A stretch of DNA of 63,969 bases, counting the filler, from Chrysochromulina tobinii (taxonomy: Eukaryota): the NCBI GenBank assembly GCA_001275005.1. It is 11 parts of 11 records of this genome, joined end to end, with 100 filler letters (N's around TTAATTAATTAA, not from the genome) between each part and the next. Parts side by side here need not be neighbours in the genome. Positions count along the whole stretch, not along the records: positions 1 to 16,941 come from JWZX01000523.1; positions 17,042 to 19,023 come from JWZX01000526.1; positions 19,124 to 21,150 come from JWZX01000527.1; positions 21,251 to 36,395 come from JWZX01000528.1; positions 36,496 to 40,430 come from JWZX01000529.1; positions 40,531 to 48,672 come from JWZX01000530.1; positions 48,773 to 52,074 come from JWZX01000531.1; positions 52,175 to 56,452 come from JWZX01000532.1; 3 more parts are not named here. One strand, given 5' to 3'. Below the pieces are notes generated by a model. That model did not search any database. It saw nothing but the letters and a program-made list of their open reading frames with translations, and was not told the DNA's origin. A program made the position numbers and the translations under genes. Of this stretch, positions 1-63,969 are shown one piece after another (position 1 is the first letter of the stretch; every line of letters starts with the position of its first letter).

Positions 1-234
1 TGCGTCCGAAGCCGTTACTAAACGTGCCCGGCGCACAGATGTCGCAGAATGGCTGGCCCGTGCGTGGCTGCGCCTGCGTAGGCGTGCAATTATGGCAGCG
101 CGCCATGCCCGGGTTGCCATTCGACATGCCCGCGGGACACGGCATGCACGCGGCCGCGTACGAGCGACCACCCGACTGTGGCGCCCCTGAAGCCCTCGGC
201 TCTCTCTGTGCGTGCGCGCGCGCGAGCGTCCTCA

Positions 235-1233
235 TTATTGGCTGGCCATCAGGTTCGCCACGCACTCAAAGACCTCCTCCGCGAGATCATCGCTCTGCGC
301 GAGTGGAGATGGCAGCTCTACCCGCCCCAGGTCGCCGATCTGGTCCCACGTCGCCCCAGCGGGCACATTCGGATTCCGATTGCCGTTGAGATAGCCGCCA
401 CTCATGGCGCGGACTTGCTCCACCGGCGCCACCGCGGCCCATGTCTGGCACGCCGCCACGTGCTCGAGACGTTGCCCCTTGAGTATGCCTCTCAGTTCCC
501 AACGCAGCACCAGCGCCACCTGCCGCAGCACGAGCCGCGTGGTCATGTGCTGGAGCATGCCTGTGCCACCCACGACGCCAGGGTGGAGGCAGACCACCGG
601 GAACGAGACGCGCTTCGCCTTGGCTCGCGTCCACAGAATTCGGATCAGATTCGAGTAGGCATAGGCATGCAGCGGGTCGTAACGTTCCTTTGGCGGCGGC
701 GGTGGAGTCCACGAGACGACACGGCGGTGGGCCTCGGACGCCATCTGCACTACGCGTCCTCCCGGAGTGCTCAGGATGCGCTCCTCGAGCAACTCCGCCA
801 AGAGGAACGCACCCAGGCAATTGACTGCGAATTGGGTCTCGATGCCAGGCGTGACAACTCCCCACTCTGGGATGCCATTCAGGCCCGCATTGTTGATGAG
901 CGCGTGAAGAGGTAGCTTCCCATCTCTGTCCTCAAGCGCGAGGATTTGGCTGGCACATGCCCTGACGGAGGAGAGGTCCCCGAGGTCTAAATCGATCAGG
1001 TAGACGCTCGTGCCGGTAGGTGCGTTCGCCTCAAGGGTGGCCACTGCAGCCGTTGCCTTGCTTCCAGGCCGAGCCGCAACAACCACCGCTCTCGGGCCGC
1101 CGCTGATCAATGCCTTCGCACACTCGAAGCCGATGCCGTTGGATGCGCCCGTGACGACGAACACGCAACCTGTGAGGCCGGTGCCGCGGGCGGCGGCGGC
1201 GCGCACGACAGAGGCCGCGGACCAGAAAGGCAT
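235..1233 (-). CDS. Short-chain dehydrogenase/reductase (retinol dehydrogenase/WWOX-like), intronless
   Basis: Rossmann motif VTGASNGIG, LINNAG, FAVNCLG, CLHPGVV; ATG at 1233 (MPFWS). Active-site motif reads YAYSN rather than YxxxK. Confidence 0.88.
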   Translation of the reverse strand: MPFWSAASVVRAAAARGTGLTGCVFVVTGASNGIGFECAKALISGGPRAVVVAARPGSKATAAVATLEANAPTGTSVYLIDLDLGDLSSVRACASQILALEDRDGKLPLHALINNAGLNGIPEWGVVTPGIETQFAVNCLGAFLLAELLEERILSTPGGRVVQMASEAHRRVVSWTPPPPPKERYDPLHAYAYSNLIRILWTRAKAKRVSFPVVCLHPGVVGGTGMLQHMTTRLVLRQVALVLRWELRGILKGQRLEHVAACQTWAAVAPVEQVRAMSGGYLNGNRNPNVPAGATWDQIGDLGRVELPSPLAQSDDLAEEVFECVANLMASQ

Positions 1234-1428
1234 GCTCCGTGTCCTCTTCTTTGGGGGTGGCCGAGTGGTGGCCGATCGTGTGAATGTTATAAACATTGGC
1301 TGTGAATGGAAGATGTGTGAAGATACCCTGGGTCTGCTCGTCAATCATGTATCTTCAGCGCGCGAGGGCCTAATAAAACGAAGATAAATTGCTGCTCTTC
1401 GGCGTTTCTGGGATCTTCGTTTTACTCA

Positions 1429-4400
1429 TTACTGCATCGTCCTCGGGTCCGTAGACCGGGGGTCGGCGGCCGCCATCGCCGCCCGCGGATCCGCGAGGGC
1501 GGCCTGTGCAGCCCCTGATGTGGCCGCGCCCGCGCCCGCGACGCTGCCATTGTCCTGCCCGGCCTTGAGGCCACCTGGCATGTGTGGTTGGAGTCTCTCA
1601 CGAAGCGCGCGCTGACGCATCTCGTCAGTGCGCTGGTCATTCCACTCCTCGTGCCTAATATGGATGACGACACAGCCAAGGGCTTGGAGCAGGCGTGCCT
1701 TGAGCTGCAGCGCGCCGAGCAGCTGGCCCGTGCTCGTGTAGTCCTTGGCCGCATGCAGCAGGATCGCAAACGTGGGTCCGCCCGTCACGTCGTGCGGTAC
1801 GAGGGCATCGATGACGTATGTGTTGAACACCTTGACGCGGTGGGGTAGCCCAAGTGCCTCGAGCGTAGCAGAGACCTCGAGGAGCGGCTGCGGCGCGCGC
1901 TCGCTCTGCACCTGTGGGGAGAGGGCGCCGTGGTGAGCATTTGCATGCAGAGGGATAGCAGAGAGCTCAAGGAGCGGCGGCGCGCGCTCGCAGCTCACCT
2001 GCAGCTGCACCTGCTGCCACGCGAGCTGCGCCTTTTGGCACAGGAGCGGCGGGAGCACCAGCCCGAGCTCTGGAGGCGCCTCGAGCTGCAGCATGAGCAT
2101 GCACTCGGCGATCCGGCATAGCTGGGCAGGTAACGCGACCCCAGAGGCGGCCTGGCTAATGGCTTGGAGCACAGCGATGGTGAGCCGATGCTCGTAGCAG
2201 CGCAGCGTGAGCAGTGACCACAGGCAGAGTGTGAGGGAGTGCAAGTCAGCATGCTGCGCCGTCTCCGCAATGTCGACGGGCAGCGTCCGGATGGCTTCGC
2301 GTGCCAGCTCTGCGCAGCCCAGCTGTACGAGTGACCAGAGAAGGGTGCCCGCCTCGGCGGGGTCGATGGCGAGGCCTGAGGCGCTCATCAATCGCATGAT
2401 GTCCGCGATCCCGAGCGGCGCCGGAGGCTCCACATGCAGCAGTGCCAAGCCGTGCACCAAGGCGACCGCAGAGTGAGGCAGCAGCTGCTGCACACTGTGG
2501 AGCCGCTCGATGAGGAGCGTGAGGATCGTGGAGGAGCGCCCGTGGTAATGGAGCGCGCCGAGCGCCTCGATGATGGTGCAGGCCTGCGCCTCGTGCAGCA
2601 CCTCGGGCTGCTCGAGCGTCCGAACCAGCTGGGACTCGAGGGCGTCGAGGAGCTTGGGCTCGTCGTACCTGCGCGAGATCAAGGGAGATCAATGGAGATC
2701 AATGGAGATCAAGGGAGATCAAGGGAGATCAAGGAGGAGCTCGGGCTCATCGTACCGCAGCCGCGCCAGACCATCGATCACCTCGGTCAGCATCTGAGGC
2801 ACGAGGACGCCGCCGCTCGTGCTCACGTGGCAGAGCTGCTCGCCGAGCGGCGCGAGCAGAGGCCACGGGCGGCGCATCGGGAGCGAGCCGAGGAGCCGAA
2901 GCGCATCACAGAGCGATTCGGTGGGCTCCGAGCGCGATCTCCGGTCGATCTCGCTGAGCAGCCTCTCTGTGAGGTCGCCTTGGAGCGAGCCGTTCAACTC
3001 GAAGAGGGCCCATGCGGTCTCGACGACCTGCATGCATTGAAGGAGGCACTCAGTGGTAATCAGTGGCATTCAGTGGCACTCAGAGGGCCCATGCGGTTTC
3101 GACGACCTGCGCGAGACGAAGCTGGTTGCGCGTGAGGCGCGCCTCGATCTGGCTGAGCATGCGCGGGAGGAGCGCCGTGTTGGGCCGCTTGAGGCGCGCG
3201 AGCACGTTCATCGTGTCGCACAGCTGCTCGGACGAGATCGAGTCGAGATCGCCGACCAGCAGCAGCAGCTGCTCGATCAACGAAGGGAGCATCATCAGTA
3301 ACGGCGAGTGTGGCGAGAGCTGCTGAAGCGAGGGCAGGTGTCGTACAAAGAGCCAGAGCGCGAGAGAGATCTGCTCGGGCGACAGGCTGCCAGCGAGAGA
3401 GCCTTCGCCTTCAGAGGCCAGCTCCCTCACGATATGCGCCCGAAGCTGCAGCAGTAACGGCTCGGCCAGCGGCATGCGCCGGCAGAGGAGGCGCGCCGTC
3501 GCGAGCAGCTCGGCGAACGAGAGCGGCGCGTGCTCGTGGGCGGCGAGCGCTTGAACGAGCCGCGGCAGCAGCCGCGCGCACGCGGCCGCGCGACCGAGGG
3601 GCACGATGGCGCGGATCAGTTGCGCGACGAGCTTTGCATGGAGCGAGGGCAGCTGTTTGTCGAGCGATCGCATCATGCGCGGGTACGCGGGCGCCTGGGC
3701 GAGGGGCCAAGGGGCCAAGGGTACAGACAGGCAATGAGAGGCAATGAGAGGCAATGAGAGGCAATGAGAGGCAATGAGAGGCCATCAGAGGCCATCAGAG
3801 GCCATCAGCGGTCATCAGAGGCAATCACCTGGGCGAGGCCGAGGGTACAGAACGCCCACAGGCAGTGCGCCGTGTCCGAGGCGGTGAGCGCGTGCAATCT
3901 CGACGCGATCTCCTCGAAGAAGGCCGTGAGGATACGCGTGTCGAGCACCTGAGGGACGAGGCGCCGTGGTGAGCGCGTGCATGCAGGGCCTGGTGAGCGC
4001 GTGCATGCAGGGGCAGGCCATCCGCGGCACTCGACGCACCGAGAGCTCGGCGAGCGCGCACAGGGCCTCGCGCAAGTAGCCGGAGTCGAGCGCGGGCAGA
4101 AAGTCGTGCAGCTTGGCGAGAATCTTGGCGAATTCGGGGCGCGACACGATCGAGGCTGCCCACGACTCTGGATCAGGGCACAGCTGCACCTGGCGCGCGA
4201 GCTTCGAGAGGCCGGTGCACAGCTGGAAGCCGGATACGGGCCGCTCGGTCAGCAGCTGCAGCAGCGCCGCCTCGTTGGTCGCACGCTCGATGTCGAGGCT
4301 GAGGGACTCGGCAAGGTGCGCAGCACGCTCGCGCGCGAGCACGAGCGCAGGCTGCATCGGCCTGCCCAGCTTCTCAAGCTCCGCGAGGCGGCTCGGCAGC

Positions 4401-5391
4401 TCGTTCGGCGGGATCTGTTCCACCTGAAGACGCATCGCCTGCTCGCATCCGTCGAGCAGCTGCTCCACGAGCACTGATTTGGCCTGATGAAGGAGGCAAT
4501 CGGAGGCCATCAGGGTGAGGACCGCCTGATGAGGGAGGCAATCAGTGGAAGCACTGATTTGGCGCTCACCTCGGCGCTCGTGAGCGTCTGCAAGGCCCAC
4601 GTGAGCTCGGCCGCGCGCTGCAGGCCGAGCGCGCGCGCCTCCATCCCCGACAGCGCCTGCGTGAGTGGCTCCACACTCGCGGCCGGAGGCGCGACCTGCG
4701 CCATCGCGAATGCGATCAGCAACGAAGCTGAGCCATGCGCGAGCATCGTCTCGCAATAGCCGGGCTCGTCGGCGCGCCCCTCGAGCTGCGCGCGCGTGCG
4801 CGAGCCCTCGATCGTGAACTCCTCCAGCCGCGCCGTGCTCACCGCACGCAGCAGCGGCTCCGCCTGCACGCCGAGCCCCTCGACGAGCGCGCGCGACAGC
4901 GTACCCAGGTGTGCGGCGTTTAAGTCGGCGAGGCGCGGCAGCACGATGGACGTGACCGCCTGGCCGATCGGGCCGCCAAGCTGCTTCAGCTTCGCGAGCG
5001 CTTGCGTGGCGAGCAGCAGCTGCGCGGAGGTCACGCGCCCATGCTGCGCGAGCAGCAGCAGCCGCTTGACGAGCCCTTGCAGCAGCGGACTCTCGGCCTG
5101 CTCGAGGCAGGAGAGGGCCCACAGGATCGAGGTGAGGCCCTTGACATCGGTAACAGTCGCGCCGCTCAGCATGCCTCCGAGCCGCATCATCATCTTGCCA
5201 AACCACGGCAGCTCCGCGAGCGCCTTGCGCTCCGAAGCGGGGAGTACCAACGCCGTGCGCGCGAGCGTATGCAGCCCGATGCTGAGCACGCCGACCGGCA
5301 AGCGTTCATAGTGGGCCTCGAGCAGCCGAGAGATCTCGTGCGCGCTTGTCTGCGTGAGGAAGACATCGTACAGGTGGTCGGCCGTCGCCAT
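1429..5391 (-). CDS. Helical-repeat protein with C-terminal RAP domain (FASTK/OPR-RAP-like RNA-binding protein), 7 exons, about 1132 aa
   Basis: Exons 5391-4570, 4483-4040, 3948-3829, 3694-3107, 3027-2756, 2668-1999, 1911-1429 join in frame. Repeated LWAL-type helices; RAP signature YVIDAL...LKARLLQALGCVVIHIRHEEW. Confidence 0.8.
1912..1998 (-). other. Intron (87 nt, in frame): downstream-exon echo plus acceptor cassette A
   Basis: GTGAGC...GCATGCAAATGCTCACCACGGCGCCCTCTCCCCACAG; the first ~45 nt resemble the start of the next exon. Confidence 0.85.
2669..2755 (-). other. Intron (87 nt): 22-nt downstream-exon echo plus TTGATCTCCC array
   Basis: GTACGATGAGCCCGAGCTCCTC vs exon GTACGACGAGCCCAAGCTCCTC; ends GCGCAG; removes in-frame stops. 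Confidence 0.88.
3028..3106 (-). other. Intron (79 nt): 25-nt downstream-exon echo plus decamer array
   Basis: GTCGTCGAAACCGCATGGGCCCTCT vs exon GTCGTCGAGACCGCATGGGCCCTCT; ends TGCATGCAG; restores frame. Confidence 0.9.
3695..3828 (-). other. Intron (134 nt): decamer array plus upstream-exon echo at the 3' end
   Basis: Starts GTGATTGCCTCTGATG; ends TCTGTACCCTTGGCC...CTCGCCCAG, copying the preceding exon end TCTGTACCCTCGGCCTCGCCCAG. Confidence 0.88.
3949..4039 (-). other. Intron (91 nt) ending in a variant of cassette A
   Basis: GTGCGT...GCATGCACGCGCTCACCACGGCGCCTCGTCCCTCAG; restores frame ELS|VLD. Confidence 0.85.
4484..4569 (-). other. Intron (86 nt, or 80 nt with a GC donor at 4563) with two stacked CATCAG acceptors
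   Basis: GTGAGC, then 14-nt echo GCCAAATCAGTGCT; acceptors CTCCCTCATCAG and CTCCTTCATCAG. Confidence 0.82.
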
Positions 5392-5841
5392 GAACCACGC
5401 ACGCGGCGCGCTCTAACCTCGCGGCCTACCCCTGACAATCGGCTCCACGTGGCCGGCATTTCGCAGACATTGAAAGACGATTTTTCCTCGAACACACTGC
5501 TTGGGAGGCTTGCCGACGCGTGGAGAAACTCGCCGCTCATCGCAGCGCCTTTGCTCCTGTGAGACAAAGGGAGCGTGGCTCCACGCGGCCGGTTCGCGCC
5601 CCGCGGGGCATGCAGTGATTTGCCTCGCGTGACGGCCGCCTCGCGGGAGGACTGAGTGGGGCGGCGTCAGTGGCCACGGCACATCGGCTCATTGGCACTC
5701 CTGCAGCCACCGCAAGCGCAGCGCCGCCCGCACGAGTTGGTGTTGGCACCACGGCGTTTGGAGCCGTCAGCTGACCCTCAACGTTCGCACGATGCTCTCG
5801 GGAATGCGCAGGACTCGCCGCCGCCTAACCCCCTCTGGTGC

Positions 5842-6231
5842 ATGGACATCGCCAACTTGGGTGGAGGCCTCGATCCGTTCGCTGATCTTGACGCGGAAGC
5901 TGAGGCTACTGCGGAGAAGAAGAAGAAGAAGAAGGCAGTCGCCCCGGAAGATGAGCTGATCGGTTCGGGCGACCTGATCCATATCCGCGTGCAGCAGCGC
6001 AACGGACGCAAATGCATCACGACCGTGCAGGGCCTGAGCGCGGAGCTCGACCTCAAGAAGATCATGAAAGCCCTCAAGAAGGACCAGTGCTGCAACGGCA
6101 CCGTCGTCGAGGATGACGACATGGGCTCCGTCCTTCAGCTCCAGGGCGATCAGCGCGACGCCGTGGAGAAGTTCCTCGTGGCGAACGAGATCGCCACGAA
6201 GGACAAGATCAAGAAGCACGGCACTGGCTAG
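5842..6231 (+). CDS. SUI1: Translation initiation factor eIF1/SUI1
   Basis: DPFA N-terminus, IHIRVQQRNGRKCITTVQGL, CCNGTVV, LQLQGDQR. Divergent from the RAP gene across ~450 nt. Confidence 0.97.
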   Translation: MDIANLGGGLDPFADLDAEAEATAEKKKKKKAVAPEDELIGSGDLIHIRVQQRNGRKCITTVQGLSAELDLKKIMKALKKDQCCNGTVVEDDDMGSVLQLQGDQRDAVEKFLVANEIATKDKIKKHGTG

Positions 6232-6635
6232 ACGGGGGGCTAGACGGGGAGGACGGCCGCCTGGCCCTCACGTGCTCATGTGCCTGGACCTGGCCTGGGC
6301 GCACTTCACGGGTCCCCGGTCCTGTACCTCCCAGTGCGTGCGCCTGCACTTGGGCGAGAGAGGCCTCGCGATGAGGCCGTCTTGTAGAGCGACGCGCCGC
6401 TGCTACCTGAGTGGATCTAGTCATCATCCGACTTGAGCACGCGCGCAAGGCGCGAGTATGCATGAGTGTGCCGTGAACCTGTGTGTGGTTGCGACACACT
6501 AGAAAGTTGAAACGAGCCGAAGTGTGCCCGTCTGGGGTGCAGCTCCCACGTCACGGTGCGGATCATAGTATCGACACTAGAACGAAGCGCGTTTCGTCGC
6601 GCCGTAATTCCGCAAACCCACCGGTCGACCGGACG

Positions 6636-9600
6636 ATGGACGTGTTGAACAGCTTGGAGAAGATGGCGCTCGAAGCTGTCGCGATCGAGCTGGTGACTAA
6701 GAGCGTCGACGATGCACTCAGCACCCTCTTCGACAGCGTCGAGCTTGCGCAGCCGGCCGGCATAGCGGAGCAGCAAGCGACTCCGGGGGCTTCAGTAGCC
6801 GAACCTAGCAGTCCTGCCGCCTTGAGCAGTCCGAGTCAGCCTTCCCCGCTCTCACTGTGGAGCAACAACGACTCAGACGCGGCGATGGCGGACATGGCTG
6901 CTCTCGCGACGCACCTCGCTGCGCGACTGGCTCGCTACCTGCTGTTTCTGCGCGCGGCCACCAGTTGGAGAACTGAAGCTCGCTTACCAAAGGGCACCAC
7001 TGGGTACCAGTGGGTGAGCAGTTTCGAAGCCGTTGAGGACCCTGCCAGGATTGAGGAGGCCAAGGCCATCTTGGATCGTTTCGTGCGCAGCGGTGCCGAG
7101 CTCGAGGTGAGCAACTTGCCCACTAGCATCCTCCAGCCGCTGCGCACTGCGCGAGAGATGACGCTGCCGATGTTCGACGAAGCCATTGCTGAAGTCCACG
7201 CCATGCACCGGCGAGACACGTGCCGCCGCTTTCAGGCCGCACGTGCTCTCGAGGCGGCGCGAGCCCTTGGGACGAGTGAAGCGCACTTGCTCGCGCGTCG
7301 AGCCCTGCTAACCGCCGCCGCCGCTGTGATCGGAGCTTCTCCGAGGACGCCCTCGCCCCTTGCACCGCCGCGGCAGCCGGCAGTAGGGCGGCCGGCGGCA
7401 GCGGAGCCGGCGGCATCAGTGGAGCCAGCAGTGGAGGATCCGACGGCAGCGGAGCAGATGGACGAGGAGTTGCCTAATATGGACGAGGAGTTGTCCGCCA
7501 TCCATGAGGCAGCGAGGGCAGCAGCAGCGGAGCCGGCGGTAGTGGAGCTTGCGGCAGCGGAGCAGCTATCCACGCCTGCGCATCCTATCCGCGCTGAGAT
7601 GGACCGGGCAGAACCGAGCATGCCAGTGCCCACCACGGCGCCTCGCCCTGCGATGGACCGCGCACAGGCAGCGGAGCCGGCGGCAATGGAGCCGGCCGCA
7701 ACAGCTTCGGCCGCAGCAGCGCCGGCAACAGCGCATGAGATATGGCTCCGTCGGCAGGCGATCCATCGGGCGGAAGCGCTCGCCGCCGGCATGCTGCCGG
7801 AAGCGCTCATGTCGCCGCCGCCCGCGCCGCCGCCTGTGCCGCCACCTGTGCCGCCGCCCGTTCGACCGCCCGCGCCGCCGCCCGCGCCGCCACCCGCACC
7901 GCCGCCCGTGGCCGCCGGCTCATGTTCCAATTCCAACTTCGTCGACGACCTGCCCACCTCGCCGAACGCCCGACAAACCTTGGCCGTGGAGTGTGACGAA
8001 GCCCAACAAACCTTGGCCGAGGAGCGTGACGACGCCCAAGTGCTCAACGAGAAGAAGAACAGGGCAAGGGAGGACGCTGCAGAGCTTGCCGGAGGCGAGC
8101 CGGCGGTAATGGACCCTTCGGACATCAGGAGAGCAGCAGCGGCAGCGGAGGCAGCGGAGGCAGCGGAGCACGCGTCCACGTCATCCTCCACGCCGGCGCC
8201 TCCCAGAAACGCCGAACCTGCCGCGATCGTGCGGCGAAGCTTCTCCTTCTCTCGCCCTACACGCACTCCCGCGCCCTCCAGTGCCTTACCTGCCACCCCC
8301 GCTGCCAGATCTACTGCGACTGCCGTCGCGGCCACACCTGCCACCAAGTTGTCGAGCGTCGCTCCACGCGGAACGACATTCGTGGCGACGCCACGTCGCT
8401 CCACGAGCTTCGGTGGAGCTGTCGCTAGGACCGTCGGCCGGGCGGCTGCGTTGCCGTTCGTGAGGGCAGAGGCGTTCGTCGAAGGCGCCATGCTCCGCAC
8501 GCTCGCGCGCCGCGAGCAGCGGAAGAGAACCAAAAGCAAGCTCGAGGGCATGGCGGCACTGCGTGGCTTTCACGACGGGCAGCGCGCGCTCTGGATTCAA
8601 TGGAGGCTTCGAGCGGAGTGTCGCACTCTCACGCGCGGCGCTCTCGTCGGGCTCCGGAGGCGCCAGAAGCTGGGCGGGCTGACGCGCTGGTCGGCACGAG
8701 CTGCCCAGCTGCAGCGTGCACGTGATGCTTGGATGCTCATGCGCCAGCCGCGGCTCGCGATCCGCATGCGAGTATGGCGCGTGCACGTTTGCGAAGAACA
8801 TGTGCGGATCTCCCAGGCCGAGCTGGCGGTGCATGCGATGGTACGAGGGCTCATTCGACGCGCCTTTCTCCGCTGGTTCCACAGCCTTCTGCGGTGGCTG
8901 CGCATGGGCAGGATCGCGGCGGCTCCGGAGAGCCAAGATCGCTATCTCCGGCGGAGATATCCGGAGATTGCCCCCGAGGTCCATGAGCGCACGGCGGCGC
9001 GTCACCTGCAGCGGCGCGGCTTGGAGTGGGGCTTCGATCGCTGGGTTCGCCTTGCGGGTGCGTGGCGACGGAATACTGCTCGGAGCTCGCTGGAGCACTG
9101 GCGTGCAGGTGCGCAGGGCGACGCTCTCGCCCTCTGGGCACGAGTCGCCTCGGCGAAACGGCGTGCAGTGCGCCTCGTGCGGCGGGTGCGGCATTCGGCC
9201 ACGTGGCGAGCGATGGTGCACTGGCGCGCGCGCGGCGTTGCGATGGTGGCGTGCAGCCGTTTGATGCGCCGCGCGCATCACTCGGCGACGCGGGGCGCGC
9301 TGGTGCAATGGCTGCATGCCACCGCCGAGAAGCAGCGCGTGCGCCGAGTGCATGCACGCGAGCGGCTCGGCCTCTCCCCACAGGCCAAGCTACACGGGCG
9401 CCGGCGCACGCTCGGGCTTGCCTTCGAAGAATGGCAGCACGTGCACGGGCAGGGCCAGGCGCTGGTCCATATCGGCTTCCGGGCACTCCGGGCGCTGATC
9501 AATGGGAAACGGGCGCGTGCGTGGCGCACGTGGGAGCAGCACGTGCGTCGGCGGCGGGACGAGGCGGCCGTGCTCGCTCTCATTGGGCGCGCGTACTTGC

Positions 9601-11487
9601 TCCGGCGAGCACGCGCCGCCTTGCTGGCCTTGCGGCGCCAGATGGTGCACAGCTTCCTCGCGTGCCGATTTGCGGCGGCGAAGGTGTGCGCCGTCTTCGT
9701 CGTCTGGCGGGGCCAGGTGGTGCAGGCCGCCCTGAAGCAGCGAGGCGCGGCGGCGTTTGTTGAAGGGAGGGTGCGTCGGGCGCTCAACACGTGGCAAGCG
9801 AGTGCGGAGCGGGTGGGAGCCGGAGTCACCATACGGCGCTGTCGTGCGCTCCTCGCGGCAAGTGGCTTGAAAGAGCGAGCTCGCACGCTGCTCACAGGCT
9901 TCCGACGCTGGGTGTCCCACGACGAGGCCGAGAGCGCGCTGCGGAAGGCGAGCGCCTGGATGACGAAGCACGAGCTCCACAGAGCCTTCGTGGCGTGGCG
10001 GTGGGCGCATCTCGACTTGGCGCTACAGAGCACGCGCGCACGTGCGGCGGCGCATCGGTTCGGCCAGTCGACGCTCGCACGGGGCTGGAACACGTGGCAA
10101 GCCGTCGCCTTCTCCGTGGCGATCGTGCACATGAAGGTGCGCAAGTTACTCCGCAACGTCCTCCACCAGCACAGCTGGCGTGCCTTTCACAGCCTCGTGA
10201 CCCACGCGGAGCACCGTCGTCAGCTCCGTCTGGGGGCCTGCGCGTTGCAACGGCATGCGCCTCGGCGCGCCATGATGACGTGGCGAGACCATGCCGAGGC
10301 ACGGCTCGTCCAATCGGCGCTGCTGCATCGCGCCCTCGCGTGGATGGTCGCATGTCCATCGGTGCGGCGCTCGTGGCGCCTGTGGACCCAAAGGGCTGTC
10401 TTGGACGCAGCCGAGCTCGACGCGACTCATGCGGCGATGGAGAGAGTCATCAGGCGGCTGCGCCATCGGCGCCTCGGGCGCGCACTCAATACGTGGGAGG
10501 CGCTGGCCGTGCTGCTGCTCAAGACGGCGCGCGCGTGCAGCGTGTGGGTGCACCGGCGCATCGCGACTGGATTCCACAGCTGGCTCGAGGCGTGGCTGCA
10601 GCAACAGGGGACGCTCGCGACGACACGCGCCGTGCTGCGCCAGTGGAGATCGAGGCGCCTCGCGCGTGGGTTTGACACGTGGCTGGGCTCGGTGCTCGAG
10701 CAGGTCGCACACCAAGCAACGCTCGCGACTACGATCCGCGTCGAGATTGCTAGGTGAGGGAAGGTCTCCGATGGCCTCCTATCGATTCTAAATGCCTCTG
10801 ATGACCTCTCCTTGCCTCTCTCATTGCCTCTCATTATCGTGCTTGCTAGGCGACGCCTTCACGTGCATCACGCTCTCGGTCTGTGGAAGGACTTCCGGCG
10901 CGACGCGCAGCGCGTGAAGGGGGAAGAGCGCCGCCGTATCGTCTCGCGGGAGGCGCGCCGGATCGTGTCGCAGGAGGCGGCGTCCTATGACGACCATGAT
11001 GAAGGACGCCATCAGGCTCGGCACGGGGCGTCCTATAACGACCATGATTTGCTCTCGTACGAGGATGAGGGCAGTCGCGTCCCCGGCTCGTCGCAGTCGG
11101 TGGAGCAGCGTGAGGCGCTGCAGGTAGCGGCCGCGTCCCGCTCTATTGCCTGTACTTGCCTCTAATGACCTCTGATTACCTCTAATTGCCTCTGATTGCC
11201 ACTGATTGCCTCCGAGCGCCGCTGCAGGTAGCGGCCGCGTCCCGCTGGCTTGCGGCTGCGGGTCTCGAGTCGGGACCCCCCATGTGGCCTGGGAGGATGT
11301 CACGCCCCACGACCCGGTTCCCGGCGCTGCACGGTAGCGCCGGCTACACGGCGGAGGCGTCGGGGAGCGAGAGGGAACGCCTCTCTTTCGAGTCGGACGC
11401 GGAGGCGGCGAGACGCTCCGCGCTCGTTCACATCTCGGACCTCCTCCTTGACTCTCATCAGTGGCTCGAGCCGGCAGACGCGCAGGT

Positions 11488-11519
<32 letters not shown>

Positions 11520-14500
11520 TGCAGGCCAAGGCGGCATCCCAGTGGCTCGCGGCGACAGGTGTCGAGGCCACGGCACGTGGCGCGTCGTATCGGTCTGTGG
11601 AAGGTGTCGAGGCCACGGCACGTGGCGCGTCGTATCGGCAGAAGGCGCCCGGGGAGGTGTCCATTCCACAACGGCCGGACGGCCCCATCCCCGTGATGGG
11701 CCCCGACGAGGCGCCCATCACGGCGCCGGCCTCGCCGCAACTGCAGCGCTCTCCCGGGTTCACGCCCGCGCCACGCTCGTCTCCGGCTGCCCGCGCCCGG
11801 CCGCACGCCGCGTACTCGCAGCAGATGCGCGTCGAACCCGAGTGGATCCGCTCACCTGTGAAGAGCTCGCCTGTGAAGAGCGCGCGCACGACGCTGCCGC
11901 TCGCGTACCCGGCGCTGCAAACCCTCACGGCGCTCGGCACGCCGGATGTACATCAGCTCGGCTCCGTCGAGTCGCTCCAGGTGACTGATGACCACTGATG
12001 ACCCTTGATGACCACTGATCGCCACTGATTTCCACTGATGACCTCTGATGACCACTGATCCCCTCCGTCGAGTCTCGTCAGTTCGCGGAGGCGGCCAACC
12101 TCGCGGTGGAGCAGCAGATCGCCCAGATCGCGCGGCTCGAGGCGCTCAGGATGGCGCTCGACCAGTGGGTGGCGGGCTGGATGGCGCAGCGCGAGTATGC
12201 ATGGGAGCTGCGTGCGACGGAGCGAGCGCTCTTCCACCGGCTGCACACCGAGTGCTGCCGTGCCTTTGACGCGTGGGTGCAGGCTGTGCAGTGGTGGCTC
12301 TTCGGGCTCCAGATAGGTCACCACGGCCGGCTTCGTGTGCTGCGTGAGGCTCTCCAAGCACTAGTGGCCGCGGCGGTCAACCGCCGCCAGCTGCTCGTGG
12401 CTCTGGGCCACTACCGGTATGGCGGATTCCACAGGGGATGGCACACGTGGCGTGCCCATGCGCAGGCCGCACGCGCCGCACTGGGCGCTCGTCTCAAGCG
12501 CGCCGTGCGCCATATGCTCAATCGACAGCTCGCGCGCGGCTGGCACGCGTGGGTCGCCTTCGCTGAGACGCGCGTGGCAGCCCGTGCCAAGGGCTACCGC
12601 GCCTTGGTCAGCCTGCTGCACCAAGCCCTCGCGCGCGCGCTGCGAGGGTGGGTCGCTCGTGTTGAGCAGGCCTCGGCTGCAAACGCGAAGCGGCTTCGCG
12701 CCATCGCCAGCCTCTTCAATCAAAAGCTCGCGCGCGCGCTGCGAGGGTGGGTCGCTCGTGTTGAGCAGGCCTCGGACGTGCAAACGCGGAAGCGGCTTCG
12801 CGCCATCGCCAGCCTCTTCAATCAAAAGCTCGCGCGCGCGCTGCGAGGGTGGGTCGCTCGTGTTGAGCAGGCCGCGGATGAGAAGGCCAAGCGGCTTCGC
12901 GCCATCGCCAGCCTCTTCAATCAAAAGCTCTCTCGCGCGCTGCGAGGGTGGGTCGCTCGTGTTGAGCAGGCCGCGGATGAGAAGGCCAAGCTCCAAACGA
13001 CCCTCGCCACCTTGCTTCATCAAGCCCTCGCGCGGACGCTGCGTGCATGGTGCGCCGAGACAGCGCAGTGGAAGCTTCCGAGAAGCTTCCTCAAAACGAG
13101 TGTGCATCGGTGGCGCGAGCGTGTGCTGTACACCGCCTTCGTTCACTGGTCCTCCTCGTGTGTGCACCAAGGTCGTGACGATGCGGCGATGCGGGCGGCG
13201 GGCGCGAGGTTTCTGCATGCGGCGGCCACGCGTGCTTGGAACACGTGGTGCGCATGGCATGCTGCGCGAGCTCGCCTGCTCGGGCTGGCACGTGCGCTGC
13301 TGCAGCAGGGGCTACGACGAGCCCTCAATACGTGGCAGGCCACCTCTTCGGACCTCGCACAGCGGCAGCAGCTCATGACCTCGGCGCTGCGCAAGATGCA
13401 GAAGAGAGAGCTCTGCCAGGGGTGGCTGGCGTGGGCGGCAAGCGCGCCGGCGGCGCGCCGGTGGAGGCTGATGGAGTGCTCGGTACGTCGCCTACACCAT
13501 CGTGATCTCTATCGGGGCTGGCTGGCGTTGGAAGCCTCTTCGAAGCAACGGCGGCTGCAGCAACGGTCGCTCGCGGCATGGCGAGGGAGTGCGCTCTGGG
13601 CGGCTCTGCAGGCATGGCGCCTGCTGGCCGGGGAGTCGACCGCCGCGGCGGCCCACGCTGCCTGGCTGATGGACGCCTCCCCGGAGGCTCTCCGACGGAT
13701 GCGAATCGTGATGGATTCGGTCGCGCGTCGGTTACGCCGGCGTGTGATGCATGCGTGGTCGGCGTGGTCAGCGCCATCGGGCCTTCGCCGGCGCAGCGCC
13801 AAGACGGGCGTTCGTCGGGCTGTCTGGTACCTCCTCTCGCCCTCTGACCGAGCAGCATGGCCCAAAATTTGGACCGACTTTTTTTGGGTGGAGCCACACT
13901 TGGCGGGACCTGCGCGAGTGGCTGACCAGCCTCCAGCTGTACGATCGTCCGACCTTCGTGGTGCCCAAGTCGCACGCGGGCCTGGTGAGCGCGCTGCAGC
14001 AGGGGCACCTCTACGAGCACCTCATCTACCGAATCAGCCGGCCGCACGAGCGCCTCCGGCGCGCCGTCGCGGGCGCCGACGCGACCACGACGCACATCTA
14101 CGCGTGGGCACGCTCGCACTCGCGCGTCGGGCTGAGGGGAGGCCCTCCGCTCGAGCGTCCCACCAACCAACAGCGCGACGAGGGCGATGGCTGGCGCCAT
14201 CTGCTGCGCGCCTTTTTCGCGTCCGAGTTGGTTCACAGCGCCCTCGGAGAGGAGGCAGGTGTGAAGCTCGGTCTTGTCGGCGCGGCGCTCGGCCGCGCGG
14301 GAGCCAATGACTTGCTCGACCACCTGCGCGTCCTGTGCGCGCTCCGGGCCGTGAGTGAGATGCACGAGCCCTCCTTTTGGGTCCCCTTTGTGGCGTCCAT
14401 CAGCCGGGCGTCGTGCCGGGCAGGCGAAGGCGCACCCGCGTACGAGCGTGAGGAGCCACGGCTGACGCCCAAGCATCCACTCGATGACTACTCCGAATGC

Positions 14501-14662
14501 CCGGCGCACGCGGCATGCGACTTCGTGTGCCTCGGCTGCCCCACGCCGCGCATCCTAATCGAGAACGTCATGTGCGGCCGGTGCGGCCTGCGTGCCACCA
14601 TGTCTACGCTCGAGTACGGGGCGCTCTTTTCGAGGCTCGAGAGCGGCTCATGGAGCAGCTGA
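6636..14662 (+). CDS. Giant protein (~2,570 aa): RGS-like domain, Pro/Ala-rich linker, many Sfi1-like Trp/Arg repeats, Cys-rich tail
   Basis: Exons 6636-10753, 10850-11123, 11228-11980, 12082-14662, with one extra base near 13864-13885. RGS-like AKAILDRFVRSGAELEV...FDEAIAEVHAMHRRDTCRRF; repeats such as LARGWNTW and RRALNTW. Confidence 0.7.
10754..10849 (+). other. Intron (96 nt): degenerate decamers, 7-nt upstream-exon echo
   Basis: ATTGCTAG|GTGAGG...CTTGCTAG|G; removes the stop at 10755-10757. Confidence 0.82.
11124..11227 (+). other. Intron (104 nt) between two perfect 27-nt copies spanning CAG|GT
   Basis: CGCTGCAGGTAGCGGCCGCGTCCCGCT at 11116-11142 and 11220-11246, with decamer filler between. 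Confidence 0.9.
11981..12081 (+). other. Intron (101 nt): CTGATGACCA array plus upstream-exon echo
   Basis: GTGACTGATG...CTCCGTCGAGTCTCGTCAG vs exon end CTCCGTCGAGTCGCTCCAG; restores frame. Confidence 0.87.
12628..13050 (+). repeat. Coding tandem repeat, ~99-102 nt unit, about 4 copies (33-aa Sfi1-like unit)
   Basis: LARALRGWVARVEQA...KRLRAIASLFNQK is repeated almost identically at DNA level. Confidence 0.9.
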
Positions 14663-15591
14663 GACGGGACCGAGTCTGAGAAGTACTGTGTAGGTACCCT
14701 CCGTGTAGTCTAGAGGTCCCCCTGTCAGCCCCCAGCCCCAGTCCGAGTGCACCTCGCCCACCACTCACGACAAGTGATAGGGAACGAGAGAGTGAAAATA
14801 ATGTGGGTTCTAGAATAAGCGCCTTGGCGCTAGATTGGTTGTCTTCAAGGGCGAACAACGCAACATTGGGCGGCAAGTGCATTGCCTCGAAGCCGAGCAA
14901 CATGCACGTAAGCGGGCGGGTACAAACAGGATACATGCAACACCATCCTCTAATCGGAGAATACACCCTGGAACGAAACGAACTGAAACGACTTAGGAAA
15001 TCTGCAAATTTCGCGTTGTTCGTGTCGATGTGTCGTCAAGTGGTGCGGCTTGCCAGCCGTGCCGCTTTCTCGTGCCCCACCCTCCCGAACCCGTACTGTG
15101 TTTAGGGGGGACTCAGAGCTCGGCCTTCGGCCAGCTCTCGGGGCTGTTCTATCTAAACATCCCCAAGTGTGTGAAGCACAAAGAAGACATAGGTGACGGC
15201 CGCGTCGTTCTGTGGTGTCAGCTCATTTATTGTGATGAGGTGAGCTGTCATACGATGAGTTGCGTGAGCTGGAGACCGTTGTTTTCTAGATATCTCTTTT
15301 CACGCAACAAACACACGCAGGAAGTCGCGCCCGGGGCGCACGACTTCCTGTCTTCCTCAACGAACCCCCCATCTGTTTTCCTGGAGGATCACGCGCCTCC
15401 TCAACACCTAATCCTGGCGTGCCCTACCAGGTTCCGAGTACGGAGCGGTAGTTGCGTAGCTCCACACGTTCACAGGCACGTGTGGACTGACTTCGCGATC
15501 CTCCGCGTCGGTCGAGAGGTGCTTGGACCGTGGTGGCGCTGGGCTGGGCAGGAGGCTTCACCTTGGGTGGTTGAAGGCGCTAATCGCGGCG

Positions 15592-16317
15592 ATGCTTGTG
15601 CGCACCGCTCTTCTCCTGCATTGCAGCCGCGCCACGCTTGCCGCGCCGCGCAACCCATTCAAACGTCTCGGCACGCTCTCCGCATCGATCGAAAGCGAGG
15701 AGAATCCTTACTCCTCTCTGCGAGGCCTTCCGCATTCGCTCGGGCGCGATGCGGGCGCGTGGGCACTATCGGGCGCAGTTCCCGAGCGCAGCGCCGACGG
15801 GCAGTACAGCGTGGCCACGTTCGCTGGCGGCTGCTTTTGGGGTACAGAACTGCGCTATCAGCGGCTGCCCGGCGTCATCGCAACGTGCGTCGGGTACACC
15901 GAGGGGCGCACCACTCGGCCCACGTACGAGCAGGTCTGCACTGGCCGGACGGGCCACACCGAGGCATGCCAGCTCCTTTACGATCCAAAGCAGGTCTCGT
16001 TCACCGAGCTCTGCGAGGCGCTCTTTCGGTCCATCGATCCAACCAAGCGCGACCAGGTGGGCAACGACTTTGGCACGCAGTACCGGCACGGGATCTTTTG
16101 CCACACGGAGCACCAGCTCAAGGAGGCGAAAGCCTTTGTCGCCAGTCAGGCAAAGGGCTTGCCGCCCGGCAAATCGATCGTCACCGAGGTGAAGCGTGCA
16201 ACCGTCTTCTGGCCCGCCGAGGCCTACCATCAGCAATACTTGCAGAGGGGAGGGCGGTTTGGCAGCGCGCAGTCGGCGGCCAAGGGCTGTAACGACGCGG
16301 TGAGGTGCTATGGATAG
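15592..16317 (+). CDS. msrA: Peptide methionine sulfoxide reductase A, probably organelle-targeted
   Basis: FAGGCFWG, YEQVCTGRTGHTE, GNDFGTQYR, FWPAEAYHQQYL; plant-type tail KGCNDAVRCYG; N-terminal extension. Confidence 0.95.
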   Translation: MLVRTALLLHCSRATLAAPRNPFKRLGTLSASIESEENPYSSLRGLPHSLGRDAGAWALSGAVPERSADGQYSVATFAGGCFWGTELRYQRLPGVIATCVGYTEGRTTRPTYEQVCTGRTGHTEACQLLYDPKQVSFTELCEALFRSIDPTKRDQVGNDFGTQYRHGIFCHTEHQLKEAKAFVASQAKGLPPGKSIVTEVKRATVFWPAEAYHQQYLQRGGRFGSAQSAAKGCNDAVRCYG

Positions 16318-16941
16318 AATGCTTCTCCATTTCTTAAGGGACTGAATGTTTATAACGCCGCGGACGCTCGCCATGTGGCGCGAGCCTCCTCCGCGGGGCC
16401 AGGGACGACCAGGATCCTCTCATTCATTCCGGGCGGTAACAAAGGTTCTACGGCTCGGCTCGACGATGGGGAATGCTGCTACGTGGCTTCTCGGCTTATA
16501 TCGAACCACGGCGGCGGATCCGCGGCTGCGGACGAACACACGCGAAAACGAGATCGGTGTTTGTATCTCGTTCGTTGCGGGGGTTCACGTTACTGCAAAT
16601 ACCGGCTAAAATACCGGCAACCGGGCCGCGGGCGTGTCCGACGACTGATTAGCGATTACGAGAAGGGAACCACCCCCTCGGAGGGAGCTGCGGAGCTCGG
16701 AGGGCTCCAGAGAGAGACCGGAAGGACCAGAGCGCCCAGACGCGCGCAGGGACGCGGCGACACCCCTCTCACCCGAGCACGCTTTGTTGCATCAATTTCC
16801 GATGTACACGACGGGACGACCACGTAAGACGCTAGACGGTAACAATCGTAACAATCAATGGGTAGGTACCACTTGTCGAGGACCGACAGGGGGGCGCGTT
16901 CTGGAAGGGGTATTCAAGTTGCCCCTTAGCCCGCCGCAGGC

Positions 16942-17041
16942 NNNNNNNNNNNNNNNNNNNNNNNNNNNNNNNNNNNNNNNNNNNNTTAATTAATTAANNN
17001 NNNNNNNNNNNNNNNNNNNNNNNNNNNNNNNNNNNNNNNNN
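16942..17041. other. Artificial contig linker. Others at 19024-19123, 21151-21250, 36396-36495, 40431-40530, 48673-48772, 52075-52174, 56453-56552, 60608-60707, 62837-62936
   Basis: Identical N44-TTAATTAATTAA-N44 blocks carrying stops in all six frames. Confidence 0.99.
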
Positions 17042-17448
17042 CCTTGAGAGAGGGCCGAGCGCCCGCCGTGAGGGTCCGCTGTGGGCGTTTGGGACCGGTC
17101 AAACGAGTATTGTACCGACCTCGTACATGCTTGGGCCGGAGGTACACGCATCAGTAACGTGTGTAGGCTTTACTAACGACCCGCACAGACTCATTTGTCG
17201 GAAAGCGACGCGCTTGGTTTCACCCTGGCATGCAACACGTCAGGACGGCGGGGAAATAAAGCTTGTCATCGCGCCAAGATCGGGACGAAAATGCGAGATG
17301 GAAGTGCTCGGATAGAGGAGGGGGCGGGGGGGGAAAGCACTAGGAAAAGACTGGGAAAAGGCAAGGCGCAGGGGGCGCCATCGATCTGAATCCCAATGCG
17401 TCATGCGTCCACAAGTAGCAACCTGAAATGCAAGAGATGTATTGCGCC

Positions 17449-18879
17449 TCAATCCAAAAAAGGTACGTCACGATGTGGTGGGGCCGTTGTGGATGCCGCC
17501 GGTGCCCGAGCCGATTTGACAGCCCTAGGAGCTTCGGCAGCCTCTGGAGATTTGGCAGTCTTTGGAGCCGTTGCAGCTTTCGGAGCGTTGGGAATCCTCG
17601 GAGCTCGTGTAGACTTGGGAGGCTGACGAGGTTGTGAGCGGCGTGTAGACTTGGGAGGCTGACGAGGTTGTGAGCGGCCAGCCGCACTGCTCCGGATCGA
17701 CCTAGAGGGGATCGACCTAGTGGTGAGGCCCTCTGCCCCCGCGCTGCATGACGGGTCTGACGCACCCGACGCACCCGCTGCGCCCTCGGCGCCCCTGCCC
17801 TGGGCCGTGCAGCGCGGACAATACCACGAGCCTGCCGGCACGGCACTGAGCGGAGGGTCGAGACACTCAAGGTGGTAGGCGCTTGGGCAGCTGTCACAGC
17901 AGAGGAGCTCGCCATCGCCCTCGCATATCGCGCACGTCGAGTCGTTTTGGTCGTCGTCGCCCGCCGCTGCCTCCTCGTCCTCGTCAGAGCTGTGCCAGCG
18001 GCGCTCGCCTCGCCCATCATCCCGGCCGTCGTTGCCCACGCCGTCGGCGTCCTCGTCGGACTCGAGCGCCTCCTCTTCCTCGTCATCGTCGTCGTCACCA
18101 TCGCTGTCCGAACCCTCGGACCAGCTCTCCTCTTCCTCCTCGTCGTCGTCATCGTCGTCCTCCTCTCTGCGCCGCCGCTTCTTCGCCGCGGCTACCGCCT
18201 TACCCTTAGGCGGCCCAGTTGCCAAATTAGGGTTGCCCTTGGGCTCGGCCTTTGGCTGAGGCGCGGGCCGCTCTTGTTTGGGCTTGGCGGCGGCGGGCTT
18301 GCGCGCGCGACCCGTGCCGGGCTGCTCCCTGCTCGCCGAACCGGAGCTCGCGCAGCCCGAGCCAGCCGCGGCCACCTTGCTTGGTGCACCCCAGACGCCA
18401 GGCGGCACGGGCGTCGACGGCGGCGGCGCGAATGTCATCATGGTGCGACACCCGGGGCATTGCACGTTGATCGGAGCCATCAGCTGTGCCATCGAGAGTT
18501 TCACTAGCAATAGCTGTCTACATGAAGTGCAATGAATCGAGTACGACGCCAGGTGCTGCGGCGGCGCGGCGAACCCGCCCCAATTGGCACCTGGCGGCAT
18601 CGTTGCCGCCCTGACAATCTCGGCCGCCCGCAGTTCCGTTTCGTACCGCGCGCGGCTTGCGAGATCGCCGAGCACGCGCATCGCCTCCGCCACGCGCTTG
18701 AAGCCCTCCTCGGCGCCAGCCAGAGAGCACTTGTCAGGATGCAAGCAGGCTGCGTGCTTGAGGTACGCACGACGGATGAGCTGCTCGTCCTGGCAGTACC
18801 GGTCGACGCCCAGAACGGTGTAATTGTCCTTGGCCATCGCGACGCGCGCGAGGGTCTCCGATACAGTCATGCTGGCCAT
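17449..18879 (-). CDS. DnaJ-domain protein with a CxxC..CxxC zinc ribbon, acidic tract and PHD finger
   Basis: J domain DNYTVLGV...LHPDKC...FKRVAEA; CTSC/CPGC; PHD CAIC...[16 protein letters not shown]...WYCPRC. Confidence 0.88.
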
Positions 18880-19123
18880 CCCGTCAAGGCTGTGTAGCCC
18901 ACCCTTTGTGGGGTGAGATGAGCCCAAGACTCCCAAAGCTCGGCAATCTCCATCTAAGTTTCGCTCCTTGTCACCCTGTGAATGTTAACACAACAGATGC
19001 AGCGATGAACGGGCCTGCTATTANNNNNNNNNNNNNNNNNNNNNNNNNNNNNNNNNNNNNNNNNNNNTTAATTAATTAANNNNNNNNNNNNNNNNNNNNN
19101 NNNNNNNNNNNNNNNNNNNNNNN

Positions 19124-20244
19124 TTACCACTGCTGCGCCGGGGCGTGGTATCGATATGTGTCCGCCAATCCGGGGCGAAGGCGTTGATCCAGTCGAGGCT
19201 CAGCTCCGTTAAGAGGTAAGGGTTACGCGCGTCGTCGAATAGGAACTGTTGTGACACCCTGGAGGAGAGGATATTCGGGCTAGCCCAAGCGAATACGCCA
19301 TCGGCGGGCGCGACGATACTCAGCGCGGGGTGGATGCAGCGGGTGCTCTCCGCGATGGGCAGGGAGAACGTGGCGAACTCGACACGTTCGAAGTTGCCGG
19401 GCGTGTGCTGATCAAAGGAGGTGGGCTGGTCCGGCTTTGGGCGTAGGAACCAATCACGGAGGCATCTGTCGAGGTATATTGCGTAGCACGCAGGCCGTAG
19501 GGCCTGTCGCAGCGCGCGGGATGATTTGTAGAGGACAGTGACGCCGGGCATGAATCGAAGGATGACCTCGAGGACGTCGGCGTTGAGGGTGATGAGGTGG
19601 GGCATGGCAGTCTCTCGGGCGATTCTGAGAGCCGCCTCGACAGCGGTGCGGAAGGCGCCCAGTGGGCGCGAGTCGAGTGTCGCGAGGTAGCGGGACGACG
19701 TGTCGCACCATTCGACGCCCCGGTAGCCACTCGAGGTGGTGTCGTCGAGATGGAGGTTGAGACCGCAGACCAGGGTCGGCAGGCTGCAGCGGCGGTGGGT
19801 GAGGAGCGCGACGCTAGGGAGGGTGCGATCATCCGCGAGCACTGCCGGGCTCGTGCGTCGTACATTCCGCATGAATGAGGTGCAAGAGAGGCGAGAGTTG
19901 CACGTGCATGTGTGGAAGTTGCGATCGCAGAGGCACAGGCACATGTCGTGCCGTATGTCGTAGGGTGGTGGGGTTGCAAACTCCGAGACGGTACCGTCGA
20001 GGTTGCAGTGGTAGGCGCTGGGCGCGCGCCGTTTGCAATGGAAACACTCGCACCTGCTGTGGTGGGACGATGTGTCGCACCATTCGACGCCCCGGTAGCC
20101 ACTCGAGGTGGTGTCGTCGAGGTGGAGGTTGAGACCGCAGACCAGGGTCGGCAGGCTGCAGCGGCGGTGGGTGAGGGGCGCGACGCTAGGGGGGGTGCGA
20201 TCATCTGCGAGCACTGCCGGGCTCGTACGTCGTACATTTCGCAT
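19124..20244 (-). CDS. Partial or degenerate ORF with AP2-like domain(s) and an F-box-like motif
   Basis: TSSGYRGV...RYLA...LGAFRTAVEAAL resembles AP2; LITLNADVLEVILRFM resembles an F-box; runs into the contig end. Confidence 0.4.
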
Positions 20245-20249
20245 GAATG
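19697..20249. repeat. Direct duplication of ~180 nt at a 372-nt offset
   Basis: ~19697-19877 matches ~20069-20249 with a few substitutions. Confidence 0.9.
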
Positions 20250-20759
20250 GATTGCCGAGAGCACGACGCTCCTCAAACCGACGGAGGTGATCCCATTATC
20301 GCACTCCAGGTCGAGCAAGACGTGCTCGTCATCGACGACTTGCTCGCCGCCGCACGGTCGCCCCTGCTCCGTTTCGTACTCAACTCGCCGACGATCGCCA
20401 AGATAACGGGCTATTCCGCCGCCGTGCGGAAGACACTCGCAGCCATTCTTGACAAGGCCGACGACTGGAGCGTGCACTGGCTCGACATCAGCGAATTCAT
20501 ACCCTTCATAGCCGACACCTCCCTCATCATCCTACTCGATGTCGTCGGCAGTAGCCACCCGATCTCCCTTACCACAGAGATGATGGGGTGCGGTACGCTC
20601 TGGTGGGAAAGGGGCCCAAATCGTCTTGGCCGCGACCCCCTGTTCGTTACTGCCCTACTGAGCGACCTCCTCTACTTCCTTCGCAACGAAGAACCCCGCT
20701 ACCTGGCCGCATTCGAGGTTGGCCGACCGAACCCTAAGGCTTACCCGATCAACAAACTC

Positions 20760-21150
20760 AACACTGTGGTGGGATGGTATGTGATGAGCTCGGCCCAGTG
20801 CCTGATGCAAAGTAGGATGGCCCCGGCCTCCTTGTCGAAGGCGGCATAGTTCTTCTGCGCGTCTATCAGGGTCTTCCAGTAGAACCCGATGATTCGTAGC
20901 TCCCAGCCCGTCTTACGTCTCCAGTGGTTATCCAGGGGATCCTTACTAGCTGCCTTGGGCTCTCCCCTGCCGTCGTATGAGGGAGGTGGGGGCCCGGGAA
21001 ATTCCTGGTGCTGCCACTGCATGAGGACACCACCCACGGCATAGTCGGAGGCGTCGGTGCATATCACGAACTCGGCGTTGGGGTCGTCGAATTCGGGGGC
21101 GGCAAGGATCGCTGCCTCGTCCAGGTGGTCGACAGTTGCTTGCCAGGACT
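20760..21150 (-). mobile_element. Ty3/gypsy LTR retrotransposon pol fragment (RT connection plus RNase H), truncated
   Basis: LDEAAILAAPEFDDPNAEFVICTDASDYAVGGVL...AQKNYAAFDKEAGAI; similarity ends at YHPTTV, before the expected TD motif. Confidence 0.85.
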
Positions 21151-21459
21151 NNNNNNNNNNNNNNNNNNNNNNNNNNNNNNNNNNNNNNNNNNNNTTAATT
21201 AATTAANNNNNNNNNNNNNNNNNNNNNNNNNNNNNNNNNNNNNNNNNNNNCATTAGGACATTTCAGATTTCTTCTACATCGCATGCTCTCGCATGCTCTC
21301 GCGGCGTTATCGCGGCGTCATGCACATTCATGCTGGCGTGGTGTGCGAAAAAAACACGAGTTTGCGCGCGGCGGTTGTGGCAGGCAGTAACTCAAGGACA
21401 AAGTTTGGGTTTAGTTCATTTTCGGCTTGTTTTCCTGTGAATAGGAGCAGCCCCTCGCC

Positions 21460-24400
21460 ATGGCGGACTGGCTCAGAGGCGTCGTCGCCGACAAGGTGCT
21501 TCACAAAGTCCTCGGCAAATTCGTCTCCGGCATCGACAAGGACGCTCTCGACCTGGACCTGGGCATGGGAGACATCGCGCTGCACTCTCTGGCGCTCAAT
21601 CTTGAGACGTTTGAGGCGCTCGACCTGCCCTTCCATGTCGCGGGCGGTACGCTCGGCCAGGTGCGGGTCAAGGTGCCGTGGAGAAACATCACCAACGAGC
21701 CCACGAAGATTGTCATCGACCGTGTCTACTTGCTGCTTTCGCCCAAGGACGCGAGCCCGGTCTCGGCAGACGCTCGCGAGGCGGCGGCGGCGGCGGCGAA
21801 GCGCGAGTTTCTTGAGGGGTGGGAGGCGCAGCAGGAGCGCAAGAGGGAGCAAAAGCAAGGCTTCGGCGCTTACGTGGGCGAGCAGGTCGAAAAGCTCGTT
21901 CGCAGCATCCTGCAGAAGCTGCAGGTCTCGATTACGAACGTCCACGTGCGCATACAGCAGGGCGTGGGCGCTGGAGGGGTGGCCGCGGGAGTTTCCGTAC
22001 GCTCGATCCAAGTGACCGACATGGCGCTCGCCGACGCAGGCAGCGCGCGCCATAGTAGCGACACGCACCTGGCCAGCATGCTCGCCCAACTGGTGCGCAA
22101 GTCGGTCCGTATCGAAGGTCTCGCAGTCTACCTCTCGGGCAGCGCATCGGGCGGCGCATCGGGCGGCGCGTCGGGCGGCGCGACGGGCGGCGCGTCGCAC
22201 ACAGACCGCGCGGCGTGGGAGCGGCTGATGGTGCCCATGCTCGAGGCGAGGACCACGCTCCCAGATCACATCTTGCCGCCGCTCGACGTGAAGCTCGAGG
22301 TGGAGTTCAACCAAGCTGATGACCTCTGATGACCTCTGATGACCTCTGATGACCTCTGATGACCTCTGATGACCTCTGATGACCTCTGATGACCTCTGAT
22401 GGCCTCCCTCATCAGGTGGAGTTCGACCCAGCGGGTTCGCTCGACCCGGTGCGTCGTCCATGGCCGAAGCTCGCGCTGCGGGTGGAGGTCGAGGGCACGC
22501 TGGCGGTGCGCATGCGACGTGCGCAGCTTGGCTGGCTGCTCGAGCTCGTCGAGACCATCGCGCGCATGGAGCGTCGCCATCGCTTCCTCCGCTGCAGACG
22601 ACCAGTGGTGCCGCCGCGAGCGAGCAATGCGGCGGCGTGGTGGGCGTACGCGGTGCGCGCGGTCATCTCGAAACGCTCTGATGACCTCTGATGACCTCTG
22701 ATGACCTCTGATGACCTGTGATGACCTCTGATGACCTCTGATGACCTCTGATGACCTCTGATGACCTCTGATGACCTCTGATGACCTCCGATGGCCTCCC
22801 TCATCAGGTGCGCGCGGTCATCTCGAATGCTCGTGAGGATAGCACCGCGGTCACCTGGTATGAGCTGACGCGCCGTCGTGAGCAGCGCCTCGCGTACGTG
22901 CGCGCGTACGGCGCCTACTGGCAAAAGGGCTCCGGCGGCGGCCGGGCGGCGGCGCTCGAGGCGCTCGAGTCCAAGATGAGCCTCGAGCTATGCATGCGCT
23001 ACCGCGAGCTCACGCGGGTCGTGGGGGCGAGCTTGCCTGGGCGCTGGTGGGAGGCGCCGTCGTGGGCGCGAGCGGGCGCCGAGGAGGCGTCGTCGTGGGC
23101 GCTCTTGCTCCCGCCGCTCACGGTGGCCAGTGGCGCGGGTGCGGGCGCGCCACCACCGGAGAAGAAGGGCGGCTTTGACTGGTTCGGACTGTTCAAGCCG
23201 ATTGAGGACGAGGAGGGTGCGGATGGCGGTGGCGCGCGCGGCGCGGGGGCAGCTCAGGGAACTCTGAGCAGCGCCGCCGCTTCGAGCGTTGCTTCGAGCG
23301 GCGCCACTGGCGGCGGCTCGGCGAGATACAATCTCGGAGATGGCGGCGGCTCGGCGGCCCTTGACGACGCGTTGCGCCGTCAGGTGCGCGCGCGCTATAG
23401 CCTGGGCGAGCGCGCTGAGCTGCCCGAGACGGCGCTCCAGAAGCTGCTCGATGAGATCATCGAGGGCGAAGCGCTGGCAGTGGCCGACCTCGATGGGAAG
23501 CCTCTCGCCGCCTTTGCAGACTATGTCCAGACCGAGGTGGCGGCGAGCCTCGGCGCCCTCTCGGCGACGCTGCTCGCGAGCTCCACGAGTGTGCTCGCGG
23601 TGGCCGAGATTGTATCTCCGAAGGTGAGCCTCAAGCAGCGCACTTACCGCAAGGGGCTCGGGCTGCAGGCGCGCGTGGGCGCATTACGGCTCATCGACCG
23701 GCTCACGCCCTGTGCGCCGCTAGCGTGCGCGCTCACGGGCGAGCGGCGCGGAGGCCAAGACTGGCTGGTCTTGAGCCTCGACACGGAGCCTCTGCATTCG
23801 GATGCAGCGATGCACTTACAGGTGGCCATGCAACCGCTGATTACGTCCCTCATCACGTGTGCTCCAGCATGCAACCGCCGCATGCAAGTGCTCACCCCGG
23901 CGCCCTCCTCCCCACAGGTGGCCATGCAACCGCTGCATGCGACCCTCAACCCGCGACTGCTCGCCGCGTGCGGTGCGTGGTTCCAGGTGCCCCCCTCCCA
24001 GTGGTCCGCCGCCATCGAGCTCGAAAAGGTGACGCGCGGCCTGCTGGTCAATCTCGTGGGCGCGATACGGGAGATTGCCATGCGCACCTGGCGCAATCGG
24101 CCGGTGCACCTGGGCGTGTTCATCAGCACGCTGACCGTCTTCTGGGTACAGCCGCCCCCTCTTCGAGCCGATGCGAGCCCTTCTTCTCTGACGAAGTTGA
24201 CGAGGCCGACGAGGCCGACGAAGCCGCGGTCGGACGCGCTCGCGCTGCATGGGCTGGAATTGCACTGCGAGGGCATCTTGCTCTCTTCGGAGGAGGCGGT
24301 TCGGTCCGACGCGGACACCGTGCCGAAGAGATGGAACGACGACGCCGATGCCGGCCTTGTGGGGGGGGCGGCTCCCGTCCACTCGGAACAGGCGTTTGGC

Positions 24401-27400
24401 CTCTCGCTAAGTGGGCTGCGCCTGAGCTTGCTCCCGGCGGCGCAATGCGTGGCATGGCTGGCGGACCCGGTCGGCGCGGTGGCGTGCGCGACGCCGCTGA
24501 CTCATCCGCTCAATGCACAGCTCACGCTGGCGGTGCTGCTCCAACCTATGGGCGTGGAGGTGCCGTGGGTTCGTGCGCAACTCGCGATCGATCCGGTGCG
24601 GTTGCGAGTGCACGAGGGGTCCCTCGCCGCTCTGACGACGCTCGCGGTGGGCAGCGGCCAAGCCCTTGATCCTGCTGGCGAGGGCGGTATGATGTTGCCG
24701 GGCTCTGAGGACGAGACGCCCAACGCGCGCGCGGATGAGCGCGGGCTGGGCGCCGTCGGGGAGACGCCCATGGGTTGGTTCTCAATCCAGCGTAGCCAGG
24801 AGGTGCAGGGGCGCGTGGATGCGCAGCTGCTGGGCGACTGCCACGTGTCACTCGAGCTCGGCTACCTCGTGTACGAGATGCAGCAGCGCGAAGGCGAGAG
24901 CTCGATCGCGAAGATCAAGCTCAAGGACTATGAGGTGCGGGGTGGGCCGACGCCCGAGTCCTTCCAACTCTGCTCGACTTTCCAAGCCTTAGGGGTGTTC
25001 AGCTGCGAGACGTACACGCTGGTGGCCGAGTCGCGCTCGCTCTCGACGCGCTTCCAGTCGGCGTGCGCTGCGATGCAAGCTCTCTCGCGGGCCGAGGCGC
25101 CGGTCGTGAAGAAGAAGAAGAAGAAGAAGCCCCGCGCCGCCGATGCTCTCGGCTTCATGGCCGCGGAGCGCCAGAACCGGCTTGTGCTCGACGCGCGTAT
25201 CGGCGGCTTGTTTGTCGAGCTGCTGCCCGACAGCGTGGGCGGTGGCGCGGCGCGCTCGAGCTCGGCAGCGCTCGTCTCGTGTGCGCTTCGTGAGCTGCGC
25301 GCGCACCTCGTGCTTCGGAAGCGCGATGTGCGCTGCGCTGTGCAACTAGAGTCTGCGGACTTGCAGATCGCCGTGCGCGAGCCTCAGCTCGTCTCGACGC
25401 CAGCACACCGGCCTCCGACCTCGATCCTCGTGCCACTCATCTACATCGTGCCCTCGGCGGCGGCGGTGGCAGCGCAGAGGCGAGGTGACGCCGGCATGGA
25501 GGGCGTGCTGATGTCCTCTGATGTCCTCCGATGTCCTCTGATATCCTTTGTTGCCCTCTTGAGTGCCTCCATCATCAGGCGACACCGACGCCGAAGGCGC
25601 GGTCCAGCTCGACCTACTGCTTGCGACCGAGGGCTCGCCAGAGTACCCGTCGGTGGCCGCGCAGCTCAAGCTCACGGCTCAGCTCGGAGGGTTGCGAGTG
25701 CACCTGGCGGCCGACTCGCTCTCGGCTGTAGGCGAGCTGATCGTGCGAAGCCGAGGGCTCATCGACCGGGCAGCGGCGGCGGTGGCGCGCTCGGCCGAGT
25801 CGCCGCGCACGCCCAAGCCCGCGCCCTCGGTGGCCGCGGCGCTGGGCGCCGCGTCGGGTGCTTCGACCGAGCCGCGGGCGTCGGCTCCAGCTGTGGCCTC
25901 TGGGCTCTTGGACGAGAAGCCGTTGAGGAGCCGGGACGACGCCCGGGACGACGCCTCGCTCGCAGCGCCCGCAGCGGCGGACGCCCGGGACGACGCCTCC
26001 GCCGCGGCCCACGCTGCGAGCGCCGTGGCGAGCGCCAAGCCCGTCCTGGCGATCGAGGCCTACGTAGGGTACTTGTACGTGGTGCTCCATGAAGAGCCCC
26101 CAGCGCACATTGCGGGGCTTGGGCCGATGGGCGCCGCGTTGGGCGCCGCCGTCGCCGGCCTGGCTGACCTGAAGCTCGAGCGGCTCGAAGCGACGCTGCT
26201 GCTCGAGCTCGACACGATGCAGATCGACGCGCACGTGCATGGCCTCGGGCTGACGGTGCGCGATGGCCTGGGTAAGGCGCCGCTGGTGGTGATCAGCACG
26301 CTGCATAAAGGCGTCCGGGCCGCCGGCGAGGCTGCCAATCCGTCGCCGCCGCCCCGAGAGGTGAGTCTCACCTTGGCCTCGCTCGCCGACCTCTCGGATA
26401 CCGCCGAGCACCGTGACGGGCGCTGTGCCGAGCACCGACTGGACCGCATGGCGAGCGCCGTGTCGAGCGCCTCCTCACGGCAAGGGAGCGAGCTCGCGGC
26501 GAGATCGACGCGCTCGCTGCAGCGCCAAGAGAGCATCGCCAGTGCGCAGAGCGAGGTGGGCGCGGACGTGCCGACAGTCACCTTCTCCCTCGCGGGGGTG
26601 GCGCCCGGTGATGAGCCAGTCGATGATGCGTACGGATATGAGGACGGGGGGGCGGAGGACGTGGAGGAGCTCTCTCTCCTTGAGAACGTTGGCGAAGCTT
26701 CGGAGCTGCGCGGAGATGCGTCCGAGCTGCGCGGAGATGCGTCCGAGCTGCGCGGAGATGCGTCCAAGCACAAGCTGCTCACGTTTGCGATGAGCCTGTG
26801 GGACGAGAAGAGCGAGCGCCATCCCGGGTACGACTCGGAGATCTCGCTCGAGCTCGCGCCTGATTGCCTCCCTCATTGCATGCTGATTGCCTCCCTCATC
26901 AGGTACGACTCGGAGATCTCGCTCGAGCTCGCGCCCACGCGTATCTTTGGTCCGTTGCCCGTGGTGCGCCGGCTGCAACTCTGCTTCATGAAGGTCCTCG
27001 ACGCATTGACCAAAGGGCTCCTTGACAGGCTCGGTGAGCAGGCGGCGGTGGCCGCATCGGCGCTGGCGGCCGAGGGGTTGCGTCAGGTGGCCGCGGAGCA
27101 AAAGGGGTCCGGCGCCAAGCTCCGCATCATGGCGCACGGCCCACTCATCATCCTGCCGTCGGCGACGGTGCCCGGCACAGCGCTCGTCGTGCGAATGGCC
27201 GACATCCTCTTCACGAACGCCTCCGACGGCGCGGTCCACCTCGAGCGCGCCCGCGCCGCCTCGGCCTCGGGCCTCGGGCCTCGGGCCTCGGGCCGGCCAG
27301 CAGCGGCCTTCGAGCGGCTGCGCGTCTCCCTCGAGAAGACGTCCATCTTCGTCGCGTCGTCGTTGAGCGATCTCGAGCGCCATCTCGACGAGGAGATCGC

Positions 27401-30400
27401 GCTGGAGGCGAGCGGCCCGCAGCCGCACTGGCTCGTGCACGACCTCAAAGTGACTCTCCTGCTCGAGAAGCAAATGATCGGCGGCGGCGGCGACGACGGC
27501 GCAGCCAGCGGCGCGGCGCAGGGAGCCGAGCCGTTGGTTGAGCTCACCCTCGGGCTCGAGCTCTCGGAGATACAAATCTCGATTGCGACCTCGGAGTGCG
27601 CCTTCGCCTCGCTCCTGGCACAAGAGGCCATGGCCGTCTTCGTGGACGCAGAGCCCCACACCGACGAAACCGACAGGGCCGACCAGCTCGAGCGCGCCTC
27701 GACCCATATTAGGAACGATCCGCTCGGGACGGCGCCGACGAGCGAGGCGGCGGGAGGTGGCGGTGCCCGGGACGGCGCGACCGAAGCGGAGCAGCTCGAC
27801 GACGACGACGACGACGCGGAGGCAGGGAGCGCGGCGGTCGGTGGGAAGCCGAGTGGCCGTTACGTCGGCAGCCGCAGCGGGCCGAGGGCGCCCACGACGG
27901 CGCCCCCGAGCACCGATCCGAGCTTGGGGGTCACGAAGATGGTCTTCAACGGCAAGATCGAGTGCGCTGGTGGTGTGCAGCTGGAGCTGATCGACGACTC
28001 GCAGGGCAGCTTGATGCCCATCCTCGAGCTCGGAGTCGATGAGGTCGCGGGCAGCTGGACGCTCGTCAACGACATGGTCAACGGCGAGGTGGTCGCGCTC
28101 AAGGACGCCATCGTGCAACTCACGTTCGGAGCTCACGCCTCCCTGCTCAATACGAGCCACGGTGAGTGGGAACCTCTGATGGCCTCTGATTGCCTCCCTC
28201 ATTGCATGCAAGTGAGTCTGCTCAACACGAGCCACGGTGAGTGGGAACCTCTGATGGCCTCTGATGGCCTCTGATGGCCTCTGATGGCCGCTGATGGCCT
28301 CTGATGGCCTCTGATGGCCTCTGATGGGCCTCTGATGGGCCTCTGATGGGCCTCTGATGGGCCTCTGATGGGCCTCTGATGGCCTCCCTCATTGCGGGCA
28401 GGAGAGTGGGAGCCCGTCCTAGAGCCTTGGCACATCGGGCTCCAGGTCAGCAAGCTGCAGGCAGTGGCCGAGGAGCTCGACGAGGAGGCGGCGCTCGCGA
28501 CGGCGCCTGCGCCTAATAAGGGTGCCTCGGGCAAGCCGCCCACGACGGCGCCGGTACGTTCCGCCCCGAAAGTGCTCGACGAGTTCCATATTAGGATCGG
28601 CTCTAAGGAGTCGTTGGAGCTCAACTTGTCACCCGCGTTCATGAGCTCCGCGCATGCACTGCTACATGTCGTCACGGTCGCGTTGGAGGCGACGAGTGCG
28701 CAGAGCGAGGCAGCACTCCTCGCACTTCGTCGCTCGATGGGCACCGTCACGGCCAACAGCGTCGCCGTGCGCAACTGCACCGAGCTACCGATGGCCATCG
28801 CCATGTCGTCACGGGCCTTCGAGGCGCCGCGCGCCATCGCACCGGGCGCTGAGGTGACCCTGGTCGACGAAGGGGTGCCGGCGTACGAGGCCTTTAGTCA
28901 GCGCTCAAGCCTGTTCGCCGAGACGACCGAGAATCTCGACTTTGTGTACGCGGCGCTGCCCTTGATTACCATTGATTACCATTGATTACCATTGATTACC
29001 ATTGATTACCATTGATTACCATTGATTACCATTGATTACCATTAATTACCATGGATTGCCTCGACTTTGTGTACGCGGCGCGCCACAATCAACTGGAGCC
29101 CTTCATCGAGCATGCAAGTGCTCACCACGGCGCCCTCTCCCCACAGGTACGCGGCGCGCTACAATCAACTGGAGCTCTTCATCGAGCTGCTCGAACGCCA
29201 TGCAAACCTGAACTCGTACGACGCCAAGCGGCGCACCGCGTTGCACGCGGCGGTCAAGCACCGTCATCATACGATCGTGCGATTGCTGCTGCGCGCCGGC
29301 GCGTCGGTCAACGTGCCAACGCTCGATGGCGCGATGACGACGCCGCTCCACCTTGCCGCCATGTCGGGCAACCTGGAGATGGCGCGATTGCTGCTCGAGG
29401 CACACGCAGACCCCGCCCTCACCAACTCGGATGGCGAGAACACGGCGGGCGTGGCGGCAGGACACGTCGAGGTCCAACGGCTCCTGTACGCGCCGCCGCC
29501 CGCGCTTCGTCAGGGAGCTGCATGCGAGTGCTCACCACGGCGCCCTGTCTGTCACCGCCGCCGCCCGCGCTTCGTCAGGGAGCTGCATGCGAGTGCTCAC
29601 CACGGCGCCCTCTCTCCTCCCCACAGGTACATGCATCTCGCCGATGAGGCCAAGGGCTCGGGAGTCCGATTTCCGTCTGCGGCGCTCGTCGTGGCGGCGG
29701 CGCGCGGCGACCTTGCCACCGCCCAACGGCTACTTCGCGTGCGTCTGATTGCGTCTGATTGCGTCTGAGTGCGTCTGATTGCCACCGCCCAACGGCTGCT
29801 TCGCGTGCGTGTGATTGCGTCTGAGTGCGCCTGAGTGCGTCTGATTGCGTCTGATTGCGATGCATGCAGGTGCGCGCCGAGCCAAACTCGTCTGATTGCG
29901 TCTGATTGCGTCTGATTGCGATGCATGCAGGTGCGCGCCGAGCCAAACTCGACCGATGGCTCGCATACGGCGCTCTGCCGCGCGTGTGAGAACCAGAGGT
30001 ACGAGCTCGTCACGATCCTTCTCGAGCACGGCGCTCGGGCCAGCGACATCGCGCCGAGCGGCACCACCGCGCTGCACTGCGCGGCCCGCGCGGGCCCCAA
30101 GCGGCTCGTCACGCATCTCATCGAGGCGAAGGCAGACCCGTTGCGCGCGCACACGGCCGAGGGCACCCTGCCCGTCGAGATGGTCAATTGGCGACTGGGC
30201 GTCGGCACGAGCGAAGCGACGGCGGTGCACGAGGTGCTGTGCAGCGCGTCCCTCAGCAAGGCCGAGTGCTCGGGGTTTCTGACGAAGCTGGGCGGCGAGC
30301 GGCTGAGCTGGAAGCGGCGCTTCTGCATCGTGCCGACGGCCAAGTCTGACGAACTCCAGCTGCGCTACTTCGCGGACGAGAAGCTCACTAGCCTGTACGG

Positions 30401-33400
30401 CGCCATCGACCTGCGCCAACTGCTGCCGAGCGCGATCCGAACGCCCTCGCATAGCGAGATGGTCGCGCGTGGGCAGCCGGCGGACGTGCCGCGCTCGTTT
30501 GACATCATCGCCTCTGGGCGCGTGTACGTCTTCAAGGCGGACTCGAAGGCCATGTGCGACCATTGGGTGGCGCGACTCCAGATCCTCTTGGGCCACGCCG
30601 CGGCTGTGGCGTTCGATGCGATGTCGGTGGTGAGCGAAGCGTCGACGCCGTCGCGAGCCCCTGGGCGCCGTCCCGAGCCCTTCGACTCCGTCTCCAGCGC
30701 CGTGTCGAGCGCCTCGCTGCGGAGCCACGCCGCGAGCGCGGCCGCGAGCGCGAGCGGTGGCGCCGCGCCGAGCGCGAGCTTCACACGCCAAGGAGGGATC
30801 AAGGAGGGCGGCCGCTCCTTGATGAGGAAGATCATGAACCGCGTGACCGACACCGAGCCCGTGCACGAGGGGCAGCACACCTCGCACGGCGTGACGGCCG
30901 TTGGATCGGACGAGGTGGAAGCGGCGGACGCGGACGAGGGGGCGCACTCGACGTCACTCACCCTCTTCGTGGGCGAGGCCGCAGCGCAGGCCACTTCTGA
31001 GGACGCTCAAGCTTCTGTCGGGCAGGCGGCTGGCGAGGTGGGCCTCCTCTGCTTCGACCGCACTGCAGCCCCTGCCTTGCATGCATGTGCTCACCACGGC
31101 GCCCCGTCCCTTCCCCACAGGCGGGCCTACTCTGCTTCGAACCTTTGGAGGGGCTACGCGTCCACGCACTGCACACGTCGCTGCACCTGCTCCAGCCCAT
31201 CGCGACCACCAAGATGAAGCGCGGCGCCAAGCGTGGCTCAGCGCTGGGGGTCGTCGTCGAAGTCGCGCTGCTCAATGGCGTGCGCACTATGTCCATTCGA
31301 TCGGCAGTCAGCCTGCTCAATGGCACCGAGGTGCCAGTCGAGATGGCGGCGCGCGCGCGACGCTCGCCCAGCATGCAAGTGCTCACCACGGCGCCCCACC
31401 CTTCCCCTTTTCCACAGGTGCCAGTCGAGATGTCGGCGCCGCAGCCGCAGTCGGCCGCGCTCGCCGAGCTGTCGACGTATTGCGTCGCCCCGAACTGCGC
31501 GCAGGCCGTGCCGCTGCTCTTGACGAGCCGCGGCGCGGAGGCAGCGATCTGGTCGATCCGACTGCGCCCTATGCCGGGAGGTCCAGGCGCGACTGAGGTG
31601 CACTGCCGCCACGCTGCCCCCAAGGATGCTGAGCATGCAAGTGCTCACCACGGCGCCTTGCTCCCTGGTCCACAGGTGCATGCCGCCACGCTGCTCCCGC
31701 CCACGCTCTTCTCGCGCGACATGTCGGTCACCTCCGTCGACGACGCATTGCTCGTGTGTCCGCCCATCGAGCGCACCGGCTCGCCCTGGGCGGCGTGCGT
31801 CGTCATCGGGTACGAGTACGAGAGTGTCGGCACGCACCGCGCAGATGCGCCGGGGGCGCGCAAGGGCGCAGGGGGGGGGCGTGTTCAAAAAGGGCAAGGC
31901 GGGCAGCGCCGGCTCACGCGGGCGCGGCGCCGACGGCCGGCTCCGGCAGCAGAGCGTCGAGATTGTGCGCAGATTCCGACTTCCCGCCACCGAGCTGCTG
32001 CTGCACCAATGGAGCTGTGTCGTGCCGATCGTCGGTGGCTCACAGCGCGGCAAGCTGTGCCTCACCACGCACTTCTTCTGCTGGTATACGCTGCACGGAG
32101 TGCACCACGACGGCGTGCTGCTGGCGAGCAAGGTGGCTCGGGTGGCCGCGCAGTCGGGAGTGCTCAACGGCTCGGATGGGCTCGAGTTGCATCTCGGCCA
32201 TCTCGGGGTCCGACTTGCCTTTTCGGGCTTTGAGTACCGCGACGAGTCGTTACGTCAGATCCAGGCCTGGCATGCCAGGACGCGTGAGGACCTGAGCACG
32301 GAGGGTGCAGCCGCGTGGCTCCCGCACTCGCTGCGCCTCGTGCCGCCGATGAGCGTCTCCAATCTGCTGCCGTGCGCCCTCCGGCTGACGATCCGCGCAC
32401 TGCCGTTGAGCTCGGCGAAGGCGAACGAGCTCGGGTGGCCCGTCCTCCCGAGCGTGATGTACGGCGATGCGAGCGCCGTACCGGGCGCGCCCGGGGGGCC
32501 GCCACCGGTTGAGATGCGACTCGAGCCGGGCAAGAGTGCGTGCTCGCACGACGTGTGCGTGCTCGGGCCGATTGAGATTGCCATCGAGATCGGCGCCGCT
32601 GACGAGACATGCAGCGGCGTGCTGCAGCTCGCCCGGCCTCACGACCGTCTCAAGGAGAGCCACATCGTGACACTCAGCTCGAGCAAGCCGCGGCCCGCGG
32701 GCGGCCAGACGCTGCGGCTGCAGTGCCGGCTCAAGCCAACCTCACGCGCGGGCAGCGTCGAGCTCGCCGTGTACACGCTCCATGCCATCCTGAACCGCTC
32801 GTCGCTGCCGTTGCGCCTGTACGACACGGCGCTCCGTGCGGACCCTTTGCCCGTCGTCGAGGCGCCCGCGATGGCGCTCGAAGGGATCCCATTCTCGCTC
32901 GAGGAGGGGCGGGTGCTCGAGACGGCGCTGGCGGCGGCGCGCGGCCGCTCGGGCGGCTCGTGCCGCATCGGGGTGGGATCGGACACGGATGTGATCACCG
33001 GTATGGTCGACTACACAGAGCGCATCTCTGATGGACGGCTGAGCAAGGCCTTCTCGATCAGCGTGACGGGCAACGAAGGCGAGCTCGAGGTGAGCACGGG
33101 AAAAGGTCAGCGCGCGGAGCTCGTCGTGTCGGTCAATGCGGCCAAGGGCGCCGCCGCCGCTCTGGGCACTTGTGTGGTGGAGGTGCACGATCGGTTCATG
33201 ATCCATAACCGGACGCTGCAGCACATCGAGCTGATGCAGTGGGCGGGCGACGCATCGAGCACGGCCGCGGAGATCAAGCAGGCGATCACCGGCGCGGCGC
33301 GCGAAGCACGCGAAGCGATGCGGGAGAAGCTCGGCTTCGTCAAGAGCGACAGCCAAGCTTCGGCCGCGAGCGTCTACGAGCTGCCGCCCGGTGGGCAAGC

Positions 33401-36395
33401 GCCCATCAAATGGCATTCGGGCGACGAAGGTCGTCGCTTCGTCGCGTTGCGGAGTAGCAAGGGCTTTCGGATGTATGACTGGTGCGCGCGAGCCCAGCTC
33501 GTCCTCGTGCATGCAAGTGCTCACCACGGCGCCCCCCCACCCCTCTTCCCCACAGGTGCGAGGCCGAGCGCATGCGTTCCGAGCTCGAGCATGCAAGTGC
33601 TCACCACGGCGCCCCCCCACCCTCTTCCCCACAGGTGCGAGCCTTTCTCCCCCGTGAGCACGGGCGAGATCATCCTCAAGTGCCGCGCGCTCAATGACGC
33701 GACGGGCGCCTCGGGCGGCAGCGCTCGGCAGGACGGCAGTGCGCCCCTCTACCTGCGCCTCAACGTGTCCATGGTCGGACCACGCCGTCTGATTGCGCCT
33801 GAGTGCGTCTGATTGCGTCTGATTGCGTCTGATTGCGTCTGATTGCGTCTGATTGCGATGCATGCAGGTCGGTCCACGCCGGCTCCTGGTCCTCCGTCCC
33901 GCGCTCAACGTGCAGGGGCAGCTGCGCCTGCCGTACCGCGTGACGAATCGGACGCCGTATCTGCTCGCCTTTTGCCAGCGCGGCTCGGAGCAGCTGCAGG
34001 AGCACTGGGACCTGCTCGGTGCGGGCGAGGCATGCGAGTACACGTGGGACCGTCCGGGGGGCGACAGATGCCTCGCGGTCCTCGCGCGCGACGCGGCAGG
34101 GGCGTGGCACGGCGAGGCCAGCGTCACGTCCGCCGCCACGTGTGCGCCGTACTCGATTGAGAAGATCTCGGAGAAGCTCGCGCCGCTCAAGATCGTCAAG
34201 AGCCGTGCGCTTGGCGGCGCCGATGCGGTCGCACGCACGAAGAGCTATGGCGCTGCTCAACACGGCGCTGCTGGGGTCGAAGCCGCAGGAAGCATGAGGG
34301 TCAGCGCCGGTGCCGCGGCGGATAAAGTGCTTGGCAGCGCCGGTGCCGCGGCGGATAAAGTGCTTGGCAGCGCCGGTGCCGCGGCGGATAAAGTGCTCGG
34401 CAGCGCCGGTGCCGCGGCGGATAAAGTGCTTGGCAGCGCCGGTGCCGCGGCGGATAAAGTGCTTGGCAGCGCCGGTGCCGCGGCGGATAAAGTGCTCGGC
34501 AGCGCCGGTGCCGCGGCGGATAAAGTGCTTGGCAGCGCCGGTGCCGCGGCCGGCAGCGTGCTAGGCGACGCACGTGCTGCGGCCGGGAGCGTCCTCGGCA
34601 GCGCCAAGGCGGCGGCCGGCAACGTGCTCGACAGCGGCATGGGCGCGGCAGGCAACGTCCTCGAGCGCGCGGGCTCCGCGACGGGCAGCGTGCTGGGACG
34701 GGAGGGCTCCGCCAAGGAGGTCCTGGTCACACCGTCGGACAAGCTGTTCACACCGTCGGACAAGCCATCGCCAGTGGAACGGTACCAATCTGCTAAGGAA
34801 CTCCTGGCGGCCACTTCGCCGCCCCCCGACGAGACGGTCCTTCTGAGCGCGAGCTGCCTGCTCTGGGCGGGTGGCCAGTGCTGGGCCAAGGGCTGGCTCT
34901 GTGTCACGCAGAGCTCGCTCACGTTCCTGGCGTTTTCAGAGGCCCAGATGGCGGCAGCGCTCGCGGCCAATAGCGTCGCCGCCAAGGCGGCCCGCGAAGG
35001 GCCAGGTTCGTCAGGTTCGTCAGGTTCGTCCAAAAAGGCGAGCGCGGCCGACGCGACCGGCGCGGAGGCGCCGCTGCCCATCAGTGCGCTCCCGCTGCCG
35101 CTCGGGTCGATCCTCTCCATCAGCCCGGGCGTGCGGCCCGGACAGCTGCTGATCAAAGTGCGCGCTCCCGTCAGGGCCTCGGACGAGGGGGGCGGTGGTG
35201 CAGGGGAGGATGGCGGCGGCCGCGGCGCAGGAGGCGGCGTCGGCGTCGGTGGCGGCAGCAGTGGGGAAGTCAAGGGCAGCAGTGGGGTAGTCGAGCAAGC
35301 CATCGTGCTGGGCTCGCTGCGCACGGCGCAGAAGACGTTGCAGCGGCTGCTCGCGCTCATCGGCTCCCATCGCGCTGCCCAAACTGCCGTCGCAGCGATG
35401 GCCCGGGTGCGTCTGCAGATGGCGTCCGCCGCACGGGATCGACTCGCGCACGGGATCAAGGGGGTGCTCCAGAAAGTCAAGAGCCGGGCCCGTGAGGAGG
35501 GCGTCGTGGCGGGCGGCTCGGCGCCGACCGTGCAGACTCCTTCAGAGGGTCGTCCCGATGAGGAGAGAGCGCCCACCACGACGCGCGTGGATCGGCGCGC
35601 GGGCGTCGTCGTGGTGGGCGCGGGCTTGGACGTCTGTAACGGCTTCTACCGGTACGTGCCCGAGCGCGCGCGCTCAGCGGTGCTCAAGGCCCTCGCCTCC
35701 GGCAAGCCCCTCTTCCGCAACGCCGACGGCGCGTGCATTCACTGGAGCGACACCGACTGGACGCGCAAGAAGGGCTACCCCGCGGGCGTGGGTTGTTGGG
35801 GCGTGGGGTATGACGACCATCATCGGTACATGGCGCGCGGCGACTCGCTACTGCCGCCCGAGACCGGCTGGGTCGTGCGCTATGGGACCGCCGCCAGCGG
35901 GCCGCTCGGCGTCGCACCGGCACCGACCCTCGACCTTGCGCGTATGGTCGAGCTGCGTCTCGCATGGGCGAATGGTCGAGCGGACTCGCTCATCCAGGCT
36001 CAATCAGACGAGGGGTGCGCTCGCTGCTCCTCCAAATATCCCGTGACGGCCACTGATTGCCACTGATTGCCACTAATGGCCACTGATGGCCACTGATGGC
36101 CACTGATGGCCACCGATGGCCACTGATGGCCACTGATGGCCACTGATGGCCACTGATTGCCTATGATTGCAACTGATTGCCACTGATGGCTCCTCCAAAA
36201 TGTCCCGTGATGGCCTGCCTGATGACCTCTCTCATCAGGTACGCTCTACTCATCCAGAAGACTCATCGCGCGCGCCTTGCACGCCGCAAGCTCGCGGAGG
36301 CTGTGCGCCTCGCCAAGCAGCCAGCGAGCGCCGTGGCGAGCGCGACAGCGGCGGAGGCGGCGGCGGCGGCTCTCGCTGGAGGAGGCGCCGCCCCC
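21460..36395 (+). CDS. VPS13: VPS13-family lipid transfer protein, 16 exons seen, ~4,300 aa, 3'-truncated by the contig end
   Basis: Chorein_N (VLGKFV...[12 protein letters not shown]...IDRVYLL), [22 protein letters not shown]-type repeats (NRSSLPL, YRVTNRT, EYTWD). All 15 introns keep frame given one extra G at 31871-31879. Confidence 0.93.
22300..22415 (+). other. VPS13 intron 1 (116 nt): echo plus CTGATGACCT array plus CTCCCTCATCAG
   Basis: GTGGAGTTCAACCAAGC vs exon GTGGAGTTCGACCCAGC. Confidence 0.9.
22653..22807 (+). other. VPS13 intron 2 (155 nt): 20-nt echo plus CTGATGACCT array
   Basis: GTGCGCGCGGTCATCTCGAA is repeated after CATCAG. Confidence 0.9.
23822..23917 (+). other. VPS13 intron 3 (96 nt, in frame): echo, decayed acceptor, cassette A
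   Basis: GTGGCCATGCAACCGCTG echo; internal CCCTCATCAC; ends CCCCACAG. Confidence 0.85.
25485..25578 (+). other. VPS13 intron 4 (94 nt): diverged echo plus CTGATGTCCT array
   Basis: GTGACGCCGGC vs exon GCGACACCGAC; ends CATCATCAG; restores frame. Confidence 0.85.
26828..26902 (+). other. VPS13 intron 5 (75 nt, in frame): perfect 33-nt echo
   Basis: GTACGACTCGGAGATCTCGCTCGAGCTCGCGCC is identical at 26828 and 26903. Confidence 0.88.
28162..28401 (+). other. VPS13 intron 6 (240 nt): nested duplication with 10- and 11-nt arrays
   Basis: Splicing restores [11 protein letters not shown]; an internal second copy of exon end plus donor lies at ~28218-28250. Confidence 0.88.
28946..29146 (+). other. 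VPS13 intron 7 (201 nt): TTGATTACCA array, junction copy, cassette A
   Basis: Two layers of echo; restores [14 protein letters not shown]. Confidence 0.87.
29486..29626 (+). other. VPS13 intron 8 (141 nt, in frame): two tandem cassette A units
   Basis: GTACGC...CCCCACAG|GTAC; internal 65-nt duplication. Confidence 0.8.
29739..29930 (+). other. VPS13 intron 9 (192 nt): three CTGATTGCGT arrays, internal CAG|GT at 29869
   Basis: Contains copies of both flanking exons; restores ankyrin sequence LLRVRAEPN. Confidence 0.87.
31038..31120 (+). other. VPS13 intron 10 (83 nt): echo plus cassette A
   Basis: GTGGGCCTCCTCTGCTTCGA vs exon GCGGGCCTACTCTGCTTCGA. Confidence 0.88.
31331..31417 (+). other. 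VPS13 intron 11 (87 nt, in frame): echo plus cassette A
   Basis: GTGCCAGTCGAGATGGCGGCGC vs exon GTGCCAGTCGAGATGTCGGCGC. Confidence 0.85.
31598..31675 (+). other. VPS13 intron 12 (78 nt, in frame): echo plus cassette A
   Basis: GTGCACTGCCGCCACGCTGC vs exon GTGCATGCCGCCACGCTGC. Confidence 0.85.
33482..33634 (+). other. VPS13 intron 13 (153 nt, in frame): two complete cassette A units separated by CAG|GT at 33555
   Basis: Restores DWCEPFSP. Confidence 0.85.
33774..33867 (+). other. VPS13 intron 14 (94 nt): echo plus CTGATTGCGT array plus TGCATGCAG
   Basis: GTCGGACCACGCCG vs exon GTCGGTCCACGCCG. Confidence 0.9.
34303..34698 (+). repeat. Coding 33-nt tandem repeat (11-aa unit [11 protein letters not shown]): 7 near-perfect plus 5 diverged copies
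   Basis: Visible in DNA and in ORF 33853..36066. Confidence 0.92.
36015..36238 (+). other. VPS13 intron 15 (224 nt): diverged echo plus CTGATGGCCA array
   Basis: Ends CTCTCATCAG; restores [13 protein letters not shown]. Confidence 0.85.
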
Positions 36396-36495
36396 NNNNN
36401 NNNNNNNNNNNNNNNNNNNNNNNNNNNNNNNNNNNNNNNTTAATTAATTAANNNNNNNNNNNNNNNNNNNNNNNNNNNNNNNNNNNNNNNNNNNN

Positions 36496-39400
36496 GAGGG
36501 CGACGGCGGCGGGGGCAGCGGGTGCGAGGGAAGGAGTGGCGAGGGCGGCGGTCGCGGGGGCTGGCGCGGAGGGTGCAGCGGCAGCTCGGACGTCAGTGGC
36601 GAGAGTGGAGGCGGCGCCGTCGTGGGCAGCGCCGTCGTGGGCGGCGATGACGGCGGCAGGGGGGGCGAGGGCGGCGGCGGTGAAGGCGGTAGTAGCAGGA
36701 GGTGTGGCTGCGGCTCGGGCAGCGGTGACGAGGGCGGAGGTGGCGTCGTCGTGGGCGGCGGTGGCGGAGGCGTAGGATGCAGGGGCGACGGCGAGGGGGA
36801 CGGAAGCAGCAGTCGAGCCGATGGCGGGGGCGGTGAGGGCAGGGGCGGAGGCGGAGGCGGCAGAGGCTCGAGAGGCGGGGGCAGGAGCAGCAGCCGGTCT
36901 GACATCAGGGACGAGGGCTAGAGTGACAGCAAGCGCGGCGGCCAGGGCGGCGGCGGGGCTGGCACGGGAGGCGGGCTTACGTCGGACGCGGGAGGCACAG
37001 GATGCGTACACCCGGCCGATATATGTGGTCATGCGCCGACTCTCATTCCATACTCTCTCGTATATGACAAACCATACCTCCTCATACTGCCCACCTGGCC
37101 TGTCGTTTCTTACAGCGTCATCGACGTGCGGTAGCTCGCCGCCGTTCTCCTCCTCTGCACCACCACCGACATCACCTACTGCTCGAGCAGCATCCCCCAG
37201 GTTCGGGAGGGCGCCGCCATCCTTTACTGCTGTGCCATCCTCCAATCCAAGCTGTACCATCCGGGCAATGTGCGGTGCCGCATGCTGCTGTCGCGTGTCC
37301 GTACGTCCCTCCGCAGCCTCCTCCCCCCTTGCTCCTCCCATCTCCTCTCTCTCTCCGCTCCCTCTCTCTGTAGTCTCTCGACCCTCTCTCTCCGGCGTCT
37401 CGCGCAAGAGTCTGCTTCCCTCACTAAGGAGGACGAGCAGCTCTTGGGGGATCCGGTCGTGCCGCCCTCCCCGATCCGCCTCAGCGACCGGGGGAGTGCC
37501 CTCGCTCTGATTAGAGTTCGGCTGCGGGGGAGACAGATGGGCGATACAGATTGGGTGAGAGGGGTAGGAGGCGAGGCGAGGATCAGCGGCGAGGCCTGGC
37601 GGGAAGCGTGGCCGGGGTCGAAGCGTACCGCGGTCATCAGGCGCCATGCCCATGGTCCAGTCGTCAGCCTCGTCTGCCGCTGCGGGCAGGGGTGGCGATG
37701 GCGGCGGCTGCTGCTGCGAGAGCGGCTGCAGCGGCGGCTGCGAGGGCGGCTGCGGCGCCTGCAACGGCGGCTGCTCGGGCTGCTGCGGGTGCTGCTGCTG
37801 GCCGAGCTGCTGTTGCGATGCGAGCTGCTGTTGCTCCTGCACCATTGCGCTAGCGGCAGCGATCTGATCAGAGATGAGCCGATTCCGCTCGTCCTCTTGC
37901 TGCTGCAAGTACCGCTCCTGCTGCTGCAGCCGCAGCTGCTCGGCATGGTGAGTCAGGAACTGCTGGAACTGGATCTGCAGCTCCGACGGGTTAAGTCCGA
38001 TGGAGGCCGCCAGTGCCATGGTGTCCGCCGATCCCATGGCGGGAGATGCAGCAGGACCAATCGGAGCGGCGGGCCGGCTGGGCGGTGCTGAGGGCAGGCG
38101 AGTCGCAGCGGTAGACGAGCTGGTTGCGGCAGCAGGCGGGCGGGCAGGCACGGTCAAGCCAGCCGGGGCAGTCGGCGGTCTCGGGGGGCCTTGGATCAGC
38201 AGCGCACTGAGGCGCGGCCGGGTCGGGGCGATCTGGAGCGGGGCAGCGCCAAACTCCTCGATGGCCTCCGGGGCGGCGATGCCCTTGAGGATGCCGAAGT
38301 TGAGCAGCAGCTGCATCTCGTCCGCGGAGGCGGCGACGGTGAGCTTGGTACCTGGAAGGCGCGGCTTCCGCGGGTTCTGGATGCGCATAATCGCCTGGGC
38401 GGTGAGCTCGCAGACCTGGTCGTAGGTGTCAGCAGTGTAGTCGACCTCGAGGCAGTGGAGTCCAGCGTGGCGGGAGGCGATGTCAACCACCGACGTAAAG
38501 ACCATTGTTTCGGGGCTCGTGCAGAGCAAATCAGCAAAGTGTTGGATCACATACGGCTCCGAGTACAGCCCATCGCTGCCGCCCATGAGGTAGATCTTGT
38601 GGCGGAGCGCCTTCGGGTAGAAGTCGAAGATGGGTGTGCGCTCACCAAGGAGCTCGATGACCGCCTCGCCATCCATGTTGGCGACAACGCTCGCATGCTG
38701 CGCGTCCGTGAGCATGAAGGCAAAGATCGCGCAGTTCTTGTACTCGCGGTTGTTGTAGAAGATGGTGGTCTCGACGCCCAGCTGCGTGTATATCGCGGCC
38801 TGCACCTCGGCGAGGTGTACGGGGCGGCCCTGGAACTGCTTCTCGACCGCGACCGCGTAGTTGTACTCGTCGCTGGCCGCCACGGATACTAGGTACCCCG
38901 CCGACAGGCTCTTGAGCCACGACCGGAGGCGCGGCGACTCGTCGACCGAGGCGTTGACTATGATCTGCCCCGTCGCGCGGCCGCCATCTCTGGCGACCGT
39001 AAACGCCCGGTTGCCTCCGGGGAAGATGGCTGCAAAGCGAGTGGCTGGGTCGTCTCCGCCTTCGCGCGCATAGTTCTCCTCGCACGCCTGCCAGACCTCC
39101 ATGCGGAGGCACATGGCGGCGTGGCCTGCAGCTGCGGGCGACGCATTGGCGGGAATGATGCACGGGTTATGAGTCGCATCGGGTGCATCCGACTGGATCG
39201 GCGTGATCGTTAGTTTGGTGGTGACCACGTTGGCGGCCTTGCGCGGCGGCGCGTGCGCAATGAGCGTCTCCACGGTGGGAACCATGAACAGCTGCGTCAA
39301 GCGCGTTTGCACGCGGTCGAAATCCGCTGGAAGGACGCGAGTGTCTCCGCTCGCGCTCGACCGTTCGATGGCGCCATTCGCGTCGAGATGAAGAACCGCC

Positions 39401-39695
39401 GTCGACGAGGACGGCCTAGCCGCTGCCAGAGTCGCCCCCGCCGAAGATCCCGCTGACGATCTCGAAGGTGCCGACGCTGGCGCCGCCGATCCTGCCCCTG
39501 CCGATGCTCGAGCCGCTGGTGGTGGTGGTGGTGGTGCTGCTGCTGCCGAGACTGCAGTTGCTGCTGAGGCTGCAGTTGCCAATGCGGCCGTGCCCGTCGG
39601 GAGGTGCGTCGGCTGCCACCGCGCGATCGCTGCTCCTCCTCCCGCTGCCACTGCTGCTGGTGATGCTGCCGTCGCTGCTGCTCCTGCTGCTGCCC

Positions 39696-39738
<43 letters not shown>

Positions 39739-40266
39739 ATGCTGCTGCTGTTCCACATACTGATGGACCTGCTGCTGCTGCGCCGCCCACTGCTGCGGCG
39801 ACAGGAAGAGAGGCGGTGATGCGCCGTGCGCGGTCGGATCTGGGAACGCGTGCACGCCGGTCGATGCTGAGCGATTCCACGGAGCTGCTGCTGCTGCTGC
39901 TGCCGCAGCGCCCAGGATTCCATTGATCGTCGTCACAATCCCTGGCGACGTGCTCTGGGAAGGTGCTGCTTCTGCTGCTGCTGCTGCTGCCGTTGATGGT
40001 GCTCGAGTCGGACTCTTGCGCCAAGTTGCGGCCTCGGCGGACTCGCGCGCAGGTACTGCTGCGTTCGGGTCAGCGGCAGCCATTCGCGGGAAGAGCACGC
40101 CACTTCCATTTGTGGCAAGCGAGTCCGAAACTTCCATATAATCGGAAATATGCATCCTTTCAGGCTGCACCTCGCCGGGGAAGTCTGCCTGAATCGCAAG
40201 ATTTGGTGGTGTAGTAGAGGAGCTCGGTGCGAATGCAGGTGCACTAGAGCGGAGGGTTTGTTTCAT
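36496..40266 (-). CDS. Long intronless ORF of unknown function, Ala/Gln/Pro low-complexity flanks around a globular-looking core; possibly retroelement ORF1-like
   Basis: Open for >1,250 codons from the ATG at 40266; no recognised motif. Confidence 0.4.
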
Positions 40267-40530
40267 GATTTGAGTATGCTACGTCAGGCCGTGGGGTCTA
40301 CTCGGCTCCTGCCTTTCGAAGTCCCGTCGCCAACACTCAGAACTGCTGCTGCTGCTGTTCAACACAACGCGCACAACCTCCGGACCCCCAAGCACGAGGG
40401 CCTCTATCGCTATGGACGGAGGTGTGGCCGNNNNNNNNNNNNNNNNNNNNNNNNNNNNNNNNNNNNNNNNNNNNTTAATTAATTAANNNNNNNNNNNNNN
40501 NNNNNNNNNNNNNNNNNNNNNNNNNNNNNN

Positions 40531-43168
40531 GGCCGTGGAGGGATGGCGCCCGGGACGGCGCTCGGATGGCATGCCTCGAGCGGGCGAGGAGGGATGGCGC
40601 CCGGTACGGCGCTTTGGGCGCGCTTCCACATAGGGCTCGGTTTCCACGCGGGTGAGGCGCCGTCCCGGTAAGAGAGCTCGGGCGGCATCTGTGAGGGCCA
40701 ATCGGGCTCCGCACGTCCGCGAGCGCCGTCGCGGGCGCCGCGCCGGCCGCGGCCGCCGCCTGATGGCGAGATTGAATCTCCGAGCGAGATTTCATCTCCG
40801 AGCGAGATTGCATCTCGGTCAAAGGGCGAGTCGTCGGCGCACTCGCTTTGTCTGCTGCTACCCACTGCTACTGCCGCTGCCACTGGGGGCGGGCCCCACC
40901 CACCCCCCCACCCACCGCCCATCCCTCCACCGCCCATCCCGATCTCGTCGAACGAGATCGCGCCGCTGCTCTCGAGGTCGGGCCGCACGAGCTCGTCCTC
41001 GTCGTCCAACGGCTCAAACGGCTCCTCCTCCGCCGCCGACTCCGCGAGCTCATCGAGCTCGCGATCTCCCGCGAAGCCGGCCGTTTGACGAAGCCGACCA
41101 AACTCGCGCCAAAGGCTCACGAGCCACTCCTCCTTGCTCGCGTGCTGCGCCACGAAGCTGCGTTGCTCTTGGTTCAAGCCCATGCCGCCGCCCGCGACGA
41201 GCGCCGTATCGAGCGGCTGCGAGCCCGCGCCGCCGCCGTCGTCAGCCATCGCCATCGCCATCGCGTCGAACTTGGAGAGATCGACCTCAAACTTGAGCGG
41301 GAGCGCGTAGAGCACGGCGCGCGCCATCGACTCAGTCAGGTTGGCGAGGCCACCGAGCCGGAGGAGGTCATGCAGATGCATCGCGACGATGCGCTGGCAC
41401 GGGTAGCCCACGATCAGCGGTCATCAGCGGTCATCAAGGGTCATCAAGGGTCATCAAGGGTCATTACCTGGCACGGGTAGCCCACGATCGTCAGGATCGG
41501 ACTCGCCTCGAGCGTCGTAGCGAGTCGCGGATGGCAGCCGGCGCCGACCATGGACTTACGATGCATCCGATGCGCGAGCGGCGCCTGCGGCACGAGCGCG
41601 CGCCACCTCATATAGTCCGCCTCGCACGTGTGCCGCACGACCCCAGCGCTCGCCTCGAAAGAGTCAAGGCGAGCGCGCCTCTCGAGCAGCAGCAGCTGCG
41701 GCTTGGCCATGTGCCGAAACTCACTTCGACGACGACGGCACTCAAGGAGCACCAGCTGCTCCAAGAGCCGCGGCTTGAAGCGCAGCTCCGCCGCGGCAAG
41801 CTGCGCCTCGATACGCCGCCACGCGAGCCGCATGACGCCGTAGATGAGCCAATAATTACGGATCCAATCAGCCGCCGCGCGCGCGACCCTCAGCTGTTGG
41901 CGTGCCCTCTGACCGCGAGCCACCCAACAGATGAGGGCCGCCGCTTCGTCTCGTAGACGGTCCGCGTGGGAGTAGTAGACCTCGCACGTGTGCGAGTCCG
42001 TCGCGCTGGAGCTCGAGGCGCCGTTTGGGGCGCTCGACACGGCGAGTGCGCTCGGCACGGCGCTCGGCGGCGCGCTCCCGCGCAGACCCGGCGTCTGCAT
42101 GAAGGGCGACGCGTGCGACGCATTCGCCGCGTTGTTGGCCTCGAGTTTCGTCGTACGATGTGCCGAGTGTGAAGGTAGGGAGTGTGAAGGTAGGGAGTGT
42201 GAAGGTAGGGAGTGTGAAGGTACGGAGTGTGAAGGTACGGAGTGCCTCGGTAGCGTCGTCTCCGCCGCCGCCGCCTCCACCGCCGCCGCCTCCGCCGCCG
42301 CCGTCGCCGCCGCCTCCGCCGCCGCCGCCGCTGCGGGGCTGACCCTTGACACCGACACGGCGCCTCGGAAGATTAGCGCCTGCGATGGGAACTGCGTGTT
42401 TGCTTCCCATTGCGCCTTGGTCGCCTTCGCCTTCAGAACCCATGCTTGACGATCCGCCTCGGCTGTACCGGTAGCCGCACGCGCCCCCTCCTCCGCCTCC
42501 TCCGCCTTCACCTCCTTGGCCTCTGCATCGGCGTCGCGTTGGGTCTTGTCCTTGGCGACTGACGGGGCCGTCGCCTCCAGCAGCTCGGCTTCCCGCCGTT
42601 CGGCTTCCCGCCGCTCCGCCTCCGACCGTTGCGCTTCCCGCCGCTCCGCCTCCAGCCGCTCCAACGCCAGCCGCAGCCGTTCCACAGCCGCCTGGCGCTC
42701 CGCCTCTGCCAAGGCCACCTCTGCCATTGTCGGCGGCGGTGGCGGCGGCGGCGGTTCGAGCGGCGTTGAGGGTACCGACTGTGGGTGATCGAGCTCCTTT
42801 GGAACGAAGCCCAATGGCCGCCGCTCTGGTGCAGGCTGGGACTGCTGAAGGGCCTCAACCAATTGATGAGCACGTCGAATCTCTCGCTGGATTGCAAACA
42901 GCTCGTCCTCGTAGGGCAGCTTGGCCGCGTCCACCTCGCAAAAGCGGCACCATCGCTGCCAAACAGCAGCGAGCGACGTGCCAATGAATTTATCAATGAG
43001 ACGTTCAAGCAACCGGCTGTTGGCTTGGACGGCTCGAGATGATGGTGCCGCCGCGGCAATTGCTACTGTGTTGAGATCCTGCACGGCCTTGCGCAAGAAT
43101 GCATGCGCCTCCTCACTCGGGACCGGAGCCGCCTCACCATCTTTCAAGGTCGACTCGCTTGTGCCCAT
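40531..43168 (-). CDS. Hypothetical coiled-coil/low-complexity protein with IQ-like segments, 3'-truncated
   Basis: Exons 43168-41468 and 41393-40531 join in frame (GYPCQ|RIVAM). Confidence 0.6.
41394..41467 (-). other. Intron (74 nt): TTGATGACCC array plus perfect 22-nt upstream-exon echo
   Basis: GTAATGACCC...GATCGTGGGCTACCCGTGCCAG, identical to the preceding exon end. Confidence 0.9.
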
Positions 43169-43463
43169 TTGCCACAAACGCTCGCGGCGGCGCTAACTGT
43201 TCACGCGGCAGTCTGACCAATTATACAGGCACCGTCTTAAAAAGTAATACAGCCACATCTGTGGGTTCCATCGACCCTATGCCGCACCCAACTGAAGCTG
43301 TGGGCGCTGGCCGCCGGGCCTTACATGTACAGAGTACAATAGCTGGTCGAGTGGGCCTTCGCGTGTGTCGTGTTTGCGCCAATATTGATAATGTACATAC
43401 GGGTTTCCTTGCAGCTTGCTCCAGAAATGGTTCCATCCAATATTGATAAATTGTACATCCTTG

Positions 43464-44111
43464 TCATGCGGGAAGCAGCGTCGGCGTCGGCGCCTCTTCG
43501 AGGCGCTCGCTGCCACCTCGGTCATCATCCAGAGTGATCGACCACACAAACCAGCACCTCTCAAACCCGTCGCAGTCTCGCGGGTCACCCCCATCGAACG
43601 GGCTTTGCCGTGTGAGAGTGAAGAAGTAGTGACGGTTTAGGTCCATGGAGGTTCTCACCTTGACGCGGAACGTCCACTTTGGCAGTAGGCCTGGTTCGGG
43701 AGCAGGGTCACAAAGCGAGGCGACCACCTCGGACGAATGGTGGCCAAGCAGCCCAGGGCAGCTGCTCACAAGCACGGTCGCTACAGCCGAGTGGATTCGC
43801 TCCGGCTTCACTCTAGCATCGCGCAAGTCCATCCGGCAACCGTCCTCAAATATGAGCTTCCTCGCGCGCGAGAAGAGTCGATAGACGCACGGGATGTCGC
43901 CCATGCGGAGCGCCTGAAGCTGCGACTCGAGCACCTCAGAGGGAGGAGTCTCTATCGTGGGGAACCTTTGCGGCAGCATCAACGATTGCGGTTGCACCTC
44001 CTCACCACCTTGCATGTAGCAGCGAAAATGCGAAGAGGTCCCTCGCAGGGGCTGCCCGAGCTGAAAGGCTTGAGGCGACCACGCCAGTGTCACCACCAAG
44101 GCAGCCGCCAT
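43464..44111 (-). CDS. Probable plastid-targeted protein, possibly DUF4864/NTF2-like
   Basis: Signal peptide followed by AF (SPQA-FQL) and a transit-like segment; PSEVLESQLQAL...CWFVWSI pattern. Confidence 0.55.
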   Translation of the reverse strand: MAAALVVTLAWSPQAFQLGQPLRGTSSHFRCYMQGGEEVQPQSLMLPQRFPTIETPPSEVLESQLQALRMGDIPCVYRLFSRARKLIFEDGCRMDLRDARVKPERIHSAVATVLVSSCPGLLGHHSSEVVASLCDPAPEPGLLPKWTFRVKVRTSMDLNRHYFFTLTRQSPFDGGDPRDCDGFERCWFVWSITLDDDRGGSERLEEAPTPTLLPA

Positions 44112-44179
44112 GTTCCAACCGCGCGCGACTCGTTGTTGACAATTCGGATCCCAAGTCATCCAAATCCCCTGTGGCTGTG

Positions 44180-44224
44180 AAGTCAAGTCAAGTCAAGACA
44201 AGTCAAGTCAAGTCAAGTCAAGTC
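44180..44224. repeat. (AAGTC)n microsatellite, 9 units
   Basis: Directly visible. Confidence 0.95.
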
Positions 44225-45063
44225 GAACTGGGATTCGAACGCGTCTAGTTAGGATTGCTGCGGAGCGGTGGTGGTCGCGAGGCAAGAGTACCGGTACGCG
44301 TGAATGGGTGAGAGAGAGATGGGGGGCGGCGGGGCCCGGGGGGCGCGCGGGCGTCGCGGGCGGACTTCTTCGACGTCACTCTCCAGACCCCCAAGCACAG
44401 GAGCCACAATCACGGAGGTGTGGCCGACACAGCCTGTGGTACCGGTAACACTACCCGTATGCGTATTAACACAGGACCGTTAATCGGCAAAGCTTGGGGG
44501 AAGAGAAGGGTGAAGGCGCCGGGCGCTATAGGTATAGCTTCAAGATCATCAAAGCCCGAGGCCGGTGCATCCCTTCCCCTTCCTTCCCCCGACTGTAAAA
44601 GGGCGGAAAATGGCGGTTCGAGACGGCGGCACGGCGCGCCCGCTAAGCGAGTAGTTGCAAGCATATAGTCTCTCTCCTCCCTGCGAGTATATCTTCTATC
44701 CCGCCGCGATGAACAGACGAAATCCTGATTCTTCGATGCCTCAGAGCCGATGCGGCCGATGCGCAGGATCAGGAATGAGGAAACCTGTCGCCCCGCGGTC
44801 GCGCGTTCCCCGCCCAAGTTACGATGCCAACCTCTTCGAAGCCTATCAGAATCGATGGCCGACGATCAGGACAGCGGCATGATCATACCCCACGTCGAAA
44901 CACGCTGCAGCACCCTCCAGAGCGCAAGCCCGGCGCGCAGCCACACTCCAGTATGCCACACTCCCAAACTCCCAACACCTTGCACTCTCAAGCACTCTCC
45001 TTCTCTCGCTGCCGCGGTGATGTCCTTGGGCTCCTCGTGTGAGCCGACCACACGAAAACCTTT

Positions 45064-46266
45064 CTAGACACTCGAGTCATCGTGGGGTCTGTGCAGGCAG
45101 TGCTGTAGCGCCCCGACCAGCAGGTAGTTCCACACGTCTGGCACGCCAGGCAGCGACCAGTGCAAGCAGTCTGGAGGAAGTCTGCCGCCCCCGTGACGGA
45201 ACGCAGTGTGTCCATCTGGGCGGCTGGCGGAGAGTATGGTGATGTCCAAGAAGTGCACTCCCAACGGCTCTAGAATGTGGCGCGCGGCGCGGTCAAAGGC
45301 CGGGAACATGTGCCACCCAAAAGTATCGAAGGCCACCTCGCAATCCCTGCATCGCAAGCCCCACCGATCGTAAGCTGCAGGGTCCTCGTAGTCTGGTGGT
45401 CCTGCTGCGAAGGTCTCGCAGCCAGGGTGGCCCCATGGCGTGGTCCGGTAGATGAAGCGGCCACCAGCCCGGTGATGGCGAAGGAGTAAGCGAAGGCCAA
45501 GCGTGTCCCGGAGGAAAGCACGAAACATCTGGCCAGAGGTGTTGACTTGATTCATAAACAGTCTCCGTGTTCCCTCTAAGTCTACAGCATAGTGGGGTCC
45601 AGCATTGAAGATACAGACAGCAGACGAGTCGTTGAGTGCAGACCAGAGCTGTTGCAGCTCGACCGTGGACACAATCCTGTTCACCTGTTCTTCCGTCAGG
45701 TTGGTCGTCGTCGATTTCAAGGCTCCCACGTTGGTCGTGGCATTCAGCAAGAGTGCGAGCTTACCAGGAGCCGGATTTGGGAATAGTTCAATCGAAATGC
45801 TGCTGCCATGCTCGCATCTCAACTTTTGGTAGCCAAACCCCTCGAAAGTGCTGAACCCCCAGTTGCCGATCAACCCCCACAACGAGTTAGCCTGGTTGCG
45901 TGTGATCGAGTCGCCTATGAAGATGAGCCGTCGATAGCCGTGCATTAGCAGCGCGCGGCAGAGCGCAGGGCCAGCGCCGCCGCACATGGGGCAGTCCGCT
46001 TGAACCGCACGCATATGCGGCAGGCCCGCGGGCCTCCACTCGTATAGTGCGGAGCTATGGAAGCACCTCTTCGAGCGTGTCGCGTTAGTCTGCATGTCGT
46101 TCACAAGACAATCCGTTGGGTGCTGCCTGCGGAACGCCTTGACAATCGCGCTATCGACGTGGGCACTGAGGTCAGCGTAAGGCCTATTTAGAAGCGGCTG
46201 CGCGACTGGCTCCCACGAACCCCGAATCTCGCGTTCCCAGCAAGCCGCATTGGACCGCGGGACCAT
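45064..46266 (-). CDS. Trichome birefringence-like / PC-esterase (SGNH) family protein; start uncertain
   Basis: YEWRP, LIFIGDSITRNQANSL, RPDGH, DCLHWSLPGVPDVWN. Confidence 0.85.
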   Translation of the reverse strand: MVPRSNAACWEREIRGSWEPVAQPLLNRPYADLSAHVDSAIVKAFRRQHPTDCLVNDMQTNATRSKRCFHSSALYEWRPAGLPHMRAVQADCPMCGGAGPALCRALLMHGYRRLIFIGDSITRNQANSLWGLIGNWGFSTFEGFGYQKLRCEHGSSISIELFPNPAPGKLALLLNATTNVGALKSTTTNLTEEQVNRIVSTVELQQLWSALNDSSAVCIFNAGPHYAVDLEGTRRLFMNQVNTSGQMFRAFLRDTLGLRLLLRHHRAGGRFIYRTTPWGHPGCETFAAGPPDYEDPAAYDRWGLRCRDCEVAFDTFGWHMFPAFDRAARHILEPLGVHFLDITILSASRPDGHTAFRHGGGRLPPDCLHWSLPGVPDVWNYLLVGALQHCLHRPHDDSSV

Positions 46267-46274
46267 TTTCCCAA

Positions 46275-46373
46275 TCAAGTCAAGTCAAGTCAAGTCAAGT
46301 CAAGTCAAGTCAAGTCAAGTCAAGTCAAGTCAAGTCAAGTCAAGTCAAGTCAAGTCAAGTCAAGTCAAGTCAA
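46275..46373. repeat. (TCAAG)n microsatellite, about 20 units
   Basis: Directly visible. Confidence 0.97.
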
Positions 46374-47312
46374 ATTCAAAATGGCGGTCGCCTTTCCGCC
46401 TCCTTTGGTGCCCATCGCTGGCGCGAGCGATCGGGAGGGCAGATCTCGGCGCAACCGGCACAACTGGAAAGCCCCGAGTCGGGGCATCATCCCCATCTTC
46501 AAATCTTCTTGATCTTGATCATCGCGGCGCCCCGAGGCTCAACATCGTGCCTTTTTCAGTCTAGCAGTACGGCAATGCAACACGGCTCCAGGCCGACGAT
46601 GGGAGTTAGATGGGAGCGATCGGGGGCATGCGCGAGTGCTCGTGCTACGATGGGCCAAGGAGCCGGTAGGGTCTGGCGACCGCCGGCGCCGCGCGTCGAG
46701 CGCGCGCAGCCTTTCTCCGACGAGTTTTGGCGTTTTGGGCCTGACAAGGGCACGTCAATCGAATTTGGCCAGGCAACAAGGGCGGCTGGCGCGGCGGCGG
46801 CAAGAGTGGTCGAGGTCGTTTCTGCGGTGCGCGCCACCCCGCCCTCCATTTCTCACGCATGCGCGCGCGCTCGCGACAAACAGGTGTGGCGTCGATGATC
46901 CGTCATCTCCGCCCTCTCCCTTCCACCACTGCTGGCCGCCGGAGCACATTTGATAGGCTTCCGTATGGTTGAGTCTGTTGTACTTTATGTATAGACTTGA
47001 CTTGACAGGCTCGTTAACGGGCTGTGAACAGAATACTGGGAAAATACTGGGTACATGAGACACTCGGATCGCCGTCGGTTCGCCGGAACTTACATGTAAG
47101 CCGGAACAAGCCGGAACACCCGACAAAGGCTCACCGGGGGAACAAGCCTCTTACCCGTGTGTATTTGCTCGACTGACAACTCGAAGCTATTTGGGGTTCC
47201 CGCCGCGTTCACTAATCCCACCCCCATCCCCTACCCATCTCCCCCCTTGCCGGGAGCCGGAACACACTCGAGAAAGACATACGAACCTCAAGAAACTGTA
47301 CTGTGGGGTGAC

Positions 47313-47882
47313 GGGGGGTTTGTTATCGAATTTGGGGGGGTTTGTTACATGTATCAGGATACGTATCCCATGTATCGTGCATGTATCGTGAACGTATCTT
47401 GATGTGTCCCGTTCATATACATCAAGATACATCAGGATACAACAAGATACATTTGCAGATACGTACCTCTCTGGATACAATTGAGATACATGTATCTCAT
47501 TATGTATCTCTCATGTATCCCGCATGTATCCTCAATCCCCTCCTCAATGTATCCTCGAACCTCTGCAGATACACATGTATCTCATATGTATCCCGCATGT
47601 ATCCCGCATGTATCCCACGTGCAAGATACATATATCCTGATGTATCTAATATGTATCCCAAAATGTATCTTGGACTCGTTTGGGATACGTGTGAAATACA
47701 TGCAATAAATCAAGATACATGTATTCTCTTGGAATGTAACAGGGCATTCAATTTACATTTAAGATACATCAGGATACATTAGGGATACATGTATCCTTCA
47801 GGATACACGCAAGATACATCAAGATACATCAGGATACGTATCCTGATAACAACCCCCCCCAAACTCGATAACAACCCCCCCC
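47313..47882. mobile_element. Probable non-autonomous foldback/MITE-like element
   Basis: Imperfect ~55-nt terminal inverted repeats (47313-47368 and 47832-47882); interior filled with ATGTATC/GATACAT in both orientations; AT-rich. Confidence 0.6.
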
Positions 47883-47897
47883 TAACCCGCGGGTTGG

Positions 47898-48161
47898 GTG
47901 TTGTTGGTGGGTTTGGATGGTTGTGAGGTTCGTCTGTGCGGTCCGTGTGCCTTTGTGCGATGTGCCTCCGCGTGTCCCGTGTGTGTCCTGTGTGTGTCCC
48001 GGCTCCCCCCGGTGAATGTTTACCGGTGTAAAGACACCGGGGGGAGCCGGGAACACACACGGGACACACACGGGACACGGGACACGCGGGCGCACAAAGG
48101 CACACGGACCACGCAGACGAAGACCTCACAACCATCCAAACCCACCATGCACCAACAACAC
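47898..48161. repeat. Long imperfect palindrome, arms ~120 nt
   Basis: 47898-48014 is the reverse complement of 48035-48161 with small indels. Confidence 0.9.
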
Positions 48162-48240
48162 ACATCCCGCACGTCAGCGAGACGACCGAAGCCGCGGCCG
48201 ACTCAACAGCCACAGGCCCGGAGCCGACCGCTCCCCGCGG

Positions 48241-48586
48241 ACTAGCGAAATTGAGTAGCCCGAGCGAGCGAGTACTCAGTACTTGTGTTGACCGAGGGGC
48301 GCGGAGCCGTCCTTTGAGACGGTGGCCCGGTAATATAGGGCAGCGAGCACCAGAGATCACACTGTGTGCTGGGAGAGACCGACCTCACTAGCGAAATTGA
48401 GTAGCCCGAGCGAGCGAGTACTCAGTACTTGTGTTGACCGAGGGGAGCGGAGCCGTCCGTCGAGACGGTGGTAAACCTCCCTCGTACTTGTGTTGACCGA
48501 GGGGAGCGGAGCCGTCCGTCGAGACGGTGCACTCCCCCACCCCTTTCCGACGTATGGTTACGGACGGGAGTCCGTCGAGACGGTGG
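48241..48586. repeat. Nested direct repeats (72-nt unit twice, then shorter 3' pieces)
   Basis: ACTAGCGAAATTGAGTAGCCCGAG...GGAGCCGTCC at 48241 and 48387; partial copies near 48484 and 48568. Confidence 0.85.
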
Positions 48587-48772
48587 TGGAGTATTCAGGG
48601 GGTGATTGGTTTTCAGTGTGACGACGGGCGTGTTTTCGTGTTCACAAGTAAGAAGAGCTATCTACTCTAACTNNNNNNNNNNNNNNNNNNNNNNNNNNNN
48701 NNNNNNNNNNNNNNNNTTAATTAATTAANNNNNNNNNNNNNNNNNNNNNNNNNNNNNNNNNNNNNNNNNNNN

Positions 48773-51700
48773 GGGATGGCTATGAAGAAGCTCAGCAGAT
48801 TCTTGAAGAGCTCGACCAGCGCGTCCGGCACGTGTTCGCACCCCGCGTTTTCTTCTTCAGACTGAGCCCTGCTTCCTTGCCGACTCTCCGCACCGCCCCC
48901 GCCGCCGGCCTGGAGACATTCGAAAAAGTTGAGGTTGATTACATCTTTTGTGGTCGCATTACTGCCCGGGTTGCTGCTGTTTGCGTTCCCAGCACTGCCG
49001 ACTAGCCGGCGTGCCAGCCCGGTTGCGAGCCGTCGGCGGCTATCGTCTGTTGAGGCGCCAGCAATTGAGGCGCTATCGTCGTTCGATGCACCGCCGCCAA
49101 AGAAGCTGAAGGACCCTGAGGCCCATCGCATGCCATCGGCCACTCTTATCTGTCCCTTGCTCAAGTTGGCTGCCAACCCAGACGACGCACTGAAGCGCTG
49201 CACTCCGAAGATGAGCGGCGCCACGCCGCCACCGGCACCGCCACCTGCACCGCCACCTGCACCGCCACCAGCCGCACCGCCCGCGGCGCCACCCACGGAA
49301 CCGGCAACGGCTCCTGCGACTGCTGCAGCCACGGCAGCTGCAACCACAGTTGTCACAGCAGTCGTGACCGCGTCTACGGTTGCGGTCGCGCCGGGCGCTC
49401 GCGCTGGCGGTGGGGGTGGGAGATTGCCCCGGATGATGATGAGGCCGAGACGCGGGTGCACGTACTGGGCATACAGTGAAGATACGGAGACGCTCACGTT
49501 CACGCCGGTCGCATCGGAGAGGCTCGCGATGAGATCAGAGGTATCCATGAGCGTCACGAAAAGGTCCGCAGCCACGCCGTTGGCCAAACGCACGTTGGCG
49601 GCCATCACTGCGAGGCTCACGTCAGCGCGGAGCCCTGTGAGTGCTGAAGCCTCGACGGAGCTGTTGCGCAAGGTTGCGGTCGGGCAGGTAAAGGCCGTCA
49701 CAGGGCACGTCAAAGAGCTCTGCCCCGCAACTGCCGCATTGAGCCTCTCCGGACCGGTGGTCGCATTGAGAACGTCTCCACTGGCAACAAAGGATCGATC
49801 GACTTGGAGGTTGAGGAAGTGGTAGTACAGCGGTGGCGAGCTCGGCGGGCCTGGCAGGTCGGGCGGGCCCGGCGGATCGGGCGGCGGCCGCGGCGGCAGT
49901 CGTGGCGATGGCGGCATTCGCGGCGATGGCGGCATTCGCGGCGATGGCGTCGCTTGCTGCAAGCGGCGGGTTCCGTTGGTAGTCGGCGCTCGAAGCATGG
50001 GCTGAGGTGGACTGGCAGGCGGCATCGGAGGTAGATCGGGAGGCCTCGGCGGCAACCTCGGTGGCGGTGGCGACGGCGGCGGGGACGGCAGCACTGCTGA
50101 AACCTCACAGCTTGTCACCTCGGCGAAGTCGCACATGGCCGCATCAGCGGCTGCTTGGAAGGGCGTCAGCAGGCCTTCCAATTGGCTCGGATCTTCGAGC
50201 GCGACGGCAAGTGTCGACCTGCTGCCCTCGTGCACAGTGAGCCGTGTCAAGGCCGCGCCATCGGCCCGGGTGCCGGTGATTTGCTCGGCATAGGCCACTT
50301 GCGAGTCGGCCCAGTTGATTGCCTTGGTTGCGAATACTGCCGAAGCCGCTGGCGTGAGGCCTAAGGGATTGATCTCTAAGGTGACAAACGCTTCCACCCG
50401 AACCCGACTAGGTGGAATGGCTGGAGGTGGAGGGGAGGTCGGCGGCGGCGCAGGCCCGCCGAACTCGAGCACGGTGCACCACGGCCGCGTGGTGTTGTAC
50501 AGGCCCAGGCTAGCCCACTGGTCGACGACCGTCGGCCTGACGGTCGCGATCCCGGCCGTTGGCCAGACGACGCCAAAGAGGACTGGGCATGCGCCGTGAA
50601 TGACGTACTCGATGGTGTGGTTCCGATTGACCACCGAGGTCGCCACCGCGGTGACGCGCGTGTACTTGCCAAACGGCGCGAGCGGGATCGCCGCACGCAG
50701 GAGCTGATCGACCTGACGCACCAAAGCCTCGCGCTCCTCGAACGTCAGCAGGGCGAGACCCGACGGCGGGGGGAATGCCGGGGGCGGCGCGGGATCGGCA
50801 TAATCCGGTATGTACGGCGGCAAAGGCGGAGGCGACCGCGGTGGCGAGCGTGGCGGCAGGGACGGAGGCGGTGGGTTGGCTGGAGGCTGCGCTGGCGACG
50901 GCGGAGGCGACGGGGGTGGTGGCGGCGCCCGTGGCGAGCCCGCTGGCGGATGAGGGGGATACAGTGGGCGAGGAGAGGGCGGTGATGGCGGGGGCGGCGG
51001 GTGTGGTGGGATGCGTGGTGGAGGCGACGGTGGGCGCGATGGCGGCTCCGACGGGGGAGGCGGGCGCGAAGGTGGTGGTGGTGCTGACGGCGGCTCTGAC
51101 GGTGGTGGTGATTGACGACGGTTGACGATGACGGCGAGACCTTCGTCATTCAGCTGCAGGTGGCCAGTGAGGAACTCCTCGTAATAGCCGCCGGGGTTGA
51201 GAGGCGGAAGCGTTGGGGGCGGCGGAGCGCATGGCGGCGGTGACGGCGGAGGTGATGGCGGAGGCGGCGATGGCGGCGGCTCTGGCGGAGGGGACGGTGG
51301 AGGAGGACTTGGAGGAGGAGATGGCGGTGGCGGCGAAGGAGGTGGCGACGGAGGCGGTGAGGGTGGGGACGGTGGCGGTAAGGGTGGAGGGGGTGAGGGT
51401 GGAGGTGGCGAGGGAGGCGGTGGTGAGGGTGGTAAGGAGGGAAGTGGCGAGGGTGGGGGTGGTGGCGGCGGGCACTGCGGGCCGCCGAACGGTGCTTTGG
51501 GAGGCGAAGGCGGCGGAGGCGAGGGTGGTGGTGGCCGCGAGGGAGGCGGGGGCGATGGTGGCGGTGGCGCACTGGGTGGAGACTTTGGTCCTCCGCCCAT
51601 CTGCACAGTTACACCGATGTTTGTGACTGAGGTGATCGTCACGCCGAGGTTGGCGGAGAGCTGAGCCGGGTCGCCCCCGAGATATGACATAGCCGTCTGG

Positions 51701-52074
51701 GAAGCGGCGAGCGATGCCACCACGACGGCGGCCTGGACGATGGTGCTGCCCGCGGTAACCTGAAGAGTGATGTCGGCAGTGGTCACGCCCATCTGGCTGG
51801 CCAGGTTGGTTCGGAACTGCAGCACAACGCTGCCGGTGAAGTCGGAGGGATCGCCCGCGATGGCGAAGGTGGCAGAGACTACAAGCAAAGCCGACGCGCC
51901 GGGTGGGTAGGGTGGCGGAGAGGGCGGGGGTGGAAGAGGAGGTGGGGGCGACGGCGGTGGGGGAGAGGGAGGCGGTGGCGACGGTGGTGGAGGAGAGGGA
52001 GGAGGTGGTGAAGGTGGCGGCGACGGGAGAGGTGGTAAGGGTGGTTGAGACGGTGGCGGCGGAGAAGGGGGCGG
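48773..52074 (-). CDS. Partial large SPPP-rich (extensin/pherophorin-like) cell-surface membrane protein
   Basis: Open frame across the whole contig; SPPP tracts alternate with small beta-rich modules; RRL motifs; hydrophobic AVAAAVAGAV segment. Confidence 0.75.
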
Positions 52075-52961
52075 NNNNNNNNNNNNNNNNNNNNNNNNNN
52101 NNNNNNNNNNNNNNNNNNTTAATTAATTAANNNNNNNNNNNNNNNNNNNNNNNNNNNNNNNNNNNNNNNNNNNNTTATCGACAAAGTTTGTCGATGACAG
52201 ATGTGATCAGTGTGGCCGCATGTTCCATGATACCATGAATAAAGTCGATGAGGTGTTTCGTCGAAAACAAAGTCACGACGGCCTGTAACCTCGGCGCACG
52301 TGCCGAGAAAATTAATGACGATCTATTTTACTATGCATGTTCACAGCGCGTCGAATTGAGCGTTCACGAGCAACTCACCACTCGCAAGTTTACATCGGCG
52401 TCGCGGAGAAAGGTGCACCGCAGCGCATGACAAGCTCGGCGCCCTCGTCCAACTGCTGGGCCCAAACAAGTGGCTCATCGCCGCGGGCGAGCAGGTGCCG
52501 GCGATTGTCTTTGCGAACGGACCCGCCTTCGTGACTGATTTAAACTTCAATCAGACTCGAGGCCGTAAGGTGGATCTCAAGTACCTCGCGATCAACTCGC
52601 ACCAGCCAAGTCGCAAGTCCGAGATGCATGACATACTTATGCTCACGCCTGCAGATGTCGAGCTATCGAAATGTGATCCACACGCGGTCGTCTACGAGTG
52701 GGAGTTTGCGTGCACCGGAAAATCGAGATACACGACGACCGCACCCAATTTCCTTCGGACTTGTTGGTGGCTATGGCACCTGCCTGGAGGCCTGCGGTGG
52801 TCGCGCTCACAGGTACAGCGCGAGCTTGATACGACGGCGCGTGCCACATACGACGCCGAGCTCTTGGATGCATGCTACCTACGGTAGCTGTTAAGTTATG
52901 TATTGATGAGGTACACATCCAGTTCGGATCACGGATGTTAATTAAATTTGTAACCTTTCAT

Positions 52962-53530
52962 GGATGACGGGTGCAAGACTACACCATCATCGATAATCTT
53001 TGTCGATGACGGTCTTAGACTCAAACCGTCATCGACACACGGTGTCGATGACAGGTGCAGACCGAAACCGTCATCGACGAAACTCGTCGATGACAGTGTG
53101 GCTCAAATACCGTCATCGACGAATTCGTCGATGACGGTTTTCAACTGACACTGTCATCGACATTAACGTCGATGACGGTGTGGCTCAAATACCGTCATCG
53201 ACAAATTGTCGATGACGGTTTTCAACTGACTCCGTCATCGACATTAACGTCGATGACGGTGTGGCTCAAATACCGTCATCGACGACAAAGTCGATGACGG
53301 TGTCAGTTGGAGACCGTCATCGACGAAAAAGTCGATGACGGTCTTCTCTGAAGACCGTCATCGACAAAACGTCGATGACGGTATTTGAGCCACACCGTCA
53401 TCGAGCTTTTAGTCGATGACGGTTTCCAGTGAAGACCGTCATCGAGAAATCGTGTCGATGACGGTCTTAAGTGAAGACCGTCATCGACAAAACGCGTCGA
53501 TGACGGTGTTCTTCACACACCGTCATCGAC
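52962..53530. repeat. Array of alternately oriented 12-mers ACCGTCATCGAC / GTCGATGACGGT, period ~41 nt, ~14 units
   Basis: Directly visible; spacers alternate between 5-7 nt and a fixed 11 nt. Confidence 0.95.
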
Positions 53531-54016
53531 GATGCAGAAAAGACCCTTCGCCGTCCCGGCTCCCCCCGGTGTCTTTTTACCGGAGTAATCGGTTGCGCTT
53601 GTTAGAAAGTTGTGTTTGTTTCAACTAATTAGCTTCTGTCCCTTCTGAAGAGAGCAGCTCATGTACTAGGCTCAACACGTTCACGCGTCCAGTTAAATAT
53701 TGCTATCGCGGCAAGACGCACAGCCACCGGTCCCGTGGAGACACACCGTGGGAGGCGCGGACAGGCACTGCAAGGGAGCTAACACACACGCACAGGGGGC
53801 GGGGGTGTCAGGGGGAGAAGAGCACGAGTCGTGCGGATTATCGTTACGGGACGTACATTCACAACGCACCACCAACGCTTGACTAGGTGCTTGCTTGCTT
53901 GCTTGCTTAGGTGTGACACTTGACTTTAAGAGCGTTGAATGCATGCACATAGCACAGTGTGTGTGCTCAGGGAATTACCATTTTAGTCTCGTGTTGCTTT
54001 TCTGCAGTCTCTGCAA

Positions 54017-56452
54017 ATGCGAGACACCGCATCCTTCGTGCTCGCGCAACCGACACTTGCAGCGAATTCGGTTCATGATGCGCACCAATTGGTCGCCCTC
54101 GAGCACCCAACTCTGCCCGGGAACCTCGTGTCCACCTTCGAGGTCGCGCCCGGGAGCGTGTTCTTTGATATCATCTCTCGAGTCTTCAATGGCCGCCCCT
54201 TTGATCAGCAGCACGGATTTGGCAAACACATGCTTGAGGAAGATGACGCCCTCAAGGTCACAATTGAGAACGATCCCACAGCGGGCGCCTTTGACGACGG
54301 CTCGGCGACATACACGAGCTTGCGCTTCTCCGCTGAGGCCGACTGGGCACTCCTGCGTGCGCTTGTGATTGCGCTCGTCGCCATCGTGTTCTCCACGCTC
54401 TTCTACATCGCGGCGCGCAAGTCGAGGGTGCTGCGGAAGCACGTGTTCGCGCCGATGGTCGCCGAGGGGGCGGGCGGGCCAGACGCCTTCCCGGGCGTGT
54501 GCGGCTGGTGGGCCGAGGTGCGCACGAGGATCGCCGAGGTCGTCGAACCTCAGCTCGGGCTCGAATCAAAGATGGTCCTCCGGTACGTTTGGTTCAACGT
54601 ACGGCTGCTGGCGTGGGCGAGCCTGTGCGCGCTGATGATGATACCCGCGTACGAGCTCGGTGCTGCCTCGGACACATGGTGGATCCTCGAGGCGTACAAG
54701 CTCGATTGCGACAGCCATCCAGATGCGAGCGGGTGCATCCACTCATGGAGCGTGCTCGAGTCGGCGACCATCTCGCACGTGCCGACCGGCTCGGTGCGGC
54801 TGCTGGCCTCGGGCGCAGCCGCATTCGTTTTCTGTTGCGCGTACTGCGTCGAACTCACCTTCGAGTGGCGCAAATACGCTCGCGATCGTCTACGCTGGCA
54901 TCAGCGTCCGGGCATTGAGAAGCAGGCAGTCATTCTCCTCGTGGAGGGGGAGACGGAGGCGCATGCAGACGAGGTGCGTCGCTCAAGGCGATCGAGGGCC
55001 GATCATGGCATCACCTCCCCCCGCCCCCCCAGCCTCGCACCACCACCACCGTATACACTACTATGACGCGGGACTGAGCAGCGCCTCGCCCCTTCCCTCC
55101 CCTCCCCCCCCCTCCCCTCCCCACAGGTGGCCCTCGAGATCGGGCGCATAGTGGGCGAAGGCGAGGTGCTTCAGATCGCGACGATCGCCGAGCTGCGCGC
55201 CGGCGAGAGCGGCTTCCTCACCTCGCAGAGCCTCCCCCGCCTCGGCGAGAAGGCGAGCTTGCTCAAAGAGAGCCTCAAACAGAAGCTACCTGCCCGGCTG
55301 CATCGGAACTTTGAGAAGCTCGAGGAGGGCTCTTCGGATGCGCTGCACCAAGCGAGGGTACGCCCAGGGCTGTGCGTTGGCTGTGCGACCTGCATGCCCT
55401 GCGACAGGCTCTTGACACCTGTGCTCCTACTGTGCTCCCCGCAGACCCACACCGCCTCCTCCCTCCTTGCTCTCCCCTACCCCGAACCCCCCACACCGCC
55501 TCCTCCCTTGCTCTCCCCTACCTCCCTTGCTCCCCCCTACCCTGAACCCGACCCACGCCCTACTCACCGCCTCTGCCCTCACCCCATTCTCCCTCGGCAG
55601 ACCCTCGCGTCCCTCGTATGCTGTGGGGAGGTCGAGCCGCGCTCCGCCTCCTTCGTGGTCCTCTTCCGTTCCCGACGGGCCGCCGCAACGGCCGTGGCCC
55701 TCGCGCGCTGGCCTGGGGAGATGCTGAGCGCGCCGGGCTACGTGCGCGTCCTGCCCGCGCCCGCGCCCGCGGACATCTACTGGCCCAACCTGCTGCTGAC
55801 ACGCGAGCGGCGCGCCATGCACTGGTACGTTGGCCTCGCGTGGACCATTGCCCTCTACCTGTTGTTCAACCTCCCCGTCGCTTTCATCCAGGGCCTCTCA
55901 TCGATCCGGACTCTCTCCAAAGTACCCGGCCTCTCTTGCATCTCGGACTACATCGGTAGCATGGGGCCCGCCGCAGTCGCCTCCTTCCAAGGGATAGCGG
56001 CCTCACTCGTGCTCCAGGCGTCCCTCTACTTCACCCTGTACTCCGGTCTCTTCCAACTCCTCTCGCGCATGGCCGGCGCGATCTCGCACACGCAGATCTG
56101 CGAGTGGTCCGCTCAGCGCATCATGCTGTTCCAGATCATCTTCGTGATCCTCGTCTCCTCCATCACCTCGTCCGCCTTCGACACCCTGGGCGTCGCCCTA
56201 GAGAACCCGATCGACGTCCCCTACCTCCTTGCGGGCACCTTGCCCTCTCAGTCGAGCTTCTTCATGCACTACCTGCTCAACCAGATCCTCTTTGCCTACT
56301 TGCTCGAGGGCGCACAGCTCATCACGCTCTGCACCTTTGTCATCTGCAAGCTCTCCCGCCGCCGCCCCAAGGCCGCCAAGCAACCCGCCGCCGACCGGCC
56401 CGTCGCCAACGAGCCCGCGGCCGTCCCCCCCACCCCATCCGCCCCTCTATCC
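54017..56452 (+). CDS. OSCA/CSC1/TMEM63-family mechanosensitive cation channel, 3'-truncated; introns 54974-55126 and 55358-55600
   Basis: LGLESKMVLRY, ATISHVPTGSVRL, ASFVVLFRS, PAPAPADIYWPNL, LAGTLPSQSSFFMHY; multiple TM helices. Start codon uncertain. Confidence 0.88.
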
Positions 56453-56610
56453 NNNNNNNNNNNNNNNNNNNNNNNNNNNNNNNNNNNNNNNNNNNNTTAA
56501 TTAATTAANNNNNNNNNNNNNNNNNNNNNNNNNNNNNNNNNNNNNNNNNNNNAGTGCGGATGTCACGACGGACGGGGTAGGCGGAGGTGGGATGCCGACG
56601 CTCGATCGCC

Positions 56611-58653
56611 TTACGCGAGCGCCGGCAGCCCAAAATGCTGGCCGAGCTCCTCGATCTCCGCTCGCTGCTCCTCGGTGAGCGTCCCGGCAAGGTCTGGGCG
56701 GCGGCTCGGGAGGTCATCCACGATCGATGTTGCGGAGGTGGACTCCGATGGCTCTGATGGCACGAACGACATGTCCGTTTCCAGTCGGCGGCCGCCCGCA
56801 CCGCAAGAGAGGGCTGTCGAAAGGGCGGCTACATTGGCGGAGAGAGGGGACAGGGCAGCCACACTGGCGGAGAGAGTCGAGAGAGTATTGCTCTGAGCAG
56901 CTACATTGGCAGTGAGAGTCGAGAGAGTAGTGCTCTGAGCAGCTACATTGGCAGAGAGAGGGGACAGAGCAGCCACACTTGCAGAGAGAGCCGAGAGAGT
57001 ACTGCTCTGAGCAGCTACATTGGCAGAGAGAGCGGCAACCTGTTGAGCGAGGGCCTCGACCGACGTGGCAGCCGATGGCAACGTCGGCATCGCAACGATC
57101 AGCCGAGGCCCGCTGAGGTAGATGAACTGCGAGTCGAGCGTTGGGCCAGTGAGGCGCGAGATGCACGTCTTGTACGTGCCGCTCACCCCGAAGGTCACGA
57201 CGAGGGTCCTCGAGGAGCTGACGAGGCCGCCGGTGGTGGAGGAGGCGTGGACGGCGCCGGTGCAGTCGGGCGTGCCGGCCGGGAGGAGGACGAGGGTGTC
57301 GCCTGGGGATGCAAAGGTGCCGAGGACGCTGAGGGTGATCTGTGTGTTCGGCGCGATGGTCGAGGGGGAGAACCCAACGTCGGGCGGCGACGGCGGCGGC
57401 GACGGCGGCGGCGACGGCGGAGGCGGCGACGGCGGCGACGGCGGCGGCGACGGCGGCGGCGGCGACGGATACGAGCACACTATCCAGCCGGTTCTGGTGC
57501 CCGAGTAGTCTGAAGACCATTGGATCGTCCCCGGGCCCAAGATGAAACTGGAAGGCCGGAAGTCCCAAGTCCCTGAGAAGCTCGTCAACGTGCCCGACGG
57601 GTGGCTAGGTATGCGGAGAACATCGTAGATCCGCTCCGTATTAAAGGAGGTCGCTGTCAGGGGCCTTCCAATGGCGAGCGCGGTCGGCGTGATGGAGCAC
57701 GCCTGGTTGTCGTCGTAATTCGACGGAGAGTTGGGCGAGCGAATGCAGTTCGGGGCGCTCGGATCGACGGTGCATGGGCCGGAGGTGATGGTGAAGTAGG
57801 CGCTGCTCTGTGCGTCGGCGACGCGCGGGACCAAGTGCGCGAGCAAGGCCAGTTCGAACCACTTGTTACGGTAGGAGCGATTGGTTGTCGACCAACTCGC
57901 GGAGCGCTTGTTTGGTCTGCACCGATCCTGCGCCGAGCAACCTGCGACGAAGATGAACCCGAGCAACCCGAGCCCGAGCAGCACGAGTGCGCCGTCGAAG
58001 CGCTCCACCCACCGCAAAGGCACCCCGCCCCTTTTCGCCGCTTCCTCGACGGGGTCGCCCGCCGCGTCCGCGTTCACATTCGTCTGGCCGTACGGGAACG
58101 AGTACTCGTACTTGACGGCGGCGTCCCCGAGCTTGCCCTCGAAAAAGGGTTCCTCGAGCGCGACCTTAAAGACCTGGCGCGCGCCCTTGCGCAGCCCGTC
58201 GTCGGCCGTCATCGAGTCACGCCCGGCGCGCGGGCCCGCGGCACCGCGGCAGAAGGCGCACGGGTCGATGGTGGAGTTGCCAGCCGGGATGCGGTAGAGG
58301 CCCGTGCCGCCGACCGCGGTGGACAGGTACGGGCACGACATCGTGTTCGGGCACGAGCCGTCGTTGATAATGCACGCCGTGAGGCGGCCCGCCAGAGGCA
58401 AGTCGGCGGCCGAGACGCAGACGAGGAACGCGGGTCCGTCGTCGAGGCTGTGGGCGAGCTCCGTGCCCACGATCGTCGACGCATTAGGGCTCGGCGAGGC
58501 GGAGGTGTCCGCCAAGGGCTCCGGCGCCACATGACGCTCGACCTTGACCGACGAGGCGGCCGTCGCAAACGTGGGCGCGATGGAGAAGGTATCGAATAGG
58601 AAGAGGGCCATTCCGACGAGCAGGAATTGCAGCAGGAAGCGCCCGCCGCGCAT
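56611..58653 (-). CDS. Secreted or membrane protein with a CUB-like domain, SPPP tract and C-terminal coiled-coil repeats
   Basis: Signal peptide; CIRSPNSPSNYDDNQAC...SFNTE..YDVL...WSSDYS...GWIVC; repeated LSANVAAQS. Confidence 0.65.
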   Translation of the reverse strand: MRGGRFLLQFLLVGMALFLFDTFSIAPTFATAASSVKVERHVAPEPLADTSASPSPNASTIVGTELAHSLDDGPAFLVCVSAADLPLAGRLTACIINDGSCPNTMSCPYLSTAVGGTGLYRIPAGNSTIDPCAFCRGAAGPRAGRDSMTADDGLRKGARQVFKVALEEPFFEGKLGDAAVKYEYSFPYGQTNVNADAAGDPVEEAAKRGGVPLRWVERFDGALVLLGLGLLGFIFVAGCSAQDRCRPNKRSASWSTTNRSYRNKWFELALLAHLVPRVADAQSSAYFTITSGPCTVDPSAPNCIRSPNSPSNYDDNQACSITPTALAIGRPLTATSFNTERIYDVLRIPSHPSGTLTSFSGTWDFRPSSFILGPGTIQWSSDYSGTRTGWIVCSYPSPPPPSPPPSPPSPPPPSPPPSPPPSPPDVGFSPSTIAPNTQITLSVLGTFASPGDTLVLLPAGTPDCTGAVHASSTTGGLVSSSRTLVVTFGVSGTYKTCISRLTGPTLDSQFIYLSGPRLIVAMPTLPSAATSVEALAQQVAALSANVAAQSSTLSALSASVAALSPLSANVAAQSTTLSTLTANVAAQSNTLSTLSASVAALSPLSANVAALSTALSCGAGGRRLETDMSFVPSEPSESTSATSIVDDLPSRRPDLAGTLTEEQRAEIEELGQHFGLPALA

Positions 58654-58964
58654 GGTTTCCGAAAGGCAACGGGGGTCAGTACAGTACTGCCACGAACACC
58701 GCGCGCGCGCGCCGCGCATACTAATAAGTCCCGTGTGTGTCCCGGCTCCCCCCTGTGTCTTTACCGGCAAGTAACGTATATAACGCGATACCGGTACGTA
58801 CCGGTACAGTCTGTTTCGCACGAGGCGTACACACGACAGTTACACAACTTTCCCAAATCAAGATATGTCATGAGGTGACGTTAGATTCGCCATCTCTTCT
58901 CTAGTTCTCTTTGACTCCGTCGTCCGCGACCGGACCGGAGGGCAGTCGGCTCATGCCCTTATGC

Positions 58965-60411
58965 CTAATTAGGGATGCCCCATTCGGCGCCGAACCGTCG
59001 AGCGACATCTTCCATGGGCAGTCGACCCACCCCCAACGCCCCCCCCTCCGGATTGCGATGATCCACTCGCACGCCCGTTCGGGAGACGAAACCTGCCGCC
59101 CGATAGGCCCCGCGGAGGGCGACGCGCCGTGCACGCGCCGTCGCGGCCACCTGACGAGATGGTGGGCAAGGCCGCTCGGCGGCAGCACGCAGCTCACGGG
59201 GCCACTGGAGTTGGGCTCGGCCCCAGCGTTCAATGTACGCATGGAGGCCGTCATCGTCGTCATCGGGCGTGCAGTCGCCGCCGTGGCCGTCGCCGCCGTC
59301 ATTGCCCTCGCCGCCGCCGACGCCGCCGCCCTCGTCCTCGTCGTCGCAACCCTCCTCCCAGTGCTGCATGCAATAAAAGGGACTGCCAAATTAGGGGCAC
59401 GTGCCATATTAGGGACAGGGGACGACACGTGTCGAAGGCAAGGGACGGGACGGGACGGGTTAAGGGATAGGATGGGGATGGGGATGGTGGAAGGGGGGAG
59501 GGTGTGGTGAGGTGAGAGGTGCCTCTCGTAGCTTACTCGACGCCGACCAGCCCCGCATTCTGCCACATGGCCTCATTGATGGCCGGATCGTGGTCGATCA
59601 GAGTGTACGCGAACCAGTCGCGTCCCCATCGCCAGTCGAGCCCGAGCCCTGATGAGGGAGGTAATCAGAGGCAATCAGAGTCAATCAGAGGCAATAAGAA
59701 CCCGAGCCCTTCGGTCAGCGCACAGGCCTAAGGCAAATAGAGGCAATTAGAGGCAATTGGAGGCAAATAGAGGCAATCAGAGGCAATAAGAGGCAATTAG
59801 AGGCGATTAGAGGCACTCCGAGGCACTCAAAGGCCATCAGTGGAAGGTGCGAAAGTGCCAGTACCTTCGGTCAGCGCGCAGGCGCAGAGTAGCCGCATCC
59901 GGCGAGGCATCCAACCGCATGCCCACAACTGGCGCATCGAGGCATCCACCAGAGGAGCCCCCGTACGACCGACACACCTGCCATCGGGCGCAATCACAAG
60001 GCATTCAGAGGCGCGCTCAGAGGCACTCAGAGGCACACTATTATGGGTTGCCTAATATGGGCAGTTGCCTCATATGGACTCGGTCCCAGCACAGCCCACT
60101 CCTCGTACCAGGCAGCAAATGTCTCCAAAGCCTCCACCGATGGGTTGCCTAATATGGTTAGTTGCCTCATATGGCAAAAACCATCAAGTGGAGCGACGAC
60201 GGGCTCTGCTTGACGAAGCTCGGCGTTGCCTAATAAGGATGGTTGCCTCATATGGCAACAGCCATCAAGTGGAGCGACGACGGGCTCTGCTTGACGAAGC
60301 TCGGCGAGCAGCCGCCAGCACAGATGCGACCAATCTCGCCAGAGGAGATCGCGACGTCGCACGCCGAGGCGAGCGGCCGTGCGTGGGGAGATGAGGCCGA
60401 ATCGCAGGTAC
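58965..60411 (-). CDS. DNA photolyase/cryptochrome FAD-binding domain, 5'-truncated
   Basis: Exons 60411-60109, 59977-59865, 59648-59537, 59382-58965 give YLRFGLISPR, LLWRDW, FAAWCVGRTGAPLVDASMRQL, GWMPRRMR, LDWRWGRDWF..LIDHD..IN..MWQ, GVDPF, YIERW. Confidence 0.88.
59383..59536 (-). other. Photolyase intron (154 nt) ending CCTAATATGGCAC...CCTAATTTGGCAG
   Basis: GTAAGC donor; restores GVD-PFY. Confidence 0.85.
59649..59864 (-). other. Photolyase intron (216 nt) with an internal copy of the spliced junction
   Basis: GTACTG...CTCCCTCATCAG; restores TEGLGLDW. Confidence 0.88.
59978..60108 (-). other. Photolyase intron (131 nt) with degenerate decamers
   Basis: GTACGA...ATGGCAG; restores FAAWCVGRTG. 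Confidence 0.85.
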
Positions 60412-60607
60412 CTGATGAGGGACGCAATCAGAGGTCATCAGGGAGGCGAGCGGCCGTGCGTGGGGAGATGAGGCCGAATCGCAGGTACCTGATGAGGGAC
60501 GCAATCAGAGGTCATCAGGGAGGCGAGCGGCCGTGCGTGGGGAGATGAGGCCGAACCGCAGGTACCTGATGAGGGACGCAATCAGAGGCCATCAGTGGCC
60601 ATCAGTG
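60412..60607 (-). other. Photolyase intron, 3' part: three tandem acceptors at a 77-nt period
   Basis: GCGTCCCTCATCAG|GTACCTGCG at 60566, 60489 and 60412. Confidence 0.85.
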
Positions 60608-60779
60608 NNNNNNNNNNNNNNNNNNNNNNNNNNNNNNNNNNNNNNNNNNNNTTAATTAATTAANNNNNNNNNNNNNNNNNNNNNNNNNNNNNNNNNNNNN
60701 NNNNNNNGCTGATTGACAGACTAATCTGTCCTCGAACTTGGAACGTGGTGACGTCTGTGGGCTGCGATCCTACGCAACA

Positions 60780-62836
60780 ATGGCTTCGAAGACAACAATT
60801 GACATCAAGATCGCTTTTCCGCAATACAATTGCCAGCCCGGCCGAGAGGACTACGACCGGTTTGAGCGCAATCTGCACGCACACGGCGGCGCCACCGATG
60901 CCGAAGGATGGTCACTTGCTGACTGCTTGATGCGCACCGATGATGGTGCAGTCGACGCGGTGGGCAACCCAATGCCCGGCGTCGCTGCCATCCCAGCTGC
61001 AGGTGGCGCTGCAGGCGCCCAGGCGCGCGCATGCCGACGCAAACGCCTCAAAGAAAGCTATAGCTTTATTATCAAGCACATCGACAACGCCGACGTGGTG
61101 CGCGCGCTCACCCAGCCAGGTCTTCTTGGCGATGGCCCACTGGCACTCGATTTCATCAGATCGAGGTGTCGCACGGCAATGGATGTGGTTGACGCACAAG
61201 ACAAGCAAGCCCAGTGGCACTCTATCACCATTGCCAAAGATGTTGGAGCCAGTGAGAACACCATTATGGACCTGGATTCTCTGCTCATGACTATCAATGC
61301 TGATTTGCCCCTGGCGCTCCAGTTCTCGAGCGACCAAACTTGCGAGAAAATTCTTCGCGAGATCGCTGCCGCTTCCCGCACCTTCCAAGTCACGGCTACC
61401 ACCGAGCTCAATGCTCCGGAGGGAGCCCCTGGGCAGCCATTAATCCGGCAATTTCAGCTTGCTCCCGCTGCTGCTGGCGCTGTGCGCCTCCGCGACAAGG
61501 CCGCGATGCTCGCATGGTTCCACGCACAATGGCGTGCTGCCGTCAAGAACGGCACCATCGCGAAATCCGCACCAACTTCTCGCCACCCCGGCAAACCTAA
61601 AGCGACACTCGAATCTGGCCACTCTATGCGACATGCTAGCATGGATTCAGTCGACTCGGCACTGCTTGCCCAACCTGGCGTCGAAGCACCTAGCTTCACT
61701 GGCCGCCATGTCTCGCCCACGCGTACGCTCTTCGCGCTGCAAGAGGCTGGCTTCGCCGTCCGCCGTGGACTCACGACCACGACTGATTTTGAAGCTCTCC
61801 CCGCAACTGAGCTCGCGCTCGCCGTTCAGGGCGATTGCGATGCGCCCGGCTTCGAGCTCGTGCTCGCGACCGACGCCGACGGAGCTGAATCCGTCGATGT
61901 CCTGTGCCGCGGCTGTCGCGGCGCTGGTCATTTGGTCAAGCACTGCCCGTCACCCAAGAAATACAGGTCCCTCGACTACATGATCACCCTGCTGCAGAAC
62001 GCCAAAGCGCGCGCTGAGGAACGCTCACGCGCCGTCGGCGGCGCCTCGGGCGGTAACCGCCCGCCGCCACGCGGCCAGCGGGCGCCGTTCCAGCGTCTCC
62101 CTCGCCGTTTCCAGCAGTCGACTCAGCCGTTCCGTCGCTTTGTCAAAGGCAATACCTCCGACAAAGCACGGCTGGCCGAGGAGGGAGATGAGGACGGCGA
62201 AGACGACGACACTGATGAGACCGCGGGACCCGAGAAAATTCAATCGGCATCTATCCTTCAGCGCGAGGCACCTTCGATGCCGAACACTTTCTCCATCGAT
62301 CACTTCGAGAACAAGCAGCAGAATGAGAAAGCGATGCCGCTCGACTTGGTGGACCCTTATGTGCAGGGGCCCGCTGAGCCGCTGTTCGCGCAGTTCCCCG
62401 CCGGCTTCCCAACCGAGGGCCCGAAACCGTCGCCATCGACGCTGCCAACTGGCATGCACTCTGGCGACACGATCGCGGTGGGCACACCGATTCAGCCACC
62501 AACCCGGCCGCGCTCTATCGGCCTCCTGGGGCTTATCGGACTGCTTGCTGCTATCGTCTACGCCCTCATGCTGGCTATTGAGTCGGCCGCCCTGCAGTGG
62601 ACGCGCGCGGTTGCTCGGACCGCATGGGATACAGTCCCAGTTCTCGTCGTTGGACTCATGGGAGGATCGGTGACAATCTTCATCGTGGCCCTCACTCTGG
62701 CTGGACGCGCGAACGCGCTGCAGCTGACCTCGCGTGCGAACACTCTCTCGACGCCCAACTCTCTGCGCGTCATCGAGAAGGTTCACGCGATTACGAGTGA
62801 GCACATCTACCTCGGAGACACCAACGTCAAGATGCA
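60780..62836 (+). mobile_element. LTR retrotransposon gag(-pol) ORF, probably Ty1/copia, 3'-truncated
   Basis: Zinc knuckle CRGCRGAGHLVKHC (CX2CX4HX4C); copia-gag-like N-terminal helices; intronless. Confidence 0.7.
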
Positions 62837-62936
62837 NNNNNNNNNNNNNNNNNNNNNNNNNNNNNNNNNNNNNNNNNNNNTTAATTAATTAANNNNNNNN
62901 NNNNNNNNNNNNNNNNNNNNNNNNNNNNNNNNNNNN

Positions 62937-63969
62937 CGAGGGCATCACCACCTCGAAGTGCGCGGAGCTCACCGTCTTCATTCGAGAGGTGGCGCGTGGC
63001 ATGGGCATCCTCGACGACAAACCCACCGTCATCCGGTCCGACAACGCGTCGAGCGTGCGCGTTGCCAACGACCCCAAGGCGGCCGGCCGCCTACCGGCCG
63101 CCTGCGGCACGCGATGCGCCGCTTCGCCGTCGTGCAGGAGCACGTCAAGCAGGGCGTCATCAAGGTAGAGTTCATCCGCGACGCGAACAACGCCGCCGAC
63201 TTCCTCACCAAGTGGGTGCCCGCCGCCAAGCTCAAGGCCAGCATCGCCTACACCTCGAACGAGGCGGCCAAGCCCAAGAAGCAGGGCAAGACGGAGATCT
63301 CGACGCTCGAGGTCTCCATGATCGAGGAGGAGGGCACCTACATGACCCTGCGCTCCAACAAGCGCAAGTACCAACTCCCACCTCCGTCCGTCGTGCCTCA
63401 GCCGATGCCTTTCCTCGCGGCCGGCACGCCCGAGTTCTTCGACTGGCAGGCGGCCTGGGCCGGGGTCCAGTTCGACGACGAGGTCCCCGCGGAGCCGATC
63501 GCGGCCTCAGCGACGCCAGAGGAGCCCGACCCTGAGCCCGAGCAGCCCGACGGGCCCGAGCACACAGCGGCACCGGCCCAGACCACGCTCGCGGACCCGA
63601 AGCACTTTGCGCATCGCCTGTTCGATAGCGGACTACCGGGCCCGTCCGGATCGCACGGACCATACTACAAGGGACGCCCGAGATCGTACGAGCCCTACGT
63701 TTTCGAAACCAACGGGCAGGACTCGGACGGCCAAAACTCGGAATGACGCCCGCCGAGACAAGGGGCGTGGACGCCGGCCAGATGGCCGAAAGCAGACCGA
63801 CGCCAGCAGGGATTGGGGGATACAGATGCCGGCCCATCGGGGGCTGTGAGCAGGGCGCAGGCTGCCTAAGCCACACAGGAGGGCTCCCTCCCTACCCGGA
63901 TCGGGATCAAGGGACGAGTAACCTCCTCTGAATCAATTCAGGCTCCACCTCAATTGGGGGGGGTGCGAG
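62937..63969 (+). mobile_element. Ty1/copia 3' end: frameshifted RNase H, tail ORF to 63746, polypurine tract and probable start of the 3' LTR
   Basis: PTVIRSDN...RHAMRRF..VQEHVKQG.IKV...NAADFLTK; 11-nt duplication at 63083-63103 shifts the frame; G8 at 63956-63963 followed by TG. Confidence 0.85.

What the first reader, a model, noticed from the sequence alone, without database searches (positions are those of the whole stretch)
1912..33634. Constant ~37-nt acceptor cassette A reused about 11 times
SEEN: GCATGCAAGTGCTCACCACGGCGCC, usually followed by a pyrimidine tract and CACAG, occurs at 1912 and 3949 (minus strand) and at 23880, 29110, 29520, 29585, 31079, 31371, 31633, 33509 and 33589. 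It is always sense to the host gene and nearly always at the intron 3' end, with unrelated sequence 5' of it. Conservation extends far beyond a normal branch point (GCTCAC) plus AG. INFERENCE: the cassette is copied from a common template. A fixed 3' end with a ragged 5' end is what reverse transcription from the 3' end of an intron RNA would leave.
Basis: partly seen in the sequence, partly recalled or inferred. Interest (0 to 1): 0.75.

Follow-up and report, generated by a model that had tools for sequence, protein, structure and literature searches.

The report
New introns from duplication plus patch
In this alga many introns consist of a roughly 25-base copy of the next exon's start plus a shared 25-base branch cassette and acceptor, one such intron is present in one assembly and absent at the same site in another, and they are likely made when a staggered DNA break is patched with sequence copied from another intron, which would be an ongoing way of gaining introns without a classical transposon.

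Summary
The cassette is real: 11 copies in 9 introns, plus a diverged twelfth; none expected by chance. Only 25 nt are constant, and the sequence 5' of it is not unrelated: it copies the start of the next exon (106 of 158 non-redundant acceptor sites; control 1 of 142; median about 25 nt), supplying the GT donor. RNA contigs confirm splicing of two cassette introns. One clean empty site shows an 81-nt gain: a perfect 33-nt duplication plus cassette. The 3' end is not always fixed: donor-bearing, acceptor-less, in-frame exonic and five antisense copies exist, junctions show 2-5 nt microhomology, and unrelated genes share 24-75 nt of donor-specific sequence. Two other intron families have the same anatomy. 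Best reading: staggered breaks are patched by microhomology-primed copying from other introns, and splicing selects the survivors; DNA versus RNA template is unresolved, and a strong sense bias remains unexplained. It works like introners that co-opt a splice site but lacks whole-length similarity, inverted ends or a fixed target duplication. Ten paper searches found no description in haptophytes. The scan noted one similar intron before on other DNA (e1-9728496).

The parts
1912..1998 (-). Cassette-A intron (87 nt, predicted): about 30-nt gapped copy of next exon start, core at 1924-1948, acceptor
   Evidence: not RNA-tested
3949..4039 (-). Cassette-A intron (predicted donor 4039, read by eye): short exon copy, partial core then full core at 3960-3984
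   Evidence: not RNA-tested
7524..7667 (+). Probable old twelfth copy: 25-33-nt duplication, diverged core at 7618-7642, 144-nt unit in an open frame (intron or in-frame insert)
21460..36395 (+). Host gene, VPS13-like (VPS13_N, ankyrin, PH, VAB domains), 15 introns: 7 with cassette A, 6 of family B, 2 of family C; cut by the contig end
   Evidence: acceptors picked by eye, donors by script
23822..23917 (+). Cassette-A intron: first 18 nt copy the next exon; core 23880-23904
   Evidence: GT..AG joint in RNA contigs of X1, X2, X5
28946..29146 (+). Cassette-A intron with nested repeat array; 39-nt exon copy at 29071-29109 (2 mismatches) abuts core 29110-29134 with 2-nt microhomology
29486..29626 (+). 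Cassette-A intron with two cores (29520, 29585) in a local tandem repeat sharing one variant; only 4 nt of exon copy
   Evidence: donor predicted
31038..31120 (+). Cassette-A intron: 20-nt exon copy, core 31079-31103
31331..31417 (+). Cassette-A intron: 22-nt exon copy, core 31371-31395
31598..31675 (+). Cassette-A intron: 24-nt exon copy with one indel, core 31633-31657 (script chose donor 31600; 31598 preferred because of a probable 1-nt assembly indel near 31870)
33482..33634 (+). Double cassette-A intron (cores 33509, 33589), removed as one 153-nt unit
   Evidence: GT..AG joint in RNA contigs of X1, X2, X5
26828..26902 (+). Family-B intron with the same anatomy (exon copy plus a different 3' cassette)
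   Evidence: RNA joint in X1, X2, X5
33774..33867 (+). Family-C intron with exon copy; absent from contigs of X16 and X18 that keep the neighbouring cassette-A intron end (probable empty site)

Best explanation
These introns are a 10-45-nt duplication of the target exon with a piece of another intron's 3' region inserted between the two copies, and they are likely made when a staggered DNA break is repaired by microhomology-primed copying from an existing intron, after which selection likely keeps mainly the events that can be spliced out. Shown: the duplication, splicing of two such introns, one exact empty site, junction microhomology, copies lacking the acceptor or carrying their own donor, antisense and in-frame copies, and sequence shared between introns of unrelated genes. 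Inferred: two nicks about 25 nt apart leave single-stranded ends; an end pairs by 2-5 nt with the start of the core (or with the GT-starting bases that follow a donor intron's acceptor), copies 40-80 nt and rejoins; because the return point tends to begin GT(A/G)C, the upstream copy of the duplication supplies a donor and the patch supplies branch site and acceptor, so the mRNA is unchanged. Every new intron can serve as donor in turn, so the cassette propagates itself. The enzyme (theta-type repair polymerase or a reverse transcriptase) and the template (DNA or pre-mRNA) are not identified; the branch role of the core's GCTCAC is predicted, not mapped.
For: Duplication: 106 of 158 non-redundant acceptor sites, 97 of 146 without tandem units, 28 of 52 cores not selected by the scan; controls 1 of 142 and 1 of 474; copy begins GT or GC in 109 of 117; lengths spread from 9 to 44 nt with no fixed size. 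Empty site: L051 holds an 81-nt intron = perfect 33-nt duplication + 6 nt + core + tract; L007 and L025 hold one copy of the 33-mer with identical 30-nt flanks. L070 versus L030: duplication plus only the last 10-14 nt of the acceptor. Microhomology of 2 nt or more at the duplication-core junction in 8 of 12 non-tandem zero-filler cases versus 14% background (p 5e-5) and at the core's right end in 9 of 18. Acceptor-less cores flanked by a duplication in 40 of 58 (control 13 of 168); 9 of 13 non-spliceable units are multiples of 3 (p 0.009). Antisense cores in L030, L049, L086 (host strand by Pfam), L047 and L111 (by frame and neighbouring introns). Unrelated genes share pre-core sequence: about 75 nt L010/L124, 53 nt L041/L044, 24 nt L024/L037. 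Families B (33 of 70; control 0 of 136) and C (10 of 19; control 1 of 32) show the same duplication. [quoted passage not shown]
Against: Modules within 150 nt of each other are on the same strand in 82 of 82 cases, and 86 of 91 at 150-500 nt; a strand-blind process should leave antisense patches inside introns unless nested modules come from one event or later local duplication, so a transcription link is possible. Why intron ends are captured so often is not explained; the test for bias (187 of 291 duplication inserts carry a family motif versus 31% background) is redundant and drawn from loci chosen for the core. 52 of 158 acceptor sites show no scoring duplication (3 of 9 in the window). 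Apart from a few pairs, 5' filler and tract are not linked, and the tract is not copied from nearby sequence. Only one clean cassette-A empty site was found among 7 orthologous pairs, 6 of which were aligned. All loci are short-read metagenome assemblies, probably of one species.
Confidence: 0.55

Rival explanations
1. Target-primed reverse transcription: a non-LTR retroelement enzyme acting in trans copies intron or pre-mRNA from near its 3' end into a staggered cut, leaving a variable target duplication and 5' truncation.
For: Variable-length duplication, 5'-junction microhomology, an acceptor-only insert (L070), graded 5' extensions into a longer donor-bearing version, strong sense bias. 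Non-LTR-derived introners exist (about 5% of classified families, PMC12130899, passage).
Against: Copies truncated at the 3' end or at both ends need internal priming; no poly(A) or simple tail; full-acceptor copies are essentially never antisense (37 of 38 confident calls sense) whereas acceptor-less ones are; 5' edge is sharp; an excised lariat would block copying at the predicted branch site inside the core (established knowledge); L010/L124 share sequence that crosses an acceptor. No partner enzyme could be sought.
Confidence: 0.25
2. A dedicated polymerase carrying its own short template RNA (telomerase-like) extends broken ends, stuttering to give the 10-nt arrays of families B and C and adding the core.
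For: One donor-bearing version joins the 10-nt repeat seed to the core; iterated duplication-plus-piece units in L077; very constant core; pieces of the core occur alone 20 times exactly in 270 kb versus 0 in 6 Markov simulations.
Against: Several different 5' extensions and locus-specific shared segments point to many donors; no stable fold (z -0.9 to +1.4 for 5 copies) and no Rfam family; arrays also differ between orthologous alleles, as slippage would give.
Confidence: 0.08
3. Reverse splicing of excised introns into other mRNAs followed by reverse transcription and recombination (introner-like elements of fungi and Micromonas).
For: Sense bias; exon 1 ends in AG in 50 of 117 cases; 11 of 106 units sit directly behind an existing acceptor.
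Against: Predicts whole-intron copies, no long duplication and no antisense or in-frame exonic copies; all three fail.
Confidence: 0.05
4. A non-autonomous DNA transposon (MITE-type introner) that carries the acceptor and co-opts the donor from its target duplication.
For: Splice-site co-option from target duplications is documented (PMC9860276, passages); short palindromes bound the core.
Against: Duplication length varies from 9 to 44 nt against 3-9 bp in that paper; no terminal inverted repeats in family A; element ends are not fixed.
Confidence: 0.04
5. The motif is this species' extended branch-site or U2AF consensus, reached independently in each intron.
For: Position 26-45 nt from the acceptor suits a branch site; the 5' half is kept in acceptor-bearing copies, which suggests function.
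Against: 8 of 15 introns in the same gene lack it and two of those are shown spliced; it appears whole at an empty site and in exons and antisense.
Confidence: 0.03

Closest known systems
Introners that co-opt a splice site from the target-site duplication (Gozashti 2022, PMC9860276; 2025, PMC12130899)
   Same: Many recent, sequence-related introns at unrelated sites; one splice site carried, the other taken from a duplication; families reported in marine Chrysochromulina MAGs and three small ones in Emiliania huxleyi, one noted 'co-opt 5', carry 3'' with 10-bp terminal direct repeats and unknown class (5 copies).
   Different: Duplication is about 25 nt and variable rather than 3-9 bp; about half the intron is locus-specific; no fixed ends or inverted repeats; mirror, acceptor-less and antisense forms coexist. 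Chrysochromulina tobinii is listed with 0 introner families, as expected if a whole-intron similarity search misses this anatomy (that the window is this species is not established).
[quoted passage not shown]
   Same: Polymorphic new introns with a direct repeat of the adjacent exon end, ascribed to staggered breaks; internal repeats from repeated rounds.
   Different: Daphnia repeats are 4-12 bp and the inserts are mostly of unknown, unshared origin; here the insert is a genome-wide shared cassette traceable to other introns.
Tandem genomic duplication of an AGGT-containing exon segment (review PMC3443670)
   Same: Exon duplication supplies splice sites; a minority of cases here take both sites from the duplication (L049, L036, L065).
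   Different: Here a foreign patch supplying branch site and usually the acceptor sits between the copies.
Non-LTR retrotransposon and SINE insertion by target-primed reverse transcription (features recalled)
   Same: Variable target duplication, 5' junction microhomology, either orientation.
   Different: No tail, no constant 3' end, no known partner enzyme, 25-60 nt length.
Polymerase theta-mediated end joining with templated insertions (PMC11081867 passages)
   Same: Tandem duplications plus templated inserts at staggered breaks; short microhomologies.
   Different: Usually local or random templates; not known as a genome-wide source of introns.

Membership tests
Introner | Many related introns at unrelated genomic sites | tested here: met
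   234 distinct core sites in 132 loci plus the window
Introner | Similarity along most of the intron length | tested here: not met
   Shared part is 25 nt plus about 8 nt of a median 77-nt intron; tract 144 forms of 158; only a donor-bearing minority shares about 54 nt
Introner | Recent gain with empty orthologous site | tested here: met
   L051 versus L007/L025; one case for family A
Introner | Spliced out precisely | tested here: met
   RNA joints for 2 of 9 window cassette introns; only 15 of 161 joints were displayed
DNA-transposon (MITE) introner | Fixed short target duplication | tested here: not met
   9-44 nt, one outlier 80
DNA-transposon (MITE) introner | Terminal inverted repeats and fixed ends | tested here: not met
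   By inspection; ends truncated on either side
Non-LTR/SINE retroposition | Variable-length target duplication | tested here: met
Non-LTR/SINE retroposition | Constant 3' end with tail, truncation only at 5' | tested here: not met
   62 of 234 cores lack a called acceptor (some are missed calls or inner tandem cores); donor-bearing copies have ragged 3' ends
Non-LTR/SINE retroposition | Partner reverse transcriptase and RNA intermediate | not testable with these tools
   No genome held
Reverse-splicing introner-like element | No target duplication, strictly sense, whole intron copied | tested here: not met
Break-repair intron gain (Daphnia type) | Direct repeat of adjacent exon at the far intron end | tested here: met
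   106 of 158, longer than the 4-12 bp reported
Break-repair intron gain (Daphnia type) | Dependence on an end-joining pathway | not testable with these tools
   Needs genetics; a family-A polymerase gene with best hit Pol nu is present in L030, which shows nothing about its role
Tandem genomic duplication | Both splice sites from the duplication, no foreign insert | tested here: not met
   Foreign core always present by construction of the set; both-sites cases are a minority
Extended branch/U2 consensus | Present in all introns | tested here: not met
   Absent from 8 of 15 introns of the host gene
Extended branch/U2 consensus | Extended pairing with this species' U2 snRNA; mapped branch point | not testable with these tools
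   No U2 sequence or lariat reads available

The most novel reading that the evidence does not exclude
A transposon-free, self-propagating intron factory: the cell's own break repair copies 3' ends of existing introns into 25-nt staggered breaks, and because the return microhomology is the GT-starting exon edge, each sense event automatically creates a perfect intron and a new donor. It builds most introns of this alga (15 of 15 in the host gene belong to such families), is active within the species today, and also explains the stranded 10-nt intron repeats of haptophytes.
Probability: 0.35. Interest if true: 0.9.

Novelty: new variant of a known kind. Interest (0 to 1): 0.74.

Why it matters
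Where new spliceosomal introns come from is a long-standing question, and most gains have no traceable source. Here gains are numerous, polymorphic within a species that appears in cultures, and keep a readable footprint (duplication, junction microhomology, donor-specific sequence), so the mechanism can be tested directly. The anatomy is invisible to searches that need whole-intron similarity, so similar systems may have been missed elsewhere. It also inserts short peptides into proteins and, through the duplicated exon edges, can mislead spliced-read alignment and gene annotation.

Tried and rejected
Whole genome: none held, so no copy count, master locus, U2 or enzyme search. Viral contigs: one hit on a 4.5-kb, 8%-complete record, likely host DNA; no evidence of viral carriage. 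RNA structure and Rfam: nothing. Idea that the two copies of the duplication come from different alleles: 14 of 38 mismatches synonymous versus 25% expected, p 0.07, not supported. Idea that the variable tract is copied from just upstream: not supported (mean match 3.74 versus 3.81 shuffled; a slight excess with the next exon, 4.01 versus 3.84). Hammerhead or box C/D reading of family-B ends: considered from recalled motifs, dropped (no Rfam match in 4 loci). Second read-laying found no empty site for the cassette-A intron at 33482; runs X15-X18 have no recorded library type, so the missing family-C intron is a probable, not proven, empty site, and their 2-3 unlisted differences just after that junction are unexplained. 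Taxon: nearest named relatives are Prymnesium parvum proteins (61% eIF1, 66% myosin of a related locus), so haptophyte; genus Chrysochromulina is only a guess. The Emiliania huxleyi genome paper, recalled as noting stranded 10-11-bp intron repeats, was not held and two searches did not retrieve the statement. Earlier-findings look-ups by sequence and place gave nothing.

Full report
Observation. The 25-mer occurs 12 times in the window with up to 3 mismatches; 100 shuffles gave none. Nine are in a VPS13-like gene. With 15 acceptors picked by eye and donors chosen by script, the gene reads 4,292 codons without a stop (partly by construction). RNA contigs of three metatranscriptome runs skip 23822-23917, 26828-26902 and 33482-33634 at GT..AG, and two of them skip 33774-33867 (only 15 of 161 joints were shown). 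The donor ranked first by exon duplication was the RNA donor in three of these four and second in the fourth. Seven of the 15 introns carry the core; six end in a different cassette (B) and two in a third (C). The nearest named proteins are from the haptophyte Prymnesium parvum; no genome is held.

The missed feature. A scan of metagenome contigs gave 131 loci with the exact core (about 1,300 stretches estimated), probably re-assemblies of one species from cultures and environmental samples. They and the window hold 234 distinct core sites; 160 had a called acceptor and enough flank, 62 no called acceptor, 12 short flanks. After dropping redundant loci, 106 of 158 acceptor sites carry, upstream of the core, a copy of the start of the next exon; using exon sequence 60 nt further on as query gives 1 of 142. 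The copy has median length about 25 nt, 5% mismatch, and starts GT or GC in 109 of 117. Introns are short (median 77 nt) with 27-48 nt between donor and core in most. The tract after the core has 144 forms among 158 sites. Families B and C show the same duplication (33 of 70 and 10 of 19; controls 0 of 136 and 1 of 32).

Recent gain. All-against-all comparison gave seven orthologous pairs that are not identical; six were aligned. L051 has an 81-nt cassette intron that L007 and L025 lack: a perfect 33-nt duplication, 6 nt, core, tract and AG, with identical 30-nt flanks. L070 has a duplication plus only the last 10-14 nt of the acceptor relative to L030; L057 has a 94-nt family-B insert with a 38-nt duplication relative to L024; L012 and L007 have extra tandem intron copies. 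Contigs of X16 and X18 keep the end of the cassette intron at 33634 yet lack the family-C intron beside it; their library type is not recorded, so this is only a probable empty site.

Ends are not fixed. A longer version starts with its own donor and runs into the core (for example L006:2010-2063); there the 3' end is ragged and the acceptor comes from a duplication of the upstream exon end (L036, L073, L077, L101). Mapped on this version, 26 of 40 unselected acceptor-bearing copies begin at the core's first two bases, 10 slightly upstream and 4 inside: sharp, not a drop-off ladder. Of 58 acceptor-less cores 40 are followed by a copy of upstream sequence (control 13 of 168). Of 28 acceptor-less last cores listed, 13 have a scoring duplication and no evident splice route, and 9 of those 13 units are multiples of three, several in open frames. 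Four of the 28, plus L049, are antisense to the host gene (host strand by Pfam for L030, L049, L086). By contrast spliced junctions score best on the sense strand in 71 of 83 (37 of 38 confident; calibration 151 of 164 on training exons). The core's 3' half also occurs alone 20 times exactly and 59 times with one mismatch in 270 kb, against 0 and 0-5 in six Markov simulations.

Junctions and donors. Where the duplication abuts the core, the exon continuation matches the core's first 2-3 bases in 8 of 12 non-tandem cases (background 14%); at the right end 9 of 18 show 2-5 nt (alignment choice may inflate this). Introns of unrelated genes share locus-specific sequence next to the core: about 75 nt in L010/L124, 53 nt in L041/L044, 24 nt plus the tract start in L024/L037. 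This is what copying from many existing introns would leave.

Mechanism. Shown: duplication, splicing, gain, microhomology, both orientations, many donors. Inferred: a staggered break is patched by priming on another intron, and splicing filters the outcome, which makes the survivors look 3'-fixed and sense. [quoted passage not shown] Against a strand-blind version: neighbouring modules within 150 nt are same-strand in 82 of 82, which needs single-event nesting or a transcription link; and the preference for intron templates is unexplained. Target-primed reverse transcription on pre-mRNA remains the main rival (0.25). No RNA fold or Rfam family was found; U2 pairing and branch point could not be tested.

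Comparison. Introners with splice sites co-opted from 3-9 bp duplications are known, including marine Chrysochromulina families (PMC9860276: passages; supplement places 1-32 and 41-70 of 214 in a file cut when stored; family sequences were not visible, so overlap with those families is not excluded). A later survey lists 0 families for C. tobinii and three small ones for E. huxleyi, one with 10-bp terminal direct repeats (PMC12130899: passages; supplement rows; 2 of 14 files not searched). Daphnia neointrons have 4-12 bp boundary repeats and mostly unknown sources (PMC4202315, passages). A review lists tandem duplication and break repair as separate routes (PMC3443670, passages). The C. tobin genome paper mentions introns once, without this feature (PMC4580454, passages); PMC12480563 and PMC3152781 passages held nothing relevant. 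Ten searches found no description of this anatomy in haptophytes; subscription papers are not covered, and the E. huxleyi genome paper (recalled as noting stranded 10-11-bp intron repeats) was not held.

Verdict. A real, active family of duplication-plus-patch introns: a new variant joining two known routes of intron gain at genome scale. Interest 0.74.

Noticed in passing
window 22300-22415, 22653-22807, 25485-25578, 26828-26902, 28162-28401, 36015-36238, 29700-29930, 33774-33867, and on the minus strand near 2670, 3030, 3740, 4490, 41410, 59650-60600: Introns of families B and C hold stuttered 10-nt arrays with a constant 3' end and the same exon duplication; the 10-nt seed also lies in the donor-bearing version of cassette A.
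   Followed up: partly
window 31870-31880: Probable 1-nt assembly indel in a G run: reading frame shifts here and an RNA contig of X2 shows one gap in this stretch.
   Followed up: partly
window 44180-44225 and 46264-46372: 5-nt tandem arrays just upstream of two minus-strand reading frames; the same 5-mer array occurs inside an intron in L010.
   Followed up: no
window 47300-47870 and 52950-53530: Two palindrome-rich non-coding elements with inverted arrangement, MITE-like in look.
   Followed up: no
window 60350-60607: Three tandem copies of about 80 nt each containing an intron end plus exon start.
   Followed up: no
window 34300-34550: Seven near-perfect 33-nt in-frame tandem repeats in a VPS13-like exon, the same length class as the intron duplications.
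   Followed up: no
L030:1240-2300 (minus strand): Family-A DNA polymerase gene, best structure hit Pol nu; an antisense core supplies its apparent stop codon.
   Followed up: partly
L005:1500-2400, L006:1500, L111:128, L047:630, L086: The core is translated in frame, sense or antisense, adding short peptides to low-complexity protein regions.
   Followed up: partly
window 33774-33791 versus 33868-33885: The three differences between intron copy and exon copy are all synonymous; other runs show 2-3 unlisted differences just after this junction, as if the exon copy were the changed one.
   Followed up: partly
L043:2330-2800: Array of short inverted and direct repeats unrelated to the intron families.
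   Followed up: no

What the first reader, a model, noticed from the sequence alone, without database searches (positions are those of the whole stretch)
2669..60607. Strand-specific 10-nt arrays that look like tandem branch points
SEEN: the arrays are fairly uniform within an intron but differ between introns: CTGATGACCT (22316, 22678), CTGATGGCCT (28250), CTGATTGCGT (29745, 33789), TTGATTACCA (28962), CTGATGGCCA (36082), TTGATCTCCC (2669 intron), TTGATGACCC (41394 intron). All keep a YTGAT core and a 10-nt period (one 11-nt variant near 28321-28380). All lie on the sense strand in plus and minus genes, and I saw none outside introns. KNOWN: YTRAY is the branch-point consensus. INFERENCE: the arrays give redundant branch sites. 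The conserved period despite sequence drift suggests reiterative templated synthesis or a helical-phase constraint rather than ordinary slippage.
Basis: partly seen in the sequence, partly recalled or inferred. Interest (0 to 1): 0.75.

Follow-up and report, generated by a model that had tools for sequence, protein, structure and literature searches.

The report
Self-copying intron ends with decamer arrays
In a freshwater haptophyte alga, many introns consist of a short copy of the neighbouring exon plus a piece shared with other introns, often a 10-base repeat that resembles the splicing branch signal, which suggests that new introns likely arise when DNA repair copies the end of an existing intron into a gene.

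Summary
The arrays are real: 66 two-unit matches against 0 by chance, all on the strand of their acceptor tails; 61 lie in introns supported by reading frame or RNA. The alga is Chrysochromulina parva or a very close relative. The copy supplies the donor, the acceptor or both. A filler shared across the genome (the array, or a second non-tandem family) supplies the rest. Junctions show microhomology (21 of 60 against 5.9%). Best reading: introns seed new introns by microhomology template switching, and slippage then expands the units. The last unit sits at a plausible branch position (-17); redundant branching is untested. A fixed RNA template or helical constraint is not needed. Known introners have 3-9 nt duplications. 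This scan earlier noted a repeat-flanked intron family in the same genome (e1-2577349). No empty site was available, so gain itself is inferred.

The parts
1912..1998 (-). Intron: ~43-nt diverged copy of next exon + family-2 filler (GCATGC..GCTCACCACGGCGCC..CCCCACAG type), no array
   Evidence: RNA joint in X11, X14
2669..2755 (-). Type A intron: GT + 22-nt copy of next exon, 6 x YTGATCTCCC, ends CGCAG
   Evidence: RNA joint in 4 of 4 runs
3028..3106 (-). Type A intron: 25-nt exon copy, degenerate array, GCATGCAG tail
   Evidence: frame restoration; no RNA joint seen
3695..3828 (-). Type B intron: GTG + array (CTGAT then CTCAT units) + copy of previous exon end supplying AG
   Evidence: frame restoration; no RNA joint seen
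3949..4039 (-). Intron with two family-2 fillers, weak exon copy
   Evidence: RNA joint in X11, X14
4484..4569 (-). Nested intron with two unit+TCATCAG tails; the exon copy starts a few bases inside
   Evidence: RNA joint in X12-X14
10754..10849 (+). Type B-like intron, degenerate array, short copy of previous exon end
   Evidence: RNA joint in X11, X14
11124..11227 (+). Type C intron: 27-nt duplication holding AG|GT supplies both splice sites, array as filler
   Evidence: RNA joint in X11, X12, X14, 27 letters fit either side
11981..12081 (+). Type B intron: GTG + 7 units + 19-nt copy of previous exon end
   Evidence: frame restoration; no RNA joint, one RNA contig starts inside it
21460..36395 (+). 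VPS13-like host gene, 15 modelled introns, cut by contig end
22300..22415 (+). Type A intron: 17-nt exon copy, 9 units, CCCTCATCAG tail
22653..22807 (+). Type A intron: perfect 20-nt exon copy, 12 units, CCCTCATCAG tail
23822..23917 (+). Type A intron: 18-nt perfect exon copy, unit remnant, family-2 filler
   Evidence: RNA contigs begin aligning at 23914
25485..25578 (+). Older type A intron, decayed copy and array
26828..26902 (+). Type A intron: perfect 33-nt exon copy, two single units, tail
   Evidence: in frame and stop-free if kept
28162..28401 (+). Nested type A intron, includes the 11-nt variant run
28946..29146 (+). Nested intron: exon copy + TTGATTACCA array, then 41-nt exon copy + family-2 filler
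29486..29626 (+). Intron with two family-2 fillers
29739..29930 (+). Nested intron, CTGATTGCGT arrays with GCATGCAG tails
31038..31120 (+). Type A intron, 20-nt exon copy + family-2 filler
31331..31417 (+). Type A intron, 22-nt exon copy + family-2 filler
31598..31675 (+). Type A intron, 24-nt exon copy with indel + family-2 filler
33482..33634 (+). Intron with two family-2 fillers
   Evidence: RNA contigs X11, X12 hold 139 letters between 33480 and 33867, the length expected if this and the next intron are removed
33774..33867 (+). Type A intron: 14-17-nt exon copy, 7 x CTGATTGCGT, GCATGCAG tail
36015..36238 (+). Older nested type A intron, CTGATGGCCA array
41394..41467 (-). Type B intron: GTA + units + perfect 22-nt copy of previous exon end
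   Evidence: frame restoration; no RNA laid here
59651..59864 (-). Probable nested array intron with TCATCAG tail
   Evidence: read from sequence; not frame- or RNA-tested
59976..60607 (-). Complex region with decayed array and three tandem copies of [units + tail + exon start] at the contig end; may be partly misassembled
   Evidence: untested

Best explanation
These arrays are the shared filler of a large family of introns that likely arose by microhomology-guided copying of existing intron ends into exons, which would leave the 12-55-base duplication of exon sequence seen around the filler. Inferred steps: a broken or stalled strand in an exon anneals by 2-6 bases to a decamer unit (or family-2 start) of another intron and copies part of it. 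It then re-anneals upstream of where it left, so the target is duplicated. The insertion survives only if GT..AG can be placed so that exactly one copy plus the filler is spliced out. Type A takes GT from the copy and branch+AG from the filler; type B takes GT and branch from the filler and AG from the copy; type C takes both sites from the copy. Because each unit holds a YTRAT motif, any captured piece of one unit or more would bring a branch site. Three in-register units put a stop in every frame, which would expose unspliced RNA to decay. Most type A donors end in AG|GT, which would favour the switch back at a target GT. Arrays then grow and shrink by slippage, and repeated events give nested introns. 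Shown: arrays, strand, splicing of 8 introns, duplications, microhomology, shared tails. Inferred: gain, donor, enzyme, branch use, decay.
For: Edge copies in 16 of 25 window introns at score >=10 against 0.8% of 600 mismatched pairs. Flanking repeats at 83 of 148 array blocks against 1.8% of 399 shuffled flanks. After dropping 19 overlapping loci and duplicates: 14 type A, 11 type B, 8 type C, 21 nested, 18 unplaced; the 51 non-nested copies are 12-55 nt, median 24. Microhomology >=3 nt at 11 of 32 left and 10 of 28 right junctions against 5.9% simulated (19 of 58 without two nested rows), so at both ends. The CCCTCATCAG tail is followed by GT in 70 of 102 cases. In the DNA run 33 and 39 contigs from other loci share the tail plus GT or GTG and then diverge, with no common continuation. 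A non-tandem filler has the same layout in 14 of 30 acceptors, so the process is not tied to repeat synthesis. 13 of 14 introns with three or more units have stops in all three frames, against 0 of 7 without units. MM-BIR template switches use 2-5 bp microhomology, and rice insertions form tandem duplications with ectopic filler (PMC7407515, passages).
Against: No empty site was seen: no genome is held, and the two overlapping pairs aligned showed no presence/absence of an intron. 65 of 148 blocks have no detectable repeat. 18 of 51 non-nested repeats allow no GT/GC-AG placement; they may lie inside larger introns, which was not checked. About two thirds of junctions show under 3 nt of microhomology. 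Donors are only weakly local (same dominant unit in 32 of 158 within-locus pairs against 12.8% between loci; pairs not independent). Loci were chosen by a three-unit pattern and many come from the same or near-identical strains, so counts are not independent samples of species.
Confidence: 0.5

Rival explanations
1. RNA-templated insertion: a LINE-type or other reverse transcriptase copies excised intron RNA, or a retroelement's tandem-repeat tail, at staggered nicks (target-primed reverse transcription), giving variable target duplications.
For: Variable duplication length and a fixed 3' end at AG with a variable, microhomologous 5' junction in type A fit target-primed insertion (hallmarks from own knowledge). 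The last unit differs in a regular way from upstream units, as for a block copied from a 3' end.
Against: Type B has the fixed end on the 5' side and type C has no fixed end, with arrays on the same strand in all three, which one element's tail cannot give. There is no shared sequence beyond the AG (loose ends, agreement 0.41-0.44). The median 24-nt duplication is long for most LINEs (recalled). No poly(A) was seen in the 25 window introns.
Confidence: 0.2
2. The introns are old, and exon edges were later duplicated into them by local tandem duplication (exon-edge minisatellites), the arrays being ordinary intronic minisatellites.
For: Nested units [array + tail + exon start] do repeat in tandem at 29870-29951 and 60410-60607 and in 21 of 72 de-duplicated outside repeats. 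Arrays behave as VNTRs.
Against: In simple type A introns the very first base of the intron is the first base of the exon copy, so no older donor site is left. The same tails recur at unrelated loci, which local duplication cannot give.
Confidence: 0.12
3. A conventional introner: a non-autonomous DNA transposon with terminal inverted repeats CTGATGA/TCATCAG that carries the acceptor and takes GT from its target duplication.
For: The common tail is the reverse complement of the unit's first 7 bases (seen in sequence). [quoted passage not shown]
Against: Reported introner TSDs are 3-9 nt and characteristic of a class; here they are 12-55 nt and variable. Left ends fall at many phases of the unit. 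Types B and C and family 2 lack the inverted repeat. No stable fold in 5 of 6 introns.
Confidence: 0.1
4. One reading: a telomerase-like enzyme reiterates a 10-nt RNA template at breaks, or helical or nucleosome phasing holds the period at 10.
For: Spacing is 10 nt in 987 core pairs against 9 at 9, 47 at 11 and 29 at 12 in the loci (biased by the search pattern). A different decamer with a CTGAC core and flanking duplication occurs in L152. Microhomology priming would also fit.
Against: There are many unit variants (commonest 358 of 1,890 units) with local homogenisation and whole-unit length differences. A locally amplified 11-mer occurs. The non-tandem filler has the same footprint, and tails travel with arrays.
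Confidence: 0.08

Closest known systems
Introners / introner-like elements (Gozashti et al. 2022, PMC9860276; Roy et al., bioRxiv 10.1101/2020.10.14.339549)
   Same: Many related introns across a genome; one splice site carried by the insert and the other co-opted from the duplicated target. A Chrysochromulina MAG introner family is shown in PMC9860276 Fig. 2C (passage).
   Different: Reported TSDs are 3-9 nt (4 nt for that Chrysochromulina family) and characteristic of a class. Here they are 12-55 nt and variable, with microhomology, a tandem-repeat body and three layouts from the same filler.
Intron gain by tandem genomic duplication of an AGGT-bearing exon segment (review PMC3443670, passages)
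   Same: Type C introns take both splice sites from a duplicated AG|GT segment (11124-11227, RNA-confirmed).
   Different: The duplication alone is too short to be an intron here; a filler from other introns supplies length and branch motif. Types A and B need only one site from the copy.
[quoted passage not shown]
   Same: Direct repeats flank an inserted filler.
   Different: Here the filler belongs to genome-wide families that match other introns, so the process would feed on itself, and the repeats are long.
Alt-EJ / MM-BIR templated insertions and rice tandem duplications with ectopic filler (PMC7407515, passages)
   Same: 2-5 bp microhomology, duplication plus templated filler.
   Different: The passages read do not describe it as a family-forming source of introns.
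10-11 bp tandem repeats in Emiliania huxleyi introns (Read et al. 2013; recalled, paper not held)
   Same: Haptophyte, intronic, about 10-nt period, if recalled rightly.
   Different: Could not be checked; I do not know whether strand bias, branch motif or duplications were reported in it or in its supplement.

Membership tests
Spliceosomal (U2-type) intron | GT..AG ends, removed from RNA | tested here: met
   6 RNA joints with GT..AG or CT..AC ends; 2 more by piece length; frame restoration in four genes
Spliceosomal (U2-type) intron | Branch A used in lariat formation | not testable with these tools
   Position only: -17 in 97 of 162 acceptors
Introner (DNA-transposon type) | Family of similar introns at unrelated loci | tested here: met
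   153 stretches found, about 4,600 estimated; shared tails
Introner (DNA-transposon type) | Short TSD of class-characteristic length (3-9 nt), or none | tested here: not met
   12-55 nt, median 24, n=51; literature values
Introner (DNA-transposon type) | Terminal inverted repeats at defined ends | tested here: inconclusive
   7-nt inverted match in the common type A tail only; left end at variable phase; no stable fold in 5 of 6
Introner (any type) | Recent gain shown by empty orthologous sites | tested here: inconclusive
   Two overlapping pairs aligned, both filled; no genome held
Non-LTR retroposon insertion | Variable TSD | tested here: met
Non-LTR retroposon insertion | One fixed 3' end or tail shared by all copies; parent element | tested here: not met
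   Fixed end is 3' in type A, 5' in type B, absent in type C; no common continuation. The parent element itself could not be searched genome-wide.
AGGT tandem-duplication intron | Both splice sites from the duplicated segment, no foreign filler | tested here: not met
   Both sites from the copy in 8 of 51 non-nested cases, always with array filler by selection of the loci
Telomerase-type reiterated repeat | Single template unit and template RNA | tested here: inconclusive
   Many unit variants; no Rfam hit in the window; genome not searchable

The most novel reading that the evidence does not exclude
A transposase-free, self-propagating intron: a tandem array in which every 10-nt unit is at once a landing site for microhomology repair, a branch point and an all-frame stop, so that host repair keeps copying intron ends into exons and has built a large share of this alga's introns. 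The array would be kept because it breeds, not because the host needs spare branch points.
Probability: 0.35. Interest if true: 0.88.

Novelty: new variant of a known kind. Interest (0 to 1): 0.72.

Why it matters
How new spliceosomal introns arise is a long-standing open question. Large-scale gain is so far credited mostly to transposons with short fixed target duplications, and repair-based gain rests on few cases (5 in the table of PMC3443670). A cultured alga in which most introns of several genes still carry a readable duplication, donor family and junction microhomology makes the repair route testable by comparing strains. The arrays also break short-read assemblies (DNA contigs end in them) and are stop-free on the antisense strand, where 90 database proteins match their translation, likely false gene calls.

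Tried and rejected
No whole genome was held, so no genome-wide scan and no search for an RT, transposase or template RNA was possible. Viral contigs: 0 hits for the three-unit pattern and 1 for the family-2 motif (L152, which looks like host-type intron DNA). Prokaryote genomes: 8 stretches, not examined. Rfam: nothing in the window. RNA folding: 5 of 6 introns no more stable than shuffles, 2669-2755 z -2.3, so a hairpin role for the inverted tail is not supported. A first antisense control for splice placement was uninformative (56 sense against 28 antisense of 83, because units start with CT) and was replaced by strand concordance (71 of 73 multi-array loci) and a codon test (noisy, 101 of 136; refined, 119 of 134 overall and 97 of 100 confident). 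An exact-match microhomology script was too strict and crashed in its control; replaced. All-against-all search of the loci gave few cross-sample overlaps; two were aligned and neither showed an empty site. The antisense translation search named no organism. Summed depth over arrays in the DNA run reached 351,381 against about 115 for single-copy contigs; the tool warns this is no copy number, so it is a hint only. Assembly artefact was considered: contigs of run X1 cross several copy-array and tail-exon junctions without differences (X1 may be the source sample), and one type B intron is identical in L086 and L106; unit counts and the triple repeat at 60410-60607 remain uncertain. Literature: ten searches listed no paper on these arrays or duplications. 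Term look-ups in PMC4580454, PMC12480563, PMC8775090, PMC13518057, PMC2784329, PMC12130899 and PMC11282704 (passages only) showed none. Read et al. 2013 was not held, the C. parva genome paper was not found, and no supplements were read; these could bear on novelty.
Full report
Setting. The window is 11 contigs joined by N spacers. It is GC-rich eukaryotic DNA. Its MsrA protein is identical at 218 of 221 residues to a Chrysochromulina parva protein in the same cluster, so the source is that haptophyte or a very close relative. No whole genome is held.

Observation. A two-unit pattern matches 66 times against 0 in 100 shuffles. All 66 lie on the sense strand of intervals treated as introns; 61 are in introns with frame or RNA support and 5 are in the untested minus-strand gene at 59651-60607. 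I modelled 25 introns in four genes. Removing 15 of them and one base at a G run (an indel the DNA run shows) opens 4,302 codons without a stop in a VPS13-like gene. Keeping any one of 9 of the 15 brings stops; the other 6 are in frame and stop-free, so frame alone does not prove them. The other three genes also open up. Two RNA contigs hold exactly the 139 letters expected between 33480 and 33867 if two more introns are removed. In 151 outside loci, arrays share a strand in 71 of 73 multi-array loci and lie on the coding strand in 97 of 100 confident cases, 119 of 134 overall. Exceptions exist: an array in a terminal-repeat element and an antisense array.

The introns are built from a copy of the adjacent exon edge and a filler. 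16 of 25 window introns score 10 or more for such a copy, against 0.8% of mismatched pairs; several copies are perfect (33 of 33 at 26828, 27 of 27 at 11124, 22 of 22 at 41394) and others are decayed, which suggests a range of ages. Outside, 83 of 148 array blocks have a flanking direct repeat against 1.8% of shuffled flanks. After dropping 19 overlapping loci and duplicates, 72 repeats remain: 14 type A (copy gives GT, filler ends in AG), 11 type B (filler starts GT, copy gives AG), 8 type C (copy holds AG|GT), 21 nested and 18 with no splice placement. The 51 non-nested copies are 12-55 nt long, median 24. The filler is shared across loci: the CCCTCATCAG tail is followed by GT in 70 of 102 cases, and other loci in the DNA run share the tail and GT and then diverge. 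A second, non-tandem filler occurs in 9 of the 25 window introns, has the same layout in 14 of 30 acceptors, and is sometimes preceded by array units. Junctions between copy and array show 3 or more bases of microhomology in 11 of 32 left and 10 of 28 right cases against 5.9% simulated; two right rows are nested artefacts, leaving 19 of 58.

The units. The last unit puts an A 17 bases from the intron end in 97 of 162 tailed acceptors, with 19 at 27 and 7 at 37. YTRAY as branch consensus is established knowledge; use of any unit is untested. 13 of 14 introns with three or more units have stops in all three frames, against 0 of 7 unit-free introns; this follows from a TGA core and a period not divisible by three. 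Unit identity decays with distance inside arrays, an 11-mer is locally amplified, and two copies of one locus differ by whole units, so slippage acts after insertion. The common tail is the reverse complement of the unit's first seven bases, but folding shows no special stability in 5 of 6 introns.

Mechanism. The most economical account is microhomology-guided template switching during repair or replication, copying an end of an existing intron and rejoining upstream, with selection keeping only insertions that splice out cleanly (confidence 0.5). It explains variable duplication length, microhomology at both ends, three layouts with the array always sense, two filler families and nesting. 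Template switches on 2-5 bp, and tandem duplications with ectopic filler, are described in PMC7407515 (passages). Against it: no empty site was seen, 65 of 148 blocks show no repeat, most junctions have under 3 nt of microhomology, and donors are only weakly local. RNA-templated insertion (0.2) fits type A but not B and C together. Old introns with later edge duplication (0.12) explain nested units but not introns that begin on the first base of the copy. A classical introner (0.1) fails on duplication length. A dedicated reiterating template or helical constraint (0.08) is not needed, though a different decamer with a CTGAC core in L152 and the recalled 10-11 bp repeats of Emiliania introns keep a constraint on period open.

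Comparison and novelty. It works like an introner in how splice sites are supplied, but reported introner duplications are 3-9 nt (PMC9860276 passages; bioRxiv 10.1101/2020.10.14.339549 parts 1-2 of 4). It joins features of tandem-duplication and break-repair intron gain (PMC3443670 passages). Ten searches listed nothing on these arrays, but Read et al. 2013 was not held and no supplements were read. It is unchecked; I had formed the duplication reading before seeing it, and it pointed me to the dinoflagellate paper. Verdict: real, a new variant of a known kind, interest 0.72.

Noticed in passing
window 44180-44224 and 46275-46373: Pure pentamer arrays (TCAAG x9, x20) just upstream of two minus-strand ORFs; on that strand they read as tandem TTGAC, itself a YTRAY. 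Outside modelled introns.
   Followed up: no
window 47306-47888: MITE-like element with 42-nt terminal inverted repeats, 88% complementary, and an interior of GATACA/TGTATC repeats at about 10-11 nt spacing in both orientations; intergenic, with a YTGAT core on one strand but a different unit.
   Followed up: partly
window 47882-48177, 53540-53575, 58730-58770: A long hairpin element whose arm motif (TCCCGGCTCCCCCC..TTTACCGG) recurs at three places; similar DNA lies in L014.
   Followed up: no
window 52950-53530: Array of palindromic GTCATCGAC/GTCGATGAC units between genes.
   Followed up: no
window 60050-60260; L045 1290-1360: A third filler family (CATAT-KAGGCAA type) with repeated exon copies inside complex introns.
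   Followed up: no
window 36496-40275 (-): 1,260-aa ORF with no Pfam match, gag-like in position and composition; retrotransposon fragments also at 20849-21148 (RT RNase H) and 60717-63746.
   Followed up: partly
window 54976-55127 and about 55359-55600: Two probable introns of an OSCA/RSN1-type channel gene with neither array nor family-2 motif, so not all introns here belong to these families.
   Followed up: no
window 31871 and 13879: One-base homopolymer indels in the assembly against DNA or RNA runs; each shifts a reading frame.
   Followed up: yes
L008 and L062: Related elements with repeated AAAACACA termini, an internal decamer array and different central segments.
   Followed up: partly
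L152 1370-1500: A different decamer (CTGACGAACC x4) between two copies of a ~35-nt segment, upstream of a family-2 acceptor, in a contig filed as viral.
   Followed up: partly
window 23822, 29486, 31331, 31598, 33482, 1912 (intron starts): Family-2 introns are often a multiple of three and stop-free in frame, so retention would add residues rather than truncate; numbers are small.
   Followed up: partly

What the first reader, a model, noticed from the sequence alone, without database searches (positions are those of the whole stretch)
41394..41489. Mirror-image class: the intron 3' end copies the upstream exon
SEEN: the array starts right at the donor (GTAATGACCC) and the acceptor is a perfect 22-nt copy of the previous exon end. 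The same polarity appears at 3695-3828, 10754-10849 and 11981-12081. INFERENCE: two opposite polarities are hard to get from one directional insertion mechanism. Both follow naturally if a spliced template replaces either half of an intron, or if selection keeps whichever duplications contain a usable GT or AG.
Basis: partly seen in the sequence, partly recalled or inferred. Interest (0 to 1): 0.72.

Follow-up and report, generated by a model that had tools for sequence, protein, structure and literature searches.

The report
Intron-making repeat cassettes with long duplications
In a Chrysochromulina-type alga, many short introns hold a block of 10-base repeats flanked by a roughly 20-base copy of the neighbouring exon, likely the footprint of one insert-and-duplicate process that makes new introns, with the copy likely kept at whichever end supplies the missing splice site.

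Summary
The core observation holds. 41394-41467 (minus strand) is a 74-nt GT-AG intron, skipped by one RNA contig. Its last 22 nt copy the upstream exon end exactly. The three other cited loci are weaker (exact echoes 10, 7, 3 nt). In the window plus 142 fetched loci, 234 of 441 arrays are flanked by a direct repeat (1.7% in permuted pairs), and the echoes are registered to splice sites. The two polarities are not separate classes: of 82 precisely spliceable events the junction lies at the repeat's start in 33, its end in 25 and inside it in 24, and 69 further events give no precise intron. Several duplicated flanks copy intron-only sequence, which argues against a spliced template. One array intron (4484-4563) is absent from relatives' read-through proteins, which points to gain. 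Best reading: one process inserts array cassettes copied from other introns, duplicating about 11-50 nt of target, and splicing selects the survivors. DNA versus intron-RNA template is unresolved. Against: one position is shared with a 71%-identical relative. New variant of known intron-gain routes.

The parts
41394..41467 (-). Focal intron, 74 nt, GT-AG, phase 0; upstream-echo type
   Evidence: RNA contig skips it; frame restored
41468..41489 (-). First copy of the 22-nt repeat: end of the upstream exon, ending in AG
41416..41467 (-). 52-nt filler: about five 10-nt units; supplies the donor; 3 nt shared with the start of the repeat
41394..41415 (-). Second copy of the repeat (the echo); supplies the acceptor
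41468..43189 (-). Upstream exon, 574-codon open frame, no Pfam family; P0190-P0195 (6 of 6 fetched) end by reading into the same intron head
40531..41393 (-). Downstream exon, open to the contig end, no Pfam family
3695..3828 (-). Upstream-echo intron, decayed echo; donor made of the repeat's G plus an array unit
10754..10849 (+). Array intron with only a 7-nt echo (not significant)
   Evidence: RNA contigs stop at 10754
11981..12081 (+). Upstream-echo intron, 12 nt exact plus a diverged end
59649..59864 (-). Nested intron: upstream echo ending at 59709, then a short downstream echo, array and fixed tail
   Evidence: splicing not tested
4484..4563 (-). 80-nt insertion with a 14-nt duplication, GC-AG if removed precisely; absent from P0225 and P0240 (empty site inferred from proteins)
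11124..11227 (+). Straddling intron: 27-nt repeat with AG|GT inside (8 + 19 nt)
22300..22415 (+). Downstream-echo intron in a VPS13 gene; same junction carries an echo-free array intron in relative P0002
22653..22807 (+). Downstream-echo intron, 20-nt echo, fixed tail
26828..26902 (+). Downstream-echo intron, perfect 33-nt echo
3028..3106 (-). Downstream-echo intron; its tail differs among cluster members
2669..2755 (-). Downstream-echo intron; echo length differs among cluster members
28946..29146 (+). Nested intron: array with a 22-nt repeat straddling an existing donor (no new splice site needed), plus a second cassette type
60412..60488 (-). Downstream-echo intron (46 nt), tandemly re-amplified up to the contig end
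1912..1998 (-). Intron with the second (non-array) acceptor cassette and a decayed downstream echo
   Evidence: an RNA contig of X20 skips 87 nt here; sequence

Best explanation
These introns are likely made by one insert-and-duplicate process that would copy a stretch of 10-mer array from some other intron into a break while duplicating about 11-50 nt of the target, and splicing likely decides which products survive. Shown: the layout flank-T-filler-T-flank, the splicing of the focal intron, registration, microhomology at array junctions, and strand concordance. Inferred: synthesis switches by short microhomology onto another intron, copies part of it, and returns upstream of where it left (staggered-break repair or template switching). 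If the copied piece ends at an acceptor tail and T starts with GT or GC, the echo sits at the 5' end. If T ends in AG and the piece starts with a donor head, the echo sits at the 3' end, as here. If T contains AG|GT, it straddles. Events on existing splice sites or inside introns are neutral and remodel old introns. The array unit resembles the branch-point consensus (recalled) and G plus a unit makes a donor, so cassettes would arrive nearly splice-ready.
For: 234 of 441 arrays have a flanking repeat versus 1.7% of permuted pairs. Junction at the start, end or inside of T in 33, 25 and 24 of 82; two-sided repeats average 29.5 nt, near the 27.1 expected for one event and below the sum of two one-sided ones (23.9 each); the halves are weakly anticorrelated (rho -0.39, p 0.06). 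The exon after the fixed tail starts with GT in 54 of 81 cases, and in 27 of 30 for the second cassette, versus 5.5% after any CAG. Microhomology of 3 nt or more at 20 of 49 and 25 of 56 array junctions versus 6.7%. Eight duplications carry intron-only states (L043 8159, L027, L114, L049 1118, L015 10780, L056 13842, L069 5299, window 28163-28250; by eye). Empty site at 4484-4563 in P0225 (95% identical, 11 contigs up to 11.3 kb, ends by reading into the next intron) and P0240. L130 looks like an unspliced exonic insertion near a gene end. Neighbouring arrays are no more alike than random pairs (cosine 0.146 versus 0.142), and a long donor head recurs in unrelated genes, so the source is likely in trans.
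Against: Relative P0002 (71% identity) has an array intron at the same junction as 22300-22415 with no echo: an old position or a parallel gain. Gain rests on one site and on proteins, not DNA; no empty site is known for any upstream-echo intron, and all 6 fetched relatives keep the focal one. 110 of 111 adjacent arrays share a strand, which DNA switching in trans explains only with strong selection. 27 of 105 array junctions have no microhomology. 207 of 441 arrays have no significant flanking repeat. There is no in-genome control set of old introns for the GT fraction. Most splice sites in fetched loci are inferred, not RNA-tested.
Confidence: 0.58

Rival explanations
1. Same anatomy, but the template is excised intron RNA: a reverse transcriptase primes at a nick on the intron's 3' end (or inside the array), copies part of it, and the second nick leaves a long variable target duplication.
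For: Fillers end exactly at the acceptor AG (40 of 61); near-perfect strand concordance (110 of 111) with a source in trans; variable repeat length and variable 5' ends with microhomology match target-primed reverse transcription (recalled); the second cassette is a fixed piece of about 40 nt ending at AG.
Against: The upstream-echo class needs internal priming with an intact 5' end; many fillers have both ends inside the array; no poly(A) tail seen; two in-frame insertions may be antisense (L018, L080; coding strand unproven, no Pfam support); no enzyme was identified.
Confidence: 0.22
2. One reading: a spliced cDNA replaces the 5' or 3' half of a pre-existing intron.
For: Shared position with P0002; tails differ among cluster members at 3028-3106; internal exon-exon junction copy in 59649-59864; explains registration directly.
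Against: Eight copies carry intron-only states; in L102 the two halves of such a junction copy differ in age; 24 straddlers would need two events each; empty site at 4484; 65 of 81 tail introns are followed by GT or GC; mismatches fall at codon positions 1/2/3 as 5/7/12 of 24, as expected for decay in place.
Confidence: 0.1
3. No new introns: local slippage duplicates an exon edge plus part of an existing array intron, and a later collapse between repeats leaves a one-sided echo.
For: Tandem re-amplification of echo-plus-array units is common (60412-60607, L003, L106); copy number varies among cluster members at 28163-28400.
Against: Arrays sit between duplications where no array follows the second copy (28946-29146, L079, L140); neighbours are not more alike than random; empty site at 4484.
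Confidence: 0.1

Closest known systems
Introners (10.1101/2022.06.06.494994, passages; PMC12130899, passages, section 6 and supplement rows)
   Same: Related sequence in many unrelated introns; one splice site carried and the other co-opted from a target duplication, in either polarity or both; E. huxleyi families are listed as 'carry 5' co-opt 3'', 'co-opt 5' carry 3'' (one noted with 10-bp terminal direct repeats) and 'co-opt both'.
   Different: Haptophyte duplications listed there are 2-5 nt (4 nt in Chrysochromulina sp.) and each family has one polarity. Here the repeat is 11-51 nt, variable, the filler is a variable array without two fixed ends, and all polarities share one pool. C. tobinii is listed with 0 families.
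Daphnia pulex neointrons from staggered double-strand breaks (PMC4202315, passages; PMC3443670, passages)
   Same: Insertion flanked by a direct repeat of the adjacent exon end; repeated nested events inside young introns.
   Different: Daphnia repeats are 4-12 bp and the inserted DNA is mostly of unknown source; here repeats are about twice as long and the filler is a recurrent splice-signal array.
Tandem genomic duplication at AG|GT (PMC3443670, passages)
   Same: The straddling class uses AG|GT inside the duplicated stretch as both sites.
   Different: A foreign filler separates the copies, and 58 of 82 events take one site from or next to the filler.
10-11-bp strand-biased intronic repeats of Emiliania huxleyi (Read et al. 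2013; recalled, not found)
   Same: About 10-nt tandem units in haptophyte introns, on one strand.
   Different: I recall no account of flanking exon duplications or intron gain there; not verified.

Membership tests
Introner | Similar sequence shared among introns at unrelated loci | tested here: met
   81 distinct copies of one tail, 34 of the second cassette, shared units and heads; similarity is partial, not end to end, for the arrays
Introner | Creates an intron at a site that lacked one | tested here: inconclusive
   One empty site inferred from proteins; one shared position
Introner | Spliced out, with sites carried or co-opted | tested here: met
   RNA joints at 41394-41467 and 1912-1998; Chrysochromulina gene models P0158, P0196, P0223
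Introner | A discrete element with two defined ends moved by an autonomous partner | tested here: not met
   Fillers are 15-253 nt with one, or no, fixed end; no partner identified
DNA transposon (MITE)-type introner | Short fixed-length target duplication and terminal inverted repeats | tested here: not met
   Repeat length is 11-59 nt and variable; no shared inverted ends seen by eye
Non-LTR (target-primed) retro-element | Fixed 3' end, variable 5' end, variable-length duplication | tested here: inconclusive
   Met for tail-bearing fillers; not for upstream-echo or array-only fillers
Non-LTR (target-primed) retro-element | RNA intermediate and a reverse transcriptase acting in trans | not testable with these tools
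   No whole genome held
Staggered-break (repair) intron gain | [quoted passage not shown] | tested here: met
Staggered-break (repair) intron gain | Arises during break repair | not testable with these tools
   Microhomology excess is compatible
cDNA-mediated intron replacement | Copied flank matches spliced mRNA, not intron | tested here: not met
   8 informative cases carry intron-only states; none seen that requires mRNA (by eye among the 69 events)

The most novel reading that the evidence does not exclude
Excised introns of this alga are themselves the mobile template: their branch-point arrays are reverse-transcribed into new sites with long target duplications, making a self-feeding, element-free intron factory that similarity-based introner searches miss and that both creates introns and rewrites old ones.
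Probability: 0.22. Interest if true: 0.85.

Novelty: new variant of a known kind. Interest (0 to 1): 0.62.

Why it matters
Most new introns have no readable source. Here source, target duplication and co-opted splice site can be read in dozens of introns (82 precisely spliceable events) of a cultured alga with wild relatives, and at least one site appears polymorphic. That makes repair-type versus RNA-type intron gain testable by population sequencing. It also suggests a blind spot: a large survey lists no introner family for C. tobinii, a close relative, possibly because variable arrays and exon echoes defeat end-to-end similarity searches (inference).

Tried and rejected
No whole genome is held, so there is no genome-wide count; the sample is the window plus 142 loci picked by an array pattern from 2 of 64 parts of one collection, mixing assemblies of the same organism and relatives. 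L030 (25% GC) was left out; 561 array segments became 502 after de-duplication and 441 with full flanks; 234 events became 219, then 173 or 164 after removing repeats that contain array units. Laying reads on 1-12500 at 90% likeness was swamped by repeat joints; only one true skip could be read from it. Pattern scans of viral contigs and prokaryote genomes found nothing. All-against-all comparison found no empty site in DNA: L077/L097 share their intron, L007/L055 are copies of a mobile element, internal duplications were uninformative. Homolog searches found nothing among longer proteins for VPS13, only relatives of 96% or more for the focal gene and one C. tobinii protein for L002. Local copying of fillers was tested and rejected. 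An excess of synonymous mismatches was tested and not found (12 of 24). A codon model could not show antisense insertions (4 of 69 flagged, similar to its error rate). P0202, P0218, P0220 and P0222 lack some introns and keep others; intronless alleles and partly spliced RNA cannot be told apart, so they are not counted as empty sites. Literature searches found no description of this system; subscription papers, including the E. huxleyi and C. parva genome papers, were not seen, one supplement was cut and two files were not searched.

Full report
Setting. The window is a chain of short contigs joined by N spacers, about 65% GC. Its proteins fall in 90% clusters with named Chrysochromulina parva models, and a fetched locus matches a C. 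tobinii protein. No whole genome was available.

Observation. On the minus strand, 41394-41467 is 74 nt, starts GT, ends AG, and its last 22 nt equal the last 22 nt of the upstream exon. One RNA contig skips exactly this stretch; two other RNA runs did not bridge it and one DNA run shows no joint. The other cited loci restore frames but have exact echoes of 10 nt (3695-3828), 7 nt (10754-10849) and 3 nt (11981-12081, with 12 exact nt further in). The first and third are decayed echoes; the second is not significant.

Wider sample. A pattern scan gave 142 loci, 612 kb. Of 441 arrays with full flanks, 234 have a flanking direct repeat scoring 11 or more, against 1.7% of permuted pairs. Two tests chose splice sites without using the echo. 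Among 101 acceptors marked by a fixed tail, 61 have an echo and 40 of these start at exon +1; 192 of 2000 permuted pairs had an echo and 2 started at +1. Among 85 AG|GT donors heading an array, 44 have an exon-end echo and 32 reach the AG; 75 of 2000 permuted pairs had an echo and none reached it. In 22 of the 32 the second copy continues with GT, so only 10 are pure mirror cases like the focal one.

One layout, three outcomes. Every case reads flank-T-filler-T-flank. Among 164 cleaned events, 82 allow precise GT-AG removal, with the junction within 4 nt of the start of T in 33, within 4 nt of its end in 25 and inside it in 24; 13 more need a GC donor and 69 allow no precise removal. Median T is 21-23 nt for up, down and non-spliceable events and 32 for straddlers. 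Two-sided repeats average 29.5 nt, close to the length-biased expectation of 27.1 for a single event. So polarity records which splice site the target supplied, and needs no second mechanism. Published introners co-opt either site or both, and E. huxleyi families are listed with all three patterns.

Template. Where T overlaps an existing donor or acceptor, its copies often carry intron-only states. At L043 8159 the final copy keeps a one-base deletion present only in an earlier intronic echo. L027, L114, L049 1118, L015 10780, L056 13842, L069 5299 and window 28163-28250 are similar. These were read by eye, and later exon change could explain some. I saw no case that requires spliced mRNA, though 59649-59864 is compatible with it. 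Junctions to the array share 3 nt or more in 20 of 49 and 25 of 56 cases against 6.7% expected; 12 and 15 share none, and four values of 13-20 nt probably reflect old array inside T. Neighbouring arrays are no more alike than random pairs, yet 110 of 111 adjacent pairs lie on one strand.

Gain or remodelling. After the common tail the exon starts with GT in 54 of 81 cases, and after a second, non-array cassette in 27 of 30, against 5.5% after any CAG. This is what a cassette that co-opts its donor from the target predicts; a control set of old introns is missing. Metagenome proteins called on unspliced DNA read into introns, which shows intron state in relatives. At 4484-4563, 13 listed proteins end or start in the filler; P0225 (95% identical, on 11 contigs) and P0240 read straight through while reading into later introns; P0228 and P0241 show a one-codon variant without the array (15 of 39 and 15 of 100 cluster members were listed). 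This points to a recent gain, inferred from proteins only. Against it, P0002 (71% identity, 3 members) has an echo-free array intron at the same VPS13 junction as 22300-22415, while P0003-P0008 and P0011 have no insert there. Tails also differ among cluster members at 3028-3106. Both gain and remodelling of old introns therefore seem to occur. The focal intron is present in 6 of 6 fetched relatives, so its own origin is not shown.

Mechanism. I commit to microhomology-primed copying from other introns during break repair or template switching, filtered by splicing (0.58). Target-primed reverse transcription of excised intron RNA gives the same anatomy and explains the strand bias better (0.22). 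cDNA half-replacement (0.10) and purely local slippage (0.10) fit less well.

Known systems. Closest are introners and Daphnia staggered-break introns (4-12 bp repeats). This case differs in long variable repeats, a filler pool made of splice-signal arrays, and all polarities from one pool. C. tobinii is listed with no introner family; marine Chrysochromulina genomes have many. Papers seen: passages of 10.1101/2022.06.06.494994, PMC3443670, PMC11282704, PMC4202315 and PMC3152781 (nothing relevant); passages, section 6 and supplement rows of PMC12130899; supplement rows of PMC9860276. The E. huxleyi intron repeats, the branch-point consensus and the hallmarks of target-primed reverse transcription are recalled. 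Ten searches found no description of this system, but unseen papers and supplements may bear on novelty.

Verdict. A real feature, a new variant of known intron-gain routes, interest 0.62.

Noticed in passing
window 1912-1998, 29071-29146, 31026-31120, 31331-31417, 33482-33640; many loci: A second, non-array acceptor cassette of about 40 nt: 34 copies, echo starting at exon +1 in 18 of 34 versus 13 of 2000 permuted pairs, median echo 26.5 nt; only the downstream polarity was looked for and seen.
   Followed up: partly
window 21463-36300: VPS13 gene with internal ankyrin and PH domains and about a dozen cassette introns.
   Followed up: partly
window 1432-5391 (minus): RAP / FAST-kinase-like gene with six cassette introns, whose states vary among cluster members.
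   Followed up: partly
L130 270-370; L018 1240-1320; L080 260-370: Array insertions with duplicated flanks and no usable splice sites: one seems to cut off a C-terminus, two are in frame and possibly antisense; coding strand unproven.
   Followed up: partly
window 46275-46373 and 44180-44224: Pentamer arrays; the first (about 20 copies) ends just before an ATG, suggesting a promoter or 5' leader repeat.
   Followed up: no
window 47300-48170: Low-GC repeat block with inverted arms; parts recur in L013 and L057, like a transposon end.
   Followed up: no
window 52963-53532: Imperfect palindrome of about 570 nt.
   Followed up: no
window 60717-62836: Long frame with a zinc-knuckle-like motif, resembling a retrotransposon gag (by eye; not scanned).
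   Followed up: no
L007 191-1692 and L055: Two copies of a mobile element with inverted ends that carries the 10-mer array inside; a possible vehicle or reservoir for the array.
   Followed up: no
window 42165-42244: Coding 15-nt repeat in the focal gene whose copy number differs among relatives.
   Followed up: partly
window, ten places such as 16942-17041: Contig joins made of two 44-N runs around a 12-nt linker; an assembly artefact.
   Followed up: yes
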